NCBI GenBank assembly: GCA_963666485.2
Contig: CAXXUO010000009.1
Span: forward strand, 433,517 to 497,516
Length of the DNA stretch: 64,000 bases
Direction: 5' to 3'
DNA from: Syntrophorhabdaceae bacterium
Lineage (GTDB): Bacteria; Desulfobacterota; Syntrophorhabdia; Syntrophorhabdales; Syntrophorhabdaceae
Shown: in pieces, positions 1 to 64,000 of the stretch
Position numbering within the stretch: the stretch's first letter is position 1
Layout of the letters: each line of letters opens with the position of its first letter
The notes under the pieces: generated by a model
Databases searched by the model: none
What the model saw: only the letters and a program-made list of their open reading frames with translations
Told to the model about the DNA's origin: nothing
Program-made: the position numbers and the translations under genes

Positions 1-2544
<2,544 letters not shown>

Positions 2545-2779
2545 CACGATGACCCTGTTTCACTCATTTAAGTAATGAAGTATTGCCATCAGGACCTCCC
2601 CCGGGTCCCGCTCTAAGGCCAATAATAGCAATAAGTAAAACAAATACTGACAATACATTTTGTATCCCGTTGACACCGAAAGCGCAAGCAAAAAGACTGT
2701 ACGCGGACTCCCTCCCCAAGCATCATCCCCAATCCAACCCATGCGAACCTGCTTTTCACGTGGAACGTGGAACGTTCTT

Positions 2780-3247
2780 TTACGACACCTGCGCCGTCGG
2801 CATCACCTCGACAATGCCGTCTTCCGCGTAAAAATCGAACTCGGAAGACTTCCTCATTTCGTCATGGTCTCTGTGTATGTCGTCCATGAAGATACCGAAG
2901 GCCCTTTTTTCGTAGGAGGCCGCAAATACCGCGCACATGTTCAGGTTCGGCCTTTCCCCGTCGACATTCGTGTAGAAGGCGCTGACAAGGGACCTTCTGC
3001 TGAAATCGTTGATTATTTTCAGATAATCAGAAGCATAGTTCACAGCATTTTGCCCCATGCAATATGCGATCGAAACGCCGACCCCGACGAACCTTTTGAA
3101 GACCCAGAGTGACGGCCTGTGGTGGTGAGTTGCATAGAGGCCATGTTCGTCATCCTCACTGCCCGTATACCTGACCTCATAGCCCAGGTATTCGAGGTGC
3201 GCCAAAAAATACTGAAATTCGTTCCCCTTCTCGTCCTTTTTCGCCAT
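2780..3247 (-). CDS. Hypothetical protein (possible YbjN-like fold)
   Basis: 155 aa ORF with G-rich RBS upstream. Confidence 0.6.
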   Translation of the reverse strand: MAKKDEKGNEFQYFLAHLEYLGYEVRYTGSEDDEHGLYATHHHRPSLWVFKRFVGVGVSIAYCMGQNAVNYASDYLKIINDFSRRSLVSAFYTNVDGERPNLNMCAVFAASYEKRAFGIFMDDIHRDHDEMRKSSEFDFYAEDGIVEVMPTAQVS

Positions 3248-3519
3248 CTTCCCCCCCCTTTTTTCTGAGATACCAATATACTATCACCGGCCGATGACAA
3301 CACCATGTCACCCCGCAAACCCCTGTATTTTCAGGCGCGGAAGCCGGCCTTTCCCCATCGTTGTCCCGGCGCCGGACCTTCAATTCCGCGAAGATAAAAA
3401 CGCGTCACCGCCGTACAGTAGCCAACCCCGAAAGCCGGGTAGAGATTAGCGGAAGCAAAAAACCGGGAATGTGGTATTCTTTTTAGAGTAGCTTGTTTAA
3501 AAAAGGGGGAGGATGAACA

Positions 3520-4777
3520 ATGAGGAGAAGAATCGTTAGTGTGCTTTTAGTCGTATTCCTTGTCGTCCTGACGGTTGTACTGCTCAAGGTCCTTCCGCTC
3601 GCGGCGCCTGCCGCCCAGGGCGGCAATTATGACCCTGCCGTATGGGGAAAGGAATTCCCCCTCGAGTACAAGAGCTACCTCAAGAATTTTGAAATGGCAC
3701 CCTCGCCCACAGGCTTTGGGGGCAATGAGCAAATCCAGAAATCCGTCAAGGAACCGGAGCTGCTCGCCAACTTCAAGGGGATGCCGTTCAGCATTGACTA
3801 TGCTTACCGCCGCGGGCACCCGTATGCCCTTACGGACCTCAAGGAATCGAAACGGGTCAATAAACAGACGCTCGGCGGCTGCATGACCTGCAAATCGGCA
3901 GACCTTATCGATATCTACAAGGACATGGGGGACGGTTACGCAAAGACGCCGCTCACCGAGCTTATGCCGAGGATGAGCCATTCCATCACGTGCGCCAACT
4001 GCCATGAGGAGAAGACCATGAAGCTGCGCGTGGTCGTTCCCGCGTTCCTGCAGGCGTTGGAAAGGAGAAAGATAGACATCAAGAAGGCCTCCCGCCAGGA
4101 CATGCGGGCTTATGTCTGCGGCCAGTGCCATTCAACATACTTTATCGAGCCCCAGGGAAAACGGGTGGTATTCCCGTGGGACAAAGGGTTATCGCCCGAG
4201 GAGATGTATTCCTTTTACCAGACAAAGCCCTTCGGGTTCGAGCAGGATTGGGTGCACCCGGTTTCCAAGGTCAAGGCACTCAAGGCGCGGCACCCCGATT
4301 ACGAGACATGGAGCACCGGGGACCCACGGGCTTTCCGGGGTCACCTGCGTCGATTGCCACATGCCCCGTATGAAGGAAGGGGATAAGACATACACGTCCC
4401 ACTGGGTGACGAGCCCCATGAAAAGGATCGAGGATTCGTGCGGCCCCTGCCACAATCAGAGCAGCAAGTGGCTCCTCACCCGGGTCAAAACGATCCAGGG
4501 AAATACTTTCCAGCTTCAGCGGATCGCAGGGCAGACCATCGCGAGGGCGCATGACGTTATAGGAAAGGTCTCCCAGGTCAAAAATGTGGATCCGGCGCAA
4601 CTCGACCAGTCGAGGGAAATGCTCCGGAAGGCCCAGATCTTCTGGGACCTTGTAGCAGCGGAAAACGGGGTCGGCTTTCACAATTCGTCCCAGTGCGAGA
4701 ATACGTTAGGCCAGGCAATCGATCTCGCCCACAGGTCCATCGCCACCGCGAACAGGGCTGCAGGGACAAACTTCTGA
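3520..4777 (+). CDS. nrfA: Pentaheme cytochrome c nitrite reductase catalytic subunit (c552), frameshifted at ~4320
   Basis: Signal/anchor peptide; CMTCK (Lys-ligated heme 1), CANCH, CGQCH, then CVDCH, CGPCH and AENGVGFHN in the next frame; one extra G in the GGGG run at 4318-4321 separates the ORFs. Confidence 0.85.
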
Positions 4778-5045
4778 GCATGTTTTCCGTGAGGCCGAAA
4801 AGGAACCCGTCCAGCTGCCTGCGCATCTGCCGGGTGGTTTCCCTGATCGGCGAATATTCCCGGCCCTGAGGAAGTGACGCGAACCCGTACTCCTGAGATC
4901 ATAGCCTGTCACAGGCACGCCGGCCTACCTCCTGCAAGCCGTCCGCTGTTCCCCATCTTTCCTGTGGCGGATTACCGCAAAAAGTGTTAGTACATACGAA
5001 CAGGATGCACATCACTACACTATCCAACAGAAAAGGAGATGCGCT

Positions 5046-5534
5046 ATGAAACTCGTCACGATCCTTGTTTTACTCATCGCCGTGTTCCTCGTCACACCGG
5101 CCTTCGCACAGAATGCCCCCGCCGCGGACAAACCGGCGGACAATATGGAGCTTCTCAAGGCCAAGATCAAAGCAGACAAAAAATTTATCGTAGGTCAGAA
5201 CATGGAGCTCACCGAGGCCGAGGCGAAGAATTTCTGGCCGGTTTACGAAGCATACCAGAAAGACCTGGACGCCCTTGATAAGAGGGTCGGGGCCATGATC
5301 AAATCCTATGCCGACGCCTGGAACGCGAAGACCATGGACAACGTAAAGGCAAAAAAGATGATTGATGAGATGCTGGCCATCAAGGCAGACGACGTGAAGC
5401 TGATGAAATCCTACGTGCCGAAACTCAGCAAGGTATTGCCGGCCCTGAAGGTTGCCCGCTACCTGCAGATCGAGAACAAGATCCGCGCGATCAGCAATTA
5501 TGAACTGGCCGGAGCAGTGCCTCTTATCCCCTGA
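5046..5534 (+). CDS. Exported helical protein of unknown function
   Basis: Signal peptide ending AFA; AGGAG RBS; LTEAEAKNFWPVY motif. Confidence 0.75.
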   Translation: MKLVTILVLLIAVFLVTPAFAQNAPAADKPADNMELLKAKIKADKKFIVGQNMELTEAEAKNFWPVYEAYQKDLDALDKRVGAMIKSYADAWNAKTMDNVKAKKMIDEMLAIKADDVKLMKSYVPKLSKVLPALKVARYLQIENKIRAISNYELAGAVPLIP

Positions 5535-5557
5535 TCACCCGAACGTATAGATAAAAC

Positions 5558-5582
5558 GGGCCCTCACATCACATGAGGGCCC
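5558..5582. terminator. Stem-loop after CDS 5046-5534, putative terminator
   Basis: GGGCCCTCA-N7-TGAGGGCCC perfect 9 bp stem; weak T tract. Confidence 0.5.
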
Positions 5583-5735
5583 ATCTACGCTTTTCACTCG
5601 CTAGCAGACCCATCCCGCGGGCCCGAACACAATGCTATCGTTCCCATAATACTTCATTTGACAGGTTTATGTATCTAATATAACATTGATAATGATCTTA
5701 TATATCTCTGGCTGAATGGCGCCTTTGGGGGAGAG

Positions 5736-8700
5736 ATGAAAGATCCATCCAACAGATCACACCAGGAACTGATCGAAGAAGTCCTCGCATTGGAGCGGAG
5801 GATTGACGAGCTCGAGCAGGCAGGATCGGGGCTCAGGGCCGCAGAAACAGCATTGCGGGAAAGCGAGGAAAAATACCGCCGCCTCGTTGAAAACGCCTCC
5901 GAAGCCATTTTCGTCGCCCAGGGGGACAGACTGGTTTTTGCGAACAAGGCCACAACACAATTCACGGGATACGCGGCGCCCGAACTTATGTCGCGGCCTT
6001 TCATTGAATTTATCCACCATGATGACCGCAATATGGTCATGGAACGTTACATTCGCAGGCAAAAAGGTGAAGAAGTTCCCGCGACGTACACTTTTCGGGT
6101 GGTTCATAAAGACGGTCAGATCGTGTGGGGAGAATTAACCGGCATAGTTATCGACTGGGAAGGCAAGCCGGCGACGCTTAATTTCATGATGCCGATCAAT
6201 GAGCGCATGCGCGCCGAAGAGGCGTTGCGGGAAAGCGAGGATGCGCAGCGAACTTTATTGGCCAATCTTCCCGCCGGTGTTGTAATTATCGATCCCCTTA
6301 CCAGAACGATCGAGGAAGTGAACAACGCCGGGGCTGAGATGTTTGGAGCTGAAGCCGGGTTTATCATTGGGCATCGCTGCCACGCATTCCTTTGCCCGGC
6401 AAGCGAGGGCGCTTGCCCGGTCTGTGATCTCGGACAGGAAGTGGACCATTCGGAACGACAGATGATCTGCACCAATGGTGACAGGCGCCCGGTCCTGAAA
6501 TCTGTTAAACGGATTATCATAAAGGGGCAGGAAAAACTTCTTGAATGCTTTATAGATATCACGGATCGCGCTAAAGCAGACAGGGAGCTGAAAAGCGCCC
6601 ACGCACATCTCGGCCGTATCCTTAAATTCAACGAGGCCCTTCTTTCGGCAATCCCCACCCCGGTATTCTACAAAGACAAGGAGGGGAAATACCTCGGCTG
6701 CAACAGGGCATTTACAGAGATAATGGGGGTCACGTCAGAGCAAATAGCGGGAAAGACGGTCATGGAGCTCTGGCCGAGTGAGCATGCGGAGATGTACCAC
6801 AATAAGGACCTGGAATTGATGGAGAAACCCACGCGCCAGGTCTATGAGTTCAAGGTGCACGATAAAGACGGCAAGGAACGTATGGTCGTTTTTGCGAAGG
6901 ATGTTTTTCTCAACGAAGCCGGACAGGCAGCAGGAATTGTCGGCGCTTTTCTTGATATCACCAGCCAGAAACTTGCCGAAAAAACCGTACGGCTGAACGA
7001 ATCCCGCCTGGAGGCCCTGCTCAACCTGAACCAGATGGCAGAAGCAACTCTTGCCGAAATTACCTCTTTCGCGCTCGAAGAAGCTGTTCGGCTCACGAGG
7101 AGCAGCATCGGGTACCTCGCCTTTCTCAATGAGGATGAAAGCATTCTGACAATGCATTCGTGGTCCAAAACCGCCATGAGTGATTGCGCAATGGAAGAGA
7201 AACCGATCCATTACCCTGTCGCAAAAACAGGCTTATGGGGAGAGGCGGTGCGTCAGCGTAAGCCGGTCATTACGAATGATTATAATGCCCCCGGCCCATG
7301 GAAAAAGGGGTATCCTGACGGCCACGTTCGGGTTACCCGTCACATGAACGTTCCCATATTCATGGAATCAAGGATCGTACTGGTTGCAGGGGTGGGCAAC
7401 AAGGAAGACGAGTACAACACGGCTGACGTGCAGCAGTTGACATTATTGATGGAAGGAATGTGGCGGCTCATCGAACGCAAGCGTTCCGGTGAGGAAATAT
7501 TTGCAGAACGGGAAAAACTGAAGACGCTCTCCAATAACGCGCCGTTTGGAATGATCCTTGTCGACAAAGAGGGCCGCTTCACCTACATGAACGAAAAATT
7601 TACCACTCTTTTCGGCTACACGATATCCGATACCCCGGACGGCAGGGCGTGGTTCAGAAAAGCGTATCCGGATACCGCGTACCGGCATGCTGCGATCGCC
7701 ACCTGGCTGGAGGATACGGGAGACGCGAATCCGGGCCAGCAGAAACCGAGGATCTTTACCGTCACCTGTAAGGATGGCGCGCAGAAAATCATCAATTTCA
7801 TCCCGTCCACCCTTGTTTCCGGCGATTATCTCATAACCTGCGAAGATATTACCGAACTAAAACATCTCGAGAATCAGCTCAGACAGGCACAGAAGATAGA
7901 AGCTATCGGCACCCTCGCCGGCGGTATTGCCCATGACTTCAACAACATTCTCACCATAATGACAGGATACACCTCGCTTATACAAAAGGAACTGGACCCC
8001 TCACACCCCTTGCGGCCATATGTGGACCATGTAATCTCTGCTTGCAAGAAGGCAGCCGATCTGACCGGGAGCCTCCTGGCGTTCAGCAGGAAGCAGCCTA
8101 TAACCCTCGCCCCCCTTAACCTTAACCGCACGATCAAGGAAACGGAGAAGCTCTTGAGACGGCTTCTTACCGATGACATCGAACTGCATACATCCTTTAC
8201 GCAGGACGATACCTTTGTCATGGCCGACAAATCCCAGATCGACCAGATCCTTTTTAATCTTGCCACTAATGCACGGGATGCCATGCCAAAAGGCGGAACG
8301 CTCTCCATAAAAACCTCTCTCGCCGTTATAGATGACAGATTCATAGCAACGCACGGATTGGGAGAACGGGGAAGGTACATAGAGATAAGCGTCTCCGATA
8401 CGGGAACGGGTATGGATGCGACAACACGGGAAAATATCTTCGACCCCTTCTTTACCACGAAAGAAGTCGGGAAAGGCACCGGGCTCGGCCTCGCGACGGT
8501 CTATGGCATCGTCAAGCAGCATAACGGGTTTATCACGGTGGACAGCGCGCCGGGTCGAGGCGCCACTTTTAACGTCTATCTCCCCGTGGTACAGATGGCT
8601 GTCGATGACACGCAGGATATGGGACCTCCCCTCCAGAGAGGAAAAGAGACGATCCTTATCGCTGAAGACAATGAAGATGTACGGAGCTTAATGCGGGATG

Positions 8701-8997
8701 TGCTTCAACAATACGGTTACGAAACCCTTGAAGCGGCGGACGGTGAAACTGCCATAGAGACATTCCGGCAGCACCGGGATGTGGACCTTATAATCATTGA
8801 CTCGGTGATGCCCAAAAAGAACGGGCGCGAGGTTTACGAGACGATATGCGGCACAAACCCTCAGATTAAAGTGCTTTTTACAAGCGGATATAATCCTCGA
8901 CAAGGGGATCGAAGAAAAAGAATTAGACTTTATTGCTAAACCGCTGTTGCTGGATGTTTTTCTCCGGAAGGTCCGCGAAGTGCTCGACAGAACATAA
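5736..8997 (+). CDS. Multi-PAS/GAF hybrid sensor histidine kinase with receiver domain (frameshift near C-terminus)
   Basis: PAS repeats, GAF, H-box GGIAHDFNNIL, DTGTGM, FFTTKEVGKGTGLGL, REC domain; the natural end ILDKGIEEKELDFIAKP..REVLDRT* lies in another frame (8892-8997). Confidence 0.9.
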
Positions 8998-9058
8998 ACA
9001 AGTTTCCCATTCCCCTTTTACATTCGCACGGCGTCGATGACAGGTGCGAGGTTTCATA

Positions 9059-9388
9059 CTAAGCTTCCAACAGCCTTCTTTGAAGCAAAGTCTGCATATC
9101 ACGTCTGCCGTCAATTACCAAGAGAACATACACTCTCTTTCCCGCAATGCGATAGATCATGCGATATGGTTTAAAAAATATTTCCCTGTAGTCGCGAATG
9201 CCTAAATTCCGCAACTCGTTCGGATAAGAACCACGTTCGGGGGCAGTCGACAGGCTGCCCAGCGCCTTTTCGATCTTACTCAGCACATATGCCGCTTTTT
9301 CCGGGGAATCATGCTCGCTTATAAAGCCGATGAGCTCTTCGAGATCGGAGACCGCGGAATTGGTCAGGAACACCTCAAATGATCTCAT
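9059..9388 (-). CDS. RelE/ParE-family type II toxin
   Basis: 109 aa; AVSDLEEL..YREIFFKPYRMIY..DGRRD; overlaps antitoxin stop. Confidence 0.85.
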   Translation of the reverse strand: MRSFEVFLTNSAVSDLEELIGFISEHDSPEKAAYVLSKIEKALGSLSTAPERGSYPNELRNLGIRDYREIFFKPYRMIYRIAGKRVYVLLVIDGRRDMQTLLQRRLLEA

Positions 9389-9660
9389 GTATTCTTTTGT
9401 TTGCCGCGCAGGCGCCTGATAACGTCATCGGCGGCCTCGATCTTCCCGTCGTCAGCCTGTTTATTGCCGAGCGCCAGTATCTTCAAAAGGGCCATTGTCT
9501 CCATTGTCTGCTCATAGCTCTCTATATCTTGTATAATAGCCTTCGCTGTCCCATTTTGAGTGATGATAAGCGGTTCCTTTTGTCCCCCTATATCCCTGAC
9601 TATCTCGGATGCATGGGCCTTTAAATAACTGATGGGTTTTATGCGGCTGGACAATTTCAT
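9385..9660 (-). CDS. Phd/YefM-family antitoxin
   Basis: Start at 9660 (GAGG RBS); IKPISYLKAHASEI..PLIITQNG. Confidence 0.9.
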   Translation of the reverse strand: MKLSSRIKPISYLKAHASEIVRDIGGQKEPLIITQNGTAKAIIQDIESYEQTMETMALLKILALGNKQADDGKIEAADDVIRRLRGKQKNT

Positions 9661-9687
9661 AATCACCTCGATGCACGAATATGACCG

Positions 9688-9716
9688 ATTATAGTCCAAA
9701 TACAGGTCAATGTCAA
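9688..9716 (-). promoter_or_regulatory. Consensus sigma70 promoter of the phd-relE operon
   Basis: TTGACA-N17-TATAAT on minus strand, flanked by TGACC...GGTCA inverted half-sites. Confidence 0.8.
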
Positions 9717-9750
9717 TCCAGGCTGCACGGAGAGAGTAAGATAGTGAAAG

Positions 9751-9883
9751 AAAAAGACTTCTCTCGCCCGCTTCGCTTGAGGACACAGAGAACGCGGGGA
9801 ACAGCGGAGAAGAAAAGACTTGTCGACTGATCGCGGAGCCGACCACGATCAGTCGACACTTCCGTCGGCTTCGCCGAGAAAAG
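9751..9883 (+). repeat. Structured ~130 bp dispersed repeat, copy A
   Basis: CTCTCGCCCGCTTCGCT..GATCGCGGAGCCGACCACGATC..GTCGGCTTCGCCGA shared with copies at 59.7-61.3 kb. Confidence 0.9.
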
Positions 9884-10363
9884 ATGAGCGAACTTGGGCC
9901 GGTCTTTTGTTGCACTGCATATGCTTATGTCGATACAAAAGGGAACCTGGTATTTTTACCTCAGTAAGATAGCCGGAGAGTGGAAGGATGAAAAATAGTC
10001 CGCTTCTTTATTACAAAACACGGGAGGATATCAATTCCTACCGGAAAAAACCGGTCAAGGCAAAACTCTGTTGGCTTGAAGCACAAATGGAATTCTTCCA
10101 CAAGGCAATGCCGGAAAAAGCAAAAAAGATACGTAAAAAACTGAATGGTTAGTCCCCTCATCATTCCGGAATATGACATTTTGGGCTCATGTTCTTATCT
10201 TTGAATATGAGATGCATCTTCCCGTTCCCGGAAACGTCTTGTTGAAATTTGCGTCAAACTATCCCGCGCCAAGATGACAAGCATATGTCACCTCGCACTG
10301 CTAAAATTATATAACGGTACAATTTACGGTGCAGAATAATAAAATAAACTGGGAGAATTGTGT

Positions 10364-11131
10364 ATGATCGGTGCAATTGCAGGTGATATCATCGGCTCGG
10401 TGTACGAGTGGCATAACCTCAAAACGATCGATTTCCCTCTCTTTGATCCACTCTGCACTTTCACCGACGACACCGTCCTCACCATTGCCATCGCCGACGC
10501 GATCCTGTCCGGCACTGATTACGGCCCCAGGCTCAAGGAATGGTATCGTCTGTACCCGGACCGGGGTTACGGTTCCGGCTTTCGCCGCTGGGCCAGAAGT
10601 CACAGTCGTCAGGGCGACAGCATGGGCAACGGCTCTGCCATGCGCGTGAGCCCCGTCGGCTTCGCCTTCAACACGCTGGAAGACGTGCTGGAAGAAGCTC
10701 GAAAAAGCGCCCTCCCGAGCCACAACCACCCCGAGGGCATCAAGGGCGCGCAATCCGTCGCCTCCGCCATCTTCCTCGCCCGCACGGGAACCGGCAAGGA
10801 AGATATCAAGAAATACATTCAGGAGACATTCGGCTACAACCTTAACCGTACCCTCGAAGACATCCGCCCCCGCTACCGCTTCGACGCCACCTGCCCCGGT
10901 TCCGTCCCCGAGGCAATAACCGCATTCCTCGAATCAAACGATTTCGAAGACGCTATTCGCAAAGCGATCTCCCTCGGCGGCGATTCCGACACGATCGCAT
11001 GCATTGCCGGCGGCATCGCCGAGGCGTTTTACGGCATTCCCGACTACATTCGTATCCGGACGCTGGAGGAACTTGACGATACGTTGCTGAGTACCGTGGA
11101 CTCCTTCACCAAAGAATACTGTTCTGCATAA
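10364..11131 (+). CDS. ADP-ribosylglycohydrolase family protein
   Basis: GAIAGDIIGS, FTDDT, GNGSAMRVSP, GGDSDT motifs. Confidence 0.92.
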   Translation: MIGAIAGDIIGSVYEWHNLKTIDFPLFDPLCTFTDDTVLTIAIADAILSGTDYGPRLKEWYRLYPDRGYGSGFRRWARSHSRQGDSMGNGSAMRVSPVGFAFNTLEDVLEEARKSALPSHNHPEGIKGAQSVASAIFLARTGTGKEDIKKYIQETFGYNLNRTLEDIRPRYRFDATCPGSVPEAITAFLESNDFEDAIRKAISLGGDSDTIACIAGGIAEAFYGIPDYIRIRTLEELDDTLLSTVDSFTKEYCSA

Positions 11132-11240
11132 AAAAAATCTTTTGCGGTGATGAAAACGTGTCATCATGGGTCCGGTGGCAAACCCTGCCTCCAAAGAACT
11201 CTTTGATAATGATATCATTTGGTGATACCATGTTCCCATT

Positions 11241-11573
11241 ATGATGACATATAAAGGATATACCGCAAAAGTCGAATTTGACGACGAGGACATGATATTT
11301 CACGGCGAGGTGATCGGGATCCGGGATGTTGTCACATTTGAAGGCGACAGCGTGAAGGAGATCGAAAAAGCTTTCCGCGACTCCGTCGACGACTACCTGA
11401 ACATGTGCAAAGAAAGGAACGAGGCCCCGGACAAGCCCTTTTCCGGTAAATTCGTTGTGAGACTCTCCCCCGAGATCCACCGGAAAATACATGCATCAGC
11501 CAAAAAAGCAGGCCTCAGCGTCAACGCGTGGCTCAATGTGAAATTACGAAATCTGTTGAACGATCGTTGTTAA
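11241..11573 (+). CDS. hicB: HicB-family antitoxin (no hicA adjacent)
   Basis: YKGYTAKVEFD..FHGEV..F..SVDDYL..PDKPFSGKF.VR. Confidence 0.88.
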   Translation: MMTYKGYTAKVEFDDEDMIFHGEVIGIRDVVTFEGDSVKEIEKAFRDSVDDYLNMCKERNEAPDKPFSGKFVVRLSPEIHRKIHASAKKAGLSVNAWLNVKLRNLLNDRC

Positions 11574-11642
11574 TTTCGGCTGACCCTCTATCCCCGGAAT
11601 GCACCATGCGGATCGCTGTCGACTTCTCCTGGATCGTATAGA

Positions 11643-11849
11643 TCAGCATTTTGCTATGAATCTCCGAATGGTCTTTTCTATATACTCCGTCGGCAGCTGC
11701 GCGTCTTCGATCCCCCTGTTGATCTCCTCCGCATAGCCCGTGCGGGGCACACCCTCACCCTCGACCGGGTCCACATACAAGAGACATCTCGCAAGAGAGC
11801 CGTTCACCTCCACATCCAAGTGTTTCCTATCGTAGGCACCGGCCTTCAC
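11643..11849 (-). pseudogene. 3' remnant of gamma-glutamylcyclotransferase gene (duplicate of 20961-21389)
   Basis: Near-identical C-terminal peptide YVDPVEGEGVPR.GYAEEINRGIEDAQLPTEYIEKTIRRFI; no 5' half. Confidence 0.85.
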
Positions 11850-12082
11850 CGAGAATTAGGTGTTTAGCTTTCTTCATAACACTGCCTCCTGAGAATTGGA
11901 TTGTCATCATCTATGACAGAATTATACCACTTCAGCCGTCAGGAGGATCACCTGATATTTTTTGGACGAGATTTCGGCGGGTGAATCGATGGTCTGATGC
12001 TGAAGAATCATTCTTTATTTTCTTTCTTACTGGTGATACATTCGTTTTACAAGAAGGACAGTACAGGCAAGGAGAAGAAGTT

Positions 12083-13144
12083 ATGGTGCACAGGATTGCG
12101 GTCATTCCCGGCGATGGTATTGGAAAGGAAGTTGTTCCCGAGGGAATTCGGGTTCTCGACGCCGCGGGAGAACGATTTAATATAAGGTTTCAATGGGAAT
12201 TCTTTCCCTGGGGATGCGAATATTATTCATTACACGGGAATATGATGCCGTCCGACGGGCTGGCCACACTGAAAAAATTCGAGGCGATCTATCTTGGCGC
12301 CGTCGGTGCACCCGGGGTGCCGGACCATATCTCGCTGTGGGGTTTACTGATCCCCATACGCACAAACTTCCGGCAGTACGTCAATTTAAGGCCGGTGAGG
12401 CTGCTTGAGGGTCTGCAAAGTCCTCTCAAAAACAAGAGGCCTGGTGATATCGATCTGTGCATCGTGCGTGAAAATAATGAGGGCGAATATTCCCGGGTCG
12501 GCGGGAGGATGTATGAAGGGGCCGACCGGGAAATGGCTATACAAATTTCGATCTTCACGAGGGAAGGTGTTGAAAGGGTGATACGGTTCGCTTTTGAACT
12601 CGCGAAGAGAAGACCAAAAAAACATCTCACATCTGCCACGAAATCAAACGGGCTCATTCACACCATGCCTTTCTGGGACGAGATATTCCGGGAAATTTCA
12701 CAGGATTACCCGGAAGTAAGAGCTGACCAGTTCCACATAGATGCGCTGGCCGCCGCCCTCGTCCTCCGCCCTGAGAATTTCGACGTCCTCGTGGGAAGCA
12801 ACCTTTTCGGAGATATCCTCTCAGACCTTGCTCCGGCCCTTGCAGGGGGCCTCGGTATCGCCCCGTCGGCGAATCTCAATCCCGAGCATGAATTTCCCTC
12901 CATGTTTGAGCCCGTTCATGGCTCCGCACCTGATATCGCCGGAAAAGGCACTGCGAATCCCATTGGGCAGATATGGTCCGGTGCAATGATGCTCGACCAT
13001 CTCGGTCATAGCGATGCCGCTCAGGCAATAGAAGAAGCCATAGAAAGAGCACTGTTGGAAGAGAAGACCCGGACACCCGATCTTAACGGAAGCGCATCCA
13101 CTCAGGAAGTAGGCATAGCAATCAGGGATTATGTCATGAGATAG
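12083..13144 (+). CDS. Tartrate dehydrogenase / D-malate dehydrogenase (decarboxylating)
   Basis: IAVIPGDGIGKEV, VPDHISLWGLL, RENNEGEYS, SATKSNG, NLFGDILSDL, FEPVHGSAPDIAG. Confidence 0.9.
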   Translation: MVHRIAVIPGDGIGKEVVPEGIRVLDAAGERFNIRFQWEFFPWGCEYYSLHGNMMPSDGLATLKKFEAIYLGAVGAPGVPDHISLWGLLIPIRTNFRQYVNLRPVRLLEGLQSPLKNKRPGDIDLCIVRENNEGEYSRVGGRMYEGADREMAIQISIFTREGVERVIRFAFELAKRRPKKHLTSATKSNGLIHTMPFWDEIFREISQDYPEVRADQFHIDALAAALVLRPENFDVLVGSNLFGDILSDLAPALAGGLGIAPSANLNPEHEFPSMFEPVHGSAPDIAGKGTANPIGQIWSGAMMLDHLGHSDAAQAIEEAIERALLEEKTRTPDLNGSASTQEVGIAIRDYVMR

Positions 13145-13218
13145 ACTGGCTTCTCCCGAAAAAAAACGGGACACATCCGGGCCAAATTCGATTGGAAGAA
13201 CGACTGGTTCCCGAGGGA

Positions 13219-14214
13219 TCATTCACCAGTTTTATGGCTGGCGACAACCTTCTTATAAAATCTTTCCGCCTTTGCCGGGTTTATTCGTTTTAATTCATGA
13301 TAGGCATTCATGACTTTTTCTTCCCGGCCGGCTATTTTATATACAACTCCCAGGTCGAACCAGGCATCCGCATAATCCGGATCGAGTTCGACACATTTTT
13401 CGTAGCTTGCGGCGGCTTTATTCGTTTCCTGCAAGGTCATATACGCAAACCCCAGGTTAAACCAGGCCTTTTTATCACCCGGGTAAAGGTCCAATGATTT
13501 CCTCAAATACACGATGCCTTTGCCCGTTTCGCCCGCAATTGCATATATCGTTCCCAGGGAATGCCAGGCAGCGGCATTTTTCGGTTCCACCATCGTCCAA
13601 ACCTGGCAATACGCTATTATTCCCTGGATATCATTCTGCGCTTCGAGATTAGCCAATTCTGCCCGCCGATCTTCTGAAATGAAGGAACCACCCTGTTGTC
13701 CTTTCTCCACGGCCCGCTTCCCGCCATCGGATGACGTTCCCTTGGGAATTTCCAGGTCTGCAGGTAAACATACCTCGCTTGCCAGCCGTTCAATAAATGT
13801 GTTCGGAGGAATCGGCCTGAATCCAAATCCACCGCGTTTTTTGTTTTTATCCCCGGTACTAACATCATTAAAATTGGCATCCCGGAAAACAATTTCGACC
13901 TGGTTGTATTCCCATTTCCTGCAGTCGATTTTCTCACGGGATTGATAATGCGTGGCCCGCGGTGATCCGGGAAGGCTTTCGGCCATAACTACCATCATTT
14001 CCGTGGACAAAATATGGCGGGTTTTAACCGAAATTATTCCCTTCCCTTCGTGCACGACGGAAAGCCTGTCATATACCAGCGTTCCGGTCCTATTTTCTCC
14101 CACCTCGACCCATTCCGGGTTCGGAGCTTCCCGGCAGAAACCGAATACAGCCACACATATGCACAGCACAATAGTTCCCACAATGATCGCAATTCCTGGA
14201 TTGAAGCGACTCAT
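13219..14214 (-). CDS. Exported/membrane-anchored TPR protein
   Basis: Hydrophobic N-terminus; C-terminal TPRs (AWHSLG, AWFNLG, AWFDLG). Confidence 0.8.
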   Translation of the reverse strand: MSRFNPGIAIIVGTIVLCICVAVFGFCREAPNPEWVEVGENRTGTLVYDRLSVVHEGKGIISVKTRHILSTEMMVVMAESLPGSPRATHYQSREKIDCRKWEYNQVEIVFRDANFNDVSTGDKNKKRGGFGFRPIPPNTFIERLASEVCLPADLEIPKGTSSDGGKRAVEKGQQGGSFISEDRRAELANLEAQNDIQGIIAYCQVWTMVEPKNAAAWHSLGTIYAIAGETGKGIVYLRKSLDLYPGDKKAWFNLGFAYMTLQETNKAAASYEKCVELDPDYADAWFDLGVVYKIAGREEKVMNAYHELKRINPAKAERFYKKVVASHKTGE

Positions 14215-14519
14215 ATCGGTGTCTCCTTTGCTTTTATATACACCCAGTGCACTGACGAATAGAGATTGGCGGCGGTGATGAAGCGTAATCGCCGGAGGAA
14301 CCCCGCAATAACGAAAAATTATATCGCACTAAGGTGACATCATCATGGCACTCCCTTGCTTCCGGCACCGGCGAATCAGGACAGAAACGTGGTCTTGAGC
14401 CGGGCCATCCGCCTGGGCCGTTTACAAAACTCTATAGGTGTCATAGGTTTGCATTGAATGCCCGATATGGCTTAGCGGACCATCAACAACCACAGGCTTA
14501 ACTTCAAGGAAGGTGGAAA

Positions 14520-16991
14520 ATGAACGCAATACGGGTAAGGTTTCTCATCTGTTTGTTTCTCGCATCAATCATGATCGCCACCTACTCATCCGCCGCGAAT
14601 GCACCGGCCATCGAGGTAGGCCATGTGTATTATTTGGATGGAGAAGTCCTCCGCTATGTTCCCCAGGAACAGGACTGGGTCGCGGTGGTCAGGGACGCGC
14701 CCGTTACCACCGAAGACGCGCTTTATTCAGCAGACACCGGAAGGGCGGAAATCATCATCCCCAACGGAAGCCTGATCAGGATCGGGAATATCACTCAATT
14801 GCAGTTCACAGGTCTCAGTGCAGACCTGTCCGAAGCGGACATCGCCTCCGGCGTGGCACGGTTCTACAGTAGAGGCGCCCGTACGGTTATTAAGGCGACA
14901 AGTCCTTTCGGATATGTCCTGGCGAATCCCGGCACGGTCTTTGACTTTTACGTCGGCGAAAATTCTGTCGAAGTGGTCGCCATAAAGGGAACGGTCAGTT
15001 TCATCCACCTGGCGACAAATGCGCGGTACGATGTGGTGGCCGGGTCCCCATCGATCCTTGCGGACGCAAATCAGGTCTCGTCGGGTGAAGGAACAGTCGA
15101 TGCTGATTGGGACAAGTGGAATGCTGCCCGGGATAGTTTCTGGGCGGCGAGGTTGAAGGCAAGAGGCCGGTCTGCGGGATATCTTCCTCCCAATCTTGAG
15201 CCGGAGGCGTATGCCCTCGACGAGAATGGGACGTGGGAAATGGTCCCGTACCAGGGGAGGCAATGCTGGTTCTGGCGGCCTACTGACGTGCCTTCAGGGT
15301 GGTCACCCTTTACCAGGGGCCGTTGGACGGATTGGTACGGAGACCAGACATGGATACCGGACGAACCTTTCGGATATGTGACCCACCATTACGGCAACTG
15401 GGTCTATGCCAGGGACAGATGGTATTGGGCCCCGCCGGTAGCCGGTTTCAGGGTCGGCCTTTCCTTTCTCAACATAGCTTTCTTCTTCAGTCCCGGAAGA
15501 GTTTCATGGATTCATAGCGAAAGATATGTAGGCTGGGTGCCCCTGGCGCCAGATGAGCGGTACTATTCCAGGCGCAACTGGGGAGACCCTCACGAAGTGG
15601 TCGTGAACAACGTAAACATCACCCGGATTACCATCAATGTACGCAATTACGCCTATGCGGACCATGCCGTCGTGGTCCCCCAGGGCGACTTCTATAATGT
15701 GAAGGACTACAGGAACGTGCGCGTGGCCAACGTAAACAGGGCGACCATCAATACCTACCGTGCAGCCCCGGTTGTCGATAACACGGTGGTCCCCAACTAC
15801 ACCACAAACCGGCAACGGTACCAGTACGCCAACGTGCCCGTGAAGGAGAAGCCGCACAGCACTGTTATCAAACGGATCCAGCACAACGAAACGACCATTC
15901 GTGGTGCCAGGAAAGCGAATGCCGCCGTGGTGGAGCGGCAGGTAAAGTCGGTCAAACAGGGAAAGATCAATCGTGAGGCCAAGATAGGGCCACCGAAGAC
16001 CACAGATTATCTTGTTCCTGTTAATGAGGTTAACCGGCCGAAATCGGAAGTGAAACTGCAGCAGAAGGATCTCAAGCGCGCCGGAGGCACCGTCCGGCCG
16101 GCCCAGCCAGCTCAGGTTGTCGTGCCCCGATATGTTGCACCGGCAAAACCGGGCGGAAAAAAACAGGTGGTGGTACCTGAACACGTGGCGCCGGCACAGC
16201 CTGAACATCCGGGCCAGGCCGTTGTACCTGAACATGCAATACCGGCGAAACCGGGCCAGAAAAGCCAGGTGGTCGTACCCGAACATGCAACGCCGGTGAA
16301 ACCGGGCCAGAAGGAGCGCCCCGGCCAGGTCGTTGTGCCGCAGCATACGGCACCGGCAAAGCCGGGTCAACCCGGCCAGGTGGTCGTACCCGAGCATGTA
16401 TTGCCTGCACGGCCGACGCAGCCTGCGCCTCCCGGTCAAGTCGTTGTCCCTCAGCACGTGGCGCCGGCAAGGCCGGATCAGTCAAAAAAGGTCGTGGTCC
16501 CTCAGCACGTGGCACCGGCACAGCCTGAACATCCGAGCCATGCGGTGGTACCCGAGCACGTAGCACCCGCAGGGCGAGGTCAATCAGGCCAGGTGGTCGT
16601 ACCCGAGCACGCGACGCCGGCAAAACCGCCTCAGAAGGAGCGCCCGGGTCAGGTCGTTGTCCCTCAGCACACGGCACCGGCAAGTCCGGCCCAAGCACAA
16701 AAGGTCGTTGTCCCTCAACACGTGGCACCGGTGAAGCCTTCTTCACCGCCGCCGCCCGCTCAACCTCCGCGTCCGCCGCAGGCGCAGCAGCCCCCGGCTC
16801 CGCAACCGCCTCCACACGCGGCGCCGCCAAAACCTGCTCCACCGCCCCCTCAGGTACAGCCGCCGGCAAAGCCCCCTACTCCACCACCACCTGCTCAACC
16901 TCCTCATCCGCCGCAGGTCCAGCCTCCGGCAAAGCCCCAACCGCCCCAGCCCCCTAAAAAACCTGAAGGAGAGGGTGAACCAAAAAAATAA
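14520..16991 (+). CDS. Secreted FecR/DUF6600-like protein with Pro-rich repeat tail
   Basis: Signal peptide; GRAEI FecR-like region; Trp-rich GWSPFTRGRW..PFGYVTHHYGNW..GWVPLAP; VVVPxH repeats. Confidence 0.8.
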   Translation: MNAIRVRFLICLFLASIMIATYSSAANAPAIEVGHVYYLDGEVLRYVPQEQDWVAVVRDAPVTTEDALYSADTGRAEIIIPNGSLIRIGNITQLQFTGLSADLSEADIASGVARFYSRGARTVIKATSPFGYVLANPGTVFDFYVGENSVEVVAIKGTVSFIHLATNARYDVVAGSPSILADANQVSSGEGTVDADWDKWNAARDSFWAARLKARGRSAGYLPPNLEPEAYALDENGTWEMVPYQGRQCWFWRPTDVPSGWSPFTRGRWTDWYGDQTWIPDEPFGYVTHHYGNWVYARDRWYWAPPVAGFRVGLSFLNIAFFFSPGRVSWIHSERYVGWVPLAPDERYYSRRNWGDPHEVVVNNVNITRITINVRNYAYADHAVVVPQGDFYNVKDYRNVRVANVNRATINTYRAAPVVDNTVVPNYTTNRQRYQYANVPVKEKPHSTVIKRIQHNETTIRGARKANAAVVERQVKSVKQGKINREAKIGPPKTTDYLVPVNEVNRPKSEVKLQQKDLKRAGGTVRPAQPAQVVVPRYVAPAKPGGKKQVVVPEHVAPAQPEHPGQAVVPEHAIPAKPGQKSQVVVPEHATPVKPGQKERPGQVVVPQHTAPAKPGQPGQVVVPEHVLPARPTQPAPPGQVVVPQHVAPARPDQSKKVVVPQHVAPAQPEHPSHAVVPEHVAPAGRGQSGQVVVPEHATPAKPPQKERPGQVVVPQHTAPASPAQAQKVVVPQHVAPVKPSSPPPPAQPPRPPQAQQPPAPQPPPHAAPPKPAPPPPQVQPPAKPPTPPPPAQPPHPPQVQPPAKPQPPQPPKKPEGEGEPKK
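16112..16740 (+). repeat. 12 imperfect coding tandem repeats (17-20 aa, xVVVP[EQ]HxxP)
   Basis: Read from the translation. Confidence 0.9.
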
Positions 16992-17043
16992 AATTATATT
17001 GCTGGTTTTTCTGCGAGCTTTTGCCCGGTATGGGCCGATTTAA

Positions 17044-17337
17044 TTAAGACCCAATAATCACTTCATAAAACGCCGGGGTTGGATTACCTTCGAATAAGGG
17101 CTGCACACGTTTTCCGGCTTCATCGTGGGCTGGACTATTGTGCATATTCATGAAGGTATCCCGGCTCTCATGTTCGACGACGGCCGCATAATTACCGCCC
17201 TGCACCGGCTTGAGAAGCTTGCGGCTGATAAAGCCCGGCATTCTTGAGAACTCCTCGTTGGACCAGGAGAACCATTTTCGGAATTCATCATCCTTTCCTT
17301 CCTTGATCGGTGGAAAATTAATAATAGCGACAAACAT
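17044..17337 (-). CDS. Antibiotic biosynthesis monooxygenase (ABM) family protein
   Basis: 97 aa; GKDDEF..MPGFISRKL..H. Confidence 0.75.
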   Translation of the reverse strand: MFVAIINFPPIKEGKDDEFRKWFSWSNEEFSRMPGFISRKLLKPVQGGNYAAVVEHESRDTFMNMHNSPAHDEAGKRVQPLFEGNPTPAFYEVIIGS

Positions 17338-17416
17338 AACCGAATCCCTCCTTATAGATTGATTACGTCCAAACTATAGTATAATACGTCGATAAAAACC
17401 CGACAGGAAGTGACCG

Positions 17417-17761
17417 TTATTTTCGACCAACGAGGATCTTGTGAGCCCAGTGCCGAAGGGCAAGGATGGGGTGGCGCGTCAGCATGCGCGGTCCGGCGTA
17501 TCGCATGACGTCACGCACCTTTTCCCGCATGGCAGGTTTGTAGCAGTGTATGGAACATAGGGAACATACCGGTTTCCGTGGACGGACGGCACACTTATGG
17601 ATGCGCTCCGCGGCATAGTCAAGCAGTTCCCGGCAATCGGGGCAGAGTTCAGAGGCTGCATGGCGGTCCCTGCAGTAAATTGTGATCATGGCCCGGATAG
17701 TCCTGATCTCCCTTTCCAGACGAATTTTCGCCCGGGGTTTATTTCGCGCTTTATCCGACAT
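17417..17761 (-). CDS. Nitrous oxide-stimulated promoter (YgbA) family protein
   Basis: MITIYC..LCPDC..YA..R..C..KP.C..C..HCYKP.MR..MRYAGPRM..HP. Confidence 0.88.
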   Translation of the reverse strand: MSDKARNKPRAKIRLEREIRTIRAMITIYCRDRHAASELCPDCRELLDYAAERIHKCAVRPRKPVCSLCSIHCYKPAMREKVRDVMRYAGPRMLTRHPILALRHWAHKILVGRK

Positions 17762-17793
17762 TATTTTTCCCGGACACCCGCAATTGACATATT

Positions 17794-19245
17794 TTAATTA
17801 TATCCGCCCTGCTTCTTTTTTGTCGCCATCGAGAGGATTATGACGGCCGCGCTGAGACAGGACACGATGAGGACCACGTCATGAAGCGCCGGTATAGTCG
17901 AATGCCTGAGCAGTTCAACCGCATCAGGTTCTTTTGAATGCAGGATATCGCTATAGATCCCCTGCCTGATAGAAAAGACCGACCCGGTCATGGCCATGCC
18001 GATCGATATGGAGACCTGGCGCGTGGTGCCCATCAGCGCCGAGACAGACCCGAGGCGGGAAGGTTCGACGGCGCCCATGACGGCGCTATTGTTGGGCGGC
18101 TGGAATACGCCGACGCCGAACCCGAGAAGTGCAAGGACGGCGACGATCTCGGACAGGCCCGTAAAGAGGCCGAACCGCAACATCAAAAGAAAGCTTGCCG
18201 TGATCATGCCTGCTCCAACCACGGATGGCCATCTCGGGCCCAGCCGGTCAGAAACGAAACCGCTCAGCGGGCTTGCTATTAAAGTAGCGACCGGAATCGC
18301 GGCAAGAACAAGGCCAGCCCTCGATGCGCTAAGCCCGACCGCGTCCATGAGAAAGAACGGCATGATGACGGCATAGAGCGGCACGGTGAGAAAAAAAGCA
18401 AAAAACGCCGACATCGCGCAGGAAAAGGCCCGTTCCCTGAAGAGCCCGAGATCAACGATCGGCTCCTCGGCGCGGCCCTCCCATACCAGGAAAAAAATGA
18501 AGAAAATTACTGCAGCGCAAATGAGGACAATGTTCATGCCGGATGCCAAACCGTACGTCTTGACCTGTCCCATCCCGAGAAGGAGACATAAAACGCTGGC
18601 AAAACTCAGGACGGTGCCCGGTATGTCAAGCGTGATCTTTTTCTGCCGCACCTCGTCCTTTTTGAGAAGCAGGAAGGCCAGCGCGACGGCGAGGACGCCG
18701 AACGGTATCCGCGTGTAGAAGATGGCTCGCCACCCCAGCCAATCAAGGAGAAATCCTCCCGCGACCGGTCCGACAATAAATCCCAGCGAGACGGCTATGC
18801 CGAGCATCCCAAGGCCCCTCCCCATTTCCCCGGGAGGAAAAGCCTCCGTTACTATCGCCGTGCTGCACCCGATAGACATTGCCGCCCCGACCGCCTGGAT
18901 GATCCTGAAAATAACGATCTCCGGCACATCCCGCGCCACACTGCATAGCGCCATCCCGACGGTGAATATCACAAGTCCCGTGGCATAGATCTTCTTCCTG
19001 CCGATGGTGTCGCTCAGCTTCCCGAAGGCAAGCATGGACCCGCTGCTCACGATGATGTACACGAGGGTCACCCAGATGACAGTTGTGAGATCAACCCCGA
19101 ACACCCGGGTCAAATGGGGATACGCAATATTAATAATGCTCGCATCGAGGGTGGCCAACATCGTCCCGAGCGCCACCGTGATAAGCGCCTTCCATTTATA
19201 CTGAAAACGTTCCGCCGCCGCAGCCCCTTCGACCATTAGCCGCAA
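17794..19245 (-). CDS. MFS drug efflux transporter, DHA2 (EmrB/QacA-like)
   Basis: LDASIINIA.P, GKLSDTIGRK, GP..GG, WRAIF; many TM segments; start uncertain (ATG 19236 possible). Confidence 0.9.
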   Translation of the reverse strand: MRLMVEGAAAAERFQYKWKALITVALGTMLATLDASIINIAYPHLTRVFGVDLTTVIWVTLVYIIVSSGSMLAFGKLSDTIGRKKIYATGLVIFTVGMALCSVARDVPEIVIFRIIQAVGAAMSIGCSTAIVTEAFPPGEMGRGLGMLGIAVSLGFIVGPVAGGFLLDWLGWRAIFYTRIPFGVLAVALAFLLLKKDEVRQKKITLDIPGTVLSFASVLCLLLGMGQVKTYGLASGMNIVLICAAVIFFIFFLVWEGRAEEPIVDLGLFRERAFSCAMSAFFAFFLTVPLYAVIMPFFLMDAVGLSASRAGLVLAAIPVATLIASPLSGFVSDRLGPRWPSVVGAGMITASFLLMLRFGLFTGLSEIVAVLALLGFGVGVFQPPNNSAVMGAVEPSRLGSVSALMGTTRQVSISIGMAMTGSVFSIRQGIYSDILHSKEPDAVELLRHSTIPALHDVVLIVSCLSAAVIILSMATKKKQGGYN

Positions 19246-19506
19246 CGCCTCGATGCTCCGGCCCTCGGTTCCTTCCTGTTCCCGACGGCCCTGAATCGAC
19301 CCCGTTTCCGTATTCCGAGGATCACGTGGTGGAGAATGGCTGCTTCAATAAGGGGTTGGCACGGCATGGCGCAATCGTAGGGTTTTAGTAATGACACGAC
19401 ACTTCCTTAGGATGGTCAGATACCTATGGCTAGGTTATCGTTCGTCAAGCTATATGTCAAGTTTGGCCTGAAAGAGCGGGGGAAAGCCCTGAACCTGTCA
19501 CACGCG

Positions 19507-19803
19507 TTATCGGCTTTCTTCTGAAACAGGGTAACCGTGTGACCTGAGATCGTCTGCAACCGGTTGAGGGGAGAATGACCAGAATTCTATCTCTTTTTTT
19601 ATGGCAGGGTCATTATGGATAAAAATGAAACGATGATTGAGAAACGATCTGCGGATAATGATCGCTTCGATGTATGGACGCTTTATCTCAACATCCTGCA
19701 GCATTGTTCTCATCGCGACCCTGTCATCGCTTATCGTCAATTTCACGAACGGCCACGAATTCTGAATTTTCCCAAATCTGCTTCCACCCCTGTGCTCACC
19801 CAT
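19507..19803 (-). CDS. Hypothetical protein
   Basis: 98 aa ORF with RBS-like sequence. Confidence 0.5.
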   Translation of the reverse strand: MGEHRGGSRFGKIQNSWPFVKLTISDDRVAMRTMLQDVEIKRPYIEAIIIRRSFLNHRFIFIHNDPAIKKEIEFWSFSPQPVADDLRSHGYPVSEESR

Positions 19804-19928
19804 AACGTGCCCTTCCTTTCCCCGCTGCTTCCATTTCTCCTATACTTCCGCCTTTATGGGATCATTCTCAGGTTATCATAAACTAATCGCTAATCGTAGA
19901 AAAGATCTCCTGATATTTATGGAATTCG

Positions 19929-20037
19929 ATTCCCGACCACATTCGTATCCGGCGCTTGAGGAACTTGACGATACGTTAGGGAGTATCGTGGACACCTTCA
20001 CCAGAAAATACTGTTCTGCATAAAAAAGATCTTTTGC
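19929..20037 (+). pseudogene. 3' remnant of ADP-ribosylglycohydrolase gene (duplicate of ~11036-11146)
   Basis: ATTCCCGAC.ACATTCGTATCCGG..GAGGAACTTGACGATACGTT..TACTGTTCTGCATAAAAAA shared between both loci. Confidence 0.85.
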
Positions 20038-20105
20038 CGTCATTTAAGAGCTGCACCATCAAGGCCCGAGGCCCGGTGACAAACCTGGCCTTCGGGTGCT
20101 GCATC

Positions 20106-20133
20106 TTGACATTCATGTTATATCAGTTATACT
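20106..20133 (+). promoter_or_regulatory. Sigma70 promoter of the phd-PIN operon
   Basis: TTGACA-N16-TATACT. Confidence 0.65.
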
Positions 20134-20171
20134 AATCGATGTAATTGTGTCAACTATATGAGGTGAGTCAG

Positions 20172-20450
20172 ATGATCAAGAAACTCCCCGCCTTAAAGGC
20201 CAGACAGAATCTCGGCCAGATTATGAACGAGGTATCCATAAAAGGTGATGATTACATCATCGAGAGGGCGGGCAAACCACTGGTTGCCATCATCTCTATC
20301 GACAAGTATCAAACGATACAACAGGATAGAAAAGAGGCGCTGGAAGCGCTCACCGATGTCTGGGGAAAAATGGCGGAAGTAGATCCGGACGTGATCGAAG
20401 ACGCCATCACAAAGGCGGTCCGGGCGGTAAGAAGTAAACACCGCGCATGA
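20172..20450 (+). CDS. Phd/YefM-family antitoxin
   Basis: KARQNLGQIMNEV..YIIERAGKPLVA; GAGG RBS. Confidence 0.88.
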   Translation: MIKKLPALKARQNLGQIMNEVSIKGDDYIIERAGKPLVAIISIDKYQTIQQDRKEALEALTDVWGKMAEVDPDVIEDAITKAVRAVRSKHRA

Positions 20451-20878
20451 CAAGGATTGTCCTCGATACAAACCTGTTTATAAGCGCCTTTCTTTCACCC
20501 CGGGGCAAACCGGCGAGCATCCTTGCAATGTGCGTCAGCGGAGAAATGGACCTGCTGATCTCCCCCGCCATCTTGAAAGAGATCACACTTGTTCTGGGCT
20601 ATGCGAAGATCCTGAGGCTCCTGAAGAAACAGGGCATTACCCGGATCTATATTGCAGAAAAACTGCAAAAGGTCATCAAGACCGCCATCATGGTGCCCGG
20701 TGATCTTACCGTGCACCACATCGAGTCAGACCCCTCGGACAACGACATTCTGGCTTGTGCCCTCGAAGGCCGGGCGGATTACATCATCTCCGGCGATCAT
20801 CATCTTACCGACCTGGGATCTTTTCAGGGCATCCCGATCCTCACCCCGGATGTGTTTTTGAACATACTTCATAGGTAG
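20447..20878 (+). CDS. PIN-domain (VapC-like) toxin
   Basis: IVLDTN..E..DPSDNDILACA..ADYIISGD.HL; ATGA overlap with antitoxin. Confidence 0.9.
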   Translation: MTRIVLDTNLFISAFLSPRGKPASILAMCVSGEMDLLISPAILKEITLVLGYAKILRLLKKQGITRIYIAEKLQKVIKTAIMVPGDLTVHHIESDPSDNDILACALEGRADYIISGDHHLTDLGSFQGIPILTPDVFLNILHR

Positions 20879-20960
20879 GACCCTCTCAGACAAAAAAACA
20901 ACTCCAGAGTATCCACGAAGGCAACCAGGTCCCTTTGTGTCAATCTCCTGCTGTCATATA

Positions 20961-21389
20961 TCAATGCCCGGTTATGAATCTCCGAATGGTCTTTTCTATA
21001 TACTCCGTCGGCAGCTGCGCGTCTTCGATCCCCCTGTTGATCTCTTCCGCATAGCCCTTGCGGGGCACACCTTCGCCCTCGACCGGATCCACATAGACGA
21101 GACATCTCACGGGGGAACCATGAATCTCCACATCCGGGTATTCCTTCACGTACGCGCCGCCCTTCACCCCTTCGTAACGGTCCAAGAATCTCTCATCCGA
21201 ATCCGATATTTCATAAACGAGACCATACACGGCATCTAACGGTGACTTAATTATATTGGCGTACCCCCGGGCGGAGATGATCCACCGATATCCCGACAGG
21301 GTCCCCTTGCCGATCACACGGTGGTCAGGGCACCTCCTGTCCATTTGCCGCCGGCACATGTTTGAACCATACGCAAAATAGAGGGTCAT
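20961..21389 (-). CDS. Gamma-glutamylcyclotransferase family protein
   Basis: LYFAYGSNM..LDRYEG. Confidence 0.88.
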   Translation of the reverse strand: MTLYFAYGSNMCRRQMDRRCPDHRVIGKGTLSGYRWIISARGYANIIKSPLDAVYGLVYEISDSDERFLDRYEGVKGGAYVKEYPDVEIHGSPVRCLVYVDPVEGEGVPRKGYAEEINRGIEDAQLPTEYIEKTIRRFITGH

Positions 21390-21841
21390 GTCGCTTGTTC
21401 TCCCTTTAAATTACTCAACCACTCGAGCGTCCTATGGTCCGGCTCCCCGTCGAAGTACTTAGCGAGGGCCCCGGCGAAAACGGATTCCGGACCGGTCACG
21501 CTCGCAAACAGCGTCATGCAGGACCTGAATTTCAAATCGTCAGGATAGTCGAAGATCTCGGATATTCCGCGTCCTTCGATGGCCAGGACCGCTTCCGTGC
21601 ACTCCGTGAGCCTCGTTTCGAGGATGGGGTGGTCGAGGTAGCGTTTCGCTTCCACGATGCTCTTAATGGCGTAAAACTCGCTCGTCCGCGTATACCCTAA
21701 CCCGTCGATCTGGGGGAAGATAAACCACATCCAGTGGGTCCTCTTTCTGCCGCCTTTCAGTTCTGCGAGGATTCTGTTGTAATTACCGGCCTGGGCGTCC
21801 ATGAAGCGGTCTATAAAGAACGGGTCGCTGTATGTCGTCAT
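21386..21841 (-). CDS. DUF1810 family protein
   Basis: RF..AQ..EL..GRKRTHWMWFIFPQ..DDLKFRSCMTLF. Confidence 0.9.
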   Translation of the reverse strand: MTTYSDPFFIDRFMDAQAGNYNRILAELKGGRKRTHWMWFIFPQIDGLGYTRTSEFYAIKSIVEAKRYLDHPILETRLTECTEAVLAIEGRGISEIFDYPDDLKFRSCMTLFASVTGPESVFAGALAKYFDGEPDHRTLEWLSNLKGEQAT

Positions 21842-21946
21842 AGAGGTTCGGTCACCGTCTGCTTCGGCCCATCGTTCATATCAGGTTCACCTTTTTAAGC
21901 CCCATCCGAGCTTGCCCAATTACGCTTCCTTCCCGGTTGGTGCGAA

Positions 21947-22393
21947 TTATCCCTCTCGCAACCTAAAGAGCTGAACCGCTTCTTTCGTACTCAACCTGGT
22001 CGGGTCAACTTTAATCCCGACCCTCGGAAGGTCTAACCTGTCCGCATCCCAACATGTCTGAATTGAAACGTCATCGCTTCTCGAACATGGTTTGTCATGG
22101 AAACGACAGGCGAAGATCAATTGGCCCAATTGTTTCCCGGAAACGTCCAGCATCCGTTTAGCGAATAGTTCCTGCACGAATACTGCCGCCCTTTCGCCGT
22201 GGCCATCATCGTCGGACTCGTCAACCCTTTTTGAGTCGTGCAGATAGGAAAACAAATACACCACTGTCAGGTCGGCCCCGTTATTTTTCCCGATGGCTTG
22301 TCCAAATTCCCAGACATGGTCCCAATGCCTTTTTCCATGAATAGAATCAGAACCCAGCCTGAATTCTTTTTCTACGAGACTTAAAATATCCAC
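21947..22393 (-). CDS. HD-domain phosphohydrolase
   Basis: HG..HW..LHD..HG..CWDADRLDL.RVG. Confidence 0.85.
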   Translation of the reverse strand: MDILSLVEKEFRLGSDSIHGKRHWDHVWEFGQAIGKNNGADLTVVYLFSYLHDSKRVDESDDDGHGERAAVFVQELFAKRMLDVSGKQLGQLIFACRFHDKPCSRSDDVSIQTCWDADRLDLPRVGIKVDPTRLSTKEAVQLFRLREG

Positions 22394-22428
22394 AGGCTAT
22401 TGTAACTTATCCCTTCTATGTTTCCGGT

Positions 22429-22677
22429 CTATACCTCTATTATTTCTATTGATTGCGGGCTGATCAGGCTTGGCGTTCGGTGGCTTCGTTGGTTGCTCAT
22501 GCGTATGCTATAGCCCTTTTTAAGATACGGTAAGAGTTCCTCAATGGTATTAACCCATATATAGTCTCTTTCAAAGCGGGTCATGCTTGCAACATATTTC
22601 CCGTCGCTATGTTGATGAGGATATAGTACTGCCCCACGGCTTTCCCCGCGTGTCACTGTATAGCGCAGCGTTATCAT
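22429..22677 (-). CDS. Small hypothetical protein
   Basis: 82 aa ORF with RBS, co-oriented with neighbours. Confidence 0.55.
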   Translation of the reverse strand: MITLRYTVTRGESRGAVLYPHQHSDGKYVASMTRFERDYIWVNTIEELLPYLKKGYSIRMSNQRSHRTPSLISPQSIEIIEV

Positions 22678-23000
22678 AGTGCGATCCCCAATGTATCGTA
22701 TTTATTTTGTAAATTTGATGTTTAGCACGATAACCAATATCCCAGTTTGGACGGTTCCCCGACCCGGGTATATCGCCTTTCGACGGGTTTCGTTTTTGCT
22801 GCACTCCATGTTAGCGATGAATCCGGAATGTCTCTTATATTTCTGCCTTTTAGTGGATCATGCTTAGCTTATCATAAACCAATCGGTCGCCTATCAGAAA
22901 AGACATTCACGAATTCAGGGGCGTCCCTGAACCCTCCAATTGTACCTCTTGAAATCATATCCCGATGGTTGCCTATTTGGTTACAGTTAAGTTCCCACTA

Positions 23001-23867
23001 TTATTCGTGGTACTCCCACGCTGTTTTAAATAATTCTTTTAGACCATCTGATGTCTTCGGATTATCTAATCTAAGCTGAATCGCAAAGGAATCGGCGCGT
23101 TTTTTCTTGTTAAATGCGATTTCGGCATTGTCCAAAAGTTCTTTTATCTTTTCAACGTTTTCATCCCCAACGCGAATTTCGAAGTGACAGTACGTTTCCT
23201 TCTTCTTGGGATGAAACCATGCGAAATTCTTTCTTGGTGTTCCGACCGCTATATGGCCCTTATTGTATGTGATTTTCGGGTTATATCCAAGCCCTTCGAT
23301 GTTCTTTACGGCCTGGTCAAAAATGGATATCGATTTGTTATTGGCTCGTTTCACCCAGTAAGACCGGTCGGCTTTTTCGGCAGCTTCCGTATCTTCTTCC
23401 TCGGGCTCTTCGTATACATCGAGGACTTTTGTAAAATTGAGGATAATCTTATCTTCATATTTGATTGCAGCGAGTTGAATGGCTATTATTGGAATTGATC
23501 TATTTAGCAACGAAATCACGTTGAAAAAACGATTGGTAATGTCTTCCGCTACAATGACAGCGACATGGTCCTTTGACAAGAAACGACGTCTTTCGATGTC
23601 CCAATATTCTATTGTTCGTATAATATGACTCTCATCGAGTGTGCCGAGCATAATCTCGGTTTCATACATGGTCTGAGCATCGGGATCTACCAACAAAAGA
23701 TCAATTTTGCCTCCAGAAGATTGTTTTTTTTCCTTCTGATATAATGTTAAATCGCCTAATCCTAAGATTGATGGATCTTCTGCAATTCTATCTTGCAGCC
23801 ATTTTTCATTAAGGTCAGGATGTTTCTTCAGGCTAATTATATCTGGTTTTATGTATTCAAGATTCAT
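23001..23867 (-). CDS. NucS/DUF91-like PD-(D/E)xK nuclease with C-terminal DUF5655-like domain
   Basis: EKWLQD..GKIDLL..YETEIMLG.LDESHIIRTIEYW. Confidence 0.7.
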   Translation of the reverse strand: MNLEYIKPDIISLKKHPDLNEKWLQDRIAEDPSILGLGDLTLYQKEKKQSSGGKIDLLLVDPDAQTMYETEIMLGTLDESHIIRTIEYWDIERRRFLSKDHVAVIVAEDITNRFFNVISLLNRSIPIIAIQLAAIKYEDKIILNFTKVLDVYEEPEEEDTEAAEKADRSYWVKRANNKSISIFDQAVKNIEGLGYNPKITYNKGHIAVGTPRKNFAWFHPKKKETYCHFEIRVGDENVEKIKELLDNAEIAFNKKKRADSFAIQLRLDNPKTSDGLKELFKTAWEYHE

Positions 23868-23997
23868 CTTCCTCTCCTCTCTGTTGATGAAATGCTCTCT
23901 GAAATAGTTTGAATAACGCCTATTATTCTAACCTTTTACCCTTTAAATAAAAGTATTTCAAGGCCAATGGATCGAGAAAGGGTGAGGAATGTGGTAT

Positions 23998-24345
23998 TTA
24001 TCTGGATGATCGTTGTACGAATTTATGAATCCCTCGGGCTTTTTTGTGGTCAAGGCCAAGGCGATATAGGTCATCTGGATGTATGTTTGCCAAGTGTTCG
24101 ATGCTTTTTATTCCGTTGTCTACTAATTTCATTACGGTCACTTTGCCGATTCTATCTATAGCCAGAAGCTTTCCGAGCGTGGCGCCGAGGCTAATGTTGT
24201 TGATTAACTCGAGTGTTTTCATTTTAAGGGAATCGAGTTTTGTAGCATTTGCGGGAATCGCAGATCTGTGAGATGACGTTCAAGGCCCAGACGCAGGTGA
24301 ATTTGAGATCGTCCTCCAGCTTGCCTACCTCGGTGTTGTATTCGC
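23998..24345 (-). pseudogene. C-terminal fragment resembling the HhH end of a Ski2-like helicase
   Basis: ISLGA..LLAIDRIGKVTVMKLVDNGIKS; frame extends upstream across an AAAA run; no helicase core present. Confidence 0.4.
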
Positions 24346-24589
24346 GGGTTAGTTGGTCGAGTTTTGTGCCTTTCGCGTGGCGGTGAGGTAGGTTGGACAC
24401 CCATAAGGCTCCTCCGCCTGTTGCTTCGGTAATAGATCCTTAGCCCAGCTTTTATCCCCTGGGTGATCAAATTTCAAGGAAAAAGGAATGCTATCAGAAT
24501 CTATTTAAAAACCTAAGAGGCCAGCCGATGATTAGTTATGTCTCGCGGTTCCGCGGATTAGTAACAACGCTTAGTAGCAATTACTTAAT

Positions 24590-25138
24590 CTATCCTTGTC
24601 CGCAAGCCCTGAGAAGGCTGAACAGTTCCTCCTCGGTCGCGTTTCCCCATTGGACGGCTTCCCTGGGATTTCTGTTGACTGCATCGAGCGCCTCTTCTAC
24701 GGGCAGGCCATACCGATATACGACCCACGCCGCCAGGACATGCCCTGTCCTTCCCAACCCGCCCGAGCAGTGGACAAGGACCGGCAATTCCTTCTCTTCA
24801 GACTCTGCAAGAAACGGAAGGATTTCATCTCTCAGCGCAGAAATCTCTGCAAGATGGAAATCTTTAACCGGAACAGCTAGAACGTTCAAATCACCGAATT
24901 CCTTCGAATACGTTTCGACAAGATTATTTTCATAGTAGGTTTGCAATTCCCGCTCCTGCAAAAGACAGCAAATACGCCTTATCCCCTTTTCTTTTATAAA
25001 AGACAACCAAACGTGTACCGCTGATAAGGACACTTTTCCGGGTCCATAACCCGGTCTTTGAGATCCGAATACAAACCTCTCTTCCGAACACGCTGGCCCA
25101 AACGCAAATTTGTCGTGGCTCACCAACTCCTCCTTCAC
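24590..25138 (-). CDS. Dual-specificity protein phosphatase family protein
   Basis: HCSGGLGRTG (CX5R) motif. Confidence 0.9.
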   Translation of the reverse strand: MKEELVSHDKFAFGPACSEERFVFGSQRPGYGPGKVSLSAVHVWLSFIKEKGIRRICCLLQERELQTYYENNLVETYSKEFGDLNVLAVPVKDFHLAEISALRDEILPFLAESEEKELPVLVHCSGGLGRTGHVLAAWVVYRYGLPVEEALDAVNRNPREAVQWGNATEEELFSLLRACGQG

Positions 25139-25504
25139 ACTTTTGATACTTTCTTATACCACATAACGGCGACAGCGTTATGGCACTTTGCTTCTTAAAA
25201 GACTTACTGCAAGATCGATCACATTTTCTTCATCGTGCGGAGAACATTCTACGATATCGTTGGCCGCCATCATCATATTGGTAACGGTCTGGATTGCACT
25301 ACGCAGGCACAATGGGAAGGCCGGGCATTGACTAGTTCGACAGGTGGCACCTCTGTTTTCCCCAATACTGTGTCTTGGCTGTCTTTGTGCGTCAGATAGA
25401 GCACTAGTATAAAACAAGATTTATACGATATCTTCATGATAGGCGAAGTCGAAAGATAGGATTCGGCAATGCGGACAAGCTCGTATTGAATACATGGGGG
25501 AGTT

Positions 25505-28500
25505 ATGATTGAAGAAATAGTAGCTTTAAAAGATAATCATGTTCCAACTATTTTGTTTTATGATTCGGAGCAACAACATTACATAATCGGGCAGGAAGCA
25601 CGCCAATTTGGACTGCAGGGCAAGACTAATGCATTCAATTTCAAGGTTGATCTCGGTGCTAATGATAAGACGTTTTCTCTAGACAAGAAGTACTGGATCG
25701 TTCCTAAGCATGGATACCTTGAGTCAAAAAAGACGTCCGTTACAATAGATGCACGAAGCCTTACAGCAAAGGAGGTAACCGTATTCTTTCTGAAAGAATT
25801 TCTCAAAGATCTACAAATGCCCAAGGAGATCATAATTGGTGAACCGGCTGAAAGAGATACCGTGTGGCGAGAAAACTTCAGACGACATATGCGAGATGTT
25901 TTCGAGGAGCTCTATCACATAACCCCCCAGTTTTTTCCTGAACCTTTTGCGGTGTTTCAGTATTATAGACATTACGAAAGCACGTTCAGAACCGAGAGTG
26001 TGTCTGAGACTGTCCTAATAATTGACGTCGGAGGAGGTACGTTTAACAGTTGCATTATTAGCACTACAGAAGAAGGTTATCTGTCAAGGGGCGGGGCCAA
26101 ATCAGTGCCTCAAGGATTTCAGGCGGAATTCTGCGGCGGTACCCAAATAGACAAGAAATTGCTCGAGACAGTAATAGCAAAAGCAAAACGACAGGGCATA
26201 AAATGGAAGGACGATCCAATTGCTCGAGCCGAAAAATCGCAGATCCCAGTGTTATTGACCATAGAGGATGTCAAAATAAAACTGTCAGATAGAATTGGCC
26301 CGTCAGGAAAGCTCTCAGACGATTTTTCTAACATAAAGGAAGTTGTCTGTTTAGAGCAGGGTACTTTGCATCCCGATTCAGATATCCGAGTGGAAATCAG
26401 TGGAGAGGATCTGAAGCTAGTCATAAGATATATGTGGCGCCATCACTGGGCTAACATTATTACGAAAACCGTCACAGAGGCTAAGAAAAAAATACAATTT
26501 GATAATCTTGATAAAATTCTTGTTGCTGGCGGTTCATCTAGGCTGCCATTCTCGAAAGAAGAAATACACCTTGTTATGAGATCTCTTGTCGATTTCCAGG
26601 ACATACACTTTAGTTCCGATACAGGAAAAGCGGTCGCATTTGGAATAGCATGTGAGTGTATGGAACAGATCAAAAGGAACCCTCAGCTCTCAGTCGGAAA
26701 AATAGCTCCATGCATTCTCAACGACCTATATCTAGGATTTCGAAAGACAAGGAGAGATCCGGTGATAATTCCCAAGAAGATTCATGGACCAGATGGATCG
26801 ATCTCTAAGGAAGGTCAACTTCTTTCGGCTCCCTTTGAGACTGAGGAACTATCTCTTAGATACAAAGTTGATTTGCCGTTTGACTGTGAAGGACGGCTCT
26901 TCTATTGTTTTAGCGACGTACCCTTCGAAGACGGGCCTGATAGAACGTATCTGAATCTCAACCAGGACGTTTTGTCGGTGACAAATAGAGGGAGCAAATA
27001 CCGAAGAAAATGCGAGCTTCAAATTGATTTTAAAACGAATGGCACAATTAAACCCATTTTTTATTTTACAAGGGAAGGTAAAGATGCGGGAGAGGAAATA
27101 GTACCATGTGGCGAGTTCTATATGGAAAATCTTCGCATACAGGAAGGTGAGAGTTTCCTTGGAATCGATTTCGGATCTTCAAATTCATATTTGGCTAAAT
27201 TACTTAGGGCTGAAGAGAAGGTTCAATCATTTGAATTCCCGGATTATAAAATAAAATCCGAAGTGATGGACCTGCTCAGGAAACTTGAAGGAGAAATTGA
27301 TGAACTGCGCACAGGAAAGGCCCTTAGCAAGCAAGCCATGATGGAGTACGCAAAGGACCAAATACTGCTGTTAGTCTTTCATTCAAATAAGATCGAGGGT
27401 AGTCCCTTGACCAAAGGGGAAACCGAAACGGCATTTGGAAAACAGGAGTCTGTTGAGATTACGAAACAAGAGCTTGAAGCAAGAAATCTCCGAAATGCGT
27501 ATGGTTGGATGATTGATAATGCTGATTATGTTTACACCGACCCAGAAGGATTTATCAGACAGGTCAATAGCATGATTCTCGATGGTATCATTCATGGGGG
27601 AGGTGCATACCGAAAGAAAAGTGTGAGTTTGGCTGGAATGGATTACACGCCACCTCCGAGTATATCGATTCCTTCCTATATGGAGAGACTAAGGGAGGAC
27701 CTGGTCACCGGACCAACGGGACGTTCTTTGTTGGAGTTCGCCATCACAATGCATACAAAACTTGTTGCAATACATCCCTTTATTGACGCAAACGGCCGAA
27801 CGGCGCGGCTGTTGATGAACGCTATCCTATTGGCTGGCGGGCTTCCTGTCGTCATAATAAATTTTGACGACAAACAGAGATACTTAGACGCCCTGTCCGA
27901 ATCTAACCATGGCGATATTTCAGCATTAGTAGTCTTTGTGTCGGAATGCTTTCGTGCCCAACTGGATGAGCTTAGAACACAGCCAGTGATGACTGAAGAA
28001 ATAATCCCGACAACGACTTTGCCGGAAGGTGCTGATCCCATTGCAGAGGCACTCAAAGAGATAGGGGTGGAATTTGTAGATGACCCACTTCAACTAATAA
28101 TGAATCAGAGGCTTAAGGAATTAGCTGAAATGAAAGAGGCTCAATATGGTTCCTGGAAACAGGCATTTTCAACCTTGCTATCGGAAATGAGATCCATATG
28201 TGAGGGGTTTAACTGTAATTCGAAGTTTAGAAATGAAGGATTCCGCATTGATCTTATGGAATATGATATGCTCTCTTCGGACAAGTATTTGGATATTTTA
28301 GCCAACAAAAAAGTATCAAGAACTTGGTTTTTTGGTTTAGCAGTTCTTGGTCCTTCATCCTATGTCAAGGCGTTATTCTTTTTCGAACACCTCCCCGTAC
28401 ACTTTGGGGATATGCCCGAGATAAACAAGGTGATGTTGACATTGGTTCGTTTCAATGGTGCAACCTACGATAGACTAACATCAGAACCCATAACTTTGAG

Positions 28501-28630
28501 AGGAGTTGCATATAGCAACGGTCAACTCGTTTTTCTGGGACGCAATAGCATAATAGAAAAGGATACTCCAAGGCATGCGCTTACTGTCTTATTGGCCGAT
28601 TTGATTACCGCCTATGTTACGGTTAAGTAA
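25505..28630 (+). CDS. Hsp70-like ATPase fused to Fic domain
   Basis: EPFAV, IIDVGGGTFN, GGTQID, AGGSSRLP, AVAFG; GIDFGSSNS at aa ~553; SNKIEG at aa ~627; HPFIDANGRTAR at aa ~757. Confidence 0.9.
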   Translation: MIEEIVALKDNHVPTILFYDSEQQHYIIGQEARQFGLQGKTNAFNFKVDLGANDKTFSLDKKYWIVPKHGYLESKKTSVTIDARSLTAKEVTVFFLKEFLKDLQMPKEIIIGEPAERDTVWRENFRRHMRDVFEELYHITPQFFPEPFAVFQYYRHYESTFRTESVSETVLIIDVGGGTFNSCIISTTEEGYLSRGGAKSVPQGFQAEFCGGTQIDKKLLETVIAKAKRQGIKWKDDPIARAEKSQIPVLLTIEDVKIKLSDRIGPSGKLSDDFSNIKEVVCLEQGTLHPDSDIRVEISGEDLKLVIRYMWRHHWANIITKTVTEAKKKIQFDNLDKILVAGGSSRLPFSKEEIHLVMRSLVDFQDIHFSSDTGKAVAFGIACECMEQIKRNPQLSVGKIAPCILNDLYLGFRKTRRDPVIIPKKIHGPDGSISKEGQLLSAPFETEELSLRYKVDLPFDCEGRLFYCFSDVPFEDGPDRTYLNLNQDVLSVTNRGSKYRRKCELQIDFKTNGTIKPIFYFTREGKDAGEEIVPCGEFYMENLRIQEGESFLGIDFGSSNSYLAKLLRAEEKVQSFEFPDYKIKSEVMDLLRKLEGEIDELRTGKALSKQAMMEYAKDQILLLVFHSNKIEGSPLTKGETETAFGKQESVEITKQELEARNLRNAYGWMIDNADYVYTDPEGFIRQVNSMILDGIIHGGGAYRKKSVSLAGMDYTPPPSISIPSYMERLREDLVTGPTGRSLLEFAITMHTKLVAIHPFIDANGRTARLLMNAILLAGGLPVVIINFDDKQRYLDALSESNHGDISALVVFVSECFRAQLDELRTQPVMTEEIIPTTTLPEGADPIAEALKEIGVEFVDDPLQLIMNQRLKELAEMKEAQYGSWKQAFSTLLSEMRSICEGFNCNSKFRNEGFRIDLMEYDMLSSDKYLDILANKKVSRTWFFGLAVLGPSSYVKALFFFEHLPVHFGDMPEINKVMLTLVRFNGATYDRLTSEPITLRGVAYSNGQLVFLGRNSIIEKDTPRHALTVLLADLITAYVTVK

Positions 28631-29048
28631 GTTTTTCCTAGCTAGTCAAGGGGCCAAGGGGACGTTGATGAATACTACATAAGAATTACTTCATCTTTAA
28701 AATCGCCTCGGTGGGTCATTTTTCGGTGATTACTTGCCCTTTAGATGACTAAGTTGTTAGGTTATCGCAACCAGTTGTCGTACGGAGAGAGAGGATTGCC
28801 GTTGGAAAAAGGTTATGTCTTCTGAGTTCTTTAGTTATTTACGGTCGTCCCTCTAGTTTCCTCATTTTTTTGCCAGATATCTTTATGCGACTGGAGAACT
28901 AGCGAATAACGATTTGCCTGTCAATCAAAAGTCTTCCCAAATCGGCTTCGGAGAGCCAACCTAAACACATTCTGCATTTCTGAAAAACTGGCTCTGGCCA
29001 ACTTGTCTCCGGAAAGCAGCCATCTGTTTTTTTGATCCGGATGTTTTA

Positions 29049-29342
29049 TCAGCAGGCCGCGAATGTTTGTGGGAATATCATTTGCGTCCAGGTAGAGATC
29101 AAGATGAATGGCTTTCTTGTCGCGTGGCGATAGGAGTCAGTGGTGAACGCGACGTTTTCCTCTTCCCGTAAATACGTTATTAAGAAATCACCTTGTTTTT
29201 CATTGTTTTTTCCGACCCAATCTATAAGCTTCAGTACGTTATCGCGGGACTGCGCATTGATTGCCTGAGTCTTCCTTTCCAAGTGATCGTAAACATCGCT
29301 AAGTGATATAACATTGGACATATCTTCCCCCTTGATTTTCAA
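29049..29342 (-). CDS. Hypothetical protein or gene fragment
   Basis: Short ORF with RBS before MSNVISL; no recognised motif. Confidence 0.35.
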   Translation of the reverse strand: MKIKGEDMSNVISLSDVYDHLERKTQAINAQSRDNVLKLIDWVGKNNEKQGDFLITYLREEENVAFTTDSYRHATRKPFILISTWTQMIFPQTFAAC

Positions 29343-29617
29343 ATTGTGTCGTCAATCCGTGATGCACGGTTGCATCCCCCCTTGCTCAAAAAATAATCAA
29401 GTCCGTAAAGGAGTTAGAGTCTGGCAGGACCTCTTTTTCTCGTTAAGTTTTGCTACCATCATTGCTAATCTCAGTGCAATTAACAAAGGATCTTCAATAG
29501 CTGTATCCAATCAAAAGAACGGCTGAAGCGGGCAATGACGCCCCAGCATTCAACGTTAGGCAGCACGACATCTCTGCCTGTTATATTTGTGTTTGCTATC
29601 TCGTCCATTCACATCTA

Positions 29618-31333
29618 CTAATTATCGCTTGCATTGTCTTTGAAATTGTTAACCTCAAAAAACTTTTTTATTTCTGTCGGACAACTACTTACCTGCCATT
29701 GATAAGGGAATCTGAAAGTTGCGAATGATACTGATTCCTCCATAATCTTCTCAATACATGATGTTTCGCGTGCGTTGGTTATCTTGCAATGCTCATAAAT
29801 CATGAAAGGATCGAGTTGTAAAAATAATTCGCTTCCCGGAGCTTTGAGATATAGTCGTCCTTTTCTTAAACGAGAACGCCATTCAACAATTTCCCCCCGT
29901 GGTACAAAAAATTCTCCCATTAGCCAGCGAACTTGGTATATGTTAGTAGATAAATCCTTTTCGCTGAAATCGATCAGATCTTCTAAGAAAAAAAGCTCAT
30001 AATCGAAGAGAGGCTTCGCGTCACTGATAGCACTTTTCCACATTGGTTCAACTTTTTCAAGCCACTTTTTACAGGTGGTCTCGTCGACAATAAAGGAATC
30101 ATGTATCTTATTACGCATCTCAAGAAGACCTCTCAAAAGTCCACCGAGATGCGACTTGTTGTTATTCTTGATAAACAAGCCAGGATATTCTTTTATCACG
30201 GTTGCCTCTGGACCATTGGAAAAAGCTTGGGAGATTTCCTCAATTATTTTGAGCCATGCACCATCAGTTAGTGGTTTCTTGAAAATATCTATTATTTTCG
30301 CATTAAGTTCTTTTGAAAAAGCTCCGGCTGCATAATATTCGGCGATACCGAGGATGGCCAAATAACGCAAAAAGATGGAAAATGCTTTCCTCATGTTTTC
30401 CGCTCTAAGTGCTCGTCCATGCTCTGCTTCGGCCATACTTACAGCAAATGCTATTGGCAATGGTAGATGAACTGTAGCTGATTCGCTTGAATGCACTCGA
30501 CTTCTCTCTTCTCTAAGTATTCTTACCTGCTCTCGTAAATTGAAAATGTCTTCTTCAAGAGTTTTCAGGGTGATCGCAGGAATTGTAACGTAATCTCCTG
30601 GAGACCCTTCATCTGTCGCGTAGCTATGTTTTCGTACAAGACTCGGTCTCACAAAGAAGAAATTGTATTTACTGTCAGATTGTTTATGAAGGCTACGACC
30701 AAGAGTCGAAGACCATGCTTCTGCTGTGGTGATATCACTCGAAGGCAGCGCGTTCTTCGCAGGCTCAATTAATTTATACCGCACCGCATTAGCAAGACGG
30801 TCGAAGGTGTCTTTATCTTTATGGACGACTATCCGAACCTCTCTGAGAGTTGAATTCTTATCCAGATTATTTTCCAGGCTGTTCAGGATGGCTTCGGCGA
30901 TAATCATCTTGGGGTAACCCAGTGAGCCAGTAGCAAAAATTGGCATAGCTAGGGACTCGACTCCGAGTTCATTAGCCTTTTTGATTATTTTCTCAATCCC
31001 CTTAGCTATGACATAAAGCCGAACCACCATATCATCCTGAGAAATGGCCCTCTCCTCTTCTTGCGTTCCGTGCGTAGCAAGATGAAAAATATATTTGCAG
31101 GGAAGGCCATACCCTTTGGTTATAGCAATGCCACCTATATCAACAGGTACTTTGCTACCGTTGAGTTCATCTTGTATTTTTCCATGTGTTTTGATTAAGA
31201 TTGTACCGGCAACAGATCTTCGCCCACCGAGCGACATCCAAGTGTTTGCGGAGTTTACCATTACATCTACTTTCTGGGTTGTAATGTCCCCATCGACGAC
31301 AACGATGTTTGTTTTGTCAATGGCTGCCTGCAT
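29618..31333 (-). CDS. Macro-domain protein with coiled coil and C-terminal helical domain
   Basis: GDIT..DVMVNSAN..GG..VA..G.GLPCKYIFH..SLAMPIFATG. Confidence 0.82.
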   Translation of the reverse strand: MQAAIDKTNIVVVDGDITTQKVDVMVNSANTWMSLGGRRSVAGTILIKTHGKIQDELNGSKVPVDIGGIAITKGYGLPCKYIFHLATHGTQEEERAISQDDMVVRLYVIAKGIEKIIKKANELGVESLAMPIFATGSLGYPKMIIAEAILNSLENNLDKNSTLREVRIVVHKDKDTFDRLANAVRYKLIEPAKNALPSSDITTAEAWSSTLGRSLHKQSDSKYNFFFVRPSLVRKHSYATDEGSPGDYVTIPAITLKTLEEDIFNLREQVRILREERSRVHSSESATVHLPLPIAFAVSMAEAEHGRALRAENMRKAFSIFLRYLAILGIAEYYAAGAFSKELNAKIIDIFKKPLTDGAWLKIIEEISQAFSNGPEATVIKEYPGLFIKNNNKSHLGGLLRGLLEMRNKIHDSFIVDETTCKKWLEKVEPMWKSAISDAKPLFDYELFFLEDLIDFSEKDLSTNIYQVRWLMGEFFVPRGEIVEWRSRLRKGRLYLKAPGSELFLQLDPFMIYEHCKITNARETSCIEKIMEESVSFATFRFPYQWQVSSCPTEIKKFFEVNNFKDNASDN

Positions 31334-31375
31334 CTGTCCCTCCTGCTTCTTGTTCCTATCGCTTCACATGTCGTA

Positions 31376-31439
31376 CAATAACGTCGAGGTCACTGCGAAG
31401 CCGGATCTATCGGCAATCCGGTAGAGCTCCTCGTTGGTC
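31376..31439 (-). other. Integron attC-like site
   Basis: Minus strand GACCAACGAGGAGCTCTAC...GTGACCTCGACGTTATTG, 64 bp, imperfect inverted repeat with an extra base, starting at the stop codon of the upstream gene. Confidence 0.6.
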
Positions 31440-32122
31440 TATTTCTTAAAGAATCTTTCAATCACCGCCGGATCACAGCCCTGCGTTATGGTAATCCAGA
31501 AATACTCGTCTATCACTTTGGGATAGGCTTTATGCTTCTTCTGCAGAATCCTAGGCAAGTCGTCCCACTCTGTCCCAGAATTTAGCAATTCAGCTCTGAC
31601 TTCTTTCAATTCTTCCTGAATTCTTAAGAGATAGTCTACATAGCCAGAGCCATTGCCTTCCAGACCTAGCGTCTTGTAAATAGGGGTATCCCAAGGAGAA
31701 AAGATATTTGGCCGAAGAGCAAATAGCGTTTTCGCAGTTCCCACTGGACCAATGCGGACGTTGATGCCCTGACCATCACGTTCTTTTTTTGCCGCTCGTT
31801 GACGCGATAGAACATCAAAAAGGCTAACAATTGTTCTTTTGTTTGTCGACAAATCATAGTCTATCAAGCAGTCGTCTGGGAGTGGGAGTTGCGATTGATG
31901 AATTTCGTACCACGTCATGAAGCCGTTGATCGATATTTGCTCATCAGTCTTCTTAAACTGACGGCAACCCCAGGAACGAAGCCATTCAATTAGTGCAATG
32001 ACTTGATCCTTGCTCTCCAATTGGAGATTTGGATATTTTGTCGATAAGGACAGATACGTCGCATCATAATCAGAAAACTGATTATATAAATAGCATGCCG
32101 TTCGCAAGTGTGCCAATTTCAT
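31439..32122 (-). CDS. Hypothetical protein, DUF6308/HhH-glycosylase-like
   Basis: GPVGTAKTLFALRP..PWDT..KVIDEYFW. Confidence 0.55.
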   Translation of the reverse strand: MKLAHLRTACYLYNQFSDYDATYLSLSTKYPNLQLESKDQVIALIEWLRSWGCRQFKKTDEQISINGFMTWYEIHQSQLPLPDDCLIDYDLSTNKRTIVSLFDVLSRQRAAKKERDGQGINVRIGPVGTAKTLFALRPNIFSPWDTPIYKTLGLEGNGSGYVDYLLRIQEELKEVRAELLNSGTEWDDLPRILQKKHKAYPKVIDEYFWITITQGCDPAVIERFFKK

Positions 32123-32301
32123 CTTATTCTATGCCCAACCTCATAATCGCGCGCGCGGCGCACAGAGAGTGAAATCCGGAGAAACCCTCCCTGATTCCGC
32201 TTGACATTTCCCCTCATCGGGTGCCACGTCGGGTCATCTTTCTTGAACACCAATTCGAAATAAGCACCCTTTTCCCTCATGTGCTGCGCTTTTCATCTCG
32301 T

Positions 32302-33369
32302 TTAGTTTTTTTGAAAAGACTCGGTCACGTCAATTACGCCCGTGCTTGGTGGAGCATCATCAAGATAGACGGTCCAACTCAGAATCACTCCCTGTTTCTC
32401 TAGGGGTGTTCCTGCGGGAACATGAATGATCAAGCTTTCATCCGGGAAAATAACCCGATCTTCAGGAAAGATTTTTATTTCGGCCGAACGATATTCATTC
32501 ATGGGTAGTGTAGTACTTTGTGAACCAGTAGCAAATCGAAATCCGAATTTTGTATCGGACGGTACTTCCGAAAGGAAAGTGGTGCCGCGTAATTTTACCT
32601 TAAAGAGTTCCGAGCTCATCGAAAAAGCCAGGCACAGTACCAAGTCACGAATTGTCACTTCACCGGTATTGACAAGAGAAAGTTGAAAAGAAAATTGATC
32701 ATAGTCTCGCTTTGGGGCCACAAGATCTTTATGCTCTGGTACTCCACGACCGTATAAAACAACTTCTCCTTCCTTCCTGCGACGTTCAATTTCCGCCAGT
32801 TTGGCTTGTCGGGTTGCCCATTCCTGCTCGGCAGTCAGGATACGGCAATTGGAAATCTCGACACGGATCTGCGGAACGCGACCACGAGACATAAGGAGGC
32901 GAATGACATTGTCGGGCAGGGGCTTTGACTCAAACTCCGATCGTCCGTAGTATCGATATGAGTGCCTTGCCTGATAGGCAGTACTGCCCTTAGGGACTGT
33001 CACGATATATGCAACTCGTCCCTCCTTATCGCCGGACAGAAGGATGGGTCGGACTCTCAGACCGGGAATAGGGGGGCTGATGTTAGATGTGATGATTTGT
33101 TCAAGTGTTTCTGGCGGCATTACTAAGGGATCACAGCCTTCATCAATCTCTTTTGCAACGCTTTTCCTCCCGTGCCTACCCTCACGTAGACCTATAACAA
33201 TAACTCCTCCCTCCGTGTTCGCAAATGCAGAAACATCCTCGGTAAGCTGTTTTTCTATTCGCTCTTTGGGTTGGTCGAGAAGGGCAGACGCCTTGAAATC
33301 CAATCGTATGGACTCATACTGTCCGATGAGTTGTTTCAGGTCTTCTTCTGTCTCTATGCTTTTTTCCAT
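32302..33369 (-). CDS. Schlafen/AlbA_2 domain protein with unknown C-terminal domain
   Basis: ESIRLDFK..DVSAFANTEGGVIVIG..YYGRS. Confidence 0.88.
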   Translation of the reverse strand: MEKSIETEEDLKQLIGQYESIRLDFKASALLDQPKERIEKQLTEDVSAFANTEGGVIVIGLREGRHGRKSVAKEIDEGCDPLVMPPETLEQIITSNISPPIPGLRVRPILLSGDKEGRVAYIVTVPKGSTAYQARHSYRYYGRSEFESKPLPDNVIRLLMSRGRVPQIRVEISNCRILTAEQEWATRQAKLAEIERRRKEGEVVLYGRGVPEHKDLVAPKRDYDQFSFQLSLVNTGEVTIRDLVLCLAFSMSSELFKVKLRGTTFLSEVPSDTKFGFRFATGSQSTTLPMNEYRSAEIKIFPEDRVIFPDESLIIHVPAGTPLEKQGVILSWTVYLDDAPPSTGVIDVTESFQKN

Positions 33370-33399
33370 TGGCCCCCTCCTAGAAGTGCAACGCGTTGT

Positions 33400-36300
33400 T
33401 TATAGCATTTTCTTTATTCTTTCCAGGAAAATTGTTTTAGCTGTATCGGATAATCCCTGAAATTTGGCTACGAGACCGTCCACTTCAAGCTCGTCAAGTC
33501 GTTTATCACACGAAGCTGCAGCCGCATGCACTTTCTTGAGATCTTCTTCGCTGAGGAAAGCAGGGGGGTTTTGCAATTTTACACGGATTTGGTTCACGCT
33601 TACCGCGTCAAGAGTGGAAATGGCCGAGGCTCCCGGCACTGAAGTGTCAATCCACCTGATAGATTGTTCTTTCCGCTGTATTTTGCACGAATCTAAAAGT
33701 TTTTCATAAGTCTCTTCTATATCCCACGGTGGTTCTTCTTCATCGAAAGCATCCTTGGCTTTGGATAAACAATTCGTGAATATATCTAGCTGTTGTTCGT
33801 CGGTAATTTGGAGAGAACCGAATTCATGGAAATGATCTATCATCATTCGCAAATAGCTATCAATGGTCTTAAAGTCCTCAAGATCTTTGTCTTGACCCTC
33901 ATAAAGATCTCGTAATATTCCAACCTCTCGCAAAATATCACTTATATCATCAATTTTCGAAATATCGCTATTCCATAATTGTTCTCCGCGTTCTTTGTCT
34001 GCATCTAATTGTTTTTGGCATTTATCTCTCAAATCGCGAATTTTTCCTGCAGCGGAATCCAATTGTGGTATCGCGCTAGATGATTTATTTGATCTTGCCG
34101 ATAGAATAGTATCCGATATACGTTTTGCGGTACTCATAATATTATGAAGATCTTTCACTTTAGTAAATTCAGATATTATTTGCGAATTGACAAAGGCATT
34201 GGCTTCATCAACAACGTATTTTATTCGCTGATTTTCATCAATATCGGACCTTATTCGATCAACATGATCTTCTAATTTTTTTCGTTCTTCCGGCAATCCA
34301 AGGGTCGTTAAATTCTGCTGAATGCGTCGCATTTTCTGTTCAAAATCACCCCAAGCTTTGAGATCTATAATAACTTCACCCTTGACCCAACTCGGAAAAA
34401 ATTGCTTGGTTGCATTTTTTGCTTTTTGAAGAAGGTTCTCAACTCGAGAGAAATCTTCGTCCAGCCAAGCATCCTCTTTGTTATTCATTCGGTCCAAAAT
34501 CCTGGCCAACTCTGCCCCGCATCTCGATATATTGCCAGCGTTTTGTTTTTGATAGGCTCTTTCCAGAAACTCATCCTGTTTTTCAATTTCGTTATCCCAA
34601 CGTTCGAGCTCATCTTGTGCGTCTTTGGAGCGATTCGCAAGCAACTCGTAGTGATGCAATCTATCGGGAGGGAGAGGTATTCGTTTTTTAAGCTCATAGG
34701 CCTTAAAAATCCAATCAAGTTGTGCGCGATATTTTTTTTCAGAATCCCACGAACTGAGGAGATCATTCCATTCATCCGTAGCCCCAGTGTCTACGGCCTT
34801 TATGGCGGTTGACTCCAAGTAATTCAGTGAAAGATAGTTGCCGGTAAAAGCTCCACTCAACCACTTATCGATAGGTATGATTTCACTACCGATCAAAAAC
34901 CATAATTTATCATGGCGAGGACAAATGAATAGACCAATGAGCATACCGGCTGAAGCTATGTTACAGCCATACGGGGGTAGGCAAAGCTCACGTGCAAAAG
35001 AACCCAGATTTACCGATATTCCCGCCTTCAACTGAGAATCAAGCGTGGCGCATATCTTAGCTACCGAACTGTTGCGAGGCTTCGTTGTTATCAAGCCATC
35101 GGAACCCAATGCTTTCCAACTATTATTTAGAACAGAAACAAGGCGATTCCTCTGCTGGGCATTGCGTGTTGCGATGTAACTTTGAGTGAGGCTACCCCTA
35201 AAAAGTTCCGTTGTGAATACTTGACAATCCTTCGCTGCGCCTCCTTTGGTTTTATGAAAGCCATCAAACGGGAAAGGGATGCAGGAAGTATATATTCCAT
35301 TAAAAAGATCGTATAGAGCGTCTCTGATTTTGATTCCGCGCTTCAGTTGCTTATTGCCGGCGAAAAATAAGCCTTCATTCTCCTGTTTCCTAAAAGTTCC
35401 CTGCAATTCTTCTAATGCATTAGGTTGCCTATCCATGATGAAATTTGTAAATCGTTTCATATCTTCATCATTGCCTTTATTGGCAAGAATCCAATGTTCT
35501 GCGATTAATTTACCGAGATTGCCATCTTTATCGTGAAGAAATGCCACTAGCAAAGGGATTTTAGTATCTTCATTGACGCCAAGCTTTTCGAGGGTTGAGT
35601 TCCATAACAGAGTGCTGTTTTCGACAACCCGAGCATAATCGCTATCAGGTCCAACATAACAATAGATGAGTTGTCCTCGGGGATCATCCGGTGTGACCGC
35701 CTCTCTCCAATTACGGATAGCATATGCAATATGGCCACCAAGCATTTGTATTGTCGAGATTGTAACTGTATATTTCCATTCGGGTGTTGTAATCTGATTC
35801 TTCATCCCGAAATCTGTTTCTACGTGATCAATGGACAGCCAATCCTTAATGTGAGTTGCGAAAAGTTCTCCTCGCTTATCAAGTGATATTTCACTGATCT
35901 TGGCTTCGAGGACATCCAGGAAAGCACGCCTAGGAAGAGCATCGCCGATGATCTCGAACTGATGAATGGAATCATTCCATTCGATCACATTATGTTCAGA
36001 TGTAAGTCTTTTTATCGTTTCTTTTATTTCTTTTGTTTGTCTTGCACTGAGCGAGCCTAGGATTGTTTCCCATTCCTGTTGTGTTTCGCCACGGCAACTT
36101 ACTTTGGACGCGAGCAATATTGCTTTAAGAACATCAACATCCTTGCTTTTGAATTCATGAGAATATTTATTTATGACGGTGCCGTAAGCATGGGCCATCG
36201 CGCCCTGCTGCCCGAATCTTTCTGAAGCTATGAATTCATTTATCATATCATCGGTGCATAACGCAGTCGCAGGAAGTGTCCAATATCCATTCGCAACTTC

Positions 36301-37653
36301 CTTGGCGCGATATTGATCTATCGCTAATGCCAATAAGTACAGCGCTGAACGGTTTTGAAGAGATTTACCTGCAGCGGACAACTTATAGAGAAACCAGGTT
36401 GCCATAGGATGCAGAGGCCAACATCCTTCCACTATTATTTTGGAAAAATGCGCTGGTTCTATCCAGAGAGGATATTTTGATGAATCCGGGAACCATTGCT
36501 TTAAATTATGCATAGTTTGATACTTCTCGGATTCGCTCACGTTTTTCTCTATATATGTTTTCAATAACTTTTCATCTTTCTTCTGTATTAAGCTTGCAAT
36601 AAGGGTTTCAAGATTTGTTGAAAGATGAACTCTTGTTGCTGAATCATAGCGTGTGACGTATCTATTGAGACCGTCACGGAACTCCGGCGCTACCCTCGAC
36701 ATATATGCTTTCAATTCATACTGGATGAAACATAATAGTGAGACTACATCGCTTTCGGCTTGTACGGCCTCGAAAAGTTGCTGCAATACTCCACTGCCCG
36801 CTACATAAGGTTTCTGGACCGCAAACTCCAAGTAGCGCCCAAATTCGTCGAATATGATGAAGATCCCTTTAAATGCCTTATCGGGGCCGCAGTAGGTCTT
36901 ACGTAAAACCGACATGAATTCTTGCAATGATTCCTGCCCGACCGATATGATTGGTGTTCCCATTTTGTCTTCAAAAATACGACTTATTTTCTCAAATACT
37001 TCTTCGTCTTGATCTAAAAGCCGTTGAAGCAAAGCTTCTTTGTTAACATCCCGACCAAAGATTTCGGAAAATTCTTTTTCTAACGATTCATAAAATGATT
37101 CAACGAAGCTCTTAGCCGACTTAAACCGCGGCCGAAGATCTTCCAAGGGTTTGACGTCGAGGTTATGCAATTTCAGGCGTAAGAAAACCTGCCGAATTAT
37201 TTCCCGTGACAAGTTAAAATCCTGCATTCCGTTAATGGCGAGAACCAGATAAGGTTGTTCGAGATTCGTCAGTATATGGGAGACAAGAGATCCGATTGAA
37301 CCATCGGCTTGTTTAATATTATCGATAATACACTTAGCCGTATCTCCGTCGGGTTCGCTCAAAAGTTCAGCAATTGTTACCCCTAAATGAGACTTGCCCG
37401 TGCCCCAACCCGAGATCGCGAGCGTAAAGGGGTCGGACGAATTATCCTCTCCCGTTATTCTTGTGAGGATGTCTCTGACAAAAGTAGCTGTATCTATGTC
37501 GGATTCGCCTGCACCATGATAGTCAGGCCCGTGGAAAACAAAATGTTCGGCTGCCTTTTTGCTTTGGGAAGGATCAGTTTCAAACCAACTTATCTGGACC
37601 GCTCCTTGAAAAAGACGGTCTTTACGGAAAGTAATTAAATCGGCAAGTTTCAT
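33400..37653 (-). CDS. Large SspC/BrxC-like P-loop ATPase (second copy) with helical C-terminal extension
   Basis: SGWGTGKS, IIFDEFGRYLE, WPLHP, LQNRS, PPYG parallel the motifs of CDS 50797-54213. Confidence 0.7.
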   Translation of the reverse strand: MKLADLITFRKDRLFQGAVQISWFETDPSQSKKAAEHFVFHGPDYHGAGESDIDTATFVRDILTRITGEDNSSDPFTLAISGWGTGKSHLGVTIAELLSEPDGDTAKCIIDNIKQADGSIGSLVSHILTNLEQPYLVLAINGMQDFNLSREIIRQVFLRLKLHNLDVKPLEDLRPRFKSAKSFVESFYESLEKEFSEIFGRDVNKEALLQRLLDQDEEVFEKISRIFEDKMGTPIISVGQESLQEFMSVLRKTYCGPDKAFKGIFIIFDEFGRYLEFAVQKPYVAGSGVLQQLFEAVQAESDVVSLLCFIQYELKAYMSRVAPEFRDGLNRYVTRYDSATRVHLSTNLETLIASLIQKKDEKLLKTYIEKNVSESEKYQTMHNLKQWFPDSSKYPLWIEPAHFSKIIVEGCWPLHPMATWFLYKLSAAGKSLQNRSALYLLALAIDQYRAKEVANGYWTLPATALCTDDMINEFIASERFGQQGAMAHAYGTVINKYSHEFKSKDVDVLKAILLASKVSCRGETQQEWETILGSLSARQTKEIKETIKRLTSEHNVIEWNDSIHQFEIIGDALPRRAFLDVLEAKISEISLDKRGELFATHIKDWLSIDHVETDFGMKNQITTPEWKYTVTISTIQMLGGHIAYAIRNWREAVTPDDPRGQLIYCYVGPDSDYARVVENSTLLWNSTLEKLGVNEDTKIPLLVAFLHDKDGNLGKLIAEHWILANKGNDEDMKRFTNFIMDRQPNALEELQGTFRKQENEGLFFAGNKQLKRGIKIRDALYDLFNGIYTSCIPFPFDGFHKTKGGAAKDCQVFTTELFRGSLTQSYIATRNAQQRNRLVSVLNNSWKALGSDGLITTKPRNSSVAKICATLDSQLKAGISVNLGSFARELCLPPYGCNIASAGMLIGLFICPRHDKLWFLIGSEIIPIDKWLSGAFTGNYLSLNYLESTAIKAVDTGATDEWNDLLSSWDSEKKYRAQLDWIFKAYELKKRIPLPPDRLHHYELLANRSKDAQDELERWDNEIEKQDEFLERAYQKQNAGNISRCGAELARILDRMNNKEDAWLDEDFSRVENLLQKAKNATKQFFPSWVKGEVIIDLKAWGDFEQKMRRIQQNLTTLGLPEERKKLEDHVDRIRSDIDENQRIKYVVDEANAFVNSQIISEFTKVKDLHNIMSTAKRISDTILSARSNKSSSAIPQLDSAAGKIRDLRDKCQKQLDADKERGEQLWNSDISKIDDISDILREVGILRDLYEGQDKDLEDFKTIDSYLRMMIDHFHEFGSLQITDEQQLDIFTNCLSKAKDAFDEEEPPWDIEETYEKLLDSCKIQRKEQSIRWIDTSVPGASAISTLDAVSVNQIRVKLQNPPAFLSEEDLKKVHAAAASCDKRLDELEVDGLVAKFQGLSDTAKTIFLERIKKML

Positions 37654-37672
37654 TGAATCCTCTTATTAATAC

Positions 37673-38488
37673 CTATTTGTAAATTTGAGACCAAACTTCT
37701 GAAGATGGTTGTAATTTGTGAATGATCCATGGACGCATCTGCCTGTCTATCCTGACCGAGTTGGTCTCTTCAATGAGATTGAGAATGGCGTCTGTATCCG
37801 ATTGAACCCAGGAAGCGGCGTCGAACATTCCGCTAACTGAATTAAGGTCGTATGCAGTAACCTGTATTTGACCGGGAAATTCATCTTCGATGATCTGTAA
37901 AATATAAGCTGCGTAAACTCTTGCGTAATTCCTGGCAATTGGCGCCTTACCGCTAACAACCTGCTTTTCCAGTTTTTTCAAAGGATCTATTTTGCCTAAT
38001 GCAACATCGTCATGATAAGTTCTTATTAAAGGACCAATCCGATTCCTACCGGGTCCAAAAATGTTCTTGAGATAGTCCTCAAGCTTGGTCACCGTGAAGG
38101 AAGCACCCAATATATCTCTGCCCCTGACAAATGTCTCATACCATGCCGCTGCACCATGCGAAGGATGACATAAACTGAGGTGCGCGATCCACTGGGTTAC
38201 CGGTTGACTCAGCAAAGCATCTTCAAGCAACACAATTCGACCAAAATTCGTTAGAACAGGATGTCTGATACCGTTCTTGGATTTCAAATCATACTGGATT
38301 AAGCCCATTCCCCTAGCATAATCTATGATTGCCGGCACCTTGCCATTTGATTTTCCCATCGGGATCCCGGTGGCACCGGCTATGTCATGGTAGCTTCCTG
38401 ACAAACCGTTTCCCGCATACTGAAGCAAGCTATTAAGCAGTCGTCTTTCCGGAATAAAAGTTCTATGAAAGTTAATTGGCAATGACAT
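37673..38488 (-). CDS. DUF4007/SspB-like winged-helix protein (second copy)
   Basis: FHRTF..GIPMGK..YARGMGL..LTNFG..D.LL....TQWIAH.L parallels the DUF4007 motifs of CDS 54221-55171. Confidence 0.6.
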   Translation of the reverse strand: MSLPINFHRTFIPERRLLNSLLQYAGNGLSGSYHDIAGATGIPMGKSNGKVPAIIDYARGMGLIQYDLKSKNGIRHPVLTNFGRIVLLEDALLSQPVTQWIAHLSLCHPSHGAAAWYETFVRGRDILGASFTVTKLEDYLKNIFGPGRNRIGPLIRTYHDDVALGKIDPLKKLEKQVVSGKAPIARNYARVYAAYILQIIEDEFPGQIQVTAYDLNSVSGMFDAASWVQSDTDAILNLIEETNSVRIDRQMRPWIIHKLQPSSEVWSQIYK

Positions 38489-41400
38489 TTAGGTCGCACT
38501 CTCCTTACCAATATCTTTGAAACGTGATCTTAAAGATTCGATCTTGATGTGAAATGCTTTCGTCTCGAGCCCCTGCTGAGTGTTCAGCGAAGGTCCTAGG
38601 GAATAACATTCTCCTTTTTTAAGCCTGGAAAGACGTTGTATCCATATTTCAGCTTTTTCATTCGTGGTGTTTTCCAATATTTGGGCATAACTTCGCAATT
38701 CGGTATCCGCGGGCTTAAAGAATAATTTATGACTCGCTTGAAATAATCTGTCTTGTTCATCTTTTTTAAGATTGCTTAGAGTCTGCGTTGCCACAATGAG
38801 GGAGATCCCGAATTTTCTTCCCTCCGTTAGAAATTTACCGAGAGGACTTTCAAGGTCATGATCCAGGTTTTGAATTTCATCGAGTATTATGATCCTGGGT
38901 CTGTCTTTATTGCCCTTACCACGATAATACCAGTATAGATCGATAAGGGTGAATTCCGTGATCAACTTCGATGCATCCTTTAGAAAACCTGCCAGTTGAA
39001 GGATATGACAGCGGGAATTTTGATCCATAAACAAGGTCTCCCAATTATCGCCTTCCTCAGCGCCAAACGGATTCATATCGACAAAAGGCTGGATCTTGCT
39101 TACGACCGTCAAAGAAGATGGATTTTCGTCAACCATTTCTTTGAGTTCTTCGATCAATAAAGGCAAGGTCATTTCATTTCCGTGCGTTTCTATTCCTCTC
39201 TTTATGGCCGTGTAGAGGGCCGATTTTTGCTGGTCGCCAAATTCGTAAACTTCGGAAAAAACCCCGCTAACCCTCTGTGCCGTATTAGACGGGTCTTCCG
39301 GAAGAAGCATTTCGCCGATCATGTCTTCCTGCCGCCTGAAAGGATTTATGGGTAATGGATCCTTTCGTACAATATGTTGAACAGGTTTCAACATCTTTCT
39401 TGTCTCAGTTTCCAGCTGATTGTCATAAAATCCGTTGGTATAGTCCACTATTAAAGAATTTTGGCCGGCCCGACCGAGTTCACATAATAAGGCTTGGATC
39501 GCATACGTCTTTCCCATCCCGGACGTGCCAAATATGAGTATATGCCTGTTCGCTAAGTCCTGGTGACCGAATTCCCAGAACACTTGTCTATTGCCTTGAG
39601 CGCCTTGGCCCAGAAAGATCCTCTGGGGCAATTTCGGCTCAATTGTGCCGCGATACTCGGGTTCGCTAACGTCCGGTTTCTTGTCTGAGATTGATGTCTG
39701 TGAATCGTTGTCCGAAGCACTGCCCGTCTCACCTCCCGGTGCTTGTTGTTTCTCTTCGTTGATTTCTATCGAAGGTTTTATTTCTTTTTCTAGCGTAATA
39801 CTTGAATAATCAAGGCTTTGTTCACCCAAAGGCAAATAGGTATCAAGGTTGTTCAGGCATAGAGATTTTACGAATTGACGGCCGGCGGATATCACCCCTG
39901 CCATCAGAGTGTTTTCGCCTACTTGAAACTCCCAATCGGCGACCCTGGCTATGTTCGATTGATCGGAGTCAGTCCAAAAGGTAACCGCCGCCGCCTTCCA
40001 TTGAATCGTAAAAAAACCATCGCTCAGCCTCTCAAGGGCATTAATAGCATCTTTAAACTGCGGATACTTCACTCGTCCCTTGCTCGCTATCAGGCGTTGG
40101 AGCTGCAGCCACCAATATCGCTGATCGGGCCTGTCATCAATTCCCTCATTCTTACCTTGACGAGGTTTGAAGCAATCTACCAAATGGCTCAGACCACTCT
40201 GAAGCTGTTCTCGGGCCTTTTCAAGATGCGTCTCAGATTCCTGGGCGAGTTTGCACTCGAACAGTTGCGATTCGATCCGGAACTGCCCATCTATTATTGT
40301 GGCCTTCAAACGCAATAGATCTGGTCTGTTATTATTTGGTGACGAATCAAACCAATGCCGAAAGGCATCGAGAGAGACAATCTCGTCACAGAAAGCATCG
40401 GCATCCCTTGGAAGCAATTTTCGCAACAAAGCGTACGAGATATAATCTCTGACGTATTGCGACGGCCCCGTGGCCTTAACGAGGGACAAACCCGCCATAT
40501 GCAGAGATTCGCTGATGATGCTTGATGCCATATTGTTGCTTGCCTCGTGATCCAAAGGCCCCAGTTTCGACGCTATGTGCGACGCAATCTTAGACCGGAC
40601 TTGTGCGATCCTGAAGAAATCCGTCGATATGGTATAGTTATGCTCGCCATGGCTACCGACGCCAGACCCAAATCCGATAATTTCTCTTTGCCGGATACCA
40701 TTATGATCTTCTTTTCCTATTAGCCTTTCATCTACGGATGGGTCGATACACACTACCCAGGTGCTTCTTTCGTGCAGTTTGTCGACCAGTCTTTTCCAAG
40801 GTGCAAAATCGCCTTTTCCCATTACTATGTAATCCTTCTCTGCAACATGCGTCGGCAGCTTCAAGCGTGCCATTACTTGAGAATGCAGGGTGCCTAAGAC
40901 AAATTGGCGATTGCTGATAATCCTTTCGCGTACCCAATCCATACCGCCGCCTACCACTGAGCAACAGGCTTTTTCTAAGACGGGGAACATTCGGAATTTT
41001 CCGCTTGCGTCATACGGCTCAATCTCTTCAAACTTATTTCCCCCCGCCCCTGCACGGACAAAATGGACCAAGAAGGATAGATCAACATTAATTTGGGAGA
41101 TCAGGTTTTCGAACAATGTATGGTCTTTCTGCTGGGTAATGAGGCGGTGAGCAACTGAGATCTTACACCAACTGTAGTAGTCATACTTTGCCGAATACTC
41201 TGCACCAATCCACCTTTCACGCCAAGCACTAACCCATTTTGTCATTGCGGTGTCATCCTGAGTTTCGGCAAAGAGGATGAGCGAAAGAGTGTAAGGTCTA
41301 TCGCCGCTCCTAATTTTTGCCAGTTCGCGCAAATAGGCATCTATACCTGCTATAACAGGTTGGACAGGCCCCCCGCAGTAGGCACTTATGGATAGGCCAT

Positions 41401-43774
41401 CGTCAGCGTGGGCATACAGTGACCGATAGTCTTCCAATACCCTTTGAATAAGTCGAGACTCTCGGGTTTCTTCGAACAAGTCCTCATCCGATATATCATC
41501 CTCGTCGCCCGTATCATAACGAAGAAGAAGTTTCGTCGACAGGCTGGTATCACCGGAGCTATCTTCACCGACTATATGGAAAATTCCGAAACTCTTTACG
41601 TTTGTGTCCAAGATCTGGTCTTCGTTGCGGAGCGTACCGTATATTGGCCATTGTATTTTGGCGAGGTCCATGACATCCGTCCACCGCCTCTCATTAAATC
41701 CTTTTTGGCTAGATACCCATAGCGCTTGTCGTGCCGCAGTTTCGAAACTTTCAGAAAGAAAGGAATGTTGGTGTACGATCATCTCAAGGAGTGCCGGGTG
41801 CAAAGGAGTGATAATTGCTGAAGGCTCGAAGCCCTTCCATATCCACAGGCTTGTCGGGTGATCCTCACGTTCACCCACCATAAAAAATGCCTTGAACAGC
41901 AGGGCGCCCAATCGGCTCGTTTTACACTCGGGATCCACCAGAAATGCTTTGTACGTCTTCCGATAGGCTGCATCCAGTGGACCGAACTTATTATTTAGCG
42001 CCGAAAAGAGGCCTTCTTCATGGGCTTCCTTAATGAAGTGTCCGTAGGCATAAGCAAGTTCCATCAAATGAGAGTATGTCTTGTCGTGCGTGTCTATGCC
42101 GTCGGCGCCAAGAAGATGCACGATATTTTTCGATTCGCTCTCCAAAGCCTGCACCAATATTCGATTTACTTCATCATCATCTTTTGCCAATGAGAGCTCT
42201 TCGCTGTAAGGAATGCAGAAGACGGGCAAGGCATTAATGCGCTTTGAAAGCGCATGTTCATATGCCCAAGAAAACATGGAAGCCATATTACGGTATGGAT
42301 GGTTCTTGGGAATAGGCCAAACGAATTTTCTTGTGACGCCCTTGTTGGGTCCTAAAATAGACACCGTAAATTCCAAAAGGGGTTCGGCTCTAATAGACCG
42401 ATTATAAGCCAGATCACCATCCTCCATAGAAGGGCACAGGGAGCAACTGATTCCTATGGTATCCTCAGGTGTTTCTCTGGGATTAGGTGCGAACGCAAGG
42501 TGTTCTTCAATATAATTATCGAGACCTCCGATCAGCTGTCTTAAAAGTTGGTGTGCGATATCCGGGTCATTTTCTTCGCAGTCATGCCGAAACAAGTTCC
42601 CTTGGATCCTGATCTCTTTGATTGCTTCGCCTGCAATTATCCCCTGTTCTTGCGTCCACCTTTTATATTCAGCCAAAGTTATCCAGACCGATCGCAGAAC
42701 AACTTCAAGGGGCATCCCTGTTAACTTTCTTGTCTTTATTTCCCTGCTTTTTTCCTTTCTTTTCCTAAACCCAAGAATCTCGTCCAAAATGTAGGGAAAA
42801 TCTGAATACATCAAATTTGCTTGTGCATTCGAATCCTTTTTCTCGATGTAACGCTTCAGATCTTCAATCAATTCTTGAATCGTCTTATAGTGACCACCTA
42901 AATCATCGAGATCTACCTCTTCCGCCTTCCCGGTCTCTATTAAGTGCTGCAAATATTGATCAATTTTTTGAATCGCTTTCTTTCGGCCTTGTTTATCAAG
43001 AAAACTTCCATAGTTAAAAAATTCCACGGCGGACTTAATATAGTGGCGAATTCGAACTTTTCTTTTAGCCGACATCAATCCCTTCATAGAGGGAAGTCTA
43101 AAGTACCCCAAACTTTCTACGATAACCCTCATGGCATCCCTGCCATCCTGGGCATGCGAAAGGTCGATGCTTTCCAAAAAAATGCTTATCCGGATAATAT
43201 CGGCAAGACTCGTGTCGACGAGTGACTTGAGTATCTCGTCTATAAAAGCAATGTGATCACTTTCCGCTTCGACAGAAGCCTCCTTGAGCCTTCGTCTTAT
43301 CCAGGGTGAGAACGTGCCTTGAAGCCACTGCTCCCATAATGTTTGGTAATCAAGCCGATAGAAGTCATAGAGACTTGCTTGGTCGGGTACCTGATCGGAT
43401 CCGATCAATACGGTAACCAGGACATCTTCCGTTTGGGGATTTCTTTTTTCGTTTCTCGAAGCTGTAAGATGATTTTCTGCATCATACCACCCGCGCTGCT
43501 CAATCTCCTTGAACAGGGCCGACTCTTCCGGATCGTTGCTTGCTCTCCATAGTTGGCCCAACCTGTATGCCGTTTTTATGATTAACTTGATCCGACAATC
43601 CGGCTTTTTGGTATCGCGGTATTCCTCCAATGCCTCACCAATTGCGAGGACGATCCTTGCTGGGGCAGAAGGCAATACGACTCTGAGCTCCCTTGCGTCA
43701 GTTGACGGGGTCTTCAACATATTCTTGATTTGTTCTAGGATTGCATCTATTACCGAAGAGGAGTAGAAGATCAT
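38489..43774 (-). CDS. SspH/DndH(DptH)-like protein with C-terminal HerA/FtsK ATPase
   Basis: 1761 aa; PLHP motif; PD..ECK nuclease-like motif; NRHILIFGTSGMGKT, LDEIQNL, EGRKFG..ATQ. Confidence 0.75.
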   Translation of the reverse strand: MIFYSSSVIDAILEQIKNMLKTPSTDARELRVVLPSAPARIVLAIGEALEEYRDTKKPDCRIKLIIKTAYRLGQLWRASNDPEESALFKEIEQRGWYDAENHLTASRNEKRNPQTEDVLVTVLIGSDQVPDQASLYDFYRLDYQTLWEQWLQGTFSPWIRRRLKEASVEAESDHIAFIDEILKSLVDTSLADIIRISIFLESIDLSHAQDGRDAMRVIVESLGYFRLPSMKGLMSAKRKVRIRHYIKSAVEFFNYGSFLDKQGRKKAIQKIDQYLQHLIETGKAEEVDLDDLGGHYKTIQELIEDLKRYIEKKDSNAQANLMYSDFPYILDEILGFRKRKEKSREIKTRKLTGMPLEVVLRSVWITLAEYKRWTQEQGIIAGEAIKEIRIQGNLFRHDCEENDPDIAHQLLRQLIGGLDNYIEEHLAFAPNPRETPEDTIGISCSLCPSMEDGDLAYNRSIRAEPLLEFTVSILGPNKGVTRKFVWPIPKNHPYRNMASMFSWAYEHALSKRINALPVFCIPYSEELSLAKDDDEVNRILVQALESESKNIVHLLGADGIDTHDKTYSHLMELAYAYGHFIKEAHEEGLFSALNNKFGPLDAAYRKTYKAFLVDPECKTSRLGALLFKAFFMVGEREDHPTSLWIWKGFEPSAIITPLHPALLEMIVHQHSFLSESFETAARQALWVSSQKGFNERRWTDVMDLAKIQWPIYGTLRNEDQILDTNVKSFGIFHIVGEDSSGDTSLSTKLLLRYDTGDEDDISDEDLFEETRESRLIQRVLEDYRSLYAHADDGLSISAYCGGPVQPVIAGIDAYLRELAKIRSGDRPYTLSLILFAETQDDTAMTKWVSAWRERWIGAEYSAKYDYYSWCKISVAHRLITQQKDHTLFENLISQINVDLSFLVHFVRAGAGGNKFEEIEPYDASGKFRMFPVLEKACCSVVGGGMDWVRERIISNRQFVLGTLHSQVMARLKLPTHVAEKDYIVMGKGDFAPWKRLVDKLHERSTWVVCIDPSVDERLIGKEDHNGIRQREIIGFGSGVGSHGEHNYTISTDFFRIAQVRSKIASHIASKLGPLDHEASNNMASSIISESLHMAGLSLVKATGPSQYVRDYISYALLRKLLPRDADAFCDEIVSLDAFRHWFDSSPNNNRPDLLRLKATIIDGQFRIESQLFECKLAQESETHLEKAREQLQSGLSHLVDCFKPRQGKNEGIDDRPDQRYWWLQLQRLIASKGRVKYPQFKDAINALERLSDGFFTIQWKAAAVTFWTDSDQSNIARVADWEFQVGENTLMAGVISAGRQFVKSLCLNNLDTYLPLGEQSLDYSSITLEKEIKPSIEINEEKQQAPGGETGSASDNDSQTSISDKKPDVSEPEYRGTIEPKLPQRIFLGQGAQGNRQVFWEFGHQDLANRHILIFGTSGMGKTYAIQALLCELGRAGQNSLIVDYTNGFYDNQLETETRKMLKPVQHIVRKDPLPINPFRRQEDMIGEMLLPEDPSNTAQRVSGVFSEVYEFGDQQKSALYTAIKRGIETHGNEMTLPLLIEELKEMVDENPSSLTVVSKIQPFVDMNPFGAEEGDNWETLFMDQNSRCHILQLAGFLKDASKLITEFTLIDLYWYYRGKGNKDRPRIIILDEIQNLDHDLESPLGKFLTEGRKFGISLIVATQTLSNLKKDEQDRLFQASHKLFFKPADTELRSYAQILENTTNEKAEIWIQRLSRLKKGECYSLGPSLNTQQGLETKAFHIKIESLRSRFKDIGKESAT

Positions 43775-43775
43775 A

Positions 43776-45413
43776 TCAACCTCCCTTCCGGCCGCTCAAG
43801 CTTTGGTCCAACGAGAACGGATTTTGAACAAGCGAACATGCATCGGAAAGATGGACTAAGAAACCGGAAGCCTGCAGCATGGCCATAAGCCAGCTGCTCC
43901 CCATCGTCCCACCGGTATCGATCCGTGGAAAATCGCACCATGACAAGGCATTGGCCAACTGCTCCCCTTCTATGGCAATTCCATAATGGGTATAGAGGCT
44001 CCTCTTGAAGTCCTCATACGTCCTGCGCGAGCCGGGAGGTATCATTGTCAGGACAAGGTATCGAAGGATCCTTTCGTTGAAGACAAAACGCGCTCCCGGC
44101 CCTCTCTTTGGCACTATAAACCCCAATCTTTTTCCGATGGAGAGGAAGAGTTTATGGCCGTAGCTAGTGTCCGCTTCATCATAAAGTTTATCTAATTTGG
44201 TCTTCCGGCTTTTTTGGGCATTTTCATAAATTTCTTTTGTCCGCAGGGCCTGCTGAATAAATGTCAACAGTATGTTCATATTCCGCTGGGAGAGTTGCTT
44301 AATGGCACGCTCCGTTCCCTCCGGATCGGAAATTATCCAGGCAAAATTGAGTGGTACAACATTCTCGTTCTTCTGGATATTTGGACTGCAATGCCTCATT
44401 GACTGTGCGCAGAGGCTTCTCAATATTTGAAGCCCGCAACCCACCATAAGCAGCTCAATGCGTTCAATCGGGTCAATAATGGCACTGCATAATCTATTAA
44501 GCTCTACGGCAAAAAGATATCCCTCCCGCCAACTCTCTTCCGGACACCAACCGCACTCGACAAAACGTTCGCTTCGATTTGTGACACCCCAAGTGCTACC
44601 ATCAATTGTGTCAATCAAATCAACAATGGCGTCCAATACGTCTGGAACCTTAGCGGTAATAGCGCGTAACTCCCCATTTAAAGATGCCAAAAGTTTTTGC
44701 GGGTTTTTTTCATCTTCTGTAAGATCATAAGAAGTCACGAAATTATCTAATTGAGGATCCCGTTTACGAAATGCATTACAGAGTTGTAAATATAGCAGCT
44801 CGCCACCGCGTGCCATAAAAATTCGTTTATCATATGCAAAATATTGAATGGCTTGATCCCATGATTTAACACCATCCCGCGTCGCTACCGTTTGCTCCCA
44901 TATAGCTTCAGAGCATAGGAAAGACTTACTTAAAGGATAAAGAGTCTGCGCACACCAAGTACGGTCAACGCCAACACCCTGGAAACCTAGATATAAATTC
45001 TCGAGACTCTTTAGGACATCTCTTTTGTCAACCCCTTCTGTCCTAATCACATTTTCTAGCTTACGAAGGAGATCCTTGTAGTGTTGTTTATGACTTTCAT
45101 GCCTACTGTCAATCCTCGAAGCTCCTAAGAATGCAAACAGTTTTAGGTTGAGACGTATTGGCACTCTATACTCCAAGCTTTTCCCAATGGGCCAACCCTG
45201 AATTTGCTCCCAAGAAGGTAACGAATTATCAAAGATTGAAATGTTATCAAGCCTTTTAGGAGAATTAAATATGAGAAGCAATTCTGCAAGATGCTCCAAT
45301 ATAGTCTGATCTGTAAAAAAACGTTTTCCGAAAAGTTGAATCCCTGGATTTGCATCACTTCCTTTTACTTCATAATCAAGCTTTACTTTGGGAAAAGCTT
45401 CCGGTAATGGCAT
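43776..45413 (-). CDS. SspG/DndG(DptG)-like protein
   Basis: Lies between F and H; C-terminal wHTH-like YGI..L..SGFL.HLSDACSLVQNPF. Confidence 0.65.
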   Translation of the reverse strand: MPLPEAFPKVKLDYEVKGSDANPGIQLFGKRFFTDQTILEHLAELLLIFNSPKRLDNISIFDNSLPSWEQIQGWPIGKSLEYRVPIRLNLKLFAFLGASRIDSRHESHKQHYKDLLRKLENVIRTEGVDKRDVLKSLENLYLGFQGVGVDRTWCAQTLYPLSKSFLCSEAIWEQTVATRDGVKSWDQAIQYFAYDKRIFMARGGELLYLQLCNAFRKRDPQLDNFVTSYDLTEDEKNPQKLLASLNGELRAITAKVPDVLDAIVDLIDTIDGSTWGVTNRSERFVECGWCPEESWREGYLFAVELNRLCSAIIDPIERIELLMVGCGLQILRSLCAQSMRHCSPNIQKNENVVPLNFAWIISDPEGTERAIKQLSQRNMNILLTFIQQALRTKEIYENAQKSRKTKLDKLYDEADTSYGHKLFLSIGKRLGFIVPKRGPGARFVFNERILRYLVLTMIPPGSRRTYEDFKRSLYTHYGIAIEGEQLANALSWCDFPRIDTGGTMGSSWLMAMLQASGFLVHLSDACSLVQNPFSLDQSLSGRKGG

Positions 45414-48400
45414 TAGTTGGTTACCTCCAAAATGCCTTCATTTATATTGAAACTCTGGCTCTTGAACTGATGGTTTAATTGCAACCGAACGAGCATCATG
45501 TCGCCCCTGTTTTTATCCGTCGTACTCTCCAAGAGCGCTAATTTGAACTTTTCCAATCGATCAATATAGAACGTTTTTAATTGTTGGGCTATTTCTCCCT
45601 GATGCCTGCTATGAACGTAGTCGAGAAACGGTAGATCGAGATCAATACTGCAGTCCTTTCTGGAGAAAAGGGGTCGATATTGTATTATTCCGATCCGCAA
45701 ATCGACCGGTTCTAAGTATAGTTGAAATTCATCAGCGGAAATTTTGGTGAGCACGATCTGGGCAGTCTGTCTGATATCGTAATTCCTACGATTCAGTGTA
45801 ATAAACAGCGTTTCCTGGTCTCCCGCTGTTTCCGGGAGCCGCAAACCGGTAAAATGCTCTTGAAGGATATGGATTATGCCCCTTCGTAATCGCCGCAGTT
45901 CTAATTGCGATCGTATTTTACCGGTTTTCTGCCATTCCACATATGTTTCCAGTAAGGGCGAATCGAGAAATGTTGATAAGAAATGCTTTCCCAACTCAGC
46001 GTCTTGAAAGGCCCCATGAAAGTAAATCAAGCGCCGGACCTGCAACCGTGCCAAGGATGGCTGCAATTTATCATTCTTCGTCCCCCTGCCCGCATTCCGG
46101 AGGTACAGATAGATCTCCTCCAATGTCGTATTGGCAAAGGATACCGGTTGGGAAGATTCTTCGATCCAGAGCATTCGATCTAAACCTGGATTGGGCCTCG
46201 ATCCCGATTCCAACGTACGCGCAAACCTTACGGCATTTATTTGGTTCGAGGTGATATCCTCTTCATCGCCGGAGTCTCCAAAAAACCTGTTAAAGAAGAG
46301 GTAATGCCGCAACGGGGGCCGTAGCGCAAGGGAAGATATCTCTTGTATGGAATAATAATCCAGGCCGGCCGTGATCGCATACGCCAGGTGTTCCGTCATC
46401 TGTCGGATCGTTAAACGATAACCGTATTCATAGAGCCTTCGGTAAAATAACTCAATTCCCTTGAGCGCGGCTGATTTGCTTGCGCACAACATTCTTACGT
46501 TCGCATAAATAGGGCATTTATCCCTGCATTCCAGGTTATCGCACTTCTGCCAGCGTTCTTCGGCGAGCATCTTTTCGAACACCTTGATCGTCGTATCAAT
46601 ACTGTCAACCCGGCCAATATTGATTATGTGAAAACTTTTTTCGCGGCATGTTATGTCTTTCGGCTCCACGCTGTCGAGGGCGCCGAGTAGATCGCTCTGT
46701 AGCGTAAACCACTCAGTCCTGTCTCTGGCAAGACCTTCGAATGCATTGAGCAGACTACCCGTATTGGAAACTATTAAATAGCGTTGATCGTCTGAACAGG
46801 CTTTTTCAAGGAGATCGTGGCGGTCTTGTTCGGTGAGTTCGCTCATATCCTTAATCAGGGTGACGCTAACGCCTTTGTATCGAACCATCTCCTTAGCCTT
46901 CATGTCAGAAGCAAGTGGTTGATCAAAGGGTATTCCGTTGAATCGTTTAAAGATCTCAAGGCAGATAGTCGATTTTCCATCACCCGCGTTTCCTGTAAGG
47001 ATCACGTGAGAACCATTCTGATCGGTAAGGCGATCAAATATGTAATCGGTAACTGGCAAGGGGACATGGATATGACAGAAGTTTGGATTTCTGGCTTGAG
47101 ATTCAGCGAGGGCATTTTCATTGGCTCCTGAAGCATTATGAAGCGAATTGAGATACGCCACGAATGGATTGCCAAGTTCGTCAGGCCGAGGTAGCGATAC
47201 TACAGGCTCCGGCGGTGGAACTTTTTCGGGCTCAATAAACACCAGGTTAAGGTCAGTAGAAGCTTCCTGCTCGTCCGTCGCCGATGATTCCTGGACCGCT
47301 TCCATGAGCTCTCTCTGCATCCACTCGACATTTTGAAAGCGTTCTTCCGCAGTCGTCGATATCGCCTTAAGCATCCAACTCCTTAAGGCATCCGGAACAT
47401 CATCGCGGATATCCTCAATATTTTGAAAACCCTCGGTTAGTATTTCGGAGGGATGGATACCATAGAGCCATTCAAAAAGAGTCACTCCTAAGGCATATAG
47501 GTCGCCATTTTCCGAAAACTTGATATCTCCACCCCGTAACAGATCGGGAGCAATATATTGTGCAGTTCCCTGAAACTGGTCAATACGAGGCGGTCCGGCT
47601 ATTCCAAAATCGATGAGCACGGCACTCCCGTCTTGTGTAACGATAATATTGTCCGGTTTGATGTCACAATGAAGGAGCGGGCTTGCTTTGCCGTCGATCT
47701 TTCGTTCGTGGAGGGCATATAGGCCCTGCAGCAATGATGAAGCTACCTGTTTGAATTCATTAATGTCAGGTCTTTCCTGACATTTGATAAAGTCTCTCAT
47801 GACCCGCCCGTCTATGTAATTGAGTTCGAGAAAAAAACGTTCTTTCTTCCAATGACCTATTCTTTTTGCATGGACAAGGTAGGGCGAATAGACTGCGCTA
47901 GTGACAGTTTCTTCATTTTGGATTCTCACGAGGGGAATATCATTGTTAAAAACTTTTAGGGCAACAAGGATCATTACCAACGGTCCTTGCCAAATACACC
48001 TGAGATACGGGCCCCTCTGCAAGCAGCCCGCTCGATGGTAAAAACATCGTATTCCTCTCCCAGGTCAAACTTCCGGTTTGGATCTCTTTCTTCAAGCCCA
48101 ACCTGATTTTTCGGCTTCAAACCAAGCGCTTCTCGTGTCTTTTCGGCATTTTGGATCCGCTCGTTTCGATCAAGGATGACTAGGCTTTCTAAGACTTCAA
48201 GAATCTCTGTTGAAATATCCCTTTCCTTAAGCTTTTGCAGGGCGGCTTCCGTCATTCGGCCGTTTGTTATTTCAAGCTCCGTCGAAATCTTGAATGGCAA
48301 GCTATGGGTAAGTAGTTCAAAAAGGACTACTCCTACGCTGAACAGGTCGGTACGTTCGTCTATATCGCTGCCGTGGTATACCTCGGGCGCAGTATAAGCA

Positions 48401-49990
48401 TCCCGTTTAAGTTTCATTAGATCCGGTATAACGGTTACATGTTCGCCAATTTCTAATTGATAGGCTAGGTCGAAATTCATGAGTTTTGGCCTTCCGTTGG
48501 CCATGAGTATATTTTCTGGCTTGATCGCCCTGTGAATAATGTCCGCCTTGTGGACAACTGTTAAGGCATCAAGTAATTCCTGGCAAATTCCGAGGGCATC
48601 TTCAATGGGAAGAGGGCCCTCAAGGTCATTGAGCAGGTCCCTTAACGTTCCCTGCTCCGACCAATCGGAGCCTTCTATGATAAGACCGGTCTCGTCCGGT
48701 ACGGGCCAGACCTTGAGTATATTGGGGTAATCACCAATCTTGGCAATTGCGTCCAAGGTATTTCTGGCGCGTGCTTAAAAAGCGTTCTTTCTCATGGACA
48801 TTGCTTCCTTGAGGAGGAAGAAAGACCCGAAATCTTTGCGACCTGCGAATCTTGCCTTCCTTGGGTCGTACCACATACTCGACGAGATCCGGGCGTTCAG
48901 TCAGCCGCTCGATTATTTCAAATCCTGGGAATACATGCCCTTTTTCTCTTTTACTGTGCTGCAGGGACTCAAGGTAATGGCCGACCCGCTCTATTTTTAG
49001 ATGATCTAACTTTTCTTCTTTTGCCCTTCGTTGGTGCTTTAAAAAATCGATAAAAGTATCAATCGAACCGAACGAAGGGCAATGCTTTTCCGTTTTCGAA
49101 GGCGAAGCACCTTCAACTTCTGCTTCAGGATTGGTTAAGACAACAACCGATTCAACCCATATATCAGGGAAAGTTCGGAACTGATGCTGGTAAATTCCCT
49201 TGAGGATTTTTGCCTTAAAGAGATTTGCGCGATGGGGATCCTGTCGATAGACAACATCATCTTTAATCCAGTTGTAAGGGGCAATCCGAATTTTCCCTGA
49301 CCAATGCTTTAGCTCAACAAGATAAATACCCTGCGGGGAAATTATTATGAGATCACATTCGTAATAATCGTTCGTTTGGTTATCGTAAATCAGAAGGTTT
49401 GAAATAATATGACCAAGAGCATAACGTTTTACCTCAGACCCAATTGCTTCGAGAGCGATATTTTCATGCCAGAATATGCTTTTGCTTTCAGTGTCTTTCT
49501 CTGCTTTTTCTAAGGATTTAAGCTGTATCTGTATCTGTGTTGCGAAGAGTGTTCTAATTTCAGCATTTCTCAGCAATTCATACAACTCGTCGTCTAGGTA
49601 CGCGTATTCAATTGTTTCGAGTATTCTGTTTTTAGTAAACCGATAATGAACAACCTTCGAATCTCGATATTTTTGATAAAGCGTCTCCGCTTCACTCTTA
49701 ACTTTATGATGCCAAAAACCATCAGAGGTGAGATGATAATAGGGATATTCCAGCAGACCTAGATCGCTATCAATGATGTCTTTGTACTTATTCCAAGTAA
49801 AATCGAATAATGGCTCAATTTCTACAAATGAAAAGTTATTCTTATGATCGACGTCTTTTTCCAAGAGCTCAATTATGGATAAAATTAAAACTAACTTATG
49901 TGGTCTAGCGACGTCTCCTTTTTTCCAGGTTCTCAAAGAATGAAGTTTTTCTAAGTATTTCTGCGCGACAATTTTCTGCTGATCATTCAT
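45413..49990 (-). CDS. SspF/DndF-like multidomain protein: SBD-NERD-pseudokinase-kinase-P-loop (three +1 frameshifts)
   Basis: Joins ORFs 48731-50062, 47974-48756 and 45413-48022; PHKLVL/YPYYHL, ECDL..VELKHWSG, HRAIKPEN, HCDIKPDN..DFG, TGNAGDGKST. Confidence 0.78.
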
Positions 49991-50810
49991 TTGCTTTGGC
50001 CTCTTTACTCTTGGTTCTACATTGATATGTGCCATGTAAATTGTTAGAACACAAAATATCAATCAACTTCTTTTTTTCGTGGAAATCGCGGGGCATATCA
50101 TCTTGAGACTTATCCGTGTCCTTTAAGTCTCTTAAAAATTTGGGCTTACCTTTCTCTCCCGTCCTCCATGTATATACTCGACAATCTGAATGTTTTTCCT
50201 CATACTGGCAAGCCTTTTCAAACAAATCAGGATGATGTCTTCGAAGCCCAATCCAATCCTTTTCGCTTTGATAAAAGCAAAAAAAACAGCCGGATCTTTT
50301 TCTCCACGAATAATACCCGGGCATTCCCAATCCTGCTGTTCGTAAAATATTTTCGACGTCGGAGAGAATTATCCCGTCATCAACAAACGGATGGCGCGGG
50401 ATAATATTGGGAATGGTCGGTTTATAACCTTCACGTTTTTCGTCTGCACGCAATGCTACATAACTGTAGACTTTTTTGTCGCCAACATAGGCTTCGAAGG
50501 GCTCTAATTTCAATAATCTAGTGCACCATCTATTTTGTGGTGAAGGAAGTACGCCTTTAAAATATTTAAGCCAGTAATCGAAGTTTCTACGCGGCTTTAG
50601 TACATTGATATCTACATTTAGAACCGCTCGAATCCTATTTAAATACTTATAGGTCTCAGGAAGCTCACAACCACTATCCGTGAATACATATTCCATTTGT
50701 AGTTTCGGATATTTTTCCTTCATATAAATTGCAAGAGCAGCGCTATCTTTGCCCCCTGAAAGCGCTAGAATATGATGCTCGTGTTGGTTGGAACAGTTAT
50801 TTATGTTCAT
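49983..50810 (-). CDS. PAPS-reductase family protein (SspD/BrxP-like)
   Basis: LSGGKDS, DSGCELPETY, RWCTRLLK, RSGCFFCFYQ. Confidence 0.88.
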   Translation of the reverse strand: MNINNCSNQHEHHILALSGGKDSAALAIYMKEKYPKLQMEYVFTDSGCELPETYKYLNRIRAVLNVDINVLKPRRNFDYWLKYFKGVLPSPQNRWCTRLLKLEPFEAYVGDKKVYSYVALRADEKREGYKPTIPNIIPRHPFVDDGIILSDVENILRTAGLGMPGYYSWRKRSGCFFCFYQSEKDWIGLRRHHPDLFEKACQYEEKHSDCRVYTWRTGEKGKPKFLRDLKDTDKSQDDMPRDFHEKKKLIDILCSNNLHGTYQCRTKSKEAKANE

Positions 50811-53800
50811 CCCGACCCCTCACTATCCTCTCTGCAAGAACCACAAATAACGCCTCCAATTCCCGTTTCGATAGATCGTTCAATCGATGGGCTGTTTTCG
50901 TTGCAGTCCCCTGGTCCGCAGGCTTCATAACGATTTTAAGTATGTGACCGTCAGGTGCCATGACACCTACCACCTTTGAGCCGGGGTCAGCTACAATGCC
51001 GCGTGAAATCATTCCTTCCAGGTAATGTATCTTGTCCGCATAATCGTGCATGGCTACTTCAAAATAACCGATATCATTGTCCCCCCAGCTATCCAGAGGA
51101 TTCTTCATTACGATCCCGGCGATACCCTCAAGCCATTGATCTGCCTTTTTGTATTCTCTAAGCATTGCCGACAAAACTTGTTTGAGGTCCACGTCTCGGC
51201 AGGCAGAAAGTAAAGGCTTCGCGCGCTTCCGCAGGGCATGCCGCAGGCCTTCGATGTCTCCATCGAAAGAGAACGCTTTCTTGACTATCTGTTCGACATT
51301 ATCGGATAATTTCTGGTAAGCTTCATTGAGTTCGAGAAGAGAATTTCCCAATTTTTTTTGAAGATCGGATTTCCAGTTCACGGGAACATGTTCAGCGTGT
51401 GGTTCATCGTTGTCAATACCGATCGCGCGCGGTATATCGGCAAAAAGCAGCTGCAAGGGATCCGTAGCATTTGCAATGGCAGTCCGGACTAATTGAGCTT
51501 CCTTGGATACAGTGCGCGTAAAAAGAGAATATTTCGGCAAACCATCAATGAATCTTACCAATGGCGTAACAATGCTCAGTAATGTAGCGTTCCTCGCGTC
51601 ATTTGCCGTATCGTCATTCTCCGTTTTCAAGACGGCATTATATGCGTCGAAAAGCTCTCGATGTATGCCTTGATTCTTAAATCGTTTGACCGTGAAAATA
51701 TCGGGCCTTTTAAGCAGCAGGGCTATTTCTGTTTCGTCGATAAAAGGGATATAGGTTCCGTCACGGAAAAGTGCTATTTCATCCGCATTTACTAATAGAA
51801 AAAAAACAATGTAGAGCGGGACCGGGCCCTCGCGTAATCCAAACGGAGGACCTTTCAATACCGCAAGTATCTCTTCGATTTTAATGCCATCAAGGCTATC
51901 AGCTGTTATCATAGACGAGATCTTTTCCCAGAGGGGGAAAAGATCGGAGGTCTTATCAGGTGCTCTGAACTGCCATACTCCGCGTTTAACTTCTTTATGA
52001 AATCCATTAGCTAAGAACAGCGACCTATATATGGCCACTTCCGGTCCAAAACCCTCCATTGCAAGGGCTGGCTTTTGTTGGCCCGCCAGCATCGCTTCTG
52101 CAAGTTCTCTTCGCGCCATTGCGGCAGACCCGGAAAGCCGGTCCTGGTTAATCATCTCCATTTTAATATTTGGACATTGCGAATACCAAATATCGCACAG
52201 GTCCGACATAATACCCGAGAGCTCCCGGTAAGATCCTAGAGATCTTTTTGCTCCATTAACGAACCATTGAATTTTGGTAGAACCCGGATGAAATAAGCGA
52301 CTTACAAAAAGCCTGAGCTGCGTTTCCGAAGCGTGTACTCTATAGCGGGCTTCTTTTCTCGCAACACCGTCCCGTTGAAGCTCTGCTGCTTCGTTCAGGA
52401 CGGCTAGAGCGGCAGCGTGCTCAATGGCCAGCTCTTTGATCTGGTTTTCGTAGGGTACATAAGCAACGATCAAGGGTCTATTATCGGAACAAGAAGGTGG
52501 GATCTCCAATCTCCCCTTATCATGACCATAGCTATAGATCAAGAGCCCATCATATCCTTCTTTGGCACTAAGTTGTTGTTTATGGATGTCCGGGAGCGCC
52601 GTCCATCGAGCTTCGAATTTTCGCACCGTTCCCGTCACATAGGAATGACGGGAAGCTATTACGGGGTCAAGGGGAGCTATCCACTGCAATATGTCTTCAA
52701 GCGGTCTTGCAGCCAGAGCAGCTTTCTTTTCCCGAACGGCTCCGAGAATATCAAAATCCGATCCTTCCCAAAGCCTATATTCCTTCGCATATTCCCGATA
52801 AAGTAATTTCCCCCTGTCAGCCAGGTGATTCAATTCAGCCTCAAATTCACCGTGTCGCCCGCGGGTCTCGCCTAACGCTATACTGAGTACCTGCTTTCTA
52901 GCGGCCAACCCTAAAGGTTGACCAATAAGGTTAAGGATGCCTACCGTTTTTAAGATCTTTTGGCTTAACGGGGAATCGAGGTTAGAACCTTCGATGATTT
53001 CGTGAATCTCTATCCATCTTTGAGATTCCGCCCTTTCGATAAAGGATGTAGTAACGGCTGAAAAAAAGTAATGGTACAGAAAGTCAAGTCCTAGCTCTGG
53101 GAGGCGTTGAGAGTTGCTCACCCAATTGGTCTCAAGAAAAGATGATAGAGAATACGGATCCTTTCCATATATGAACGAAAAAAGCGTCCTGTCATTTTGG
53201 GCAAATTTTCGGCACAATTCAGGCAAAGCAATAACAACGAAAGGGTGGAGGGGATAAAGATCAGCTATAATTTCTTCGTTAATTGCTTGACCCGCCGGAA
53301 GCTGAAGCTTGCTAAGGGCCACATGGTAACGTCTCGCCCAGGACTTTATAGCATTGCTCAGCGCGGGGTTAGTCTTCTGCGAAAGACAAGATCTCAGTAG
53401 AGATATCATCTCAGGTGCGGATTCGAGAAATAGAACATCCTCGAAACGACCTTGTATCTTGCTCCATTCGAGGCGCTGCTGAGTGGTAAGCCCTGAAGCG
53501 TATTCCTGAAAAGCCTGGTGAAGGCAGACGCAAAGGTAAGTCCCCTTCATCTCTGAGAGGACCTGCAACATATATATGTCGCCTTGGTCGGGATACTGTG
53601 CTAGATATTCCAGGTTTTTACCAAATTCGTCCAACACAACCAAAAGCGGCAATTGGAGCCGATCGCGAACCGAAGCGAACAACCTGGCTACGGCAGTTGT
53701 CTCTGGGACCGCCTTTTTTTCAAGTAATTTTACTTCTTTTATGATCTGTGACAAAAGCTTGGAATTGTCCTCGTCCACCACTCGGCTGATCACAGCTCGA

Positions 53801-54213
53801 TGTAAACCCCGGACCAAGGAACGGTTCAAGGGTTCGTATGAAGCTGTCACTGGAACACGGAAAAATCCGTTTCCATTTTTTAACGACCCAATTCCTTCCA
53901 AAAAAGAAGCGCTTAAAGCAGGGTCTTTCTGGGCAAGTTTCTTCCGTGCCAATGCTGTAGCAGGTTCCTTTTCATTGCCGCACAATGCCAGAAGGAAATT
54001 AGCAAAAGACGATTTACCCATCCCATAAGGGCCGGTGAGAGACCAAGACGAAATCCTGCGGCCCCCGAGGGCAGACACAAAGCGAGCTATAGTTTCTGTA
54101 GCCTTTGTAGTCAACCGATACTGCTCTAAACTGGAAATATGATTTTGATCCCTTTCTAAATTAACCGATCGGGCAAGATTTACGTTTGGGAAAACAAAGT
54201 CTGAAAGCAACAT
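50797..54213 (-). CDS. SspC/BrxC-like P-loop ATPase
   Basis: RSVNLERD, TGPYGMGKSS, DEFGKNLE, EWSKIQGRF, YPLHP, AQNDRTLFSF, PPFGL. Confidence 0.8.
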   Translation of the reverse strand: MLLSDFVFPNVNLARSVNLERDQNHISSLEQYRLTTKATETIARFVSALGGRRISSWSLTGPYGMGKSSFANFLLALCGNEKEPATALARKKLAQKDPALSASFLEGIGSLKNGNGFFRVPVTASYEPLNRSLVRGLHRAVISRVVDEDNSKLLSQIIKEVKLLEKKAVPETTAVARLFASVRDRLQLPLLVVLDEFGKNLEYLAQYPDQGDIYMLQVLSEMKGTYLCVCLHQAFQEYASGLTTQQRLEWSKIQGRFEDVLFLESAPEMISLLRSCLSQKTNPALSNAIKSWARRYHVALSKLQLPAGQAINEEIIADLYPLHPFVVIALPELCRKFAQNDRTLFSFIYGKDPYSLSSFLETNWVSNSQRLPELGLDFLYHYFFSAVTTSFIERAESQRWIEIHEIIEGSNLDSPLSQKILKTVGILNLIGQPLGLAARKQVLSIALGETRGRHGEFEAELNHLADRGKLLYREYAKEYRLWEGSDFDILGAVREKKAALAARPLEDILQWIAPLDPVIASRHSYVTGTVRKFEARWTALPDIHKQQLSAKEGYDGLLIYSYGHDKGRLEIPPSCSDNRPLIVAYVPYENQIKELAIEHAAALAVLNEAAELQRDGVARKEARYRVHASETQLRLFVSRLFHPGSTKIQWFVNGAKRSLGSYRELSGIMSDLCDIWYSQCPNIKMEMINQDRLSGSAAMARRELAEAMLAGQQKPALAMEGFGPEVAIYRSLFLANGFHKEVKRGVWQFRAPDKTSDLFPLWEKISSMITADSLDGIKIEEILAVLKGPPFGLREGPVPLYIVFFLLVNADEIALFRDGTYIPFIDETEIALLLKRPDIFTVKRFKNQGIHRELFDAYNAVLKTENDDTANDARNATLLSIVTPLVRFIDGLPKYSLFTRTVSKEAQLVRTAIANATDPLQLLFADIPRAIGIDNDEPHAEHVPVNWKSDLQKKLGNSLLELNEAYQKLSDNVEQIVKKAFSFDGDIEGLRHALRKRAKPLLSACRDVDLKQVLSAMLREYKKADQWLEGIAGIVMKNPLDSWGDNDIGYFEVAMHDYADKIHYLEGMISRGIVADPGSKVVGVMAPDGHILKIVMKPADQGTATKTAHRLNDLSKRELEALFVVLAERIVRGRDEHK

Positions 54214-54220
54214 GATTGCC

Positions 54221-55171
54221 TCACCTCGATGAAGAGCCATAATGAACTTCAAGTAACTGCCAGTATAATTCTCGCGCGTCTCGTGTAAACTGAAGTTGTT
54301 GGTAACCCATAGATTCCACGAAATCTATATCTTCATGTGATCGAGCTGCCTGATCGAGATACCTTCCAGCCTCCGTTTCGGAGACCTTAAATGCGACACC
54401 CGGCGAATTATAATCAAAACAGATGCGGTGAAGGGATAAGGTCCTCTGAGTCTCCGCTTGCGCATTCTGCGCATAAGACAAGCAGGCCGCTGCAAAAATA
54501 TCTTCGGGAAGAGTCTGCTTTTCCCCGATCTCGAATCGAAAACTATTAGCTTCTTCCGCTTTTCTCATAATTCCCAACATGCTAAACGGGCTCTCGATCC
54601 CGAAAGCAGTATTATCTGATGCAGGAACATACATCCTGATTATACACGAGCCATCTTTTTCAAAAGAGCTCTGAGACAGTTTACGGAGTTTCTCATAGTT
54701 CTGCGTGGCAGCAATCAGGGCGTTACTCAAGTGCTTCGGCTCAAAATACGGAAGAAGCACATGGTTAAAACACACCGGCCATGACGCCGCATGAAAAGGA
54801 GGAATGAAAAGCTGCCAATGAAGCAGCCAGAGGCTCGCGACGTCCTCAAGGAACGGATCCCAACCATCGTCATCCAGAAGCTTATCTCCCAATCGGGTAG
54901 GCCGCAAACCTCCCTGTTGCCCCTTTTGCTCTTGCCCGCTTAAGTATTCGAGTAAATGAAAAGCAAGGCACCAAAAGCGGATAGAACGGACCATATTCTT
55001 ACCAACCCCAAGCCGTTCAATTGCATCGGGTGCATTGAAAACAAAAGGGTCTTTCTTGGCCTCATCATAGCCCTTTTTAAGCCAGCCATACCTTGGGGTA
55101 AATGTCTCATGTCCCCCGACCCTGCCAATATCAACCTGTTCTCTTATGTTAGCATCCGTATTCATTAACAA
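54221..55171 (-). CDS. DUF4007 family protein (SspB-like)
   Basis: GHETFTPRYGWLKKG, LGVGKNMVRSIRFW, DPFLED..SLWLLHWQL. Confidence 0.88.
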   Translation of the reverse strand: MLMNTDANIREQVDIGRVGGHETFTPRYGWLKKGYDEAKKDPFVFNAPDAIERLGVGKNMVRSIRFWCLAFHLLEYLSGQEQKGQQGGLRPTRLGDKLLDDDGWDPFLEDVASLWLLHWQLFIPPFHAASWPVCFNHVLLPYFEPKHLSNALIAATQNYEKLRKLSQSSFEKDGSCIIRMYVPASDNTAFGIESPFSMLGIMRKAEEANSFRFEIGEKQTLPEDIFAAACLSYAQNAQAETQRTLSLHRICFDYNSPGVAFKVSETEAGRYLDQAARSHEDIDFVESMGYQQLQFTRDARELYWQLLEVHYGSSSR

Positions 55172-55191
55172 TATCCTTTGTGTTTCCGATT

Positions 55192-55530
55192 TTAGAGACG
55201 CCTTTCATCCCAATATCGAATTATTGCCGCTATAGCTGGTGCATCCCGGTGAGGACATGCCCCCCAGTGACTCAACCCATAGGACTTCGTCAAGTATCGC
55301 GCCGATTGCGGCAGGGTTTTCCACCTTTCAAAAATGATCCTGATATCAATGTATTTTAAAGTGTAGGATTTTTCTTTACTGTTGACGATAGTAATCGATT
55401 TCTCTCTCTTATTATAGAGGGCCCTAAAAGGTATTTTTTGAGCCAATGTACCAAACGTTTTGGGTTCGATAAGGTTTTCCGATACCCAATTTACGAAATC
55501 GTCAAAATTAATTTCCTCTAAATCAAGCAA
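55192..55530 (-). CDS. Hypothetical protein upstream of the PT operon
   Basis: 112 aa ORF, TTG start after G-rich RBS, 20 bp before the DUF4007 gene. Confidence 0.55.
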   Translation of the reverse strand: MLDLEEINFDDFVNWVSENLIEPKTFGTLAQKIPFRALYNKREKSITIVNSKEKSYTLKYIDIRIIFERWKTLPQSARYLTKSYGLSHWGACPHRDAPAIAAIIRYWDERRL

Positions 55531-55637
55531 TGCCAGCCCCCCCCAAAATAAATCTACATTTTACTCAACGGATAACACCCCAATCAATAATACCACAGCT
55601 ATATTGACAACATCACGTCACTATACCGAAATATGAA

Positions 55638-58346
55638 TTACGGCTTGATATATCGACTATCTAAAATATAAACTTTGCCCCAATCTGTCTCTGATCGTAT
55701 CAACCGACCAATCCCTTGTCGTAGCTTAATATCTTTTTCATATGAATATCTCTGCCAATATATATCCCGGTTCATCGTTCTCTTTCTCGACAATTGGATA
55801 GGATCATTGGGATTGGGAAACGGCAAACGCGTTATAATTAGCTGCGTAAGAGTATCGCCCTTAAAATCTACACCATACCAAAATGTATCTACGCCAAAGA
55901 GTACGCTTTCCTTTATAGTCCGAAACTCTTCTGAAATTCCAATTGTCGAAATGCCCGGCTCTTGTATGAAGAGAGGAAAGCCGGCTTCGATTATTTGTTC
56001 TGATACCTCTTTCGCCACCTTTTTCAAGTCCTCGTAACTGGAAAACAAAACCAACGTGCTTCCATTGTTCTTTGTGATTAAATCCGGAAGAATATCAATG
56101 ACCTTCTTGCACCAGACTTCCTTATTATTATATTCACCGCTTACCGCATCTTTATGACAAATGATTTCCATGGCACCCGGCGCAAATGGCGAAGGGATGC
56201 AACAAGATTTTACCACTTTTATGCTTGCGCCAGGTTTCATCACACCGATGATACCCCCAAATATATCAAACGATTCCTTTTGGCTCAATGTTGCAGATGT
56301 ATAAACAATGCTATCTTTTTCTTTATGGATCTTATTATTTATGATCTCTGAAACATCGACTGGTTGCAAACTCAAGATCCAGTTTTTTTCAAAAATCCGA
56401 TAAGACAGAACATTATTATCATCGATTATTTTTTCAATAATCTCTTTTACATTTTCAAGACATTCCTTAAGTTGATCTAAATACGTTCCAAGTCGGTTGA
56501 CTTTTCTTCGCGAGAGACCAGCCTCTTTGGGATTGTCCAAGTTGTCCAGCACATCAAACTGCTTTACAATGTCAGTAATATTCTCTTTAATTGGGTTCAA
56601 ATGATTTTCTAAGTGTCCGTTTTTAAATTTGTGGTCATTGGGTCTTAAATGATGCATTTCAGTCACATTTGAATTTGTATGATTGTTCATGCTTTTTAAA
56701 ATCAAAGAAATCGTATTAACTTCATTCTTTAAAGCATCGATAAATGCCAGTACTTGTTTCATCGCAGGTTGAAAGCTAGCAGACCCTTTTGCATTGATAG
56801 AATTTGCTACGTTCTTGATGTAATTAACAATCTCAAAAAGATCTTTGGAAACAAGATCAATACCAAAAGCATCTCTAACAGCATGTTCGAAATGGCTCGC
56901 TTCATCAATTATATAATTACTAAACAATCCTGATAGTAACGCCTCAGCCTGCAGTAAAGCCAGTTTGCTATGATTTGTGACAATCAAGCGAGAAGCAAGC
57001 GCTTCACCCATTACTACCTGGGCCGGGCATGTTTTGTGGCTCACGGAGCAACCGTTCTTTGCTGATATTTCGTTAAGGAACTGTCCAAAATCGAGGTTTT
57101 TTTCTAATACCTTTTTTACCTTGCTACCTACAACGTCCCCTTCTGCATCCCGAAAATGAAAAACAAGATTCAGCAAATACAGCCACGCCAGAATGTAATT
57201 TGGACCTTTTTCTTCGTCATAAAGATCATCAAGCTTTTCGACACATATATAATTACTCTTTCCCTTTAAAAGCGCGTATGAGATATCTTGGAACTTTTTA
57301 TGAGTGTCTGTCAGATGTTTTATTTCTCTGTTATAAATTTGATTCTGTAGATTCTTGGTATACGTAGAAATGGCTACTCTAGAATCAGGATTTAAATATA
57401 AATGTTCCATGACGGGAATTAAATATCCTTGAGTTTTTCCTGTTCCTGTCCCAGCCTCAATAATCAGAATTTGACCTTCATTTAGTGCATGAGCTATTTC
57501 TCTTGAATATTCTATTTGCGTAGGTCGATCATTGAAATTGCGATCATTTGCTCTAAATTCTGCATAAGCTTGGTCAATACTGGCGGGTATTATTTTTTTA
57601 TATGGAACTTTTTCTTTCTTTTTGACGTGCAAGTCCTGAGATTTTGGAAGAAATTGCCTCCAATCATTTGTGTCATCTTTGGTATATGGATTCAGTAAAC
57701 CACCCTCAATGTGACCAAAATAGGATTGATAGTTTTTTGTTATATGAGCGAAAATTTGCCCAAAAAGCGAATTGCTTTTTAGTAGGCAGTATCTTATCAC
57801 GGTGGCATTCGGGTTTTCTGTATCATTTAGTATTTTCCCGCAAATGTACCTTATCAGATCTAAACAAATATTGACCACTTCGCCCGCATCAAAAGAAATT
57901 TTGTTGCGTGGCTTACCATTGAAGAATTCCCATAGATTCTTGAAAGAATGGGACTCCAGAAATGGTAAAAAATACTCGGCAGCAAAATGAAGATCAACAA
58001 TACGTTTTGCACCGGTATAAAATTGTAAATCTTTGGAGATATCATTATTGTCAAACATGAAGATATATTTCTGATTTCGCAAAAAGAAAGTGACTTCCTC
58101 GGCCACCTGTTCCTTCGGAGGAGCTTTGACTAATTTGTCCTTAGAAACGTTCGAATAATGATATTCTTTTGCTGTTGTCTTTGTATAACGTACCAGAGAA
58201 CTATAGGAATTTTGCCGAGCGTTTTCCCCTATAATGATAGCCGCTATTTGATATATGCGATTATCATTGTCGTCTTTATCCTTAGCGCCGCTATGGGCAT
58301 AAACGAACGTCAGGTCATCCTGAATGTCGTCCAAAGGCCTTAACAT
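55638..58346 (-). CDS. DinG/YoaA-family helicase with degenerate exonuclease-like N-terminus
   Basis: EAGTGTGKT, KGKSNYIC, TNH, IIDEASH, SATL, FWYGVD, RLPF, QGIGRLIR. Confidence 0.9.
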   Translation of the reverse strand: MLRPLDDIQDDLTFVYAHSGAKDKDDNDNRIYQIAAIIIGENARQNSYSSLVRYTKTTAKEYHYSNVSKDKLVKAPPKEQVAEEVTFFLRNQKYIFMFDNNDISKDLQFYTGAKRIVDLHFAAEYFLPFLESHSFKNLWEFFNGKPRNKISFDAGEVVNICLDLIRYICGKILNDTENPNATVIRYCLLKSNSLFGQIFAHITKNYQSYFGHIEGGLLNPYTKDDTNDWRQFLPKSQDLHVKKKEKVPYKKIIPASIDQAYAEFRANDRNFNDRPTQIEYSREIAHALNEGQILIIEAGTGTGKTQGYLIPVMEHLYLNPDSRVAISTYTKNLQNQIYNREIKHLTDTHKKFQDISYALLKGKSNYICVEKLDDLYDEEKGPNYILAWLYLLNLVFHFRDAEGDVVGSKVKKVLEKNLDFGQFLNEISAKNGCSVSHKTCPAQVVMGEALASRLIVTNHSKLALLQAEALLSGLFSNYIIDEASHFEHAVRDAFGIDLVSKDLFEIVNYIKNVANSINAKGSASFQPAMKQVLAFIDALKNEVNTISLILKSMNNHTNSNVTEMHHLRPNDHKFKNGHLENHLNPIKENITDIVKQFDVLDNLDNPKEAGLSRRKVNRLGTYLDQLKECLENVKEIIEKIIDDNNVLSYRIFEKNWILSLQPVDVSEIINNKIHKEKDSIVYTSATLSQKESFDIFGGIIGVMKPGASIKVVKSCCIPSPFAPGAMEIICHKDAVSGEYNNKEVWCKKVIDILPDLITKNNGSTLVLFSSYEDLKKVAKEVSEQIIEAGFPLFIQEPGISTIGISEEFRTIKESVLFGVDTFWYGVDFKGDTLTQLIITRLPFPNPNDPIQLSRKRTMNRDIYWQRYSYEKDIKLRQGIGRLIRSETDWGKVYILDSRYIKP

Positions 58347-58365
58347 TCTTCTATATCATTTCCTT

Positions 58366-58950
58366 TCAATCAACCTGTACTGACCAACCGCTACCGTTTC
58401 TCGTTAAATCTGACCCAGGATTGGTCTTGGCAAATGTCATCGCGTCTTCGAATACACTAAAATATACGACAGTTGGTCTTGTGGTCATCCTTGCGTCCGG
58501 CGATACTAAAATGTGCGCCTTGTCCGCAAGAACGATTTTACTAGTATATTTTGGCCCGTATAGTGGGTGTCCACATCCGCAAGCACCGCAATGATAAAGA
58601 ATCCATCCACATATATTACATTCCGCATCAATGTTTGAATCAAGGTCTAACCCACAGTTATAGCAGTGCACTTCCCGCCTCCCCTTATTCGGGTCCCGCA
58701 TTCGCACACCACAATAGGGTATATTACGTTCTTCGAGAAATTCTTTGTGATATTGGATCAATGATTCTGGACCACGGTCCAGTTTGATAAGTTGCCACGA
58801 GGCATCCGTTAAATTAAGGGTTGTTTTGCTATGTTTCGAAAATACTATGTCTACATGCCCATCTTCCGCGACATGAAGAATTCTCCCCACACCCCATTCG
58901 AGGGCTTCCGGATGCCTCACTAAATCATTTATGTTAAGATTTAGTTTCAT
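58366..58950 (-). CDS. DUF3553-like SH3 domain plus Cys-rich (Zn-finger) protein
   Basis: VRHP..EWGVGRI; CYNC..CNICGW..CGACGC. Confidence 0.65.
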   Translation of the reverse strand: MKLNLNINDLVRHPEALEWGVGRILHVAEDGHVDIVFSKHSKTTLNLTDASWQLIKLDRGPESLIQYHKEFLEERNIPYCGVRMRDPNKGRREVHCYNCGLDLDSNIDAECNICGWILYHCGACGCGHPLYGPKYTSKIVLADKAHILVSPDARMTTRPTVVYFSVFEDAMTFAKTNPGSDLTRNGSGWSVQVD

Positions 58951-59265
58951 CTTATATGAAAAAATTATTTATTAACTGAACTGTATTAATATCTTACAAA
59001 ATATATATGAAAAAATCATTACATAATCATACAAAAATGTGCTTTTTGCCGAGAGAAGACGGGAACGTTCCTCCAGGAAATAACTAGCTATCAATTCCTG
59101 AAATGCCTGTTTAATGTCCTACGATTCGGCAGTAAACGGGGAAGCGAGAAAAGGCCACCGCAAAATAGCTTGGCTCCTGGTTTCTCAACGGCTTCGCCGT
59201 CAGGTGGCTGGCGGTAAATAATAGTCGTCACCGTTTATGGATATCTGTTACAATCATCTGATTGG

Positions 59266-59712
59266 ATGATACCTAACGTTTCAGGGGGCGATGTGGAGAA
59301 ACTTAAAGAAGAAAGACAAAGCGCTGAAGAAATATTGGGCCCCGATAGCCTGACCGTTTCCTTGAAATCGCTGACGCTCTACCGGGATTATCTCAGTAAG
59401 CACCTCGAAATGCCCTGCGTCATGACCGGGATCGAAAATTATCCCTGGGACGGCAACTATGTCTCCGGCTGCAACGATAAGGCTGAATATGAGGCCTTGA
59501 AGAATGACCAGCCTTCTCCCACTGATATTTACGAATTGAAGCGTTTTGAGGAGCTGATAGACGAGCATGGCGGAATACTGGTCAAGGTGAAACGGGTGAG
59601 AGACAACCGCCGTTTCATACTTGACCTTGCGTCTCTGAAAGCAGTGGATGAGTCATCCAGAAATTGCGGGCTCCTTGCTGAGTACTCTTCCTGGTTCGTC
59701 AATCATAGATGA
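59266..59712 (+). CDS. CcbP-like (calcium-binding protein family) protein
   Basis: Y..YL..HL..P..TGIE.Y.W..EYE..PS..R.F.L.L..L..Y..WFVN. Confidence 0.6.
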   Translation: MIPNVSGGDVEKLKEERQSAEEILGPDSLTVSLKSLTLYRDYLSKHLEMPCVMTGIENYPWDGNYVSGCNDKAEYEALKNDQPSPTDIYELKRFEELIDEHGGILVKVKRVRDNRRFILDLASLKAVDESSRNCGLLAEYSSWFVNHR

Positions 59713-60102
59713 AAAAGACTTCCTCTCTCGCTCGCTTCGCTAGAGGGCGCAGAGAACGCGGAGAAAGGCGGAGGGCCGGCTGATCGCGGAGCCGACCACG
59801 ATCAGCCGGCAACTTCGTCGGCTTCGCCGAGGAGAAGAGTGAGATTGGACCCGGGAATGGTAGCTCTGGCGCGACGCTTTGAGGGATTAAAATCCCCATA
59901 GTCCCCTACAAATTTAACGAAGCACGGTAGAAAACCGGCTCTTTTCCTTCGCCGAAGGCGACGGAAGTGCCCCTAACAGCCGGGTACCCGCCTCCGAGCT
60001 TGCTAATGGCGGGTGGCAATGGTCGGCTCCGCGATCCGGCCGCAAATCTTTTCTTCGCAGTTCTCTGTGTTCTCCGCGGTCTCTAGCGAAGCGGGCGAGA
60101 GG
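59712..60102. repeat. Inverted pair of the ~130 bp repeat (copy B +, copy C -)
   Basis: B 59712-59837; C 59944-60102 with one hairpin arm replaced. Confidence 0.9.
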
Positions 60103-60335
60103 ATGTCCTTTCTTGCCGTTGCCCGGGACCGCATCGGCTCTGGAAAAGTAATAGGAGACCATGGAGATGCGAAATGGGGGTGTTCTTTGATATCCGTTTT
60201 TCTCTTAAATGTCTGAAACAAATAAGACATAATGTTACCATATATGAACAAATGAGTACTATTTGTCTGGCAGAAGAACGCGATCTCTGGTGCGCGAATC
60301 ACAATATCGGACAGGATTTCTTGGGGGAAATAACC

Positions 60336-60923
60336 ATGGGTGCGGAAAACACATTCAGAAAGTATGGCGGTCAGCTTCGCATGAAGGAAGCTATAAATCA
60401 GGGTATCTCCCGCTATATGCTATACTCCCTCAGGGACAGGGGCGTCATCGAGCAGGTTAGCAGGGGGATTTATCGGCTTGTCGATATGCCCCCGATCAGC
60501 AATCCCGACCTGGTTACGGTCAGCCTCCGTTTTCCGAACGCTGTCATTTGTCTCATTTCTGCTCTTGCCTACCACGAGATCACAACCCAGATCTCGCATG
60601 CTGTCTCAGTGGCTGTCCCGAGAGATTCACGGATGCCGTCCCTCGACTATCCACCCGTACATGCCTATAGATTTTCACATGAAGCATACGGAGCCGGCAT
60701 CGAGGAACACCGTATCGACAATGTGACGGTCAAGGTCTACAGTCCTGAGAAAACCCTGGCTGATTGCTTCAAGTATCGCAACAAGATCGGAATGGATGTG
60801 GTGCTGGAAGCAATCCGTTTCTATCATAAACGCGGGAATATCAGGGTAGATGACCTTATGCGTTACGCTGACATCTGCAGGGTAACCAGGATCATTCGTC
60901 CGTACCTGGAGGCCCTCCTGTGA
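60336..60923 (+). CDS. AbiEi-family (type IV TA) antitoxin
   Basis: RGIYRL..AVICLISAL.YH.IT..YSPEKTLADCFKYRNKIG. Confidence 0.88.
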   Translation: MGAENTFRKYGGQLRMKEAINQGISRYMLYSLRDRGVIEQVSRGIYRLVDMPPISNPDLVTVSLRFPNAVICLISALAYHEITTQISHAVSVAVPRDSRMPSLDYPPVHAYRFSHEAYGAGIEEHRIDNVTVKVYSPEKTLADCFKYRNKIGMDVVLEAIRFYHKRGNIRVDDLMRYADICRVTRIIRPYLEALL

Positions 60924-60991
60924 TGTCCGCAAAGATACTAAACATGGCGGAGAAAATAGTGTCAGGTCTCAGCGGAGGGATAAAAACAGCG

Positions 60992-61298
60992 AAAGACTTG
61001 CCTCTCGCCCGCTTCGCTAGAGACCGCGGAGAACACAGAGAACTGCGGAGGGCCGGCTGATCGCGGAGCCGACCACGATCAGCCGGCAACTTCGTCGGCT
61101 TCGCCGAGGAGAAGAATCCGGTTTGACCAGGGAATGGGGGCTCTGGCAGGATGCGTTGAGGGATTATTATTGGTTCGTTTCCTTCGCCGAAGGCGACGGA
61201 AGTGCGGCCGGATCGTGGTCGGCTCCGCGATCCGGCCGCAAATCTTTTCTCCGCAGTTCTCTGTGTTCTCCGCGGTCTCTAGCGAAGCGGGCGAGAGA
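60992..61298. repeat. Inverted pair of the ~130 bp repeat (copy D +, copy E -)
   Basis: D 60992-61115; E 61180-61298; the unit is a direct repeat of 59712-60102. Confidence 0.9.
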
Positions 61299-61341
61299 AT
61301 TCTTTTTCGTTATTACCCACAGCCAGATCGAGTCGGGGCGT

Positions 61342-61374
61342 CTAAAACCGGTTCGTATACCTAATCTCTCGCAT
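61342..61374 (-). pseudogene. 10-codon remnant of a YafQ-like toxin
   Basis: MREIRYTNRF* overlapping the antitoxin stop. Confidence 0.55.
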
Positions 61375-61624
61375 TGAGTTTCTCAAGGAGCTGATCAGGA
61401 GTACCCGCTTTCTTGAGGTCGCCGCGCCGCGCGGCTTTCATTGCTTCAATGGTTTCATCGTTGGGGACCAGGGGCTCAAACGGCAGGGCCTTTTCCCGCG
61501 CTATCCGAACGATCATCATGCGGAAGGCATCAGAGATGGTCAGTCCGATGGAATCCAGCACGCTTTGGGCTTCATCCCTCAAATCCTTATCAATACGCGC
61601 CCGGACAACAGGTTTGGAAGCCAT
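61361..61624 (-). CDS. RelB/DinJ-family antitoxin
   Basis: VRARID..A..VL..IGLTISDAFR..LPFEPLVPN.ETIEAM. Confidence 0.9.
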   Translation of the reverse strand: MASKPVVRARIDKDLRDEAQSVLDSIGLTISDAFRMMIVRIAREKALPFEPLVPNDETIEAMKAARRGDLKKAGTPDQLLEKLNARD

Positions 61625-61640
61625 GATATCATTTCCTCCT

Positions 61641-61676
61641 GAGCTACATTGTAGCCCAAATATGGTATTACGTCAA
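61641..61676 (-). promoter_or_regulatory. Promoter and palindromic operator of the dinJ-like gene
   Basis: TTGACG-N17-TACAAT with GCTACA-N-TGTAGC palindrome over the -10 box. Confidence 0.7.
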
Positions 61677-61733
61677 GTTTGAATGAGTCGCTTACCGTAG
61701 CAGGCACTTTCAGCATACGAGGCCCGAGAGTTT

Positions 61734-62336
61734 CTACATTCCCATTCCCGGGGAAAAATAGTAGTCGTCGCTGTTGTCGGATTGGAGCGTGTCGGGAGAT
61801 GCGCCGGCAACGTGTAGCGGTTCCTTATCCGACTCGCTGAATGGACCGGGGACGTAGTTTGGCAGATATTCGCTCTTTGGCCGGAGGAATTTTGCTCCGC
61901 CTTTCTCCGAGTCAAGCTTCAGCCTGTCCCTGGGAATATTGATGACCCCGGGGCCGTTGGTGCTGTTGTTTGAACCGTAAAGTGTCCCTTTGTTCTTTTC
62001 GGGATCGTAGTCGACGACAAAACCGGTGTGACCGTATACGTGTCCCGGGGGCGGCGCCCAGACGACAATATCTCCCGGTTGGACCTCCTTCCTGTCAATT
62101 ACATCGAAGTATTTCTCGGCGGCCTTCGAACGCAGCCAGTTGGTATCGAACCTGTTCTTGAATGGGAATGGCATTCCGTAACCCTCTGCCCGAAGCACGG
62201 AAGAAACCAGCCCGGAACAGTCAATGTCCTTGACCTTATCCCCGGTGATATCGGTTGTGCCGTCTCCTCCGGCCGAGTAGCCATAGTCTTCCGGCTTATA
62301 GGTTTTCATCGCTCTTTCCAATAGGTTACCGGACAT
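61734..62336 (-). CDS. NlpC/P60 (CHAP-like) peptidoglycan hydrolase without signal peptide
   Basis: IDCSGLV..PGDIVVW..GHTG. Confidence 0.8.
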   Translation of the reverse strand: MSGNLLERAMKTYKPEDYGYSAGGDGTTDITGDKVKDIDCSGLVSSVLRAEGYGMPFPFKNRFDTNWLRSKAAEKYFDVIDRKEVQPGDIVVWAPPPGHVYGHTGFVVDYDPEKNKGTLYGSNNSTNGPGVINIPRDRLKLDSEKGGAKFLRPKSEYLPNYVPGPFSESDKEPLHVAGASPDTLQSDNSDDYYFSPGMGM

Positions 62337-62337
62337 T

Positions 62338-62898
62338 TTATTCCTCCGTTTCTTCTATCTCATTCAATTGCTTTAAGGTTTCGATTGCGTATTCGTTATG
62401 CTCCAGGTCGATAAATCGTTTCAGGTGATCAATCGCGATATCGAGCAAAACATGTGGCGTTGTTTGCGGCCCCGATATGCGCCATCTTTTTCCATCTTTC
62501 TTGAGAATAAAAGTGATCACCGTTTTTCTGTTATTAGGAATCCACTCAAACAGATTTGTATCGCCAAGTTCCCGGTAGGTAACCTCTATACAAGCTTTTT
62601 CGGATTCCACGCTCATTGTCTCAATGTCATATCCGGCAATTATAGTGAAACCGTCAGATCCCGCTTCCTCCCACATGAAAAGGTCCCTGATTTCGTCGAA
62701 CCTTTTGCCAAAAGCCCGTGCCCCCTCGGCGTCCTTCCGGACATATTCCTCGACGACCTCCTCCGGAGTCGCGGGGTACTCTGTGTCACTCCGAACAACG
62801 CATTCCGTCTGAACGGCAAAAGCCGGTGCGCATGAAATGAGCAGCAGAGAAAACACCATTATGATGATGAAGCATCTCTTTGGAAAACAAAGCTCCAT
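62338..62898 (-). CDS. Exported protein/lipoprotein (NTF2/DUF4878-like)
   Basis: Signal peptide with LISC/AFA; TPEEVVEEY..L.KDGKRWRI. Confidence 0.65.
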   Translation of the reverse strand: MELCFPKRCFIIIMVFSLLLISCAPAFAVQTECVVRSDTEYPATPEEVVEEYVRKDAEGARAFGKRFDEIRDLFMWEEAGSDGFTIIAGYDIETMSVESEKACIEVTYRELGDTNLFEWIPNNRKTVITFILKKDGKRWRISGPQTTPHVLLDIAIDHLKRFIDLEHNEYAIETLKQLNEIEETEE

Positions 62899-63190
62899 AT
62901 CGCCTCCTTTTTATCTGGTATTACTTTTCGTTTGTAAGAAAAGTCCCAAACGGAAGTTTATTAAACCTTTCTTGTGTTACGTTTGATAAGGGAGCAACGT
63001 ATGCAGGGAAGTTTAATAAGGAGCGACAGTCGGGGCGACAGCGACACTATATACCCTGTATATACCTAAAGGTGGAACAATACGGATGAACATCACAGCA
63101 ACAACTCGTTCCAATTCTTCGATAAGCCGAGTGGGGGGGTATATCGTTATGTAATGTGCGTGCGGCGTGCCCACTGTTCCCGGATGAACT

Positions 63191-63949
63191 TTATAATCCG
63201 TATATCATTCGCAAGTTCTCCAGCACCCCATTTAGAGGTGCACCTTTTAGACCAAGACCTTTCAGGTCTACGGGGCCATCATTCGCGATTCTCTCGATAA
63301 AACAATTCATGTCAGCCTTTATCTTGTCTGGAATGCCCGGAAGAGTCTTAACTGATAACAATTGATACAGTCGAAATATATCGTTCTTATGTTTGCGAAT
63401 ATCCTTGCTGTCAATTGTCTCACCTCTTGCGGCTCGTTCCAGCATATCCAGCCACGCGCGGGCCTTCAGTGGTACAAGGTGTTCGGCTCCAATCATCGAC
63501 AATCCCTCGATTTCACGCTTTCCGGAATGAATAAATCCGTAATAGATCTCATCCAGCAGTATGGCTGACAGGCTCGACAGTTCTTCGTCTACGGGAATTG
63601 GGGTCAGATGGCTATTTTTACCCACGTCCAGACTATCCGGAGTGCGGGAAAAGAGTTCCAGCATAGCCGGATAGGTGTCATCTTCGGGCGAATAAAAACG
63701 GTAGAAAAGCCTTCTTCCGGTACTTTGTTGTTTATTCTGATATCTGCCGATCTTGATGAAATCCCAAAACGCTTTTACAAAAGAGTCATCAAGCGCCTCG
63801 ACACATAACACTATGTCCAGATCCCTGGTTGCGCGAAATACAAGGCCCGCATTATCCATGGCCAAAGAACATGCGGCCCCTCCGATAAGCACGTACCGGT
63901 CGTTATAGACATTGAAGTGATCCCTGAAGCGGTCAAGGCCTTTTACCAC
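63191..63949 (-). CDS. AbiEii-like nucleotidyltransferase toxin
   Basis: YVLIGGAAC..RATRDLD..LKARAWLD..KHKND. Confidence 0.75.
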   Translation of the reverse strand: MVKGLDRFRDHFNVYNDRYVLIGGAACSLAMDNAGLVFRATRDLDIVLCVEALDDSFVKAFWDFIKIGRYQNKQQSTGRRLFYRFYSPEDDTYPAMLELFSRTPDSLDVGKNSHLTPIPVDEELSSLSAILLDEIYYGFIHSGKREIEGLSMIGAEHLVPLKARAWLDMLERAARGETIDSKDIRKHKNDIFRLYQLLSVKTLPGIPDKIKADMNCFIERIANDGPVDLKGLGLKGAPLNGVLENLRMIYGL

Positions 63950-64000
63950 GTTACGCTCTCCATCATTGTCGCGAGCGCCGATTCCACGCGCTCATCCTTA
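63943..64000 (-). CDS. 3' end of the probable cognate antitoxin (partial)
   Basis: ..KDERVESALATMMESVTW* overlapping the toxin start. Confidence 0.55.
   Translation of the reverse strand, partial: KDERVESALATMMESVTW

What the first reader, a model, noticed from the sequence alone, without database searches (positions are those of the whole stretch)
25505..28630. Hsp70 ATPase and FICD-like Fic AMPylase in one polypeptide
Seen: Hsp70 nucleotide-binding motifs (EPFA, DVGGGT, GGTQID, AGGSSRLP), then a Fic domain with an intact-looking HPFIDANGRTAR catalytic loop preceded by the inhibitory (S/T)xxxE(G/N) helix SNKIEG. Known: metazoan FICD/HYPE has this class II arrangement and reversibly AMPylates the Hsp70 BiP. 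Inference: a bacterial enzyme-substrate 'Rosetta stone' fusion. It may be a one-gene stress or phage sensor-effector in which the Hsp70 state gates AMPylation or the reverse. It stands alone and opposite in orientation to the rest of the defence island.
Basis: partly seen in the sequence, partly recalled or inferred. Interest (0 to 1): 0.88.

Follow-up and report, generated by a model that had tools for sequence, protein, structure and literature searches.

The report
Permuted Hsp70 fused to Fic AMPylase
This is a real, conserved single-gene protein that joins a rearranged but catalytically intact Hsp70-type ATPase to a self-inhibited, FICD-like AMP-transferase, sits in anti-phage defence islands, and is probably a one-protein sensor and toxin that has not been described.

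Summary
It is not a chimera: 79 of 92 database relatives carry both domains, down to about 20% identity.

- **SBD-beta-like domain.** The Hsp70 part also has a substrate-binding beta domain.
- **Circular permutation.** The ATP-binding phosphate-1 hairpin (GxDFGTSNSY, DnaK residues 3-21) is absent from the N-terminus. It lies after the beta domain, directly before the Fic domain.
- **Extra C-terminal domain.** Fic is followed by a long helix and an alpha/beta domain of unassigned fold.

All Hsp70 ATPase residues, the inhibitory Glu and the Fic catalytic loop are invariant in 53 of 53 relatives. The closest solved Fic is human FICD (Z 28).

The gene has no conserved partner and occurs in 1 of 401 genomes of its phylum. 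Its neighbours are enriched in defence genes. A sister family has the same permuted Hsp70 module on a different C-terminus.

Best reading (about 0.5): a one-gene abortive-infection switch in which the Hsp70 module gates Fic AMPylation. AMPylation of the fused Hsp70, as FICD does to BiP, remains possible. I found no publication describing this architecture.

The parts
25496..25502 (+). Shine-Dalgarno-like GGGGGAG, 2 nt before the ATG at 25505
   Evidence: Read directly from the sequence. The promoter scan of the 366-bp upstream spacer was no better than shuffled sequence.
25505..28630 (+). Whole ORF, 1041 aa plus stop (P0001)
   Evidence: Full-length relatives at 33-78% identity.
25505..26677 (+). 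Hsp70-type nucleotide-binding domain lacking its first beta-hairpin (aa 1-391). It carries K47, E146, D174-x-G-G-G-T179 and G342-G343-S344.
   Evidence: Pfam HSP70. VIA: model 3-391 against DnaK 21-385, Z 26.4. hhalign to DnaK from position 29, probability 98%. The listed residues are present in 53 of 53 relatives.
26678..27136 (+). SBD-beta-like beta-sandwich domain (aa 392-544)
   Evidence: 5obv (DnaK lacking SBD-alpha) aligns to model 3-539 with 434 residues, against about 327 for the NBD alone. Foldseek E 4.8e-17 over 551 columns. hhalign pairs 'ELQIDFKTNGTIKP' with the DnaK 'EVTFDIDANGIL' segment.
27137..27211 (+). Displaced phosphate-1 beta-hairpin of the ATPase (aa 545-569, core G553-I-D555-F-G557-S-S-N560-S-Y562)
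   Evidence: Local hhalign: aa 549-567 against DnaK 3-21, probability 78%, E 1.8e-5. G553, D555, G557, N560 and Y562 are present in 53 of 53 relatives. Two strands, 545-555 and 560-569, with block-mean pLDDT 84-88 over aa 541-570. Its docking into the ATPase is inferred, because model coordinates could not be inspected.
27257..27988 (+). Class II Fic (Fido) domain (aa 585-828)
   Evidence: Pfam Fic. PADLOC SoFic and PDC-S04. FICD Z 28.0-28.1. PDB profile search, FICD E 1.6e-39.
27383..27400 (+). Inhibitory-helix motif S627-N-K-I-E631-G632
   Evidence: S627, K629 and E631 are present in 53 of 53 relatives. S627 and E631 are also invariant in 17 distant members.
27773..27808 (+). Fic catalytic loop H757-P-F-I-D-A-N-G-R-T-A-R768
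   Evidence: H757, P758, F759, D761, N763, G764, R765 and R768 are present in 53 of 53 relatives; position 762 is G in 41 and A in 12.
28076..28627 (+). C-terminal unit: long helix (aa 861-904) plus alpha/beta sandwich (aa 914-1037), reached through a disordered linker (aa 828-857)
   Evidence: Full model. Domain model with pLDDT 91.8 and pTM 0.83. No Pfam family. No Foldseek match at E <= 1e-3. Best VIA match is frataxin/CyaY at Z 7.4, below the level that means a shared fold. The unit is shared with stand-alone Fic proteins of 444-466 aa.

Best explanation
The gene encodes a self-contained, ATP-driven sensor-effector of a defence island.

**Effector.** The effector is a class II Fic AMP-transferase. 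It is held off by its own inhibitory glutamate (E631), which sits in the ATP site.

**Regulator.** The regulator is an Hsp70-type unit that keeps a working ATPase site and an SBD-beta-like client-binding domain but has no helical lid.

**Wiring.** The ATPase domain is circularly permuted. The phosphate-1 hairpin that coordinates Mg-ATP (D555) is joined on one side to the beta domain and on the other, through a 15-residue linker, to the Fic domain.

**Proposed sequence of events (inferred)**
1. A trigger appears during infection or proteotoxic stress. It may be a phage protein or exposed polypeptide, or possibly RNA.
2. The trigger binds the beta domain and changes the nucleotide state of the ATPase.
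3. The hairpin moves and passes this change to the Fic N-terminal region, or to the protein's oligomeric state.
4. E631 is displaced.
5. Fic AMPylates an essential cell protein. EF-Tu and GyrB/ParE are the known targets of related bacterial Fic enzymes.
6. Growth stops and the infection aborts.

**What is shown:** the domain content, the permuted order, the conservation of all catalytic and inhibitory residues, single-gene status, sporadic distribution and defence-island context.

**What is inferred:** the trigger, the coupling route, the target and the defence phenotype.
For: **Anatomy**
- The domains, folds and permuted order rest.

**Both enzymes look active and regulated**
- In 53 of 53 relatives at 31-78% identity, these residues are invariant: K47, E146, D174, G176, G178, T179, D555, S627, E631, H757, D761, N763, G764, R765, R768.
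- The core set is still invariant in 17 further members at 19-24% identity.

**The Hsp70 module is a swappable unit**
- A family of about 900-930 aa shares exactly aa 10-566, ending right after the hairpin, with a different C-terminus (hhalign probability 100%, E 1.4e-75).
- Stand-alone Fic-plus-C-terminal proteins exist.

**Single gene**
- No neighbour family is conserved across 39 metagenome loci.
- No conserved small ORF lies within 700 bp.

**Sporadic distribution**
- Only 1 of 401 genomes of its own phylum has a match at E <= 1e-30, and that is the window's own genome.
- Named relatives come from several phyla.

**Defence context**
- The window holds an Ssp system, kinases, a DinG-type helicase, and Macro and Schlafen/AlbA proteins.
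- 24 of 130 neighbours within 6 kb, in 16 of 30 loci, hit PADLOC at E <= 1e-8.
- The control was 10 of 129 ORFs from nine arbitrary 16-kb stretches of the same genome; Fisher p = 0.016.
- At 150 bits or more the counts are 12 of 130 against 1 of 129, p = 0.003.

**Precedents (abstracts read)**
- Sofic causes abortive infection by AMPylation (PMC12249575).
- SoFic AMPylates EF-Tu, controlled by dimerisation (bioRxiv 10.64898/2026.07.09.737422).
- Hsp70-like NBD/SBD units fused to McrBC-type defence proteins (PMC11090510, passages read).
Against: - There are no functional data of any kind.
- No RNA run holds the gene, so expression is unknown.
- The hairpin's docking into the ATPase, and any contact between the Hsp70 and Fic parts, could not be inspected.
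- Defence enrichment is moderate, and 14 of 30 loci show no PADLOC neighbour.
- Neighbours within one locus are not independent, and the control comes from a single genome.
- No family member was found on viral contigs. The one hit, at 22% identity, is not a clear member.
- This member has Ala762 instead of the consensus Gly in the catalytic loop. That could alter nucleotide use; as I recall, AnkX, a phosphocholine transferase, also has DANGR.
- Similarity to FICD also fits regulation of the fused Hsp70 itself.
Confidence: 0.5

Rival explanations
1. Self-regulating chaperone. The Fic domain reversibly AMPylates and de-AMPylates its own Hsp70 module, in cis or between subunits, as FICD does to BiP. 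The product would be a specialised stress chaperone with a built-in off-switch, not a toxin.
For: - FICD is the closest solved Fic by sequence profile (138.5 bits against 100 bits or less for bacterial Fic structures) and by fold.
- The inhibitory Glu, which in FICD also carries out de-AMPylation (recalled), is invariant.
- Both the ATPase site and the SBD-beta-like domain are kept.
Against: - The same Hsp70 module occurs with a non-Fic C-terminus, so it does not need Fic.
- The loop aligned with the BiP target loop has no conserved hydroxyl residue.
- There is no lid domain.
- The gene is sporadic (1 of 401 genomes) and sits in defence islands, which is unlike a housekeeping proteostasis factor.
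- The genome has an ordinary DnaK elsewhere.
Confidence: 0.2
2. General growth-arrest toxin or addiction module. The protein would be an autoinhibited Fic toxin that stabilises the mobile island or responds to abiotic stress, with no specific role against phages.
For: - Fic/Doc toxins are common in toxin-antitoxin loci. NCBIfam gives weak hits to 'mobile mystery protein B' and Doc.
- The gene lies in a low-GC block, about 0.42-0.45 against 0.50-0.57 in the flanks.
- Broken copies exist in 3 of 39 loci.
Against: - There is no conserved antitoxin-like partner or small ORF.
- The neighbours are specifically defence systems rather than plasmid or transposon genes.
Confidence: 0.12
3. Same sensor-effector logic, but the Hsp70-like unit senses nucleic acid, such as viral or aberrant RNA, or a nucleotide signal rather than a polypeptide. 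This was proposed for the Hsp70-like CnuD units of CoCoNuT systems.
For: - PMC11090510 (passages read) argues that Hsp70-like NBD/SBD units in defence bind RNA.
- The beta domain is very diverged from DnaK; hhalign identity over the whole module is 18%.
Against: - In CnuD the catalytic motifs are described as degenerate. Here every ATPase residue is invariant, which fits a true hydrolysis cycle.
- No RNA-binding domain was detected.
Confidence: 0.1
4. Accessory effector of phosphorothioate-based (Dnd/Ssp) restriction. It would work with a DndH/SspH-type protein rather than alone.
For: - A homologous DndH-like protein lies in the window (38489-43774). One lies directly upstream on the same strand in L082, whose Hsp70-like module is 75% identical to the window's, and one lies in L083.
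- SspH and SspG are adjacent in L088, and an SspA/DndA-like gene lies in L090.
Against: - Only about 5 of 31 contexts show this.
- Order, distance and strand differ between contexts.
- Most loci have no Dnd/Ssp gene within 6 kb.
- Co-location within defence islands is expected anyway.
Confidence: 0.05

Closest known systems
Metazoan FICD/HYPE with its Hsp70 substrate BiP
   Same: - Class II Fic with an N-terminal inhibitory Glu helix, at nearly the same spacing to the catalytic His.
- FICD is the closest solved structure to this Fic domain (Z 28, 23% identity; E 1.6e-39).
- A Fic enzyme is paired with an Hsp70.
   Different: - There is no TPR domain and no membrane anchor.
- The Hsp70 is in the same chain, permuted and lidless.
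- A different C-terminal domain follows Fic.
- The gene is bacterial, sporadic and in defence islands.
- Whether the Hsp70 part is a substrate is untested.
'Closest solved' therefore does not mean 'closest relative'.
SoFic/Sofic single-gene Fic defence proteins (PADLOC SoFic and PDC-S04)
   Same: - Class II Fic. The PADLOC SoFic model matches aa 577-822 (E 1e-22) and PDC-S04 matches 613-809 (E 1.5e-24).
- Defence-island setting.
- Published abortive infection by AMPylation, and EF-Tu as a target (abstracts).
   Different: - Only positions 13-266 of the 361-position SoFic model match.
- The NCBIfam SoFic equivalog scores 20 bits against a cut-off of 550.
- SoFic has no Hsp70 module.
- No downstream small antitoxin like AS1 is conserved here.
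Canonical Hsp70 (DnaK, BiP)
   Same: - NBD fold and all catalytic residues.
- An SBD-beta-like domain follows the NBD.
   Different: - The first beta-hairpin (DnaK 3-21) has moved to after the beta domain.
- There is no SBD-alpha lid or C-terminal tail.
- It scores 30 bits against the DnaK equivalog cut-off of 822.
- The genome has a normal DnaK on another contig.
Hsp70-like NBD/SBD units of CoCoNuT / McrBC-type systems (CnuD)
   Same: An Hsp70-like NBD+SBD is fused or linked to a defence effector, and is predicted to be the sensing part (PMC11090510, passages read).
   Different: - There is no McrB or McrC partner in the window.
- The effector is Fic.
- The catalytic motifs are intact here but described as degenerate there.
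- Permutation is not mentioned in the passages read.
Sister family of about 900-930 aa proteins (alignment A3, for example P0172)
   Same: The same permuted NBD, beta domain and hairpin module: probability 100%, E 1.4e-75, ending right after the hairpin.
   Different: Its C-terminal 300 aa or so is not Fic and matches no Pfam family, PDB sequence or Atlas cluster.

Membership tests
Fic/Fido AMP-transferases, class II | Catalytic motif HxFx(D/E)GNGRxxR | tested here: met
   HPFIDANGRTAR at 757-768. H, F, D, N, G, R and R are present in 53 of 53 relatives. The sixth position is Ala in this protein, while the family has G in 41 and A in 12.
Fic/Fido AMP-transferases, class II | Inhibitory helix (S/T)xxxE(G/N) on the N-terminal side of the core, in the same chain | tested here: met
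   S627-N-K-I-E631-G lies 126 residues before H757. S627 and E631 are present in 53 of 53 relatives and are invariant in 17 distant members.
Fic/Fido AMP-transferases, class II | Fic helical fold | tested here: met
   Z 28.0, rmsd 2.8 A, 237 residues aligned to FICD 6i7h. Pfam Fic scores 57 bits against a cut-off of 24.
Fic/Fido AMP-transferases, class II | AMP transfer to a protein hydroxyl group | not testable with these tools
   Needs biochemistry.
FICD/HYPE orthologues | TPR repeats and a membrane anchor N-terminal to Fic | tested here: not met
   Pfam finds only HSP70 and Fic at E <= 1. The region before Fic is the Hsp70 module.
Hsp70 (DnaK) family | Actin-like NBD with catalytic Lys, Glu and Asp and the phosphate-2 loop | tested here: met
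   K47, E146, D174 and G176-G-G-T179 are present in 53 of 53 relatives. NBD Z 26-28. Pfam HSP70 scores 33.4 bits against a cut-off of 20.6.
Hsp70 (DnaK) family | Phosphate-1 hairpin at the extreme N-terminus (canonical order) | tested here: not met
   Model residue 3 aligns with DnaK residue 21. The profile alignment starts at DnaK 29. The GIDFGSSNSY hairpin lies at 549-567 and aligns with DnaK 3-21.
Hsp70 (DnaK) family | SBD-beta followed by the SBD-alpha lid | tested here: not met
   A beta domain is present (5obv, 434 residues aligned over model 3-539). No lid is present: the hairpin and then Fic follow.
Hsp70 (DnaK) family | Score above the DnaK or HscA equivalog cut-offs | tested here: not met
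   TIGR02350 scores 30.4 bits against a cut-off of 822.55. HscA scores 18.1 bits against 708.55.
SoFic defence system | Full-length match to the SoFic model, including its C-terminal part | tested here: not met
   PADLOC SoFic matches only positions 13-266 of 361. NCBIfam ProtAdlyltaseSoFic scores 20.1 bits against a cut-off of 550.
CoCoNuT-type Hsp70-like (CnuD) systems | Linked McrB-type GTPase and McrC (DUF2357) genes | tested here: not met
   No such family appears among 24 window ORFs or among the PADLOC hits of 130 neighbours of relatives.
C-terminal domain: frataxin/CyaY-like or UBC/RWD-like sandwich | Fold match well above background | tested here: inconclusive
   The best match is 4hs5_A at Z 7.4, rmsd 3.3 A, 99 residues aligned. 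None of 48161 chains reaches Z >= 8. Foldseek finds nothing at E <= 1e-3.

The most novel reading that the evidence does not exclude
This may be a natural circular permutation of Hsp70 that acts as a built-in mechanical coupler. The hairpin that senses the gamma-phosphate of ATP has been cut from the N-terminus and re-inserted between the client-binding beta domain and a FICD-like Fic enzyme. Client binding and ATP hydrolysis would then directly pull the Fic inhibitory region open. This would be a new way to gate a toxin.

It would also mean that the Fic-Hsp70 partnership known from FICD and BiP is an ancient bacterial invention that predates animals, used here for immunity. The same permuted module drives at least one other, unknown effector.
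Probability: 0.3. Interest if true: 0.85.

Novelty: new variant of a known kind. Interest (0 to 1): 0.72.

Why it matters
Fic enzymes with an inhibitory glutamate need a signal to switch on, and for most bacterial ones that signal is unknown. Here the candidate switch is part of the same protein and belongs to the best-understood allosteric ATPase family. The question of how a class II Fic is activated therefore becomes testable with a handful of point mutants.

A natural circularly permuted Hsp70 would interest chaperone structural biologists. My two full-text searches on this found no such case.

The family also gives a bacterial context for the FICD-BiP relationship. Finally, it adds a candidate single-gene defence system, and a reusable Hsp70-type sensor module, to the catalogue of anti-phage immunity.

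Tried and rejected
- **Assembly chimera.** Rejected. 79 of 92 relatives carry both Pfam domains, and 19 of 39 metagenome loci hold an intact ORF of 1028-1117 aa.
- **Longer N-terminus or a separate upstream ORF supplying the hairpin.** Rejected. The ORF starts at the first start codon after a stop, and relatives align from residue 1-4.
- **Genome-contig scan.** It chose the generic Fic motif as its pattern and returned 80 ordinary Fic loci (L001-L080) with no full-length relative.
- **Complex prediction, Hsp70 module (1-572) against Fic (577-832).** Verdict 'no answer', score 0.00. This is no evidence either way.
- **Sequencing runs.** No RNA holder is listed. The four full holders are from one sample, possibly the source.
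- **Viral contigs.** One weak hit at 22% identity; not a clear family member.
- **Protein Atlas.** Nothing usable for the C-terminal domain. For the sister family's C-terminus, only unnamed clusters at 0.85.
- **Promoter and terminator scans.** No better than shuffled sequence.
- **tRNA scan.** None in the window, so no tRNA marks an island boundary within it.
- **Earlier findings of this scan.** Nothing returned.
- **DnaK loci as a PADLOC control.** Dropped because they are the same few orthologous genes repeated. Nine arbitrary genome stretches were used instead.
- **Direct check of the hairpin's 3D position.** Not possible, because no model coordinates are provided.
- **Phylogeny of this Fic domain against eukaryotic FICD.** Not done, because no FICD sequence was available as a stored protein.


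Full report
**1. The observation**

Window 25505-28630 (+) is one uninterrupted ORF of 1041 aa. A GGGGGAG Shine-Dalgarno-like element ends 2 nt before the ATG.

- Pfam gives Fic (E 3.6e-15, 57 bits, aa 683-775) and HSP70 (E 2e-8, 33.4 bits, aa 166-385). Both are above their curated cut-offs.
- PADLOC matches the Fic part to PDC-S04 (E 1.5e-24) and SoFic (E 1e-22, aa 577-822).
- NCBIfam gives only sub-threshold hits to DnaK, HscA, Fic and Doc models.
- The gene is the only + strand gene between - strand neighbours. It lies inside a low-GC block from about 22 kb to 60 kb.

**2. It is a conserved family, not a chimera**

- The word-indexed search found 92 relatives. 79 of them carry both Pfam domains, and most are 1010-1117 aa, at 33-78% identity over 96-100% of the query.
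- The exhaustive search of 1.84 billion cluster representatives gave 103 hits at E <= 1e-30. 39 of the best 150 are 964-1117 aa.
- Five distant representatives (P0131, P0134, P0140, P0143, P0160; 25-28% identity) all have Pfam Fic. Four of them also have an actin-fold or Hsp70 hit.
- Public names are only 'Fic family protein' or 'Fic family protein/molecular chaperone DnaK'.

**3. Anatomy**

The full-length AlphaFold2 model was built from 53 homologues. It has mean pLDDT 85.9 and pTM 0.55. It shows five parts.

(a) *aa 1-391, Hsp70 nucleotide-binding domain.*
- VIA-align places model 3-391 on DnaK 21-385 (7kru_B: Z 26.4, rmsd 3.4 A, 327 aligned). It places it similarly on about forty other Hsp70 NBDs, always starting near residue 20-25 of the chaperone.

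(b) *aa 392-544, beta domain corresponding to SBD-beta.*
- DnaK lacking its lid (5obv) aligns to model 3-539 with 434 residues, against about 327 for NBD-only chains.
- Foldseek ranks 5obv first (E 4.8e-17, 551 columns).
- hhalign of the family profile against DnaKs of the window's own lineage runs from query 5 to 705 against DnaK 29-618 (probability 98%, E 1.9e-13). It pairs 'ELQIDFKTNGTIKP' with the classic 'EVTFDIDANGIL' strand pair.

(c) *aa 545-569, beta-hairpin with the turn G553-I-D-F-G-S-S-N-S-Y562.*
- This is the Hsp70 phosphate-1 motif ('GIDLGTTNS').
- A local profile comparison aligns aa 549-567 with DnaK 3-21 (probability 78%, E 1.8e-5).
- The N-terminus starts at about DnaK residue 21-29, and K47 matches the DnaK catalytic lysine in the 'FxxK' segment. 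The ATPase domain is therefore circularly permuted in sequence: its first hairpin now follows the beta domain.
- PADLOC model PDC-M61B (588 positions) is consistent with this. It matches the hairpin region of sister protein P0173 (aa 556-603) at profile positions 97-146, and the phosphate-2 region of P0189 (aa 178-251) at profile positions 346-423. That is the opposite order, although both hits are weak.
- I could not inspect coordinates. That the hairpin docks back into lobe IA is an inference from homology, invariance and its high pLDDT.

(d) *aa 585-828, class II Fic domain.*
- The best structural matches are human FICD (4u04_A Z 28.1; 6i7h Z 28.0, rmsd 2.8 A, 237 aligned, 23% identity) and C. 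elegans FIC-1 (Z 26.8).
- By profile search of all PDB sequences, FICD is first (E 1.6e-39, 138.5 bits). FIC-1 follows (115 bits), and then the bacterial Fic structures 7xux (100), 3cuc (99), 4x2e (86) and 4rgl (74).
- The single sequence gives FICD at E 4.8e-18.

(e) *The C-terminal unit.* After a disordered linker (aa 828-857) come a long helix and an alpha/beta sandwich.
- Modelled alone, the unit is confident (pLDDT 91.8, pTM 0.83) but has no assignable fold.
- Foldseek finds nothing at E <= 1e-3.
- The best VIA match is frataxin/CyaY at Z 7.4, with no chain at Z >= 8 among 48161.
- There is no Pfam family.

**4. Conservation says both enzymes work and Fic is held off**

In the 53-sequence alignment (31-78% identity to the query, mean column identity 46%), the following are present in 53 of 53 sequences:
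- ATPase: K47, E146, D174, G176, G178, T179, G342, G343, S344.
- Hairpin: G553, D555, G557, N560, Y562.
- Inhibitory helix: S627, K629, E631.
- Fic loop: H757, P758, F759, D761, N763, G764, R765, R768.

Position 762 is Gly in 41 sequences and Ala in 12; the window's protein has Ala. In 17 more distant members (19-24% identity), K47, E146, D174, G176, G177, G342, G343, D555, G557, S627, E631 and the Fic loop residues remain invariant.

**5. Modularity**

- A sister family of about 900-930 aa (14 sequences aligned) has the same module, including an invariant G-x-D-F-G hairpin after the beta domain.
- Profile-profile comparison gives probability 100% and E 1.4e-75 over query 10-566. The match ends exactly after the hairpin.
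- The sister family's C-terminal 300 aa or so is not Fic and matched nothing.
- Conversely, proteins of 444-466 aa consist of Fic plus the C-terminal unit alone (27-31% identity, 79-91% of aa 577-1041).
- The protein is therefore a fusion of a portable permuted-Hsp70 module with a pre-existing Fic-CTD protein.

**6. Context**

*In the window.*
- Divergent upstream: a dual-specificity phosphatase (24590-25138, -).
- Downstream, all on the - strand: a Macro-domain protein; a Schlafen/AlbA_2 protein; an SspC-like giant protein; a DndH/SspH-like ATPase; an SspG-like protein; a kinase-SspF fusion; a kinase; a NERD/PglW-like protein; SspD; SspC; SspB; and a DinG-type helicase.

*Among 39 metagenome loci found with the N-terminal module.*
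- No neighbour family is conserved beyond a DndH-like protein shared by the window, L082 and L083.
- No conserved small ORF flanks the gene.

*Defence enrichment.*
- Of 130 neighbour ORFs (90 aa or more, within 6 kb, 30 loci), 24 in 16 loci hit PADLOC at E <= 1e-8.
- The strong ones are PsyrT/PsyrA, SspH/SspG, DndH, methyl-directed restriction enzymes, a type II R-M pair, a PD-T4-6 kinase, PDC-M05A, PDC-M26A, a DRT RmuC-like protein and NsnA.
- The control was nine arbitrary 16-kb stretches of the same genome processed in the same way. It gave 10 of 129, mostly generic helicase, HNH or cold-shock hits.
- Fisher p = 0.016. At 150 bits or more the counts are 12 of 130 against 1 of 129, p = 0.003.
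- Caveats: neighbours within a locus are not independent, and the control is one genome.

*Distribution.* In 401 genomes of the window's phylum, only its own genome has the gene at E <= 1e-30. Named relatives come from Deltaproteobacteria, Thermodesulfobacteriota, Planctomycetota, Bacteroidota and Acidobacteriota MAGs. This is a sporadic, transfer-like distribution.

**7. Mechanism**

*Shown:* an intact Hsp70-type ATP site, a client-type beta domain without a lid, an autoinhibited but catalytically complete Fic, one gene, and a defence setting.

*Inferred:* the Hsp70 unit is the sensor and switch, and Fic is the effector. Three observations favour this direction of control.
- The module is reused with another C-terminus.
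- The module boundary is the hairpin itself.
- The permutation places the ATP-sensing hairpin in series between the beta domain and Fic. That gives a simple route for nucleotide or client state to reach the Fic inhibitory helix (aa 620-631), or to change oligomeric state. Oligomeric state controls AMPylation in FICD (PDB entry titles; details recalled) and in SoFic (abstract).

*Likely output,* by analogy with Sofic/SoFic (abstracts) and with Fic toxins that target topoisomerases (title and abstract of PMC7479194 in the listing): AMPylation of an essential host protein and abortive infection.

*Main rival:* Fic acts on the fused Hsp70, as FICD acts on BiP. This is not excluded.
- It draws support from the FICD likeness.
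- Against it stand the sister family, the lack of a conserved hydroxyl residue in the loop aligned with the BiP target loop (the BiP site is recalled), the sporadic distribution and the presence of a normal DnaK.

**8. Comparison and novelty**

- It works like a class II Fic defence toxin, but it is not a SoFic orthologue. The match is partial, and the NCBIfam score is 20 bits against a cut-off of 550.
- It is not an FICD orthologue, because it has no TPR domain or membrane anchor.
- It is not a canonical Hsp70, because it is permuted, lidless and far below the DnaK cut-offs.
- Hsp70-like NBD/SBD units attached to defence effectors have been predicted in CoCoNuT systems (PMC11090510, passages read). 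There they partner McrBC and have degenerate motifs.
- Six full-text searches found no paper describing an Hsp70-Fic fusion or a natural permuted Hsp70. The library lacks most subscription journals, and I read no supplements, so a listing in an architecture table cannot be excluded.
- I rate it a new variant of a known kind: a Fic-based single-gene defence or toxin with a new, built-in Hsp70-type gate.

**9. Verdict**

- Observation: confirmed.
- Confidence in the anatomical description, including the sequence-level permutation: high, about 0.9.
- Confidence in the defence sensor-effector mechanism: about 0.5.
- Interest: 0.72.

Noticed in passing
window 33400-55171 (- strand): A large phosphorothioate-type (Ssp) defence block. 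It holds SspB, SspC and SspD (50797-55171 and 49983-50810), a protein-kinase-SspF fusion (45413-48022), an SspG-like protein (43776-45413) and a DndH/SspH-like 1761-aa ATPase (38489-43774). It also holds a second, very diverged SspC-like 1417-aa protein (33400-37653) with a DUF4007-like partner (37673-38488)..
   Followed up: partly
window 47974-50062 (- strand): A NERD/PglW-like ORF (48731-50062) and a protein-kinase ORF (47974-48756) overlap by 26 nt on the same strand. Together they resemble one PglW-type kinase split by a frameshift or programmed overlap.
   Followed up: no
window 24590-25138 (-), 29618-31333 (-), 32302-33369 (-), 55638-58346 (-): Other lone candidate defence or signalling genes lie around the focal gene. 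They are a dual-specificity protein phosphatase (divergent, 366 bp away), a 571-aa Macro-domain protein, a Schlafen/AlbA_2 protein and a DinG-type helicase resembling type IV CRISPR-associated Csf4.
   Followed up: no
proteins P0172, P0173, P0176, P0185, P0189, P0196, P0197, P0210, P0212, P0213, P0220, P0191, P0091, P0092 (alignment A3): A sister family of about 900-930 aa has the same permuted Hsp70 module. Its conserved C-terminal domain of about 300 aa is unknown (motifs such as QRSAGPLW, KHxK and GHCYxFD) and has no Pfam, PDB-sequence or Atlas match.
   Followed up: partly
L082:1-444, L083:1308-6374, window 38489-43774; L088:11706-17710: Homologous DndH-like ATPases lie next to the Hsp70-Fic gene in two related loci and 10 kb away in the window. 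SspH and SspG are adjacent in a fourth locus. This could be a functional link or simply shared islands.
   Followed up: partly
L096:7992-11102, L098:982-4098, L102:941-4051: In 3 of 39 metagenome loci the Hsp70-Fic gene is broken into two or three consecutive ORFs. These are either decayed copies or assembly frameshifts.
   Followed up: no
window 20145-20878 (+): A 101-aa ORF overlaps the start of a PIN-domain ORF (20447-20878) by 4 nt, which is a typical toxin-antitoxin layout. It lies just outside the low-GC island.
   Followed up: no
window about 22000 to about 60000: GC content falls from 0.50-0.57 to 0.37-0.48 across the whole island. There is no tRNA gene in the window to mark an insertion site.
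   Followed up: no

What the first reader, a model, noticed from the sequence alone, without database searches (positions are those of the whole stretch)
25505..27210. Apparent circular permutation of the Hsp70 ATPase fold
Seen: the protein starts (RBS GGGGAG, ATG 25505) at MIEEIV..VPTILFYD..IIGQEARQ, equivalent to the DnaK segment after the first hairpin (TPSIIAY..LVGQPAKRQ). The missing phosphate-1 hairpin (DnaK GIDLGTTNS) appears instead as FLGIDFGSSNSYLAK at aa ~553 (nt 27161), after a ~150 aa beta-rich region and just before the Fic domain. Inference: this ATP-binding hairpin is supplied from the C-terminal side and would mechanically link the nucleotide pocket to the Fic inhibitory helix ~70 aa later.
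Basis: partly seen in the sequence, partly recalled or inferred. Interest (0 to 1): 0.85.

Follow-up and report, generated by a model that had tools for sequence, protein, structure and literature searches.

The report
Permuted Hsp70-like ATPase fused to Fic
A 1041-residue protein in a phage-defence island joins a FICD-like AMP-transferase to an Hsp70-type ATPase whose first ATP-binding hairpin sits about 550 residues downstream of its usual place, an order kept in hundreds of relatives.

Summary
ORF 25505-28630 (+) encodes 1041 aa. An in-frame stop lies 5 codons upstream of the ATG. The protein starts at the equivalent of Hsp70 strand beta3. Its only phosphate-1 motif (FLGIDFGSSNSY) is at aa 551-562, after a 160-aa beta-rich region and before a Fic domain.

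This is not a truncation. In 144 relatives of 850 aa or more, D555 and G557 are invariant and each protein has exactly one such motif, at aa 362-687. No N-terminal or upstream copy exists in 15 of 15 loci.

Profile tests place the hairpin in the ATPase. Of 81 column windows prepended to columns 1-390, only the 5 that overlap the hairpin raise the match to DnaK, and they make it seamless (DnaK 3-374). All other catalytic residues are invariant.

A roughly 910-aa sister family has the same permuted module with a different C-terminus, so the hairpin belongs to the ATPase and not to Fic.

The Fic part is most like FICD, with Fic motif and inhibitory Glu intact. The gene stands alone, is patchily distributed, and lies in defence islands.

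The parts
25496..25502 (+). Shine-Dalgarno-like GGGGGAG, 2 nt before the ATG (short spacing)
   Evidence: Read directly from the sequence.
25487..25489 (+). In-frame TGA stop, 5 codons upstream of the start; it bars any N-terminal extension
   Evidence: translation reads ...Y*IHGGVMIEEIV; there is no ATG, GTG or TTG in between.
25505..28630 (+). Whole ORF, 1041 aa: permuted Hsp70-like module + Fic + C-terminal domain
   Evidence: Two assemblies of runs from one sample reproduce 25305-28830 without any difference; that sample may be the window's own source.
25505..26668 (+). aa 1-388: Hsp70/ASKHA ATPase domain lacking strands beta1-beta2. It starts at beta3 and carries K47, E146 (CONNECT 1), D174-GGGT179 (PHOSPHATE 2), G342-G343 (ADENOSINE) and G380 (CONNECT 2)
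   Evidence: Pfam HSP70 33.4 bits against a 20.6 cut-off. hhalign puts aa 14-385 on DnaK 38-373, prob 98.4. PDB profile hits to Hsp70 ATPase domains at E ~1e-17 to 4e-19. Catalytic residues are kept in 85-87 of 87 sequences. Motif names are recalled from Bork, Sander and Valencia 1992.
26669..27148 (+). aa 389-548: linker plus beta-rich domain, possibly a very divergent Hsp70 substrate-binding beta domain (unproven)
   Evidence: hhalign to DnaK SBD-beta is weak (E 0.2, 0.009 and 0.014), always in the same register (CELQIDFKTNGTIKP on IEVTFDIDANGIL). The sister family aligns in another register. hmmsearch against PDB finds no Hsp70.
27149..27208 (+). aa 549-568: relocated PHOSPHATE-1 beta-hairpin (beta1, GIDFGSSNS loop, beta2) with the presumed Mg/ATP-binding Asp555
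   Evidence: The G553-to-Y562 spacing is 9 in 178 of 178 sequences.
27209..27364 (+). aa 569-620: linker with a near-invariant Y578-P579 and an L591-R592 helix, joining the hairpin to the Fic inhibitory helix
   Evidence: Alignments A1 and A5. The region shared with the non-Fic sister family ends at aa 571.
27365..27979 (+). aa 621-825: Fic (Fido) domain, FICD-like, with the inhibitory helix N-terminal to the core
   Evidence: The PDB profile search's best hit is FICD (6i7j_A), E 1.9e-47 over profile positions 608-823. PADLOC SoFic E 1e-22 and PDC-S04 E 1.5e-24.
27383..27400 (+). aa 627-632 SNKIEG: inhibitory-helix motif (S/T)xxxE(G/N), with E631 matching FICD gatekeeper Glu234
   Evidence: E631 is invariant in 87 of 87 sequences and the motif is present in 79 of 87. 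It aligns to FICD TVAIEGN. The role of Glu234 comes from passages of PMC8373988.
27773..27808 (+). aa 757-768 HPFIDANGRTAR: Fic catalytic motif. Ala replaces the first Gly here and in 14 of 87 relatives
   Evidence: H.F.[DE][GA]NGR..R in 85 of 87. The consensus HPFx[D/E]GN[G/K]R comes from the abstracts of PMC7479194 and PMC2686095 (listing).
28052..28627 (+). aa ~850-1041: conserved C-terminal domain of unknown fold (W941 and F960 near-invariant)
   Evidence: No Pfam, NCBIfam or PDB match. Atlas score 0.76. It was found only inside this family, apart from 2 contig-end fragments.

Best explanation
Shown, or nearly shown, at sequence level. The gene encodes a member of a conserved family of single-chain proteins built as follows: an Hsp70-type ATPase domain starting at strand beta3, then a linker and beta-rich domain, then the beta1-beta2 phosphate-1 hairpin, then an effector. 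Relative to a normal Hsp70, the unit 'ATPase domain + following beta domain' is circularly permuted. The new termini lie in the beta2/beta3 turn, and the old N-terminus is joined to the end of the beta domain. All ATP-site residues are kept, so the ATPase is probably active.

Inferred. The hairpin folds back in cis to supply the two central strands of the lobe-IA sheet and the Mg/phosphate-binding Asp555. This ties both ends of the beta-rich domain to the ATP site and places the effector directly on the exit of strand beta2. Here the effector is a FICD-like Fic AMP-transferase with an intact catalytic motif and an intact autoinhibitory glutamate helix ~60 aa after the hairpin.

Most likely working model, also inferred. 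The Hsp70-like module is the sensor and switch. Binding of a ligand (a peptide, a phage protein or a cellular cue) and the ATP/ADP state reposition the hairpin and linker. That releases Glu631 from the Fic active site and turns on AMPylation of a cellular or phage target. The gene would thus act as a stand-alone abortive-infection or toxin-type defence gene carried in defence islands.
For: Family and conservation:
- 73 homologues of ~1040 aa with HSP70+Fic.
- 273 cluster representatives at E<=1e-3.
- 420 proteins at E<=1e-20.

Permutation:
- Every one of 144 proteins of 850 aa or more has exactly one [GAS]xD[FL]G motif, at aa 362-687. D555 and G557 are kept in 144 of 144.
- No upstream copy in 15 of 15 loci.
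- Column-permutation scan: 5 of 81 windows, all overlapping aa 535-574, raise the hhalign score to DnaK from 122 to 136-149. The other 76 stay at 121.4-123.1.
- Columns 548-571 placed before columns 1-390 align without a break to DnaK 3-374 (prob 99.2, E 1.6e-19, against 6.6e-16 unpermuted).
- The tool's own hhalign of the hairpin region against DnaK N-termini gives prob 85.3 and E 6e-6 over 18 columns.

Active site (A2, 87 sequences):
- K47, E146, D174, G342, G343 and D555 in 87 of 87; T179 in 85 of 87.
- They align to DnaK K70, E171, D194 and the GGS motif.

The hairpin belongs to the ATPase module:
- The ~910-aa non-Fic family shares aa 10-571 (hhalign E 2e-76) and nothing after that.
- Tree of 180 sequences: Fic-A clade 108, non-Fic clade 58, Fic-B clade 14.

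Two-chain fold, aa 1-545 against aa 546-640:
- Verdict 'weak support'. Score 0.46 (runs 0.53, 0.16, 0.46); best of 3 controls 0.00.
- The mark was reached by 116 of 157 solved complexes and 2 of 215 mismatched pairs. At 0.60 or under it was reached by only 18 of those 157 and by both mismatches that passed.
- The runs agree in at least 50% of contacts. Partner pLDDT was 43-46, so its fold is uncertain. No contacts were given.
- Hsp70 ATPase domains are solved, so the pass may reflect memory of the fold.

Covariation, weak (180 sequences, Meff 166):
- 554-563 (inside the hairpin).
- 558-183 and 558-178 (phosphate-1 loop against phosphate-2 loop, ranks 21 and 26).
- 549-386 (hairpin start against the last ATPase-domain helix, rank 10).

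Fic part:
- FICD is the best solved relative (E 1.9e-47).
- Fic motif in 85 of 87 and inhibitory motif in 79 of 87.

Context:
- No conserved neighbour in 17 loci plus the window.
- Low-GC island from ~22 kb, with SspBCD, SspFGH/DndH-like, PD-T4-6-like kinases, a DinG-like helicase, AbiEi, Macro, Schlafen/AlbA_2 and PIN genes.
- 21 of 120 neighbouring ORFs, in 12 of 17 other loci, hit PADLOC at E<=1e-10. No background control was run.
- Found in 1 other of 400 genomes searched in the phylum.
- SoFic is a Fic-based abortive-infection defence (abstract of PMC12249575).
Against: - No 3D model exists, so insertion of the hairpin into lobe IA is not shown. The only fold-based test was weak, gave no interface, and one of its three runs scored 0.16.
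- The hairpin alone has no statistical weight in ordinary searches. Pfam finds nothing in aa 535-600. phmmer against PDB gives one ASKHA protein at E 1. A 15-sequence profile of the region against PDB returns no Hsp70 among its 10 hits, only chance matches and expression-tag look-alikes.
- Hairpin pairs are not enriched among the top covariation pairs (about 6 of the top 90, which is roughly the chance share). The first mutual-information run was dominated by subfamily signal.
- Covariation cannot separate cis from trans insertion.
- Homology of the beta-rich domain to the Hsp70 substrate-binding domain is weak, and its register is not reproduced in the sister family.
- There is no direct evidence for ATPase activity, AMPylation, a target, a trigger or phage defence.
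- 5 of 17 loci show no PADLOC neighbour.
- No family member was found in viral contigs or phage records, which says nothing either way about defence.
Confidence: 0.68

Rival explanations
1. The permutation is the same, but the hairpin is donated in trans. Aa 549-568 of one chain complete lobe IA of a second chain, giving an obligate domain-swapped dimer or filament. Oligomerisation, not an intramolecular wire, would then control the effector, much as the FICD dimer-monomer switch controls Glu234.
For: None of the sequence evidence or the covariation separates cis from trans. The two-chain fold is by construction an in-trans test and scored 0.46 against 0.00 for the best control (weak support, with the same counts and caveats as given above). 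FICD activity is switched by its oligomeric state (passages of PMC8373988), and SoFic needs dimerisation (abstract of PMC12249575).
Against: The link from the beta-rich domain to the hairpin is short and of constrained length: F537 to G553 is 15-22 residues in 177 of 178 sequences. In Hsp70 ATPase domains the N- and C-termini lie close together in lobe IA (recalled), so closure in cis is geometrically easy. The pairs 549-386, 548-393 and 552-401 (ranks 10, 144, 193) fit the hairpin start lying next to the chain's own interdomain linker, but they are weak.
Confidence: 0.15
2. The architecture is right but the role is not defence. The protein would be a self-regulating chaperone-like machine, a bacterial counterpart of the FICD-BiP pair in one chain, in which the Fic domain reversibly AMPylates and de-AMPylates its own Hsp70-like module or a client held by it.
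For: The closest solved Fic relative is FICD, the enzyme that AMPylates and de-AMPylates the Hsp70 BiP on Thr518 in loop l7,8 of its substrate-binding domain. The gatekeeper Glu needed for de-AMPylation is invariant. The weak alignment of the beta-rich domain to DnaK SBD-beta covers the strand before that loop.
Against: The distribution is patchy: 1 other of 400 genomes in the phylum. The gene sits in a low-GC island with defence-gene neighbours both here and in 12 of 17 other loci. The loop after the 'NG' strand has no conserved Ser/Thr/Tyr in alignment A1. A sister family replaces Fic with another C-terminus, which is what sensor-effector defence proteins do.
Confidence: 0.15
3. The GIDFG motif is unrelated to the ATPase. 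In this reading the N-terminal Hsp70-like region is a degenerate scaffold that binds no ATP, and the conserved hairpin belongs to the linker or effector.
For: The motif is short, and ordinary sequence searches give it no significant match.
Against: Every other ATP-site residue is invariant, which a dead scaffold would not keep. The motif is shared with a family that has a different effector, and the shared region ends just after it. Only this segment completes the DnaK profile alignment, and it does so seamlessly. Without beta1-beta2, the lobe-IA sheet would lack its two central strands (fold knowledge, recalled).
Confidence: 0.03
4. It is an artefact: a 5'-truncated, frameshifted or misassembled gene whose true N-terminus carries the hairpin.
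For: None found.
Against: An in-frame stop lies 5 codons upstream. The same start is used family-wide. No motif occurs in any frame upstream in 15 of 15 loci. Two assemblies give an identical sequence, though both come from one sample that may be the source.
Confidence: 0.01

Closest known systems
Hsp70 / DnaK nucleotide-binding domain (ASKHA superfamily, Pfam PF00012)
   Same: The five ATPase motifs and the catalytic Lys, Glu, Asp and Thr are present and invariant. Profile alignment to DnaK and Hsc70 covers the whole domain. A linker and a beta-rich domain follow the ATPase domain, as in Hsp70.
   Different: The order of elements is permuted: the phosphate-1 hairpin comes after the beta-rich domain instead of first. 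No helical lid was found. Scores are far below the DnaK and HscA equivalog cut-offs (30 against 822 bits). No conserved J-protein or GrpE neighbour was found. The own genome has a normal DnaK elsewhere.
FICD (HYPE) and other Fic proteins with an N-terminal inhibitory helix (class II; the class name is recalled from Engel et al. 2012)
   Same: FICD is the best solved match (E 1.9e-47). The Fic motif, the (S/T)xxxE(G/N) helix and the distance between them (E631 to H757 is 126 aa; FICD E234 to H363 is 129 aa) are alike. FICD's substrate is an Hsp70.
   Different: There is no TPR domain and no membrane anchor. The Hsp70-like partner is in the same chain. An extra ~200-aa C-terminal domain is present. 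The host is bacterial and the setting is a defence island.
SoFic / PDC-S04 Fic-domain anti-phage defence proteins (PADLOC)
   Same: The Fic region matches the SoFic model (E 1e-22, profile positions 13-266 of 361) and PDC-S04 (E 1.5e-24). It is a single gene in defence islands. SoFic acts by toxic AMPylation (abstract of PMC12249575).
   Different: SoFic is ~360 aa with no Hsp70-like module. A small downstream antitoxin (AS1) is described for SoFic, but no conserved small neighbour was seen here. SoFic's C-terminal part is not matched.
Hsp70-like NBD/SBD units of CoCoNuT type IV restriction systems (CnuD, CnuCD)
   Same: An Hsp70-like ATPase plus substrate-binding-like unit is recruited into predicted immune proteins and fused to varied partners (passages of PMC11090510).
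   Different: Those are linked to McrB/McrC-type genes and are described with degenerate ATP sites. The passages read mention no permutation and no Fic fusion. Here the ATP site is intact, and no McrBC neighbours occur in 18 loci.
~910-aa 'hypothetical protein' family (for example on Bradyrhizobium barranii plasmid pBb323S2a)
   Same: It has the same permuted module: hhalign E 2e-76 over aa 10-571, with G586, D588 and G590 invariant.
   Different: Its C-terminal ~300 aa are not Fic and match nothing. They carry a near-invariant Lys and an invariant His.

Membership tests
ASKHA / Hsp70-like ATPase | PHOSPHATE 1 hairpin (DxG with hydroxyl residues) | tested here: met
   GIDFGSSNS at aa 553-561. 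D555 and G557 are kept in 144 of 144. It aligns to DnaK IGIDLGTTNS. It is present but not in the canonical position.
ASKHA / Hsp70-like ATPase | CONNECT 1, PHOSPHATE 2, ADENOSINE and CONNECT 2 motifs with the catalytic Lys, Glu, Asp and Thr | tested here: met
   K47, E146, D174, G342 and G343 in 87 of 87; T179 in 85 of 87. They align to DnaK. Motif names are recalled (Bork, Sander and Valencia 1992).
ASKHA / Hsp70-like ATPase | Canonical N-to-C order of elements (beta1-beta2-beta3 first) | tested here: not met
   The protein starts at beta3, and the hairpin follows aa 548.
ASKHA / Hsp70-like ATPase | Two-lobed actin-like fold with the hairpin at the centre of the lobe-IA sheet | not testable with these tools
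Hsp70 chaperone proper (DnaK / HscA equivalogs) | Score over the curated family cut-off; substrate-binding beta domain plus helical lid | tested here: not met
   TIGR02350 30.4 bits against a cut-off of 822.55; HscA 18.1 against 708.55. The SBD-beta likeness is weak only. No lid was found.
Pfam HSP70 (PF00012) | Score above the gathering threshold | tested here: met
   33.4 bits against 20.6, covering aa 166-385 only.
Fic/Fido AMP-transferase | Catalytic motif HxFx(D/E)GNGRxxR | tested here: met
   HPFIDANGRTAR at aa 757-768. The motif (allowing Ala at the first Gly) is present in 85 of 87. Pfam Fic 57 bits against 24.
Fic with an intramolecular N-terminal inhibitory helix (FICD-like) | (S/T)xxxE(G/N) helix upstream of the Fic core | tested here: met
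   SNKIEG at aa 627-632. E631 is kept in 87 of 87 and the motif in 79 of 87. It aligns to FICD TVAIEGN.
FICD orthologue | TPR domain N-terminal to the Fic domain | tested here: not met
   No TPR Pfam hit. The FICD alignment starts at chain residue ~110 of the crystallised construct (profile position 608), where the aligned FICD sequence reaches its inhibitory-helix motif within ~20 residues. That this lies after the TPR repeats is recalled.
Fic/Fido AMP-transferase | AMPylation (or other nucleotide-derived transfer) activity | not testable with these tools
   Needs biochemistry.
SoFic defence system | Full-length match to the SoFic model and a phage-defence phenotype | tested here: inconclusive
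   The PADLOC SoFic match (E 1e-22) covers only profile positions 13-266 of 361. The phenotype is untestable here. No conserved small downstream gene was found.
CoCoNuT CnuD-type Hsp70-like unit | Association with McrB/McrC-type genes | tested here: not met
   No conserved neighbour in 18 loci. PADLOC hits among the 120 neighbouring ORFs list no McrBC.

The most novel reading that the evidence does not exclude
The family would be a new class of chaperone-derived immune or stress switch. A naturally circularly permuted Hsp70 has its substrate-binding-like domain tied at both ends to the ATP site, and the phosphate-1 hairpin is the physical wire from client binding and ATP hydrolysis to an exchangeable effector (Fic here, an unknown domain in the ~910-aa relatives). 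The FICD-like Fic fused to an Hsp70-like module would also be a bacterial 'Rosetta stone' for the FICD-BiP axis, with the Fic domain AMPylating or de-AMPylating its own Hsp70-like beta domain in cis as part of the switch.
Probability: 0.15. Interest if true: 0.9.

Novelty: new variant of a known kind. Interest (0 to 1): 0.72.

Why it matters
Hsp70 allostery rests on how the ATP site talks to the substrate-binding domain through one linker. A natural variant in which the catalytic phosphate-1 hairpin is wired after the second domain and directly before an effector is a ready-made experiment on that coupling. As far as my searches reach, it would also be the first natural circular permutation described for the Hsp70 ATPase fold.

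The fusion to the Fic type that regulates the Hsp70 BiP in animals raises the question of whether the Fic-Hsp70 relationship is ancient.

Practically, the family (hundreds of sequence clusters, annotated only as 'Fic family protein' or 'hypothetical') is a candidate single-gene defence system. It has a cultivable source (Pseudodesulfovibrio nedwellii, WP_281761255.1) and clear point mutants to test.

Tried and rejected
No model was made, so no fold search was possible.
- Mutual information with APC on 144 sequences: dominated by subfamily signal and uninformative.
- Mean-field DCA on 180 sequences: a few suggestive pairs but no enrichment, so it counts as weak at most.
- Short-segment searches: Pfam on aa 535-600 found nothing. 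phmmer against PDB found one ASKHA protein (3c0b) at E 1. The A5 profile against PDB found no Hsp70.
- Beta-rich domain: the A6 profile against PDB gave only 2 chance hits. hhalign to DnaK SBD-beta was weak, and the register was not reproduced with the sister family. The alignment of P579 to the DnaK 'TPS' proline has near-zero column confidence.
- C-terminal domain: PDB, the protein atlas (scores under 0.8) and a search among shorter proteins (2 contig-end fragments) gave nothing.
- The genome-contig scan was driven by the Fic motif. It returned generic Fic proteins and was not used.
- Viral contigs: 0 of 97 candidate stretches confirmed. Phage records: no match.
- Promoter and terminator scan: counts at or below the shuffled expectation.
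- Rfam over 19-33 kb: none. tRNAs: none.
- Sequencing runs: no RNA holder is listed. One raw-read run with the same species label laid no reads, so it was no test.
- Earlier findings of this scan: nothing.
- Literature: ten searches. Term look-ups in a 2026 Hsp70-diversification review (PMC13580251: 'permut' 0 hits, 'fusion' 0, 'Fic' matching only the author name Fichant in the reference list) and in PMC7824862 and PMC3710099 (unrelated uses). None found a permuted Hsp70 or a bacterial Hsp70-Fic fusion. The library lacks most subscription journals, and I opened no supplements.


Full report
**What is in the sequence**

The ORF at 25505..28630 on the + strand encodes 1041 aa. A GGGGGAG lies at 25496-25502. 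An in-frame TGA at 25487-25489 leaves only five codons open upstream of the ATG, and none of them is a start codon.

Pfam finds two domains. HSP70 (PF00012) covers aa 166-385 only, at E 2e-8 and 33.4 bits against a 20.6 cut-off. Fic (PF02661) covers aa 683-775 at E 3.6e-15.

FLGIDFGSSNSYLAK is aa 551-565, and G553 starts at nt 27161. SNKIEG at aa 627-632 and HPFIDANGRTAR at aa 757-768 are the Fic inhibitory-helix and catalytic motifs.

**It is a family, not a broken gene**

- A word-indexed search found 73 relatives. Most are ~1040 aa with precomputed HSP70+Fic.
- An exhaustive search of cluster representatives with aa 1-620 found 273 at E<=1e-3 and 184 at E<=1e-10.
- A profile search found 420 proteins at E<=1e-20, of which the best 120 were listed.

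In an alignment of 31 relatives, and again of 87, all start at the same place (M..EEIVPL....IPTIV.YD..IG..AR) and all carry GxDFGxSNSY near aa 553.

Among the 144 proteins of 850 aa or more that I held at that point:
- D555 and G557 are kept in 144 of 144, and G553 in 141 of 144.
- Each protein has exactly one [GAS]xD[FL]G motif, at aa 362-687.
- Only 1 of 144 gave a regex hit in the short N-terminal stretch, and that was a 'DVGGG' that is not a hairpin.

I then examined 14 metagenome loci plus the window. I dropped L093 and L095, whose gene is split into 2 and 3 ORFs, and L098, which is cut by the contig end. In all 15 loci no such motif occurs in any of the six frames within 900 nt upstream, and at most 23 codons are open in frame upstream of the called start.

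**The hairpin is the missing piece of the ATPase**

Profile alignment places aa 14-385 on DnaK 38-373 (prob 98.4). I used 11 DnaK sequences taken from the own genome and its relatives. A PDB profile search places profile positions 10-385 on Hsc70 33-378. So roughly the first 35 residues of an Hsp70 ATPase domain are absent from the N-terminus.

The second-best alternative hhalign hit is aa 552-564 on DnaK 6-18. The tool's own hhalign of the hairpin region (window plus 14 loci) against DnaK N-termini gives prob 85.3 and E 6e-6 over 18 columns.

As a control I ran a permutation scan. Each of 81 windows of 24 columns, taken from aa 391-1038 of alignment A2, was placed in front of columns 1-390 and scored against DnaK.
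- 76 windows left the score at 121.4-123.1. The baseline was 122.1, with the alignment starting at DnaK 38.
- The 5 windows starting at aa 535-551 raised the score to 135.5-149.2 and extended the alignment to DnaK residue 6.
- With columns 548-571 in front, the alignment runs without a break over DnaK 3-374 (prob 99.2, E 1.6e-19).

The lengths fit almost residue for residue, which puts the new chain ends in the beta2/beta3 turn.

All other ATP-site residues are kept in the 87 Fic-type sequences. K47, E146, D174, G342 and G343 are kept in 87 of 87, and T179 in 85 of 87. They align to DnaK K70, E171, D194 and the GGS adenosine motif.

From established knowledge of the actin/Hsp70 fold (recalled: Flaherty et al. 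1990; Bork, Sander and Valencia 1992), beta1 and beta2 are the central strands of the lobe-IA sheet and carry the Mg/phosphate-binding Asp. A domain that keeps every other catalytic residue needs them.

**The hairpin belongs to the ATPase module, not to Fic**

Distant hits of ~900-930 aa (alignment A4, 43 sequences) have the same layout. They have no N-terminal hairpin, and K54, E151, D180, G182, G184, G369 and G370 are invariant, together with G586, D588 and G590. They have no Fic domain and no recognisable C-terminal domain.

hhalign of the two families matches aa 10-571 to 18-603 (E 2e-76) and nothing beyond that. A third group of ~1070 aa has the layout with Fic.

A FastTree of 575 columns from 180 sequences, midpoint-rooted, gives three clades:
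- 108 sequences, 107 of them with a Fic motif;
- 58 sequences, none with a Fic motif;
- 14 sequences, 12 of them with a Fic motif.

So the permuted module is older than its present effectors, and the effector starts right after strand beta2.

**What could not be shown**

A two-chain fold of aa 1-545 against aa 546-640 returned 'weak support'.
- The score was 0.46 (runs 0.53, 0.16, 0.46), and the best of 3 controls scored 0.00.
- The mark was reached by 116 of 157 solved complexes and by 2 of 215 mismatched pairs. At 0.60 or under it was reached by only 18 of those 157 and by both of the mismatches that passed.
- The runs agree in at least 50% of contacts. Partner pLDDT was 43-46, and no contacts were given.
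- Because Hsp70 ATPase domains are solved, such a pass may be memory of the fold.

Mean-field DCA on 180 sequences (Meff 166) ranks these pairs high:
- 554-563, inside the hairpin;
- 558-183 and 558-178, phosphate-1 loop against phosphate-2 loop;
- 549-386, hairpin start against the end of the ATPase domain.

However, hairpin pairs are no more frequent among the top pairs than chance predicts, so this is only suggestive. Ordinary searches with the short segment find nothing significant. Cis and trans insertion cannot be told apart with the evidence I have. The short, length-constrained link from the beta-rich domain (15-22 residues in 177 of 178 sequences) favours cis.

**The beta-rich region**

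Aa ~389-548 align weakly to DnaK SBD-beta, three times in the same register: CELQIDFKTNGTIKP on IEVTFDIDANGIL, at E 0.2, 0.009 and 0.014. The sister family aligns in another register, and a profile search of PDB finds no Hsp70. 'Divergent substrate-binding domain' is therefore a lead and not a finding.

**The Fic part**

The best solved relative is human FICD (6i7j_A, E 1.9e-47 over profile positions 608-823). The C. elegans FIC-1 homologue comes next, and only then bacterial Fic structures.
- The Fic motif is present in 85 of 87 sequences. The window protein and 13 others have Ala at the first Gly.
- The (S/T)xxxE(G/N) motif is present in 79 of 87, and E631 is invariant.

In FICD the equivalent Glu234 sits atop the inhibitory helix. 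It blocks AMPylation and is needed for de-AMPylation of the Hsp70 BiP at Thr518 in loop l7,8 of its SBD-beta (passages of PMC8373988). PADLOC models SoFic (E 1e-22) and PDC-S04 (E 1.5e-24) also match. SoFic is described as an abortive-infection AMPylase (abstract of PMC12249575).

The last ~200 aa are conserved within the family but match nothing.

**Context**

- The gene has no conserved neighbour in 17 metagenome loci plus the window. The next-largest neighbour cluster spans 3 loci and is DndH-like.
- GC content falls from 0.50-0.57 to 0.41-0.48 at ~22 kb.
- The rest of the window is a defence island with PIN, a DSP phosphatase, Macro, Schlafen/AlbA_2, a second SspC-like gene with a DUF4007 gene, DndH/SspH-like, SspG- and SspF-like genes, PD-T4-6-like kinases, PglW-like, SspD, SspC, SspB, a DinG-like helicase and AbiEi.
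- In the other loci, 21 of 120 neighbouring ORFs of 100 aa or more, in 12 of 17 loci, match PADLOC at E<=1e-10. These include PsyrTA, type I and II RM, SspG/H and PD-T4-6. I ran no background control.
- With aa 1-620 as query, 1 other of 400 genomes in the phylum had a match, and it was the ~910-aa form set among housekeeping genes.
- Another ~910-aa form sits on a conjugative Bradyrhizobium plasmid as a 'hypothetical protein'.
- None was found in viral contigs or phage records.
- Named records call members 'Fic family protein' or 'hypothetical protein', for example WP_281761255.1 of Pseudodesulfovibrio nedwellii.

**Reading**

I take the circular permutation as established at sequence level (about 0.85), and cis completion of the ATP site as the likely structure.

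I take the following working model as the best available, and it is inferred. The Hsp70-like module senses a ligand and its nucleotide state. It passes this through the hairpin and linker to the inhibitory helix, which switches on Fic AMPylation as a stand-alone defence or toxin function.

**Known or new**

Ten literature searches and five term look-ups found no natural circular permutation of an Hsp70/ASKHA ATPase and no bacterial Hsp70-Fic fusion. The only Hsp70-like units described in anti-phage systems were those of CoCoNuTs (passages of PMC11090510).

The library misses most subscription journals and I opened no supplements, so 'not described' holds only for these searches. I file the finding as a new variant of known kinds (Hsp70-like ATPase, Fic AMP-transferase).

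Noticed in passing
window 38492-55171 (-): A large Ssp/Dnd-type phosphorothioation defence cluster. It holds a DndH/SspH-like gene of 1761 aa (DndH E 1e-63), an SspG-like gene, a kinase fused to an SspF-like part, a PD-T4-6-like kinase, a PglW-like gene, SspD (E 2e-94), SspC (E 0) and SspB (E 2e-94).
   Followed up: partly
window 33403-38488 (-): A second, divergent SspC-like protein of 1417 aa (PADLOC E 1e-14, no Pfam hit) sits next to a 271-aa DUF4007/SspB-like protein. It may be a degenerate or variant second Ssp-like module.
   Followed up: no
window 29618-31333 (-): A 571-aa protein with an N-terminal Macro domain (ADP-ribose binding or hydrolase, E 2e-12) and ~400 aa of unassigned C-terminus. 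It is convergent with the Hsp70-Fic gene and is not conserved beside it in other loci.
   Followed up: partly
window 24590-25138 (-) and 23001-23867 (-): A dual-specificity phosphatase of the polymorphic-toxin / 'Swiss Army Knife' type (Pfam DSPc, Tc-R-P, PTP-SAK) lies divergent from the Hsp70-Fic gene. Beside it is a 288-aa protein with a weak PADLOC PDC-S11 match.
   Followed up: no
window 59725-60104 and 61002-61300: Three direct repeat blocks (165, 34 and 85 nt, at 88-98% identity) flank the AbiEi gene (60174-60923) at a spacing of ~1.2-1.28 kb.
   Followed up: no
window 55638-58346 (-): A 902-aa helicase matches the type IV CRISPR-associated DinG (Csf4) models (E 1.5e-93). I noticed no CRISPR array or other cas genes nearby.
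   Followed up: no
L083:16-444, L092:1308-6374, L096:11706-16874, window 38492-43774: DndH/SspH-like giant ATPases lie within ~10 kb of the Hsp70-Fic gene in 4 of 18 loci, directly adjacent in L083 and L096. This may be plain defence-island co-location or a recurrent pairing.
   Followed up: partly
L095:7992-11102: One family member is broken into three consecutive ORFs (651, 173 and 240 aa). L093 holds a copy split into two. These are likely pseudogenes or sequencing frameshifts.
   Followed up: no
P0118, P0126, P0144, P0174; L149:8110-10860; L150:5938-8670: The ~910-aa sister family has the same permuted Hsp70-like module but an unknown ~300-aa C-terminal domain (near-invariant K736 and invariant H737 in P0118 numbering). 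One copy is on a conjugative Bradyrhizobium barranii plasmid, and one is set among housekeeping genes in a genome of the window's phylum.
   Followed up: partly
window ~22000: A sharp GC drop (0.52 to 0.42) marks the left edge of the island. No tRNA was found anywhere in the window.
   Followed up: partly

Follow-up and report, generated by a model that had tools for sequence, protein, structure and literature searches.

In the phosphorothioate (PT) system IscS-SspBCD-SspFGH of Vibrio anguillarum FF-93 (Wang et al., 2021; PMC8092258), the writer genes sspB, sspC and sspD lie beside a restriction trio composed of an F protein with a Walker A motif, a middle G protein and an H protein of approximately 1700 amino acids with an FtsK-like end, and the desulfurase is encoded in trans. 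These features, as described in that paper, are shared with the operon considered here. Its introduction assigns to SspB a nicking role in the PT writer, and it reports that IscS is able to stand in for SspA. Canonical SspFGH is toxic, the toxicity being relieved by sspBCD. How DndFGH and SspFGH discriminate between PT-marked and unmarked DNA is called poorly understood in the introduction of PMC12914056.

Here we describe an operon from a Syntrophorhabdaceae bacterium (assembly GCA_963666485.2, contig CAXXUO010000009.1) with a writer formed by SspB, SspC and SspD and a restriction half formed by a five-gene unit, F, G, H, B' and C'. The stretch of DNA analyzed, 64,000 nucleotides long, is referred to as the window, and all positions are counted from its first letter. 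Judged from its sequence, the operon is predicted to be an anti-phage system that marks the backbone of the host DNA with sulfur and has an unusually large restriction half. We estimate at roughly 60% the probability that it is a PT restriction-modification defence system of the SspBCD-SspFGH kind, belonging to a distinct and conserved two-module branch in which B' and C' serve the restriction side.

Layout of the operon

The genes are:

sspB: 54221..55171, minus strand; DUF4007 triple winged-helix protein, reported to nick DNA and recognize the target for the PT writer (Pfam DUF4007 1.6e-82, cut-off 27 bits; PADLOC SspB 1.8e-94, full length)
sspC: 50797..54213, minus strand; ORC/Cdc6- or BrxC-like large ATPase (PADLOC SspC PDLC02781, 1051 bits, full length, residues 28-1110)
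sspD: 49983..50810, minus strand; PAPS-reductase-fold ATP pyrophosphatase (PADLOC SspD 2.3e-94; Pfam PAPS_reduct 5.3e-11)
F: 45413..49990, minus strand; one 1524-codon gene, written as three frames in the record
G: 43776..45413, minus strand; DndG/SspG-type multi-winged-helix DNA-binding subunit (PADLOC SspG 4.4e-21, C-terminus only)
H: 38489..43774, minus strand; DndH/SspH-type subunit of 1761 amino acids (PADLOC DndH 1.2e-63 and SspH 3.1e-18, both partial)
B': 37673..38488, minus strand; diverged SspB paralogue (Pfam DUF4007 4.3e-5, below cut-off)
C': 33400..37653, minus strand; diverged SspC paralogue of 1417 amino acids (PADLOC SspC 1.2e-14, partial)

All eight genes are on the minus strand at the coordinates that the preliminary description of this DNA had given, and the junctions of 7, -14, -8, -1, 1, 0 and 19 nucleotides were reproduced exactly from the gene coordinates. 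The eight genes are thus real, but F is not one open frame in the letters of the window, where it is spread over three ORFs. The start of sspC is the ATG at 54213; the longest ORF begins with TTG at 54252. The layout had been called non-canonical; it is not peculiar to one genome but a conserved type, and the branch includes one archaeal MAG in addition to bacteria of many phyla. The gene order is not a matter of chance because dozens of unrelated genomes have it as well. The window as a whole is a low-GC island that holds several other defence genes.

Writer and restriction proteins

The Pfam and PADLOC matches to SspB, SspC and SspD confirm the SspBCD writer proposed beforehand; indeed, the PADLOC models of SspB, SspC, SspD, SspF and SspG all match operon proteins. 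In SspC the Walker A positions G74..G79-K80-S81 and the Walker B positions D208-E209 are invariant (24 sequences), and the protein also matches the PADLOC BrxC model (6e-110). SspD exceeds the cut-off of Pfam PAPS_reduct (43.3 versus 22.5 bits), has an SGGKDS PP-loop in its translation and is predicted to be the sulfur-inserting enzyme. Neither sspA nor another cysteine desulfurase gene was found by Pfam scan in the operon or the window; the genome encodes three cysteine desulfurase homologues at other places, of which two are full-length (38-39% identity), and in about 20 related loci an Aminotran_5 gene (sspA) lies between D and F. All parts of an SspABCD module were therefore found: SspB, SspC with Walker A and B motifs, SspD and a desulfurase somewhere in the genome. 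SspB, SspC and SspD would mark the DNA of the host with PT, for which the sulfur would be supplied by a cysteine desulfurase encoded outside the operon.

The F protein is composed of five domains:

F domain 1: 49499..49951, minus strand; sulfur-binding domain (SBD), predicted PT-DNA reader (phmmer versus PDB 8h0l 'SBDHga1' 1.6e-15, residues 38-188)
F domain 2: 49133..49417, minus strand; NERD nuclease domain (Pfam NERD 1.9e-15)
F domain 3: 48103..48900, minus strand; pseudokinase (Pfam Pkinase 3.6e-26; HRA for HRD, NFD for DFG)
F domain 4: 47258..48060, minus strand; Ser/Thr kinase with intact catalytic motifs (Pfam Pkinase 1.9e-22)
F domain 5: 45413..47170, minus strand; SspF/DndF core, i.e., P-loop with Walker A GxAGDGKS plus C-terminal region (PADLOC SspF 1.5e-40)

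The match of domain 1 to a solved sulfur-binding domain speaks for the PT reader that had been postulated. The SBD also matches the N-terminus of NCBIfam PT-DNA_restrict (4.4e-9, under the cut-off of that model), and its profile finds 27/27 short and 20/20 long F proteins, that is, 47 of the 47 complete ones. In the alignment of the long F proteins the E..D...ExK positions of the NERD domain are at least 90% conserved, as are the Lys, HxDxKxxN and DFG positions of domain 4, which from these motifs is predicted to be an active kinase. Domain 3 is colinear with the MAD6 and PglW models, at scores under their cut-offs. Kinase signalling had also been suggested: the kinase domains are present in F, but the first copy is a pseudokinase, and any signalling is putative. 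The Walker A motif of the core is conserved, and the SspF match extends over residues 285-616 of the third ORF versus model positions 1-322 of 560 (PADLOC). Relatives encode F in one uninterrupted ORF (1368-1553 amino acids); NERD and the two kinase domains are found on F in about half of the related loci.

All 51 of 51 members of the G family match SspG models (PADLOC). The AF2 model of G (pLDDT 91) superimposes on DndG (7exx) with Z 16.9 over 337 residues (rmsd 4.9; VIA-align), the next match having Z 3.8; the predicted structure of G has the DndG fold. In H, a PD-(D/E)xK nuclease motif (approximately 40250-40369) is followed by a C-terminal HerA/FtsK ATPase (approximately 38546-39628) with Pfam DUF87 and TrwB matches, and a profile match connects the C-terminus with DptH (7es4, 8.2e-11). 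No variation was seen at D1136, D1152, E1173-x-K1175, G1419-x-G-K-T and D1632-E1633 among 55 sequences. The characteristics of SspFGH are accordingly present, namely an F with a Walker A core, a G of the SspG/DndG type and an H of approximately 1700 amino acids ending in an FtsK/HerA ATPase, and the FGH-type trio of the preliminary description is confirmed by the PADLOC matches (SspF, SspG, DndH/SspH) and by the resemblance of G to DndG and of H to DptH. It should be noted, however, that canonical SspH is found by the H profile at E 7e-4 to 5e-6 only; since, in addition, the PADLOC matches of F, G and H are partial, function is transferred here across a large distance.

The diverged paralogues B' and C'

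Hhalign aligned B' with SspB at a probability of 95% (E 3.2e-8) and C' with SspC at 99.4% (E 1.1e-21, columns 8-940 versus 7-849). The AF2 model of B' (pLDDT 94, pTM 0.92) has as its top three Foldseek matches SspB 6lb9 and 6juf (E 7e-7, TM 0.70), so the predicted structure of B' has the SspB fold; the alignment also shows that B' keeps the N-terminal H-x-T-F-x-P motif of the family. C' has a longer C-terminal part than SspC and intact Walker A and B motifs, G82-x-G84-x-G86-K87-S88 and D269-E270 being invariant in 46 sequences. A second B/C module, as had been suspected, is therefore present, and each element of the proposed SspBCD-FGH variant with PT reader, kinases and second B/C pair held when tested. 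With a threshold of E 1e-30, 145 clusters belong to the B' family; homologues of C' (approximately 1430 amino acids) occur in at least 657 clusters, every one of which is named hypothetical. B' is well conserved within its family and, at a mean p-distance of 0.50, one of the most conserved proteins that the system has; this does not fit a fast-changing specificity subunit and counts against the role favoured here.

Conservation was examined in the 80 loci given by the best 80 matches to H from 185,579 species genomes, and in metagenome loci anchored on B'. Both scans are limited to the best 80 matches, so the loci are biased towards close relatives, and related loci are not independent. B' follows H in 72 of the 73 H-anchored loci with at least 900 nucleotides past H; where at least 5300 nucleotides are available, B' is found in 61/62 and C' in 59/62. 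G and F are present in 57/59. SspC and SspD lie upstream in 46 of the 49 H-anchored loci that have 9.5 kb or more ahead of H and downstream on the other strand in two further ones (L038, L067), which makes 48/49 in all. In the B'-anchored loci H is directly upstream in 46/46 and C' directly downstream in 57/57. The median junctions in relatives are -8 nucleotides from H to B' and +13 from B' to C'. No conserved gene was found past C' in 45 loci, which indicates that the system ends there. In this branch the F-G-H trio is not a complete unit by itself, B' and C' being added after H.

In 27 de-duplicated loci, rho between the pairwise-distance matrices of any two of the five proteins F (core), G, H, B' and C' is 0.85-0.93; versus SspD each of the five gives only 0.07-0.16 (B' and C' 0.11-0.16). 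SspC and SspD correlate at 0.80 (15 loci). The evolution of B' and C' is coupled to that of F, G and H but not to that of SspD. Where the writer is displaced (L038, L067, L072), B' and C' remain with FGH.

From the sequence, a role can be proposed for B' and C'. Both would derive from the targeting pair of the writer, C' as an ATPase that scans DNA and B' as a subunit that binds, and may nick, the sites, and they would find candidate DNA sites on behalf of the restriction side. F, in which the SBD is fused to the SspF P-loop core and, in this genome, NERD, pseudokinase and active kinase are added, would tell through its SBD whether the DNA bears PT. G would be a DNA binder with the DndG fold, and H, with its PD-(D/E)xK nuclease and HerA/FtsK translocase, would then pump, and nick or cut, unmarked foreign DNA; as extra or back-up effectors, F would have its NERD and kinase domains. 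Our tentative proposal, possible rather than probable, is that the restriction machine took over a copy of the writer's targeting pair: B', which may still be a nickase, and the AAA+ motor C' would search DNA for the writer's sites, the SBD of F would read the mark, and a dedicated reader complex would decide between self and foreign at each site and so license the nuclease/translocase H.

Three other readings have to be weighed against that of a PT defence system with B' and C' on the restriction side. B' and C' could be a second targeting pair of the writer, with which the single SspD and the desulfurase mark a second PT motif, so that two marks are written and FGH restricts alone. In its favour, the pair is genuinely paralogous to SspB and SspC, B' retaining the SspB fold and the H-x-T-F-x-P motif and C' the Walker motifs; duplicated scanning pairs are, in addition, described in Dnd systems in section 16 of PMC10853773. 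This explanation is nevertheless unlikely: the distances of B' and C' follow those of F, G and H rather than that of SspD, the pair is always directly after H even when sspBCD is elsewhere, a second SspD was not seen in the loci, and canonical SspBCD-SspFGH loci are functional without B' and C' according to PMC8092258.

Alternatively, two independent systems could be neighbours, an SspBCD writer serving an epigenetic or some other function and a self-contained F-G-H-B'-C' system of 'HerA/FtsK capture' that uses its own sensors regardless of PT marks. The histories of the two blocks are largely uncoupled, and this weak co-evolution could mean that the two work independently. Moreover, the abstract and section 25 of PMC10853773 argue that DndFGH acts against invaders as a system of its own and is frequently uncoupled from modification genes, and defence genes cluster in islands, of which the window is one. 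We consider such independence improbable because the five-gene unit adjoins SspC and SspD in nearly all loci with room, the D to F junction being -8 nucleotides here, and because sspA, where it lies between D and F, is inside the joint operon. A PT-DNA reader is also present on every complete F, with which independence of PT marks makes little sense.

Finally, the system could be decaying in this strain, with F a true pseudogene carrying three insertions and at most the writer still active. In the letters of the window F is found in the ORFs 48731-50062, 47974-48756 and 45413-48022, the first break being in the N-lobe of the pseudokinase and the second and third in that of the domain 4 kinase; split F genes also occur in a few relatives (L042, L047, L051), and the toxicity of unrestrained restriction modules (PMC8092258) would be a selective reason for loss. 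Relative to a contig of run X21, which may be from the source organism, the window has single extra letters at 48775, 48027 and 47966 and 0 other differences over 4.7 kb. A digester-metagenome contig (X14, approximately 96% alike) is without the same three letters; metagenome contigs L125 and L124 are without those at 48027 and 47966, and X23 is without that at 48027, its contigs ending at the other two places. Removal of all three letters, and of no subset of them, yields one frame of 1524 codons. In the same record nrfA (3517-4777), a housekeeping-type gene, is likewise frameshifted, for which reason the record probably carries assembly indels. Decay is therefore very unlikely, since exactly these letters separate the window from an otherwise identical contig, are missing in three more independent assemblies and, being three, restore the overall frame. 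On the evidence of these assembled contigs, F is most likely intact in the organism, with a predicted 1524 amino acids, and the breaks belong to the record.

If the site-by-site reader complex exists, it would be the first concrete mechanism by which an FGH-type machine distinguishes PT-marked from unmarked DNA, and a modification-targeting module would have been turned into a restriction sensor. Three candidate discrimination parts, the PT reader, the DndG-fold DNA binder and the duplicated SspB/SspC scanning pair, are combined in one coupled operon, and because the branch carrying them is conserved across phyla, the question of discrimination becomes open to single-gene deletions. For genome annotation, the families of B' and C', now 'hypothetical', gain names; of current defence-system models, those of PADLOC 2.0 would give confident labels to six of the eight genes, whereas the additional, obligatory pair would be overlooked.

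Comparison with known systems

Several described systems share individual parts with the operon. The NERD, pseudokinase and kinase domains of F are colinear with the models of PglW (BREX type 2) and MAD6 (MADS; PMC12839542, section 23; PMC13662399), the H ATPase matches PADLOC mad8 (7.2e-19, over the ATPase alone), and in the atlas clusters nearest to G Pfam MAD7 is found in 13-24% of members, which is a lead only. MADS (mad1-mad8) was rejected: the MAD6 model gives 105.6, 146.7 and 97.8 bits versus a cut-off of 460, no methyltransferase was found in the operon or elsewhere in the window, nor was MAD3/MAD4, and the mark here is PT rather than methylation. BREX type 2 (Pgl) was rejected likewise, with 39-51 bits for BREX_PglW versus a cut-off of 990 and no PglX, PglY or PglZ. 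In BREX type 4, according to PMC12914056 and PMC12839542, BrxP is an SspD-SspB fusion and BrxC a homologue of SspC; in the operon, SspB and SspD are encoded by separate genes, together with an FGH-type restriction half. PglZ, as had been stated at the outset, and BrxL are absent from the 44 ORFs of the window scanned with Pfam and the 26 scanned with PADLOC; BREX type 4, which has both in addition to BrxP and BrxC, was thereby rejected.

ScoMcrA and other PT-dependent SBD-HNH restriction enzymes belong to the SBD proteins. The N-terminus of F (residues 38-188) is like these (8h0l) and matches the NCBIfam model of a phosphorothioated DNA-binding restriction endonuclease. SBD enzymes, however, stand alone and cut PT-marked DNA, whereas the reader in F is a single domain within a machine of several subunits and has a PT writer beside it, so that it more likely signals 'self'.

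With DndFGH/DptFGH the operon shares the DndG fold of G, the DptH-like C-terminus of H, the length class of H and the position of the nuclease motif ahead of the HerA/FtsK domain. The architecture of the long F is that of the DndF fusion of wHTH, NERD, inactive and active kinase listed in section 20 of PMC10853773 (Rakesh, Aravind and Krishnan, 2024); the N-terminal domain is called wHTH there, whereas here it matches a solved sulfur-binding domain. The writer of Dnd loci is DndABCDE, that of the operon Ssp-type SspB, SspC and SspD. A DndABCDE-DndFGH assignment was rejected, SspD giving only a weak DndC cross-match (5.5e-5) and neither DndD nor DndE being found among the operon proteins. A pair like SspB/SspC after DndH is not mentioned in the outline and sections 16 and 19-22 of PMC10853773. 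Section 16 describes a writer scanning pair that is likewise duplicated, with the copy joined to nuclease genes (DndD-DndE and CxC-ABC-DndE, PbeABCD); the families are unrelated, an ABC ATPase and a ribbon-helix-helix protein there versus an ORC/Cdc6-like AAA+ protein and a triple winged-helix protein here. Literature searches, which had the supplement of PMC10853773 outside their scope, found neither a published description of the H-B'-C' block nor the identical eight-gene layout.

There remains SspFGH. In five canonical SspFGH loci, from another phylum, the F frames have 610-651 codons from stop to stop, and B' and C' are absent from all five. In comparison with the SspFGH of PMC8092258, the F of the operon starts with an SBD, the canonical models cover F, G and H only in part, and the restriction half has five genes instead of three, with the SspB and SspC paralogues following H.

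Layout of the operon and identity of its genes

The operon occupies positions 33400–55171 on the minus strand and is written there as ten head-to-tail open reading frames (ORFs) of 260–1761 aa. The seven junctions of 7, −14, −8, −1, 1, 0, and 19 nt, from which a single coupled unit of eight genes had been proposed in the preliminary description, were reproduced from the gene ends, with start codons chosen to fit the homologues (ATG 54213 for sspC and ATG 49990 for F). The naming of the genes as SspB, SspC, and SspD (the writer), F, G, and H, and a second pair, B′ and C′, paralogous to SspB and SspC, was upheld by profile searches including PADLOC. Promoter and terminator scans at both operon ends gave counts equal to those of shuffles and are thus uninformative on the transcript.

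Profile matches of the operon genes
SspB: DUF4007, 1.6e-82; PADLOC, 1.8e-94
SspC: full-length profile match, 1051 bits
SspD: profile match, 2.3e-94; PAPS_reduct
G: PADLOC SspG, 4.4e-21, limited to the C-terminal part
H (1761 aa): DndH, 1.2e-63 (C-terminus); SspH, 3.1e-18 (middle); HerA/DUF87
B′ (271 aa): DUF4007, 4.3e-5, sub-threshold
C′ (1417 aa): partial SspC matches, 1.2e-14

In hhalign, B′ (61 sequences) aligns with SspB (15 sequences) with a probability of 95% (E 3.2e-8), the two families coinciding in the H-x-T-F-x-P motif near the N-terminus and in a G-K motif, and C′ (46 sequences) aligns with SspC (24 sequences) over approximately 800 columns with a probability of 99.4% (E 1.1e-21). 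Sequence searches of the PDB with B′ and with C′ gave no useful match. The predicted model of B′ (pLDDT 94, pTM 0.92) has as its only clear structural matches the crystal structures of SspB (6lb9 and 6juf; E 7e-7 to 4e-6, TM 0.70), the next match having a TM of 0.20. A search of 1.84 billion representatives with the B′ profile gave 145 clusters with E 1e-30 or better, almost all of them 270–290 aa long. For C′, at least 657 relatives were found, of approximately 1430 aa, every one of which is named hypothetical.

F is a multidomain protein. Its residues 38–188 match the solved sulfur-binding domain (SBD) SBDHga1 (8h0l) at 1.6e-15, and after it comes a NERD domain (1.9e-15). HRD and DFG are replaced by HRA and NFD in the first kinase-like domain, which is therefore a pseudokinase, whereas in the second kinase the Lys, HxDxKxxN, and DFG motifs are present; the SspF core has the Walker A motif GxAGDGKS. 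From NERD through pseudokinase to kinase, F aligns colinearly with the models of PglW and MAD6, but far under their cut-offs. Related loci have either a long F with kinase matches (27 loci) or a short F of 753–815 aa (26 loci), and the SBD was found in all 47 complete F proteins.

The model of G, computed from an alignment with 51 relatives (pLDDT 91), superimposes on the crystal structure of DndG (7exx) with Z 16.9 over 337 residues (rmsd 4.9), the runner-up having Z 3.8. In H, the PD-(D/E)xK positions D1136, D1152, and E1173-x-K1175 and, farther on, the Walker A motif G1419-x-G-K-T and the Walker B residues D1632-E1633 are invariant in 55 H sequences. This order of motifs agrees with the plan of DndH, nuclease then HerA/FtsK, as outlined in excerpts of PMC10853773.

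Frame breaks in F

As written in the record, F consists of three ORFs, the first and third in one frame and the middle one in another. That F is one gene, as had been proposed, does not hold for the letters of the record; it does hold for read-derived contigs and for relatives. Three other genomes from this phylum encode the F homologue as a single ORF (1368, 1503, and 770 aa), and in the wider related set the majority of the 47 complete F genes are likewise uninterrupted. When public sequencing runs were aligned to positions 45400–50100 and the contigs compared for indels, a 38.8-kb contig from run X21, which has the same organism label and may be the source of the record, showed 0 substitutions and one letter fewer at each of the positions 47966, 48027, and 48775. 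A digester-metagenome contig from run X14 (138 substitutions in 3.5 kb) is without the same three letters; run X23 is without the extra letter at 48027, its short contigs stopping at the other two places; and the JGI metagenome contigs L125 and L124 are without the extra letters at 48027 and 47966. In a scripted test the frame opened only if all three letters were removed; it then starts at 49990 and runs for 1524 codons, up to the unchanged stop.

It should be noted that an nrfA-like cytochrome c552 gene of the same record (3517–4777, plus strand) is also frameshifted and lies in two frames, its first ORF covering positions 1–238 of 438 of Pfam Cytochrom_C552 and the part with the heme motifs being in another frame, which suggests that indel errors in the record are not confined to F. 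Because of this gene, the contigs without the letters, and the single ORFs of the relatives, the breaks in F most likely stem from indel errors in the assembly. The rival explanation that the locus has decayed is, on the same evidence, unlikely. Programmed frameshifting and three separate genes in place of F are both rejected on account of the single ORF in relatives and the read-derived contigs. Elsewhere in the record, a PAS/GAF histidine kinase-response regulator hybrid (5736–8939, plus strand) stops at 80 of 111 receiver-domain positions, and this may be another frame break.

Recurrence of the layout in related loci

The operon layout recurs both in genome loci found with H and in metagenome loci found with B′. 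A scan with the H alignment, in which each of 185,579 species was represented by a single genome, yielded 87 relatives, of which the best 80 were kept. They are from Desulfobacterota, Bacillota, Chloroflexota, Planctomycetota, Verrucomicrobiota, Bacteroidota, Cloacimonadota, Latescibacterota, and others, together with one Bathyarchaeota MAG, and most are MAGs of anaerobic habitats. Gene content was scored by tblastn, counting only loci with enough flanking room. B′ was found in 72 of the 73 loci with at least 900 nt after H; of the 62 loci in which H is followed by 5300 nt or more, 61 have B′ and 59 have C′, the exceptions being L061, L084, and L096. Upstream, G and F were present in 57 of the 59 loci with at least 4000 nt before H (not in L022 and L084), and SspC and SspD in 46 of the 49 with at least 9500 nt. 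Of the remaining three loci, L038 and L067 have both genes downstream on the opposite strand and L084 is rearranged. The metagenome scan with B′ yielded at least 438 relatives; among the best 80, which were kept, H lies directly upstream of B′ in all 46 loci that offer the room, and C′ directly downstream in all 57. System junctions are tight throughout the related loci, and a conserved gene after C′ was found in none of 45 loci. In approximately 20 loci an extra gene of 375–407 aa lies between sspD and F, which in the three loci tested is a class-V aminotransferase gene, i.e., sspA (E 1e-74 to 1e-79).

Individual loci deviate in detail. The contig labelled as a Bathyarchaeota MAG (L041) carries genes F, G, and H belonging to this branch and stops inside H. 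H and C′ are interrupted in L036, approximately 6 kb separates B′ from C′ in L047, approximately 1.8 kb separates H from B′ in L086 and L087, and F is in two pieces in L042, L047, and L051. These insertions and splits may be due to mobile elements or to faulty MAG assembly.

After de-duplication (27 loci), pairwise distances were compared between proteins: the F core, G, H, B′, and C′ are correlated with one another with Spearman coefficients of 0.85–0.93 (permutation p 0.001), whereas those of SspD with each of these five are only 0.07–0.16 (p 0.03–0.18). SspC correlates with SspD at 0.80 and with the five at 0.38–0.63 (15 loci). Since related loci are non-independent, these coefficients are descriptive of a pattern and do not amount to formal testing. 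In three loci with the writer elsewhere, B′C′ stay behind H. The correlations, together with this linkage, place B′C′ in the restriction and sensing unit. A less likely, rival explanation is that B′C′ give a second writer specificity; the kinship of the pair with SspB and SspC has then to be weighed against its covariation with F, G, and H. Another, also less likely, is that two independent systems lie side by side, for which the low coefficients of SspD and the upstream position of SspC and SspD in most loci have to be considered together.

The operon region, with a GC content of 0.42–0.48 vs. 0.52–0.57 in the flanks, lies within a low-GC island (22000–60000; 0.37–0.48), which carries other defence-type genes.

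Genes in and around the island
9059–9915, minus strand: ParE/Phd pair, toxin-antitoxin
20145–20878, plus strand: Phd/PIN pair, toxin-antitoxin
24590–25138: DSP phosphatase, in the island
25505–28630: HSP70-like and Fic protein (PADLOC SoFic/PDC-S04)
29618–31333: Macro-domain protein, downstream of C′
32302–33369: Schlafen AlbA_2 protein, separated from C′ by 30 nt
55192–58950, minus strand: 112-aa ORF, DinG-family helicase, and 194-aa ORF, upstream of sspB after a 20-nt gap
60174–60923, plus strand: AbiEi antitoxin-like gene (PADLOC 1.3e-75)

A 227-aa ORF also lies downstream of C′, with the Schlafen and Macro genes. The DinG-family helicase (902 aa) matches the PADLOC model of type IV CRISPR-associated DinG at 1.5e-93 and the NCBIfam DinG model under its cut-off; neither CRISPR nor Cas genes were found. 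The neighbour genes on both sides of the operon have no match in the 80 loci found with H, nor behind C′ in contig L125, which is 98% alike. The 194-aa ORF, DinG, the 112-aa ORF, Schlafen, the 227-aa ORF, and Macro are by this non-recurrence rejected as parts of the system and are treated as separate island cargo. Nor do the DSP phosphatase and the HSP70-like and Fic protein recur next to the system in relatives. The AbiEi-like gene and the ParE/Phd and Phd/PIN pairs are toxin-antitoxin cargo around the island. No tRNA was found in the window, and no island border is marked in that way.

Possible function and relation to known systems

According to excerpts of PMC8092258, SspBCD and a cysteine desulfurase write single-strand phosphorothioate (PT), SspB being a nicking nuclease required for this; SspA can be replaced by IscS; and SspFGH damages DNA without PT and is toxic without the writer. 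Three cysteine desulfurase homologues are found elsewhere in the genome. In the mechanism we propose, the writer would mark host DNA and the five-gene unit F-G-H-B′-C′ would inspect DNA. C′ and B′, which would descend from the targeting pair of the writer, could be a motor plus a site binder or nickase; the SBD of F would report the PT mark; and H would cut and pump unmarked DNA. The NERD and kinase domains of F, which about half of the branch possesses, would serve as additional, optional effectors. The branch gives a handle on PT discrimination, and the finding is for this reason of good interest.

The literature comparison covered parts of PMC8092258, PMC10853773, PMC12839542, PMC12914056, and PMC13662399. 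The long F architecture is already in print (excerpts of PMC10853773). A full-text literature search found no identical eight-gene layout and no description of the H-B′-C′ block or of the nine-gene layout; the supplement of PMC10853773 may list such neighbourhoods.

A remote relationship of F-G-H to MAD6-7-8 of the methylation-based MADS is hinted at by protein-atlas neighbours of G, which have Pfam MAD7 in 13–24% of members, and by the sub-threshold similarity of F and H to MAD6 and mad8. PADLOC gave no mad7 match in any of 51 G family members, and the MAD7 resemblance of G is kept as a lead only.

For comparison with canonical SspFGH, the three-gene restriction cassette of known SspBCD-SspFGH systems (PMC8092258), 401 genomes sampled from another phylum were searched with the PADLOC SspH model, which matched in full length in four and partially in a fifth; one of the 401, flagged as unpublished, enters only into this total. 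The loci in these genomes have SspB, SspC, F (610–651 codons), and H. The H profile of the present branch recovers their H proteins with E values of just 7e-4 to 5e-6, and the branch is therefore a distant one. B′ and C′ gave nothing beyond weak cross-matches on SspB and SspC in the five canonical loci examined, which are thus without B′C′, whereas the present branch has B′C′ after H.

Follow-up and report, generated by a model that had tools for sequence, protein, structure and literature searches.

A sulfur-binding domain at the N-terminus of an SspF-type protein in a Syntrophorhabdaceae ssp operon, and its exchange between two domain classes

The SspFGH module damages DNA that does not carry phosphorothioate (PT) and is toxic without PT, and this toxicity is relieved by SspBCD (Wang et al., 2021, PMC8092258); PT therefore marks self DNA for modules of this type. 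By what means SspFGH senses PT is raised as a question in the discussion of the same paper. The closest solved relative of the sulfur-binding domain (SBD) treated here is SBDHga, in which the PT sulfur sits in a cavity formed by H25, K26, L75, P76 and H79; according to the same work, a domain with the L75Y change accepts a narrower range of PT sequences, the HNH enzymes have an SBD that is a wHTH, and a clade with SBD, unknown domain and kinase exists (Hu et al., 2023, PMC10602919). N-terminal additions to DndF have been read as suicidal back-up effectors (Rakesh et al., 2024, PMC10853773), and the parallel of the NERD-pseudokinase-kinase arrangement with PglW was restated in a 2026 BREX paper (PMC12839542).

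We analysed a 64,000-nucleotide stretch of DNA from a Syntrophorhabdaceae bacterium (GCA_963666485.2 CAXXUO010000009.1:433517-497516; hereafter the window). On its minus strand lies an operon of the order sspB-C-D-F'-G-H, all six genes having PADLOC matches, where F' denotes the SspF-type gene. The gene for SspB, a DUF4007 protein, lies at 54221..55171 (Pfam DUF4007 E 1.6e-82, PADLOC SspB E 1.8e-94) and is followed by sspC, encoding a BrxC-like ATPase (50797..54252; PADLOC SspC, 1051 bits), and by sspD, encoding a PAPS-reductase-like ATP pyrophosphatase (49983..50810; PADLOC SspD E 2.3e-94), whose stop overlaps the F' start. The preliminary description of this DNA, made from the sequence alone, had placed an SBD-bearing F subunit within an operon that appears to write PT, and the PADLOC and Pfam matches agree with it: the PT writer genes sspB, sspC and sspD stand directly upstream of F'. 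Downstream are sspG (43776..45413; PADLOC SspG E 4.4e-21), which is syntenic in related loci, and an sspH/DndH-like gene for a 1761-aa protein with a C-terminal HerA/FtsK ATPase (38489..43774; PADLOC DndH E 1.2e-63, SspH E 3.1e-18), which also matches Pfam DUF87 and TrwB. No cysteine desulfurase gene (SspA/IscS) was found within the operon; in some relatives (locus L006) a class V aminotransferase gene (SspA) is present between sspD and F'. Other defence-type genes were seen in the window around the ssp operon.

Patterns taken from NERD, and not from the SBD, were used to collect related loci; species genomes supplied 29 and metagenomes 79. Wherever their flanks are long enough, these loci show the order sspB-C-D-F'-G-H, and the record titles name hosts from Bacillota, Desulfobacterota, Chloroflexota, Armatimonadota, Planctomycetota and others. 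A search of 40 genomes of related species, of which 19 share the genus, 5 the family and 16 the order, did not find the operon, and the genome itself was found to contain a single SBD and a single ssp operon. The operon looks like a horizontally acquired island.

The SBD, with a winged-helix fold, comprises F' residues 1-165 (49496..49990, minus strand), as supported by the match to 8H0L, the cavity alignment and AlphaFold2 modelling with Foldseek. The F' reading frame starts with the ATG at 49990, which overlaps the sspD stop as ATGAATGA; AAGAGG, read directly in the sequence, stands 9 nt upstream of this ATG. Translation from this start gave LRTWKKGDVARPHKLVLILSII for residues 19-40 and LEYPYYHLTSDGFWH for residues 80-94. 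Both strings quoted for the F' N-terminus in the preliminary description are thus present, with a minor slip in that four residues, not three, separate the KK from RPHK. When residues 1-170 were compared with all PDB chains by phmmer, SBDHga (8H0L) was the sole match (E 4.2e-16, residues 14-155), at 28% identity. Residues 13-108 matched NCBIfam NF045808, 'phosphorothioated DNA-binding restriction endonuclease' (E 3.9e-9), with a score under the whole-protein cut-off because only the domain is in common. Pfam gave nothing on the SBD beyond a chance-level FANC_SAP match; PF26340 is among the precomputed matches of some homologs. A profile of 83 relatives reached the ScoMcrA SBD (5ZMO) at E 0.076 only, in an alignment that covers the whole domain and pairs HK with HR and YP with YP. 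The same profile includes the 8H0L sequence, so its E of 1.6e-53 to 8H0L arises by construction.

An AlphaFold2 model of residues 1-196, predicted from a 47-row alignment (mean pLDDT 87.8, pTM 0.79), was compared with the PDB by Foldseek. Ranks 1-12 of the model's matches were exclusively solved SBDs. The top structure was 8H0L (E 2.8e-9, TMt 0.82-0.85), and the twelve also included SprMcrA (7CCJ/7CCD/7CC9, TMt 0.61-0.65) and ScoMcrA (5ZMO/5ZMN/5ZMM); Cdc6/ORC and MarR winged-helix proteins followed with E > 0.08. The TMt between the predicted fold and 5ZMO was 0.67. With these matches, the possibility that the fold is unrelated to the SBD, which the preliminary description had allowed for, falls away.

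The HMMER alignment places H31, K32, Y82, P83 and H86 of F' on the SBDHga cavity residues H25, K26, L75, P76 and H79, and K23 K24 on the basic pair R17 R18 of loop L1; R70 and N72 of SBDHga are not kept. Among 96 full-length homologs, P30 is conserved in 92, H31 in 86, K32 in 85, P83 in 95, H86 in 86 and W93 in 95. Position 82 is Tyr in just 49 of the 96, and it defines two SBD classes (see below). The hydrophobic cavity of an SBD is marked by a His-Lys/Arg pair in helix A2 and, in helix A4, by x-Pro..His/Ala with a central proline; the F' domain shows this pattern. The 8H0L match, the cavity alignment and the fold model together uphold the original assignment of the N-terminal domain as an SBD with an HK / (Y)P..H pocket. 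By homology and predicted structure, F' residues 1-165 are confirmed as a true SBD, and this family assignment is solid.

The complete F' protein is about 1524 aa long once three frameshifts (discussed below) are read through, and consists of the SBD, a NERD domain, a dead kinase, a live kinase and an SspF P-loop core. As deposited, the F' region holds three overlapping ORFs on the minus strand: one of 443 or 419 aa, depending on its start (50062/49990-48731), with the SBD, the NERD domain and the kinase start; one of 260 aa with a kinase without its N-lobe (48756-47974); and one of 869 aa with a kinase and SspF (48022-45413). The NERD nuclease, of the PD-(D/E)xK type, spans residues ~192-286 (49133..49417, minus strand; Pfam PF08378 E 1.9e-15). 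Its catalytic residues are nearly invariant among 113 full-length homologs (D213 in 113/113, E226 in 112/113 and K228 in 113/113). In the pseudokinase (48148..48931, minus strand; Pkinase E 3.6e-26 on the 260-aa ORF), HRD is replaced by HRA and DFG by NFD; the catalytic Asp occurs in none of the 113 homologs, N stands at the DFG Asp position in 106, and the beta3 Lys is Arg in all. The Ser/Thr kinase that follows (47258..48040, minus strand; Pkinase E 1.9e-22) has the motifs VALK, HCDIKPDN and DFG of an active enzyme, with K678, D775, N780 and D793 each present in 113/113 homologs. The NERD-kinase block also matches PglW (PADLOC 4.9e-16) and NCBIfam MAD6 (2.2e-30, 9.1e-43). F' ends with the SspF core, a P-loop with the Walker A sequence GNAGDGKST plus a C-terminal region (45413..47199, minus strand; PADLOC SspF PDLC02795 E 1.5e-40), in which Walker A, GxAGDGK[ST]T, is invariant in the 113 homologs.

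How often SspF homologs carry the SBD was counted in several ways. Among the 108 NERD-kinase loci, the SBD precedes NERD in 80, a few of them with the SBD in another frame or interrupted by a stop; it is absent in 23 assessable loci, and 5 more are cut too near a contig end. Three of the 23 have just ~550-700 bases upstream of NERD; no SBD was found elsewhere in the 333 kb of sequence of these 23 loci. Most of the SBD-less NERD-kinase-F loci still adjoin sspBCD. Where at least 2.5 kb of upstream sequence was available, sspD lay within 2.5 kb in 62 of 64 SBD-bearing loci versus 15 of 19 SBD-less ones (duplicates and kin included). The second count started from the SspF core alone (594-aa query, 1011 matches): among the best 120 of these matches, 80 proteins of 705-799 aa have the SBD joined straight to the SspF core without NERD or kinase, and 40, of 583-1019 aa, have no SBD. 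In a list of 120 longer relatives the SBD was present in 102 and absent in 18, numbers that lean towards SBD-bearing proteins because the query was SBD plus NERD.

That SBDs usually sit on HNH nucleases, as the preliminary description had it, agrees with the report that 94% of 1722 sorted SBD homologs do so (Hu et al., 2023, PMC10602919). In an HMMER scan with the F' SBD as query, 469 representative clusters reached E ≤ 0.001. For 54 of the 55 mid-length proteins among the best 150 SBD matches, leaving out the 419-aa ORF of the window, the partner was surveyed with PADLOC: it was the SspF core directly in 15, a DUF4007/SspB-like domain in 13, PDC-S36/PD-T4-1-like in 6, HNH in 6, NERD/kinase pieces in 4 and PDC-S31 in 1, with nothing found in 9. 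Among these 54 proteins, Ssp components are the usual partners of the SBD in this branch of the family. Since the SBD often stands on an SspF core without NERD or kinase, its primary partner looks like the F core. The preliminary proposal that the SBD gates the NERD nuclease or the kinase was therefore probably mis-aimed as to the partner, which, judged from domain arrangements, looks like the F core instead. Judging from the 23 NERD-kinase-F loci without it, the reader is an add-on and not indispensable. The canonical SspF profiles (525-607 positions) begin past the SBD, NERD and kinases, and together with the SBD-less loci this indicates that PT discrimination by FGH can do without the SBD.

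Our main reading is that the SBD would let F'GH read the self mark directly. The Rp-PT sulfur would be docked in the hydrophobic cavity of H31, K32, Y82, P83 and H86, and basic residues near the cavity would grip the DNA backbone. F' is translated jointly with sspD. Host DNA would be marked with PT by SspBCD and a cysteine desulfurase whose gene would lie at another place in the genome. The F'-G-H machine would then recognise PT directly via the SBD and on marked (self) DNA be held or switched off; DNA without PT would give no such signal and be attacked by the FGH restriction activity, with NERD and the kinase as added effector or signalling arms. We assign a probability of roughly 0.5 to the proposal that the SBD provides such self-mark reading and holds the machine off marked DNA. 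The earlier suggestion of gating by PT as a self mark is plausible. The analysis shows the identity of the domain, the conservation of its pocket, its linkage to the operon and the intact catalytic motifs; both the binding of PT by the F' SBD and the direction of the switch we infer. Each characterised SBD protein cuts PT DNA (Hu et al., 2023, PMC10602919), so that the switch could run in the reverse direction, and the interpretation of N-terminal DndF additions as suicidal effectors cited above counts against self-mark reading, as do the NERD-kinase-F loci without an SBD.

PT might instead act as an anchor or activator, which we consider rather unlikely. The SBD would park F'GH on host PT sites and this binding would stimulate the machine, PT being a required cofactor; from these sites the HerA/FtsK-type SspH and the nuclease would act on incoming unmarked DNA. 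Linkage of the SBD to an F core with an invariant Walker A would suit such stimulation, as would the requirement of SspE, the other Ssp effector, for PT (Wang et al., 2021, PMC8092258). Activity dependent on PT is, however, hard to combine with the Vibrio SspFGH described in the same paper, which is toxic precisely when PT is missing.

Less probable again is that PT serves as a suicide address, the SBD and NERD together forming a type IV PT-dependent nuclease like Hga (SBD plus PD-(D/E)xK) that would stay silent until a kinase/SspF sensor detects infection and then cut the cell's own PT-bearing chromosome (abortive infection). The closest solved relative of the F' domain is indeed the SBD of Hga, a PT-dependent PD-(D/E)xK enzyme, the NERD catalytic triad is invariant but for one homolog at E226, and suicidal NERD/kinase roles have been proposed for DndF and PglW (PMC10853773, PMC12839542). 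The distribution of the domains speaks otherwise: two thirds of the best 120 of 1011 SspF cores have the SBD without NERD, so that aiming NERD is not its main role, and NERD-kinase-F proteins without an SBD are common.

The SBD and the adjoining end of sspD were found to have been exchanged between otherwise closely similar operons. Three metagenome loci (L031, L032 and L036) encode a protein, P0002, whose operon is 96% identical to that of the window in SspB, 95% in SspC, 91% in NERD, 93% in the first kinase, 97% in the second, 95% in the SspF core, 76% in SspG and 97% in SspH, and only 59% identical in SspD and 32% in the SBD. At the DNA level, similarity to the window is 95% up to 50620, is then lost, and is back at 49402 with 93%; the limits of the cassette, window positions 50620..49402, correspond to SspD residue ~63 and F' residue ~196, at the SBD/NERD junction. 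Three further swap lineages, with NERD backbones less than 80% alike, show the same pattern: L050/L051 against L041 (SspD 64%, SBD 29%, flanking parts 86-95%), L053 against L039 (SspD 69%, SBD 30%, flanking parts 91-100%, SspG 82%) and L026 against L090 (SspD 74%, SBD 28%, flanking parts 94-97%). A fifth pair, L049/L072, was too diverged to count as a swap. In close pairs that retain the SBD (72-88% identical), SspD is 85-97% identical. The left breakpoint lies at SspD residue ~63-74 in three of the pairs and at ~193 in the remaining one; on the right, the breaks lie at F' residue ~165-196.

The exchanged domains belong to two classes that differ at cavity position 82. Class I SBDs, among them that of the window, read ..LE[YHF]P[FY]YHL.. 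with an aromatic residue at this position, and class II SBDs read ..Px[ATNI]PFFHL.. with a small one. The three swap pairs for which both partners were aligned (L053 was absent from the alignment) each combine a class I with a class II SBD. We conclude from these sequence comparisons that the SBD with the adjoining sspD end has been swapped between two ancient SBD classes in four independent lineages, an exchange that is new as far as our literature searches show. By analogy with the effect of L75Y in SBDHga, which concerns this position, class I and class II may differ in the PT contexts that they accept.

Over 528 locus pairs, the identities of the C-terminal part of SspD and of the SBD are correlated (r 0.65; the value for NERD is 0.51), and adding the SBD lifts R2 from 0.29 to 0.50. 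SspD type tracks SBD class in 30 of 33 operons in which the two genes abut. Where sspA lies between them, the sspD part is nearer the class II-linked type in 14 of 14 operons, including 4 with a class I SBD, by small margins. The exchange in L026/L090 is limited to SspD residues beyond ~193. Co-adaptation of writer and reader, that is of the C-terminal part of SspD with the SBD, was considered and set aside as doubtful, given that class is not tracked when sspA intervenes and that L026/L090 swapped only beyond residue ~193. With tracking confined to abutting genes, and with L026/L090 as it is, hitch-hiking by linkage is the simpler explanation. Complex prediction for SspD and the SBD (alignments A3 and A4) scored 0.00 and was uninformative either way.

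The recurrent exchange of the cassette points to selection acting on the reader. Tentatively, and with considerable doubt, the SBD might supply the PT sensor that is missing from F-G-H restriction modules and at the same time be a swappable reader cassette. If so, selection would keep altering the reading of the self mark, and the possible drivers would be phage proteins that block the reader or a retuning of the self PT contexts. The same exchange lends something to a different reading, in which the SBD would recognise foreign PT patterns as a second, type IV-like layer against phages and plasmids with a non-host PT motif: SBDs vary in sequence range, it makes a difference how large the pocket residue is (L75Y in SBDHga, PMC10602919), and two classes differing at that very position have been exchanged between otherwise near-identical operons. 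We nevertheless consider this very unlikely, as the SBD is tightly and nearly universally linked to the host's own writer genes, and the genome was found to hold a single SBD and a single ssp operon.

At least 120 longer relatives of F' were retrieved, mostly of 1490-1560 aa. The best of them, P0001, is intact (1523 aa), colinear with F' and 87% identical, and in a tblastn search of the window its match was split over three frames. The frame junctions in F' are EKERFL/ARARNTLDAIAKIGD, FTIER/LLAEGPVSQVYLARTVGND and P/VALKVF, and each has one base too many: at 48775, where a short run of T/A lies between residue ~405 and the pseudokinase; at 48027, in a run of G where the active kinase has its Gly-loop region; and at 47966 (TT), just before the VALK of that kinase. 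Contigs from two public runs, X1 and X2 (depth 10.4 and 13.3), of one sample near-identical to the window and possibly its source, span 47600-49200 with 0 mismatches except for three one-base deletions at exactly 47966, 48027 and 48775. In X3, a third run of this sample (depth 2-2.7), the deletion at 48027 is seen again, and the contigs stop at 47966 and 48775. Run X22, raw reads under the same species label, contained no read matching this stretch. Runs X4-X17 contain 0.40 of the sampled words; the contig comparison covers X1, X2 and X3. As the X1 and X2 contigs are without the three extra bases, the F' gene is probably intact, and the frameshifts are most likely insertion errors of the deposited assembly, with the qualification that contigs can hide minority frameshifted variants. 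The fusion of the SBD to an SspF-type subunit, as first described, accordingly holds in the read-derived contigs and does not hold in the deposited sequence, where the ORF from 49990 stops after 419 aa. That F' is a decaying pseudogene yielding only a 419-aa SBD-NERD stump, as three frameshifts within 810 bp beside 16 kb of intact long ORFs might suggest, is very unlikely, since X1 and X2 are without exactly these bases and otherwise free of mismatches, X3 is without one of the bases and breaks off at the two others, and each of the three is an insertion of a single base into a short homopolymer run.

The domain layout of F' is already catalogued (NAR 2023, NAR 2024), and the window adds no new kind of system. 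In the literature searched, SBD and SspF appeared together in a review alone, with nothing closer. Searches of the literature from 2022 on gave nothing joining SspF, SspG, SspH and phosphorothioate. What is worth keeping is the high frequency of SBD-SspF fusions, the recurrent swaps of class I and class II readers, and the gene breakage as a probable assembly artefact. For the problem of how SspFGH and DndFGH tell self from foreign DNA, a sulfur reader inside the F subunit, common in this clade, offers a direct experimental handle.

Of the known systems, SBDHga of Hahella ganghwensis Hga (8H0L) shares with the F' SBD its fold, the cavity H/K/P/H and the basic L1 pair, and differs from it in having L75 in the cavity where F' has Tyr, as ScoMcrA does. 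Hga carries its SBD on a PD-(D/E)xK type IV nuclease that cuts PT DNA and lies outside an ssp operon, whereas in F' the domain precedes NERD-kinase-kinase-SspF beside the PT writers. ScoMcrA (5ZMO) and SprMcrA (7CC9) have in common with the F' SBD the fold and the HR/HK and YP pocket motifs; their sequence similarity to it is marginal (profile E 0.076), and they are proteins with HNH, in some cases joined by SRA, that restrict PT DNA. In the SspFGH system of V. anguillarum FF-93 (Wang et al., mBio 2021, PMC8092258), homologues of F, G and H follow sspBCD as they do here, but the H protein of the window fits DndH models better at its C-terminus. The DndF variants described as wHTH-NERD-inactive kinase-active kinase (Rakesh, Aravind and Krishnan, NAR 2024, PMC10853773) have the same domain order as F'; in the passages considered the first domain is given just as 'wHTH', with neither an SBD or sulfur pocket nor the Ssp names F, G and H stated. 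PglW of BREX type 2 and MAD6 of MADS share the NERD-pseudokinase-kinase block with F'; they belong to methylation-based systems and, as far as they are described in PMC12839542, are without the SBD and the SspF core that in F' frame this block.

The operon in the window (sspB-sspC-sspD-F'-sspG-sspH, where sspB, sspC and sspD are the phosphorothioate (PT) writer genes) and L031, a metagenome operon of near-identical backbone in which the end of sspD and the sulfur-binding domain (SBD) cassette are swapped, were compared over the G subunit. SspG identity was just 76–77% (L031 14506–16140 versus window 43776–45413), in operons otherwise 95–97% alike. This local drop suggests another exchange tract within the G subunit, separate from the first. 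The deposited assembly carries one extra base at each of window positions 47966, 48027 and 48775, all in short homopolymer runs, and these bases are missing in contigs from two runs of the same sample. Similar consensus errors may occur elsewhere among the genes of the same 10-contig genome.

Four related loci (L019, L021, L029 and L108) encode NERD-kinase-F genes without the SBD. No sspD match was detected upstream of F within the ~9–10 kb covered for any of them, nor were sspB or sspC matched in L019, L021 and L029; an sspC match was present upstream in L108. The F-G-H modules of these four loci may function without a linked PT writer.

Upstream of sspB, on the minus strand (window 55192–58950), lie genes for a 902-aa DinG-family helicase (PADLOC type IV DinG, E = 1.5e-93; NCBIfam DinG, 1.9e-88), a 112-aa ORF lacking any family match, and a protein of 194 aa that matches DUF3553. 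Immediately 3' of sspH, on the same strand, a second gene pair (window 33400–38488) encodes a 271-aa DUF4007-like protein (Pfam E = 4.3e-5) together with a 1417-aa protein that weakly resembles SspC/BrxC (PADLOC E = 1.2e-14). The H gene of L029 is likewise followed by a DUF4007-like match. This pair may be an extra island module or a component of the ssp system. Neighboring defense-island genes (window 25505–33369 and 60174–60923) encode a 1041-aa Fic/HSP70-like protein, a 571-aa Macro-domain protein, a 355-aa Schlafen AlbA_2 protein and an AbiEi-like regulator.

Fusion of the SBD to a DUF4007/SspB-like domain was found in 13 SBD relatives of 415–464 aa (P0178, P0191, P0192, P0206, P0216, P0220, P0223, P0228, P0234, P0242, P0249, P0253 and P0254). 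Judged by its predicted domains, each would combine a PT reader with the writer's DNA-binding family.
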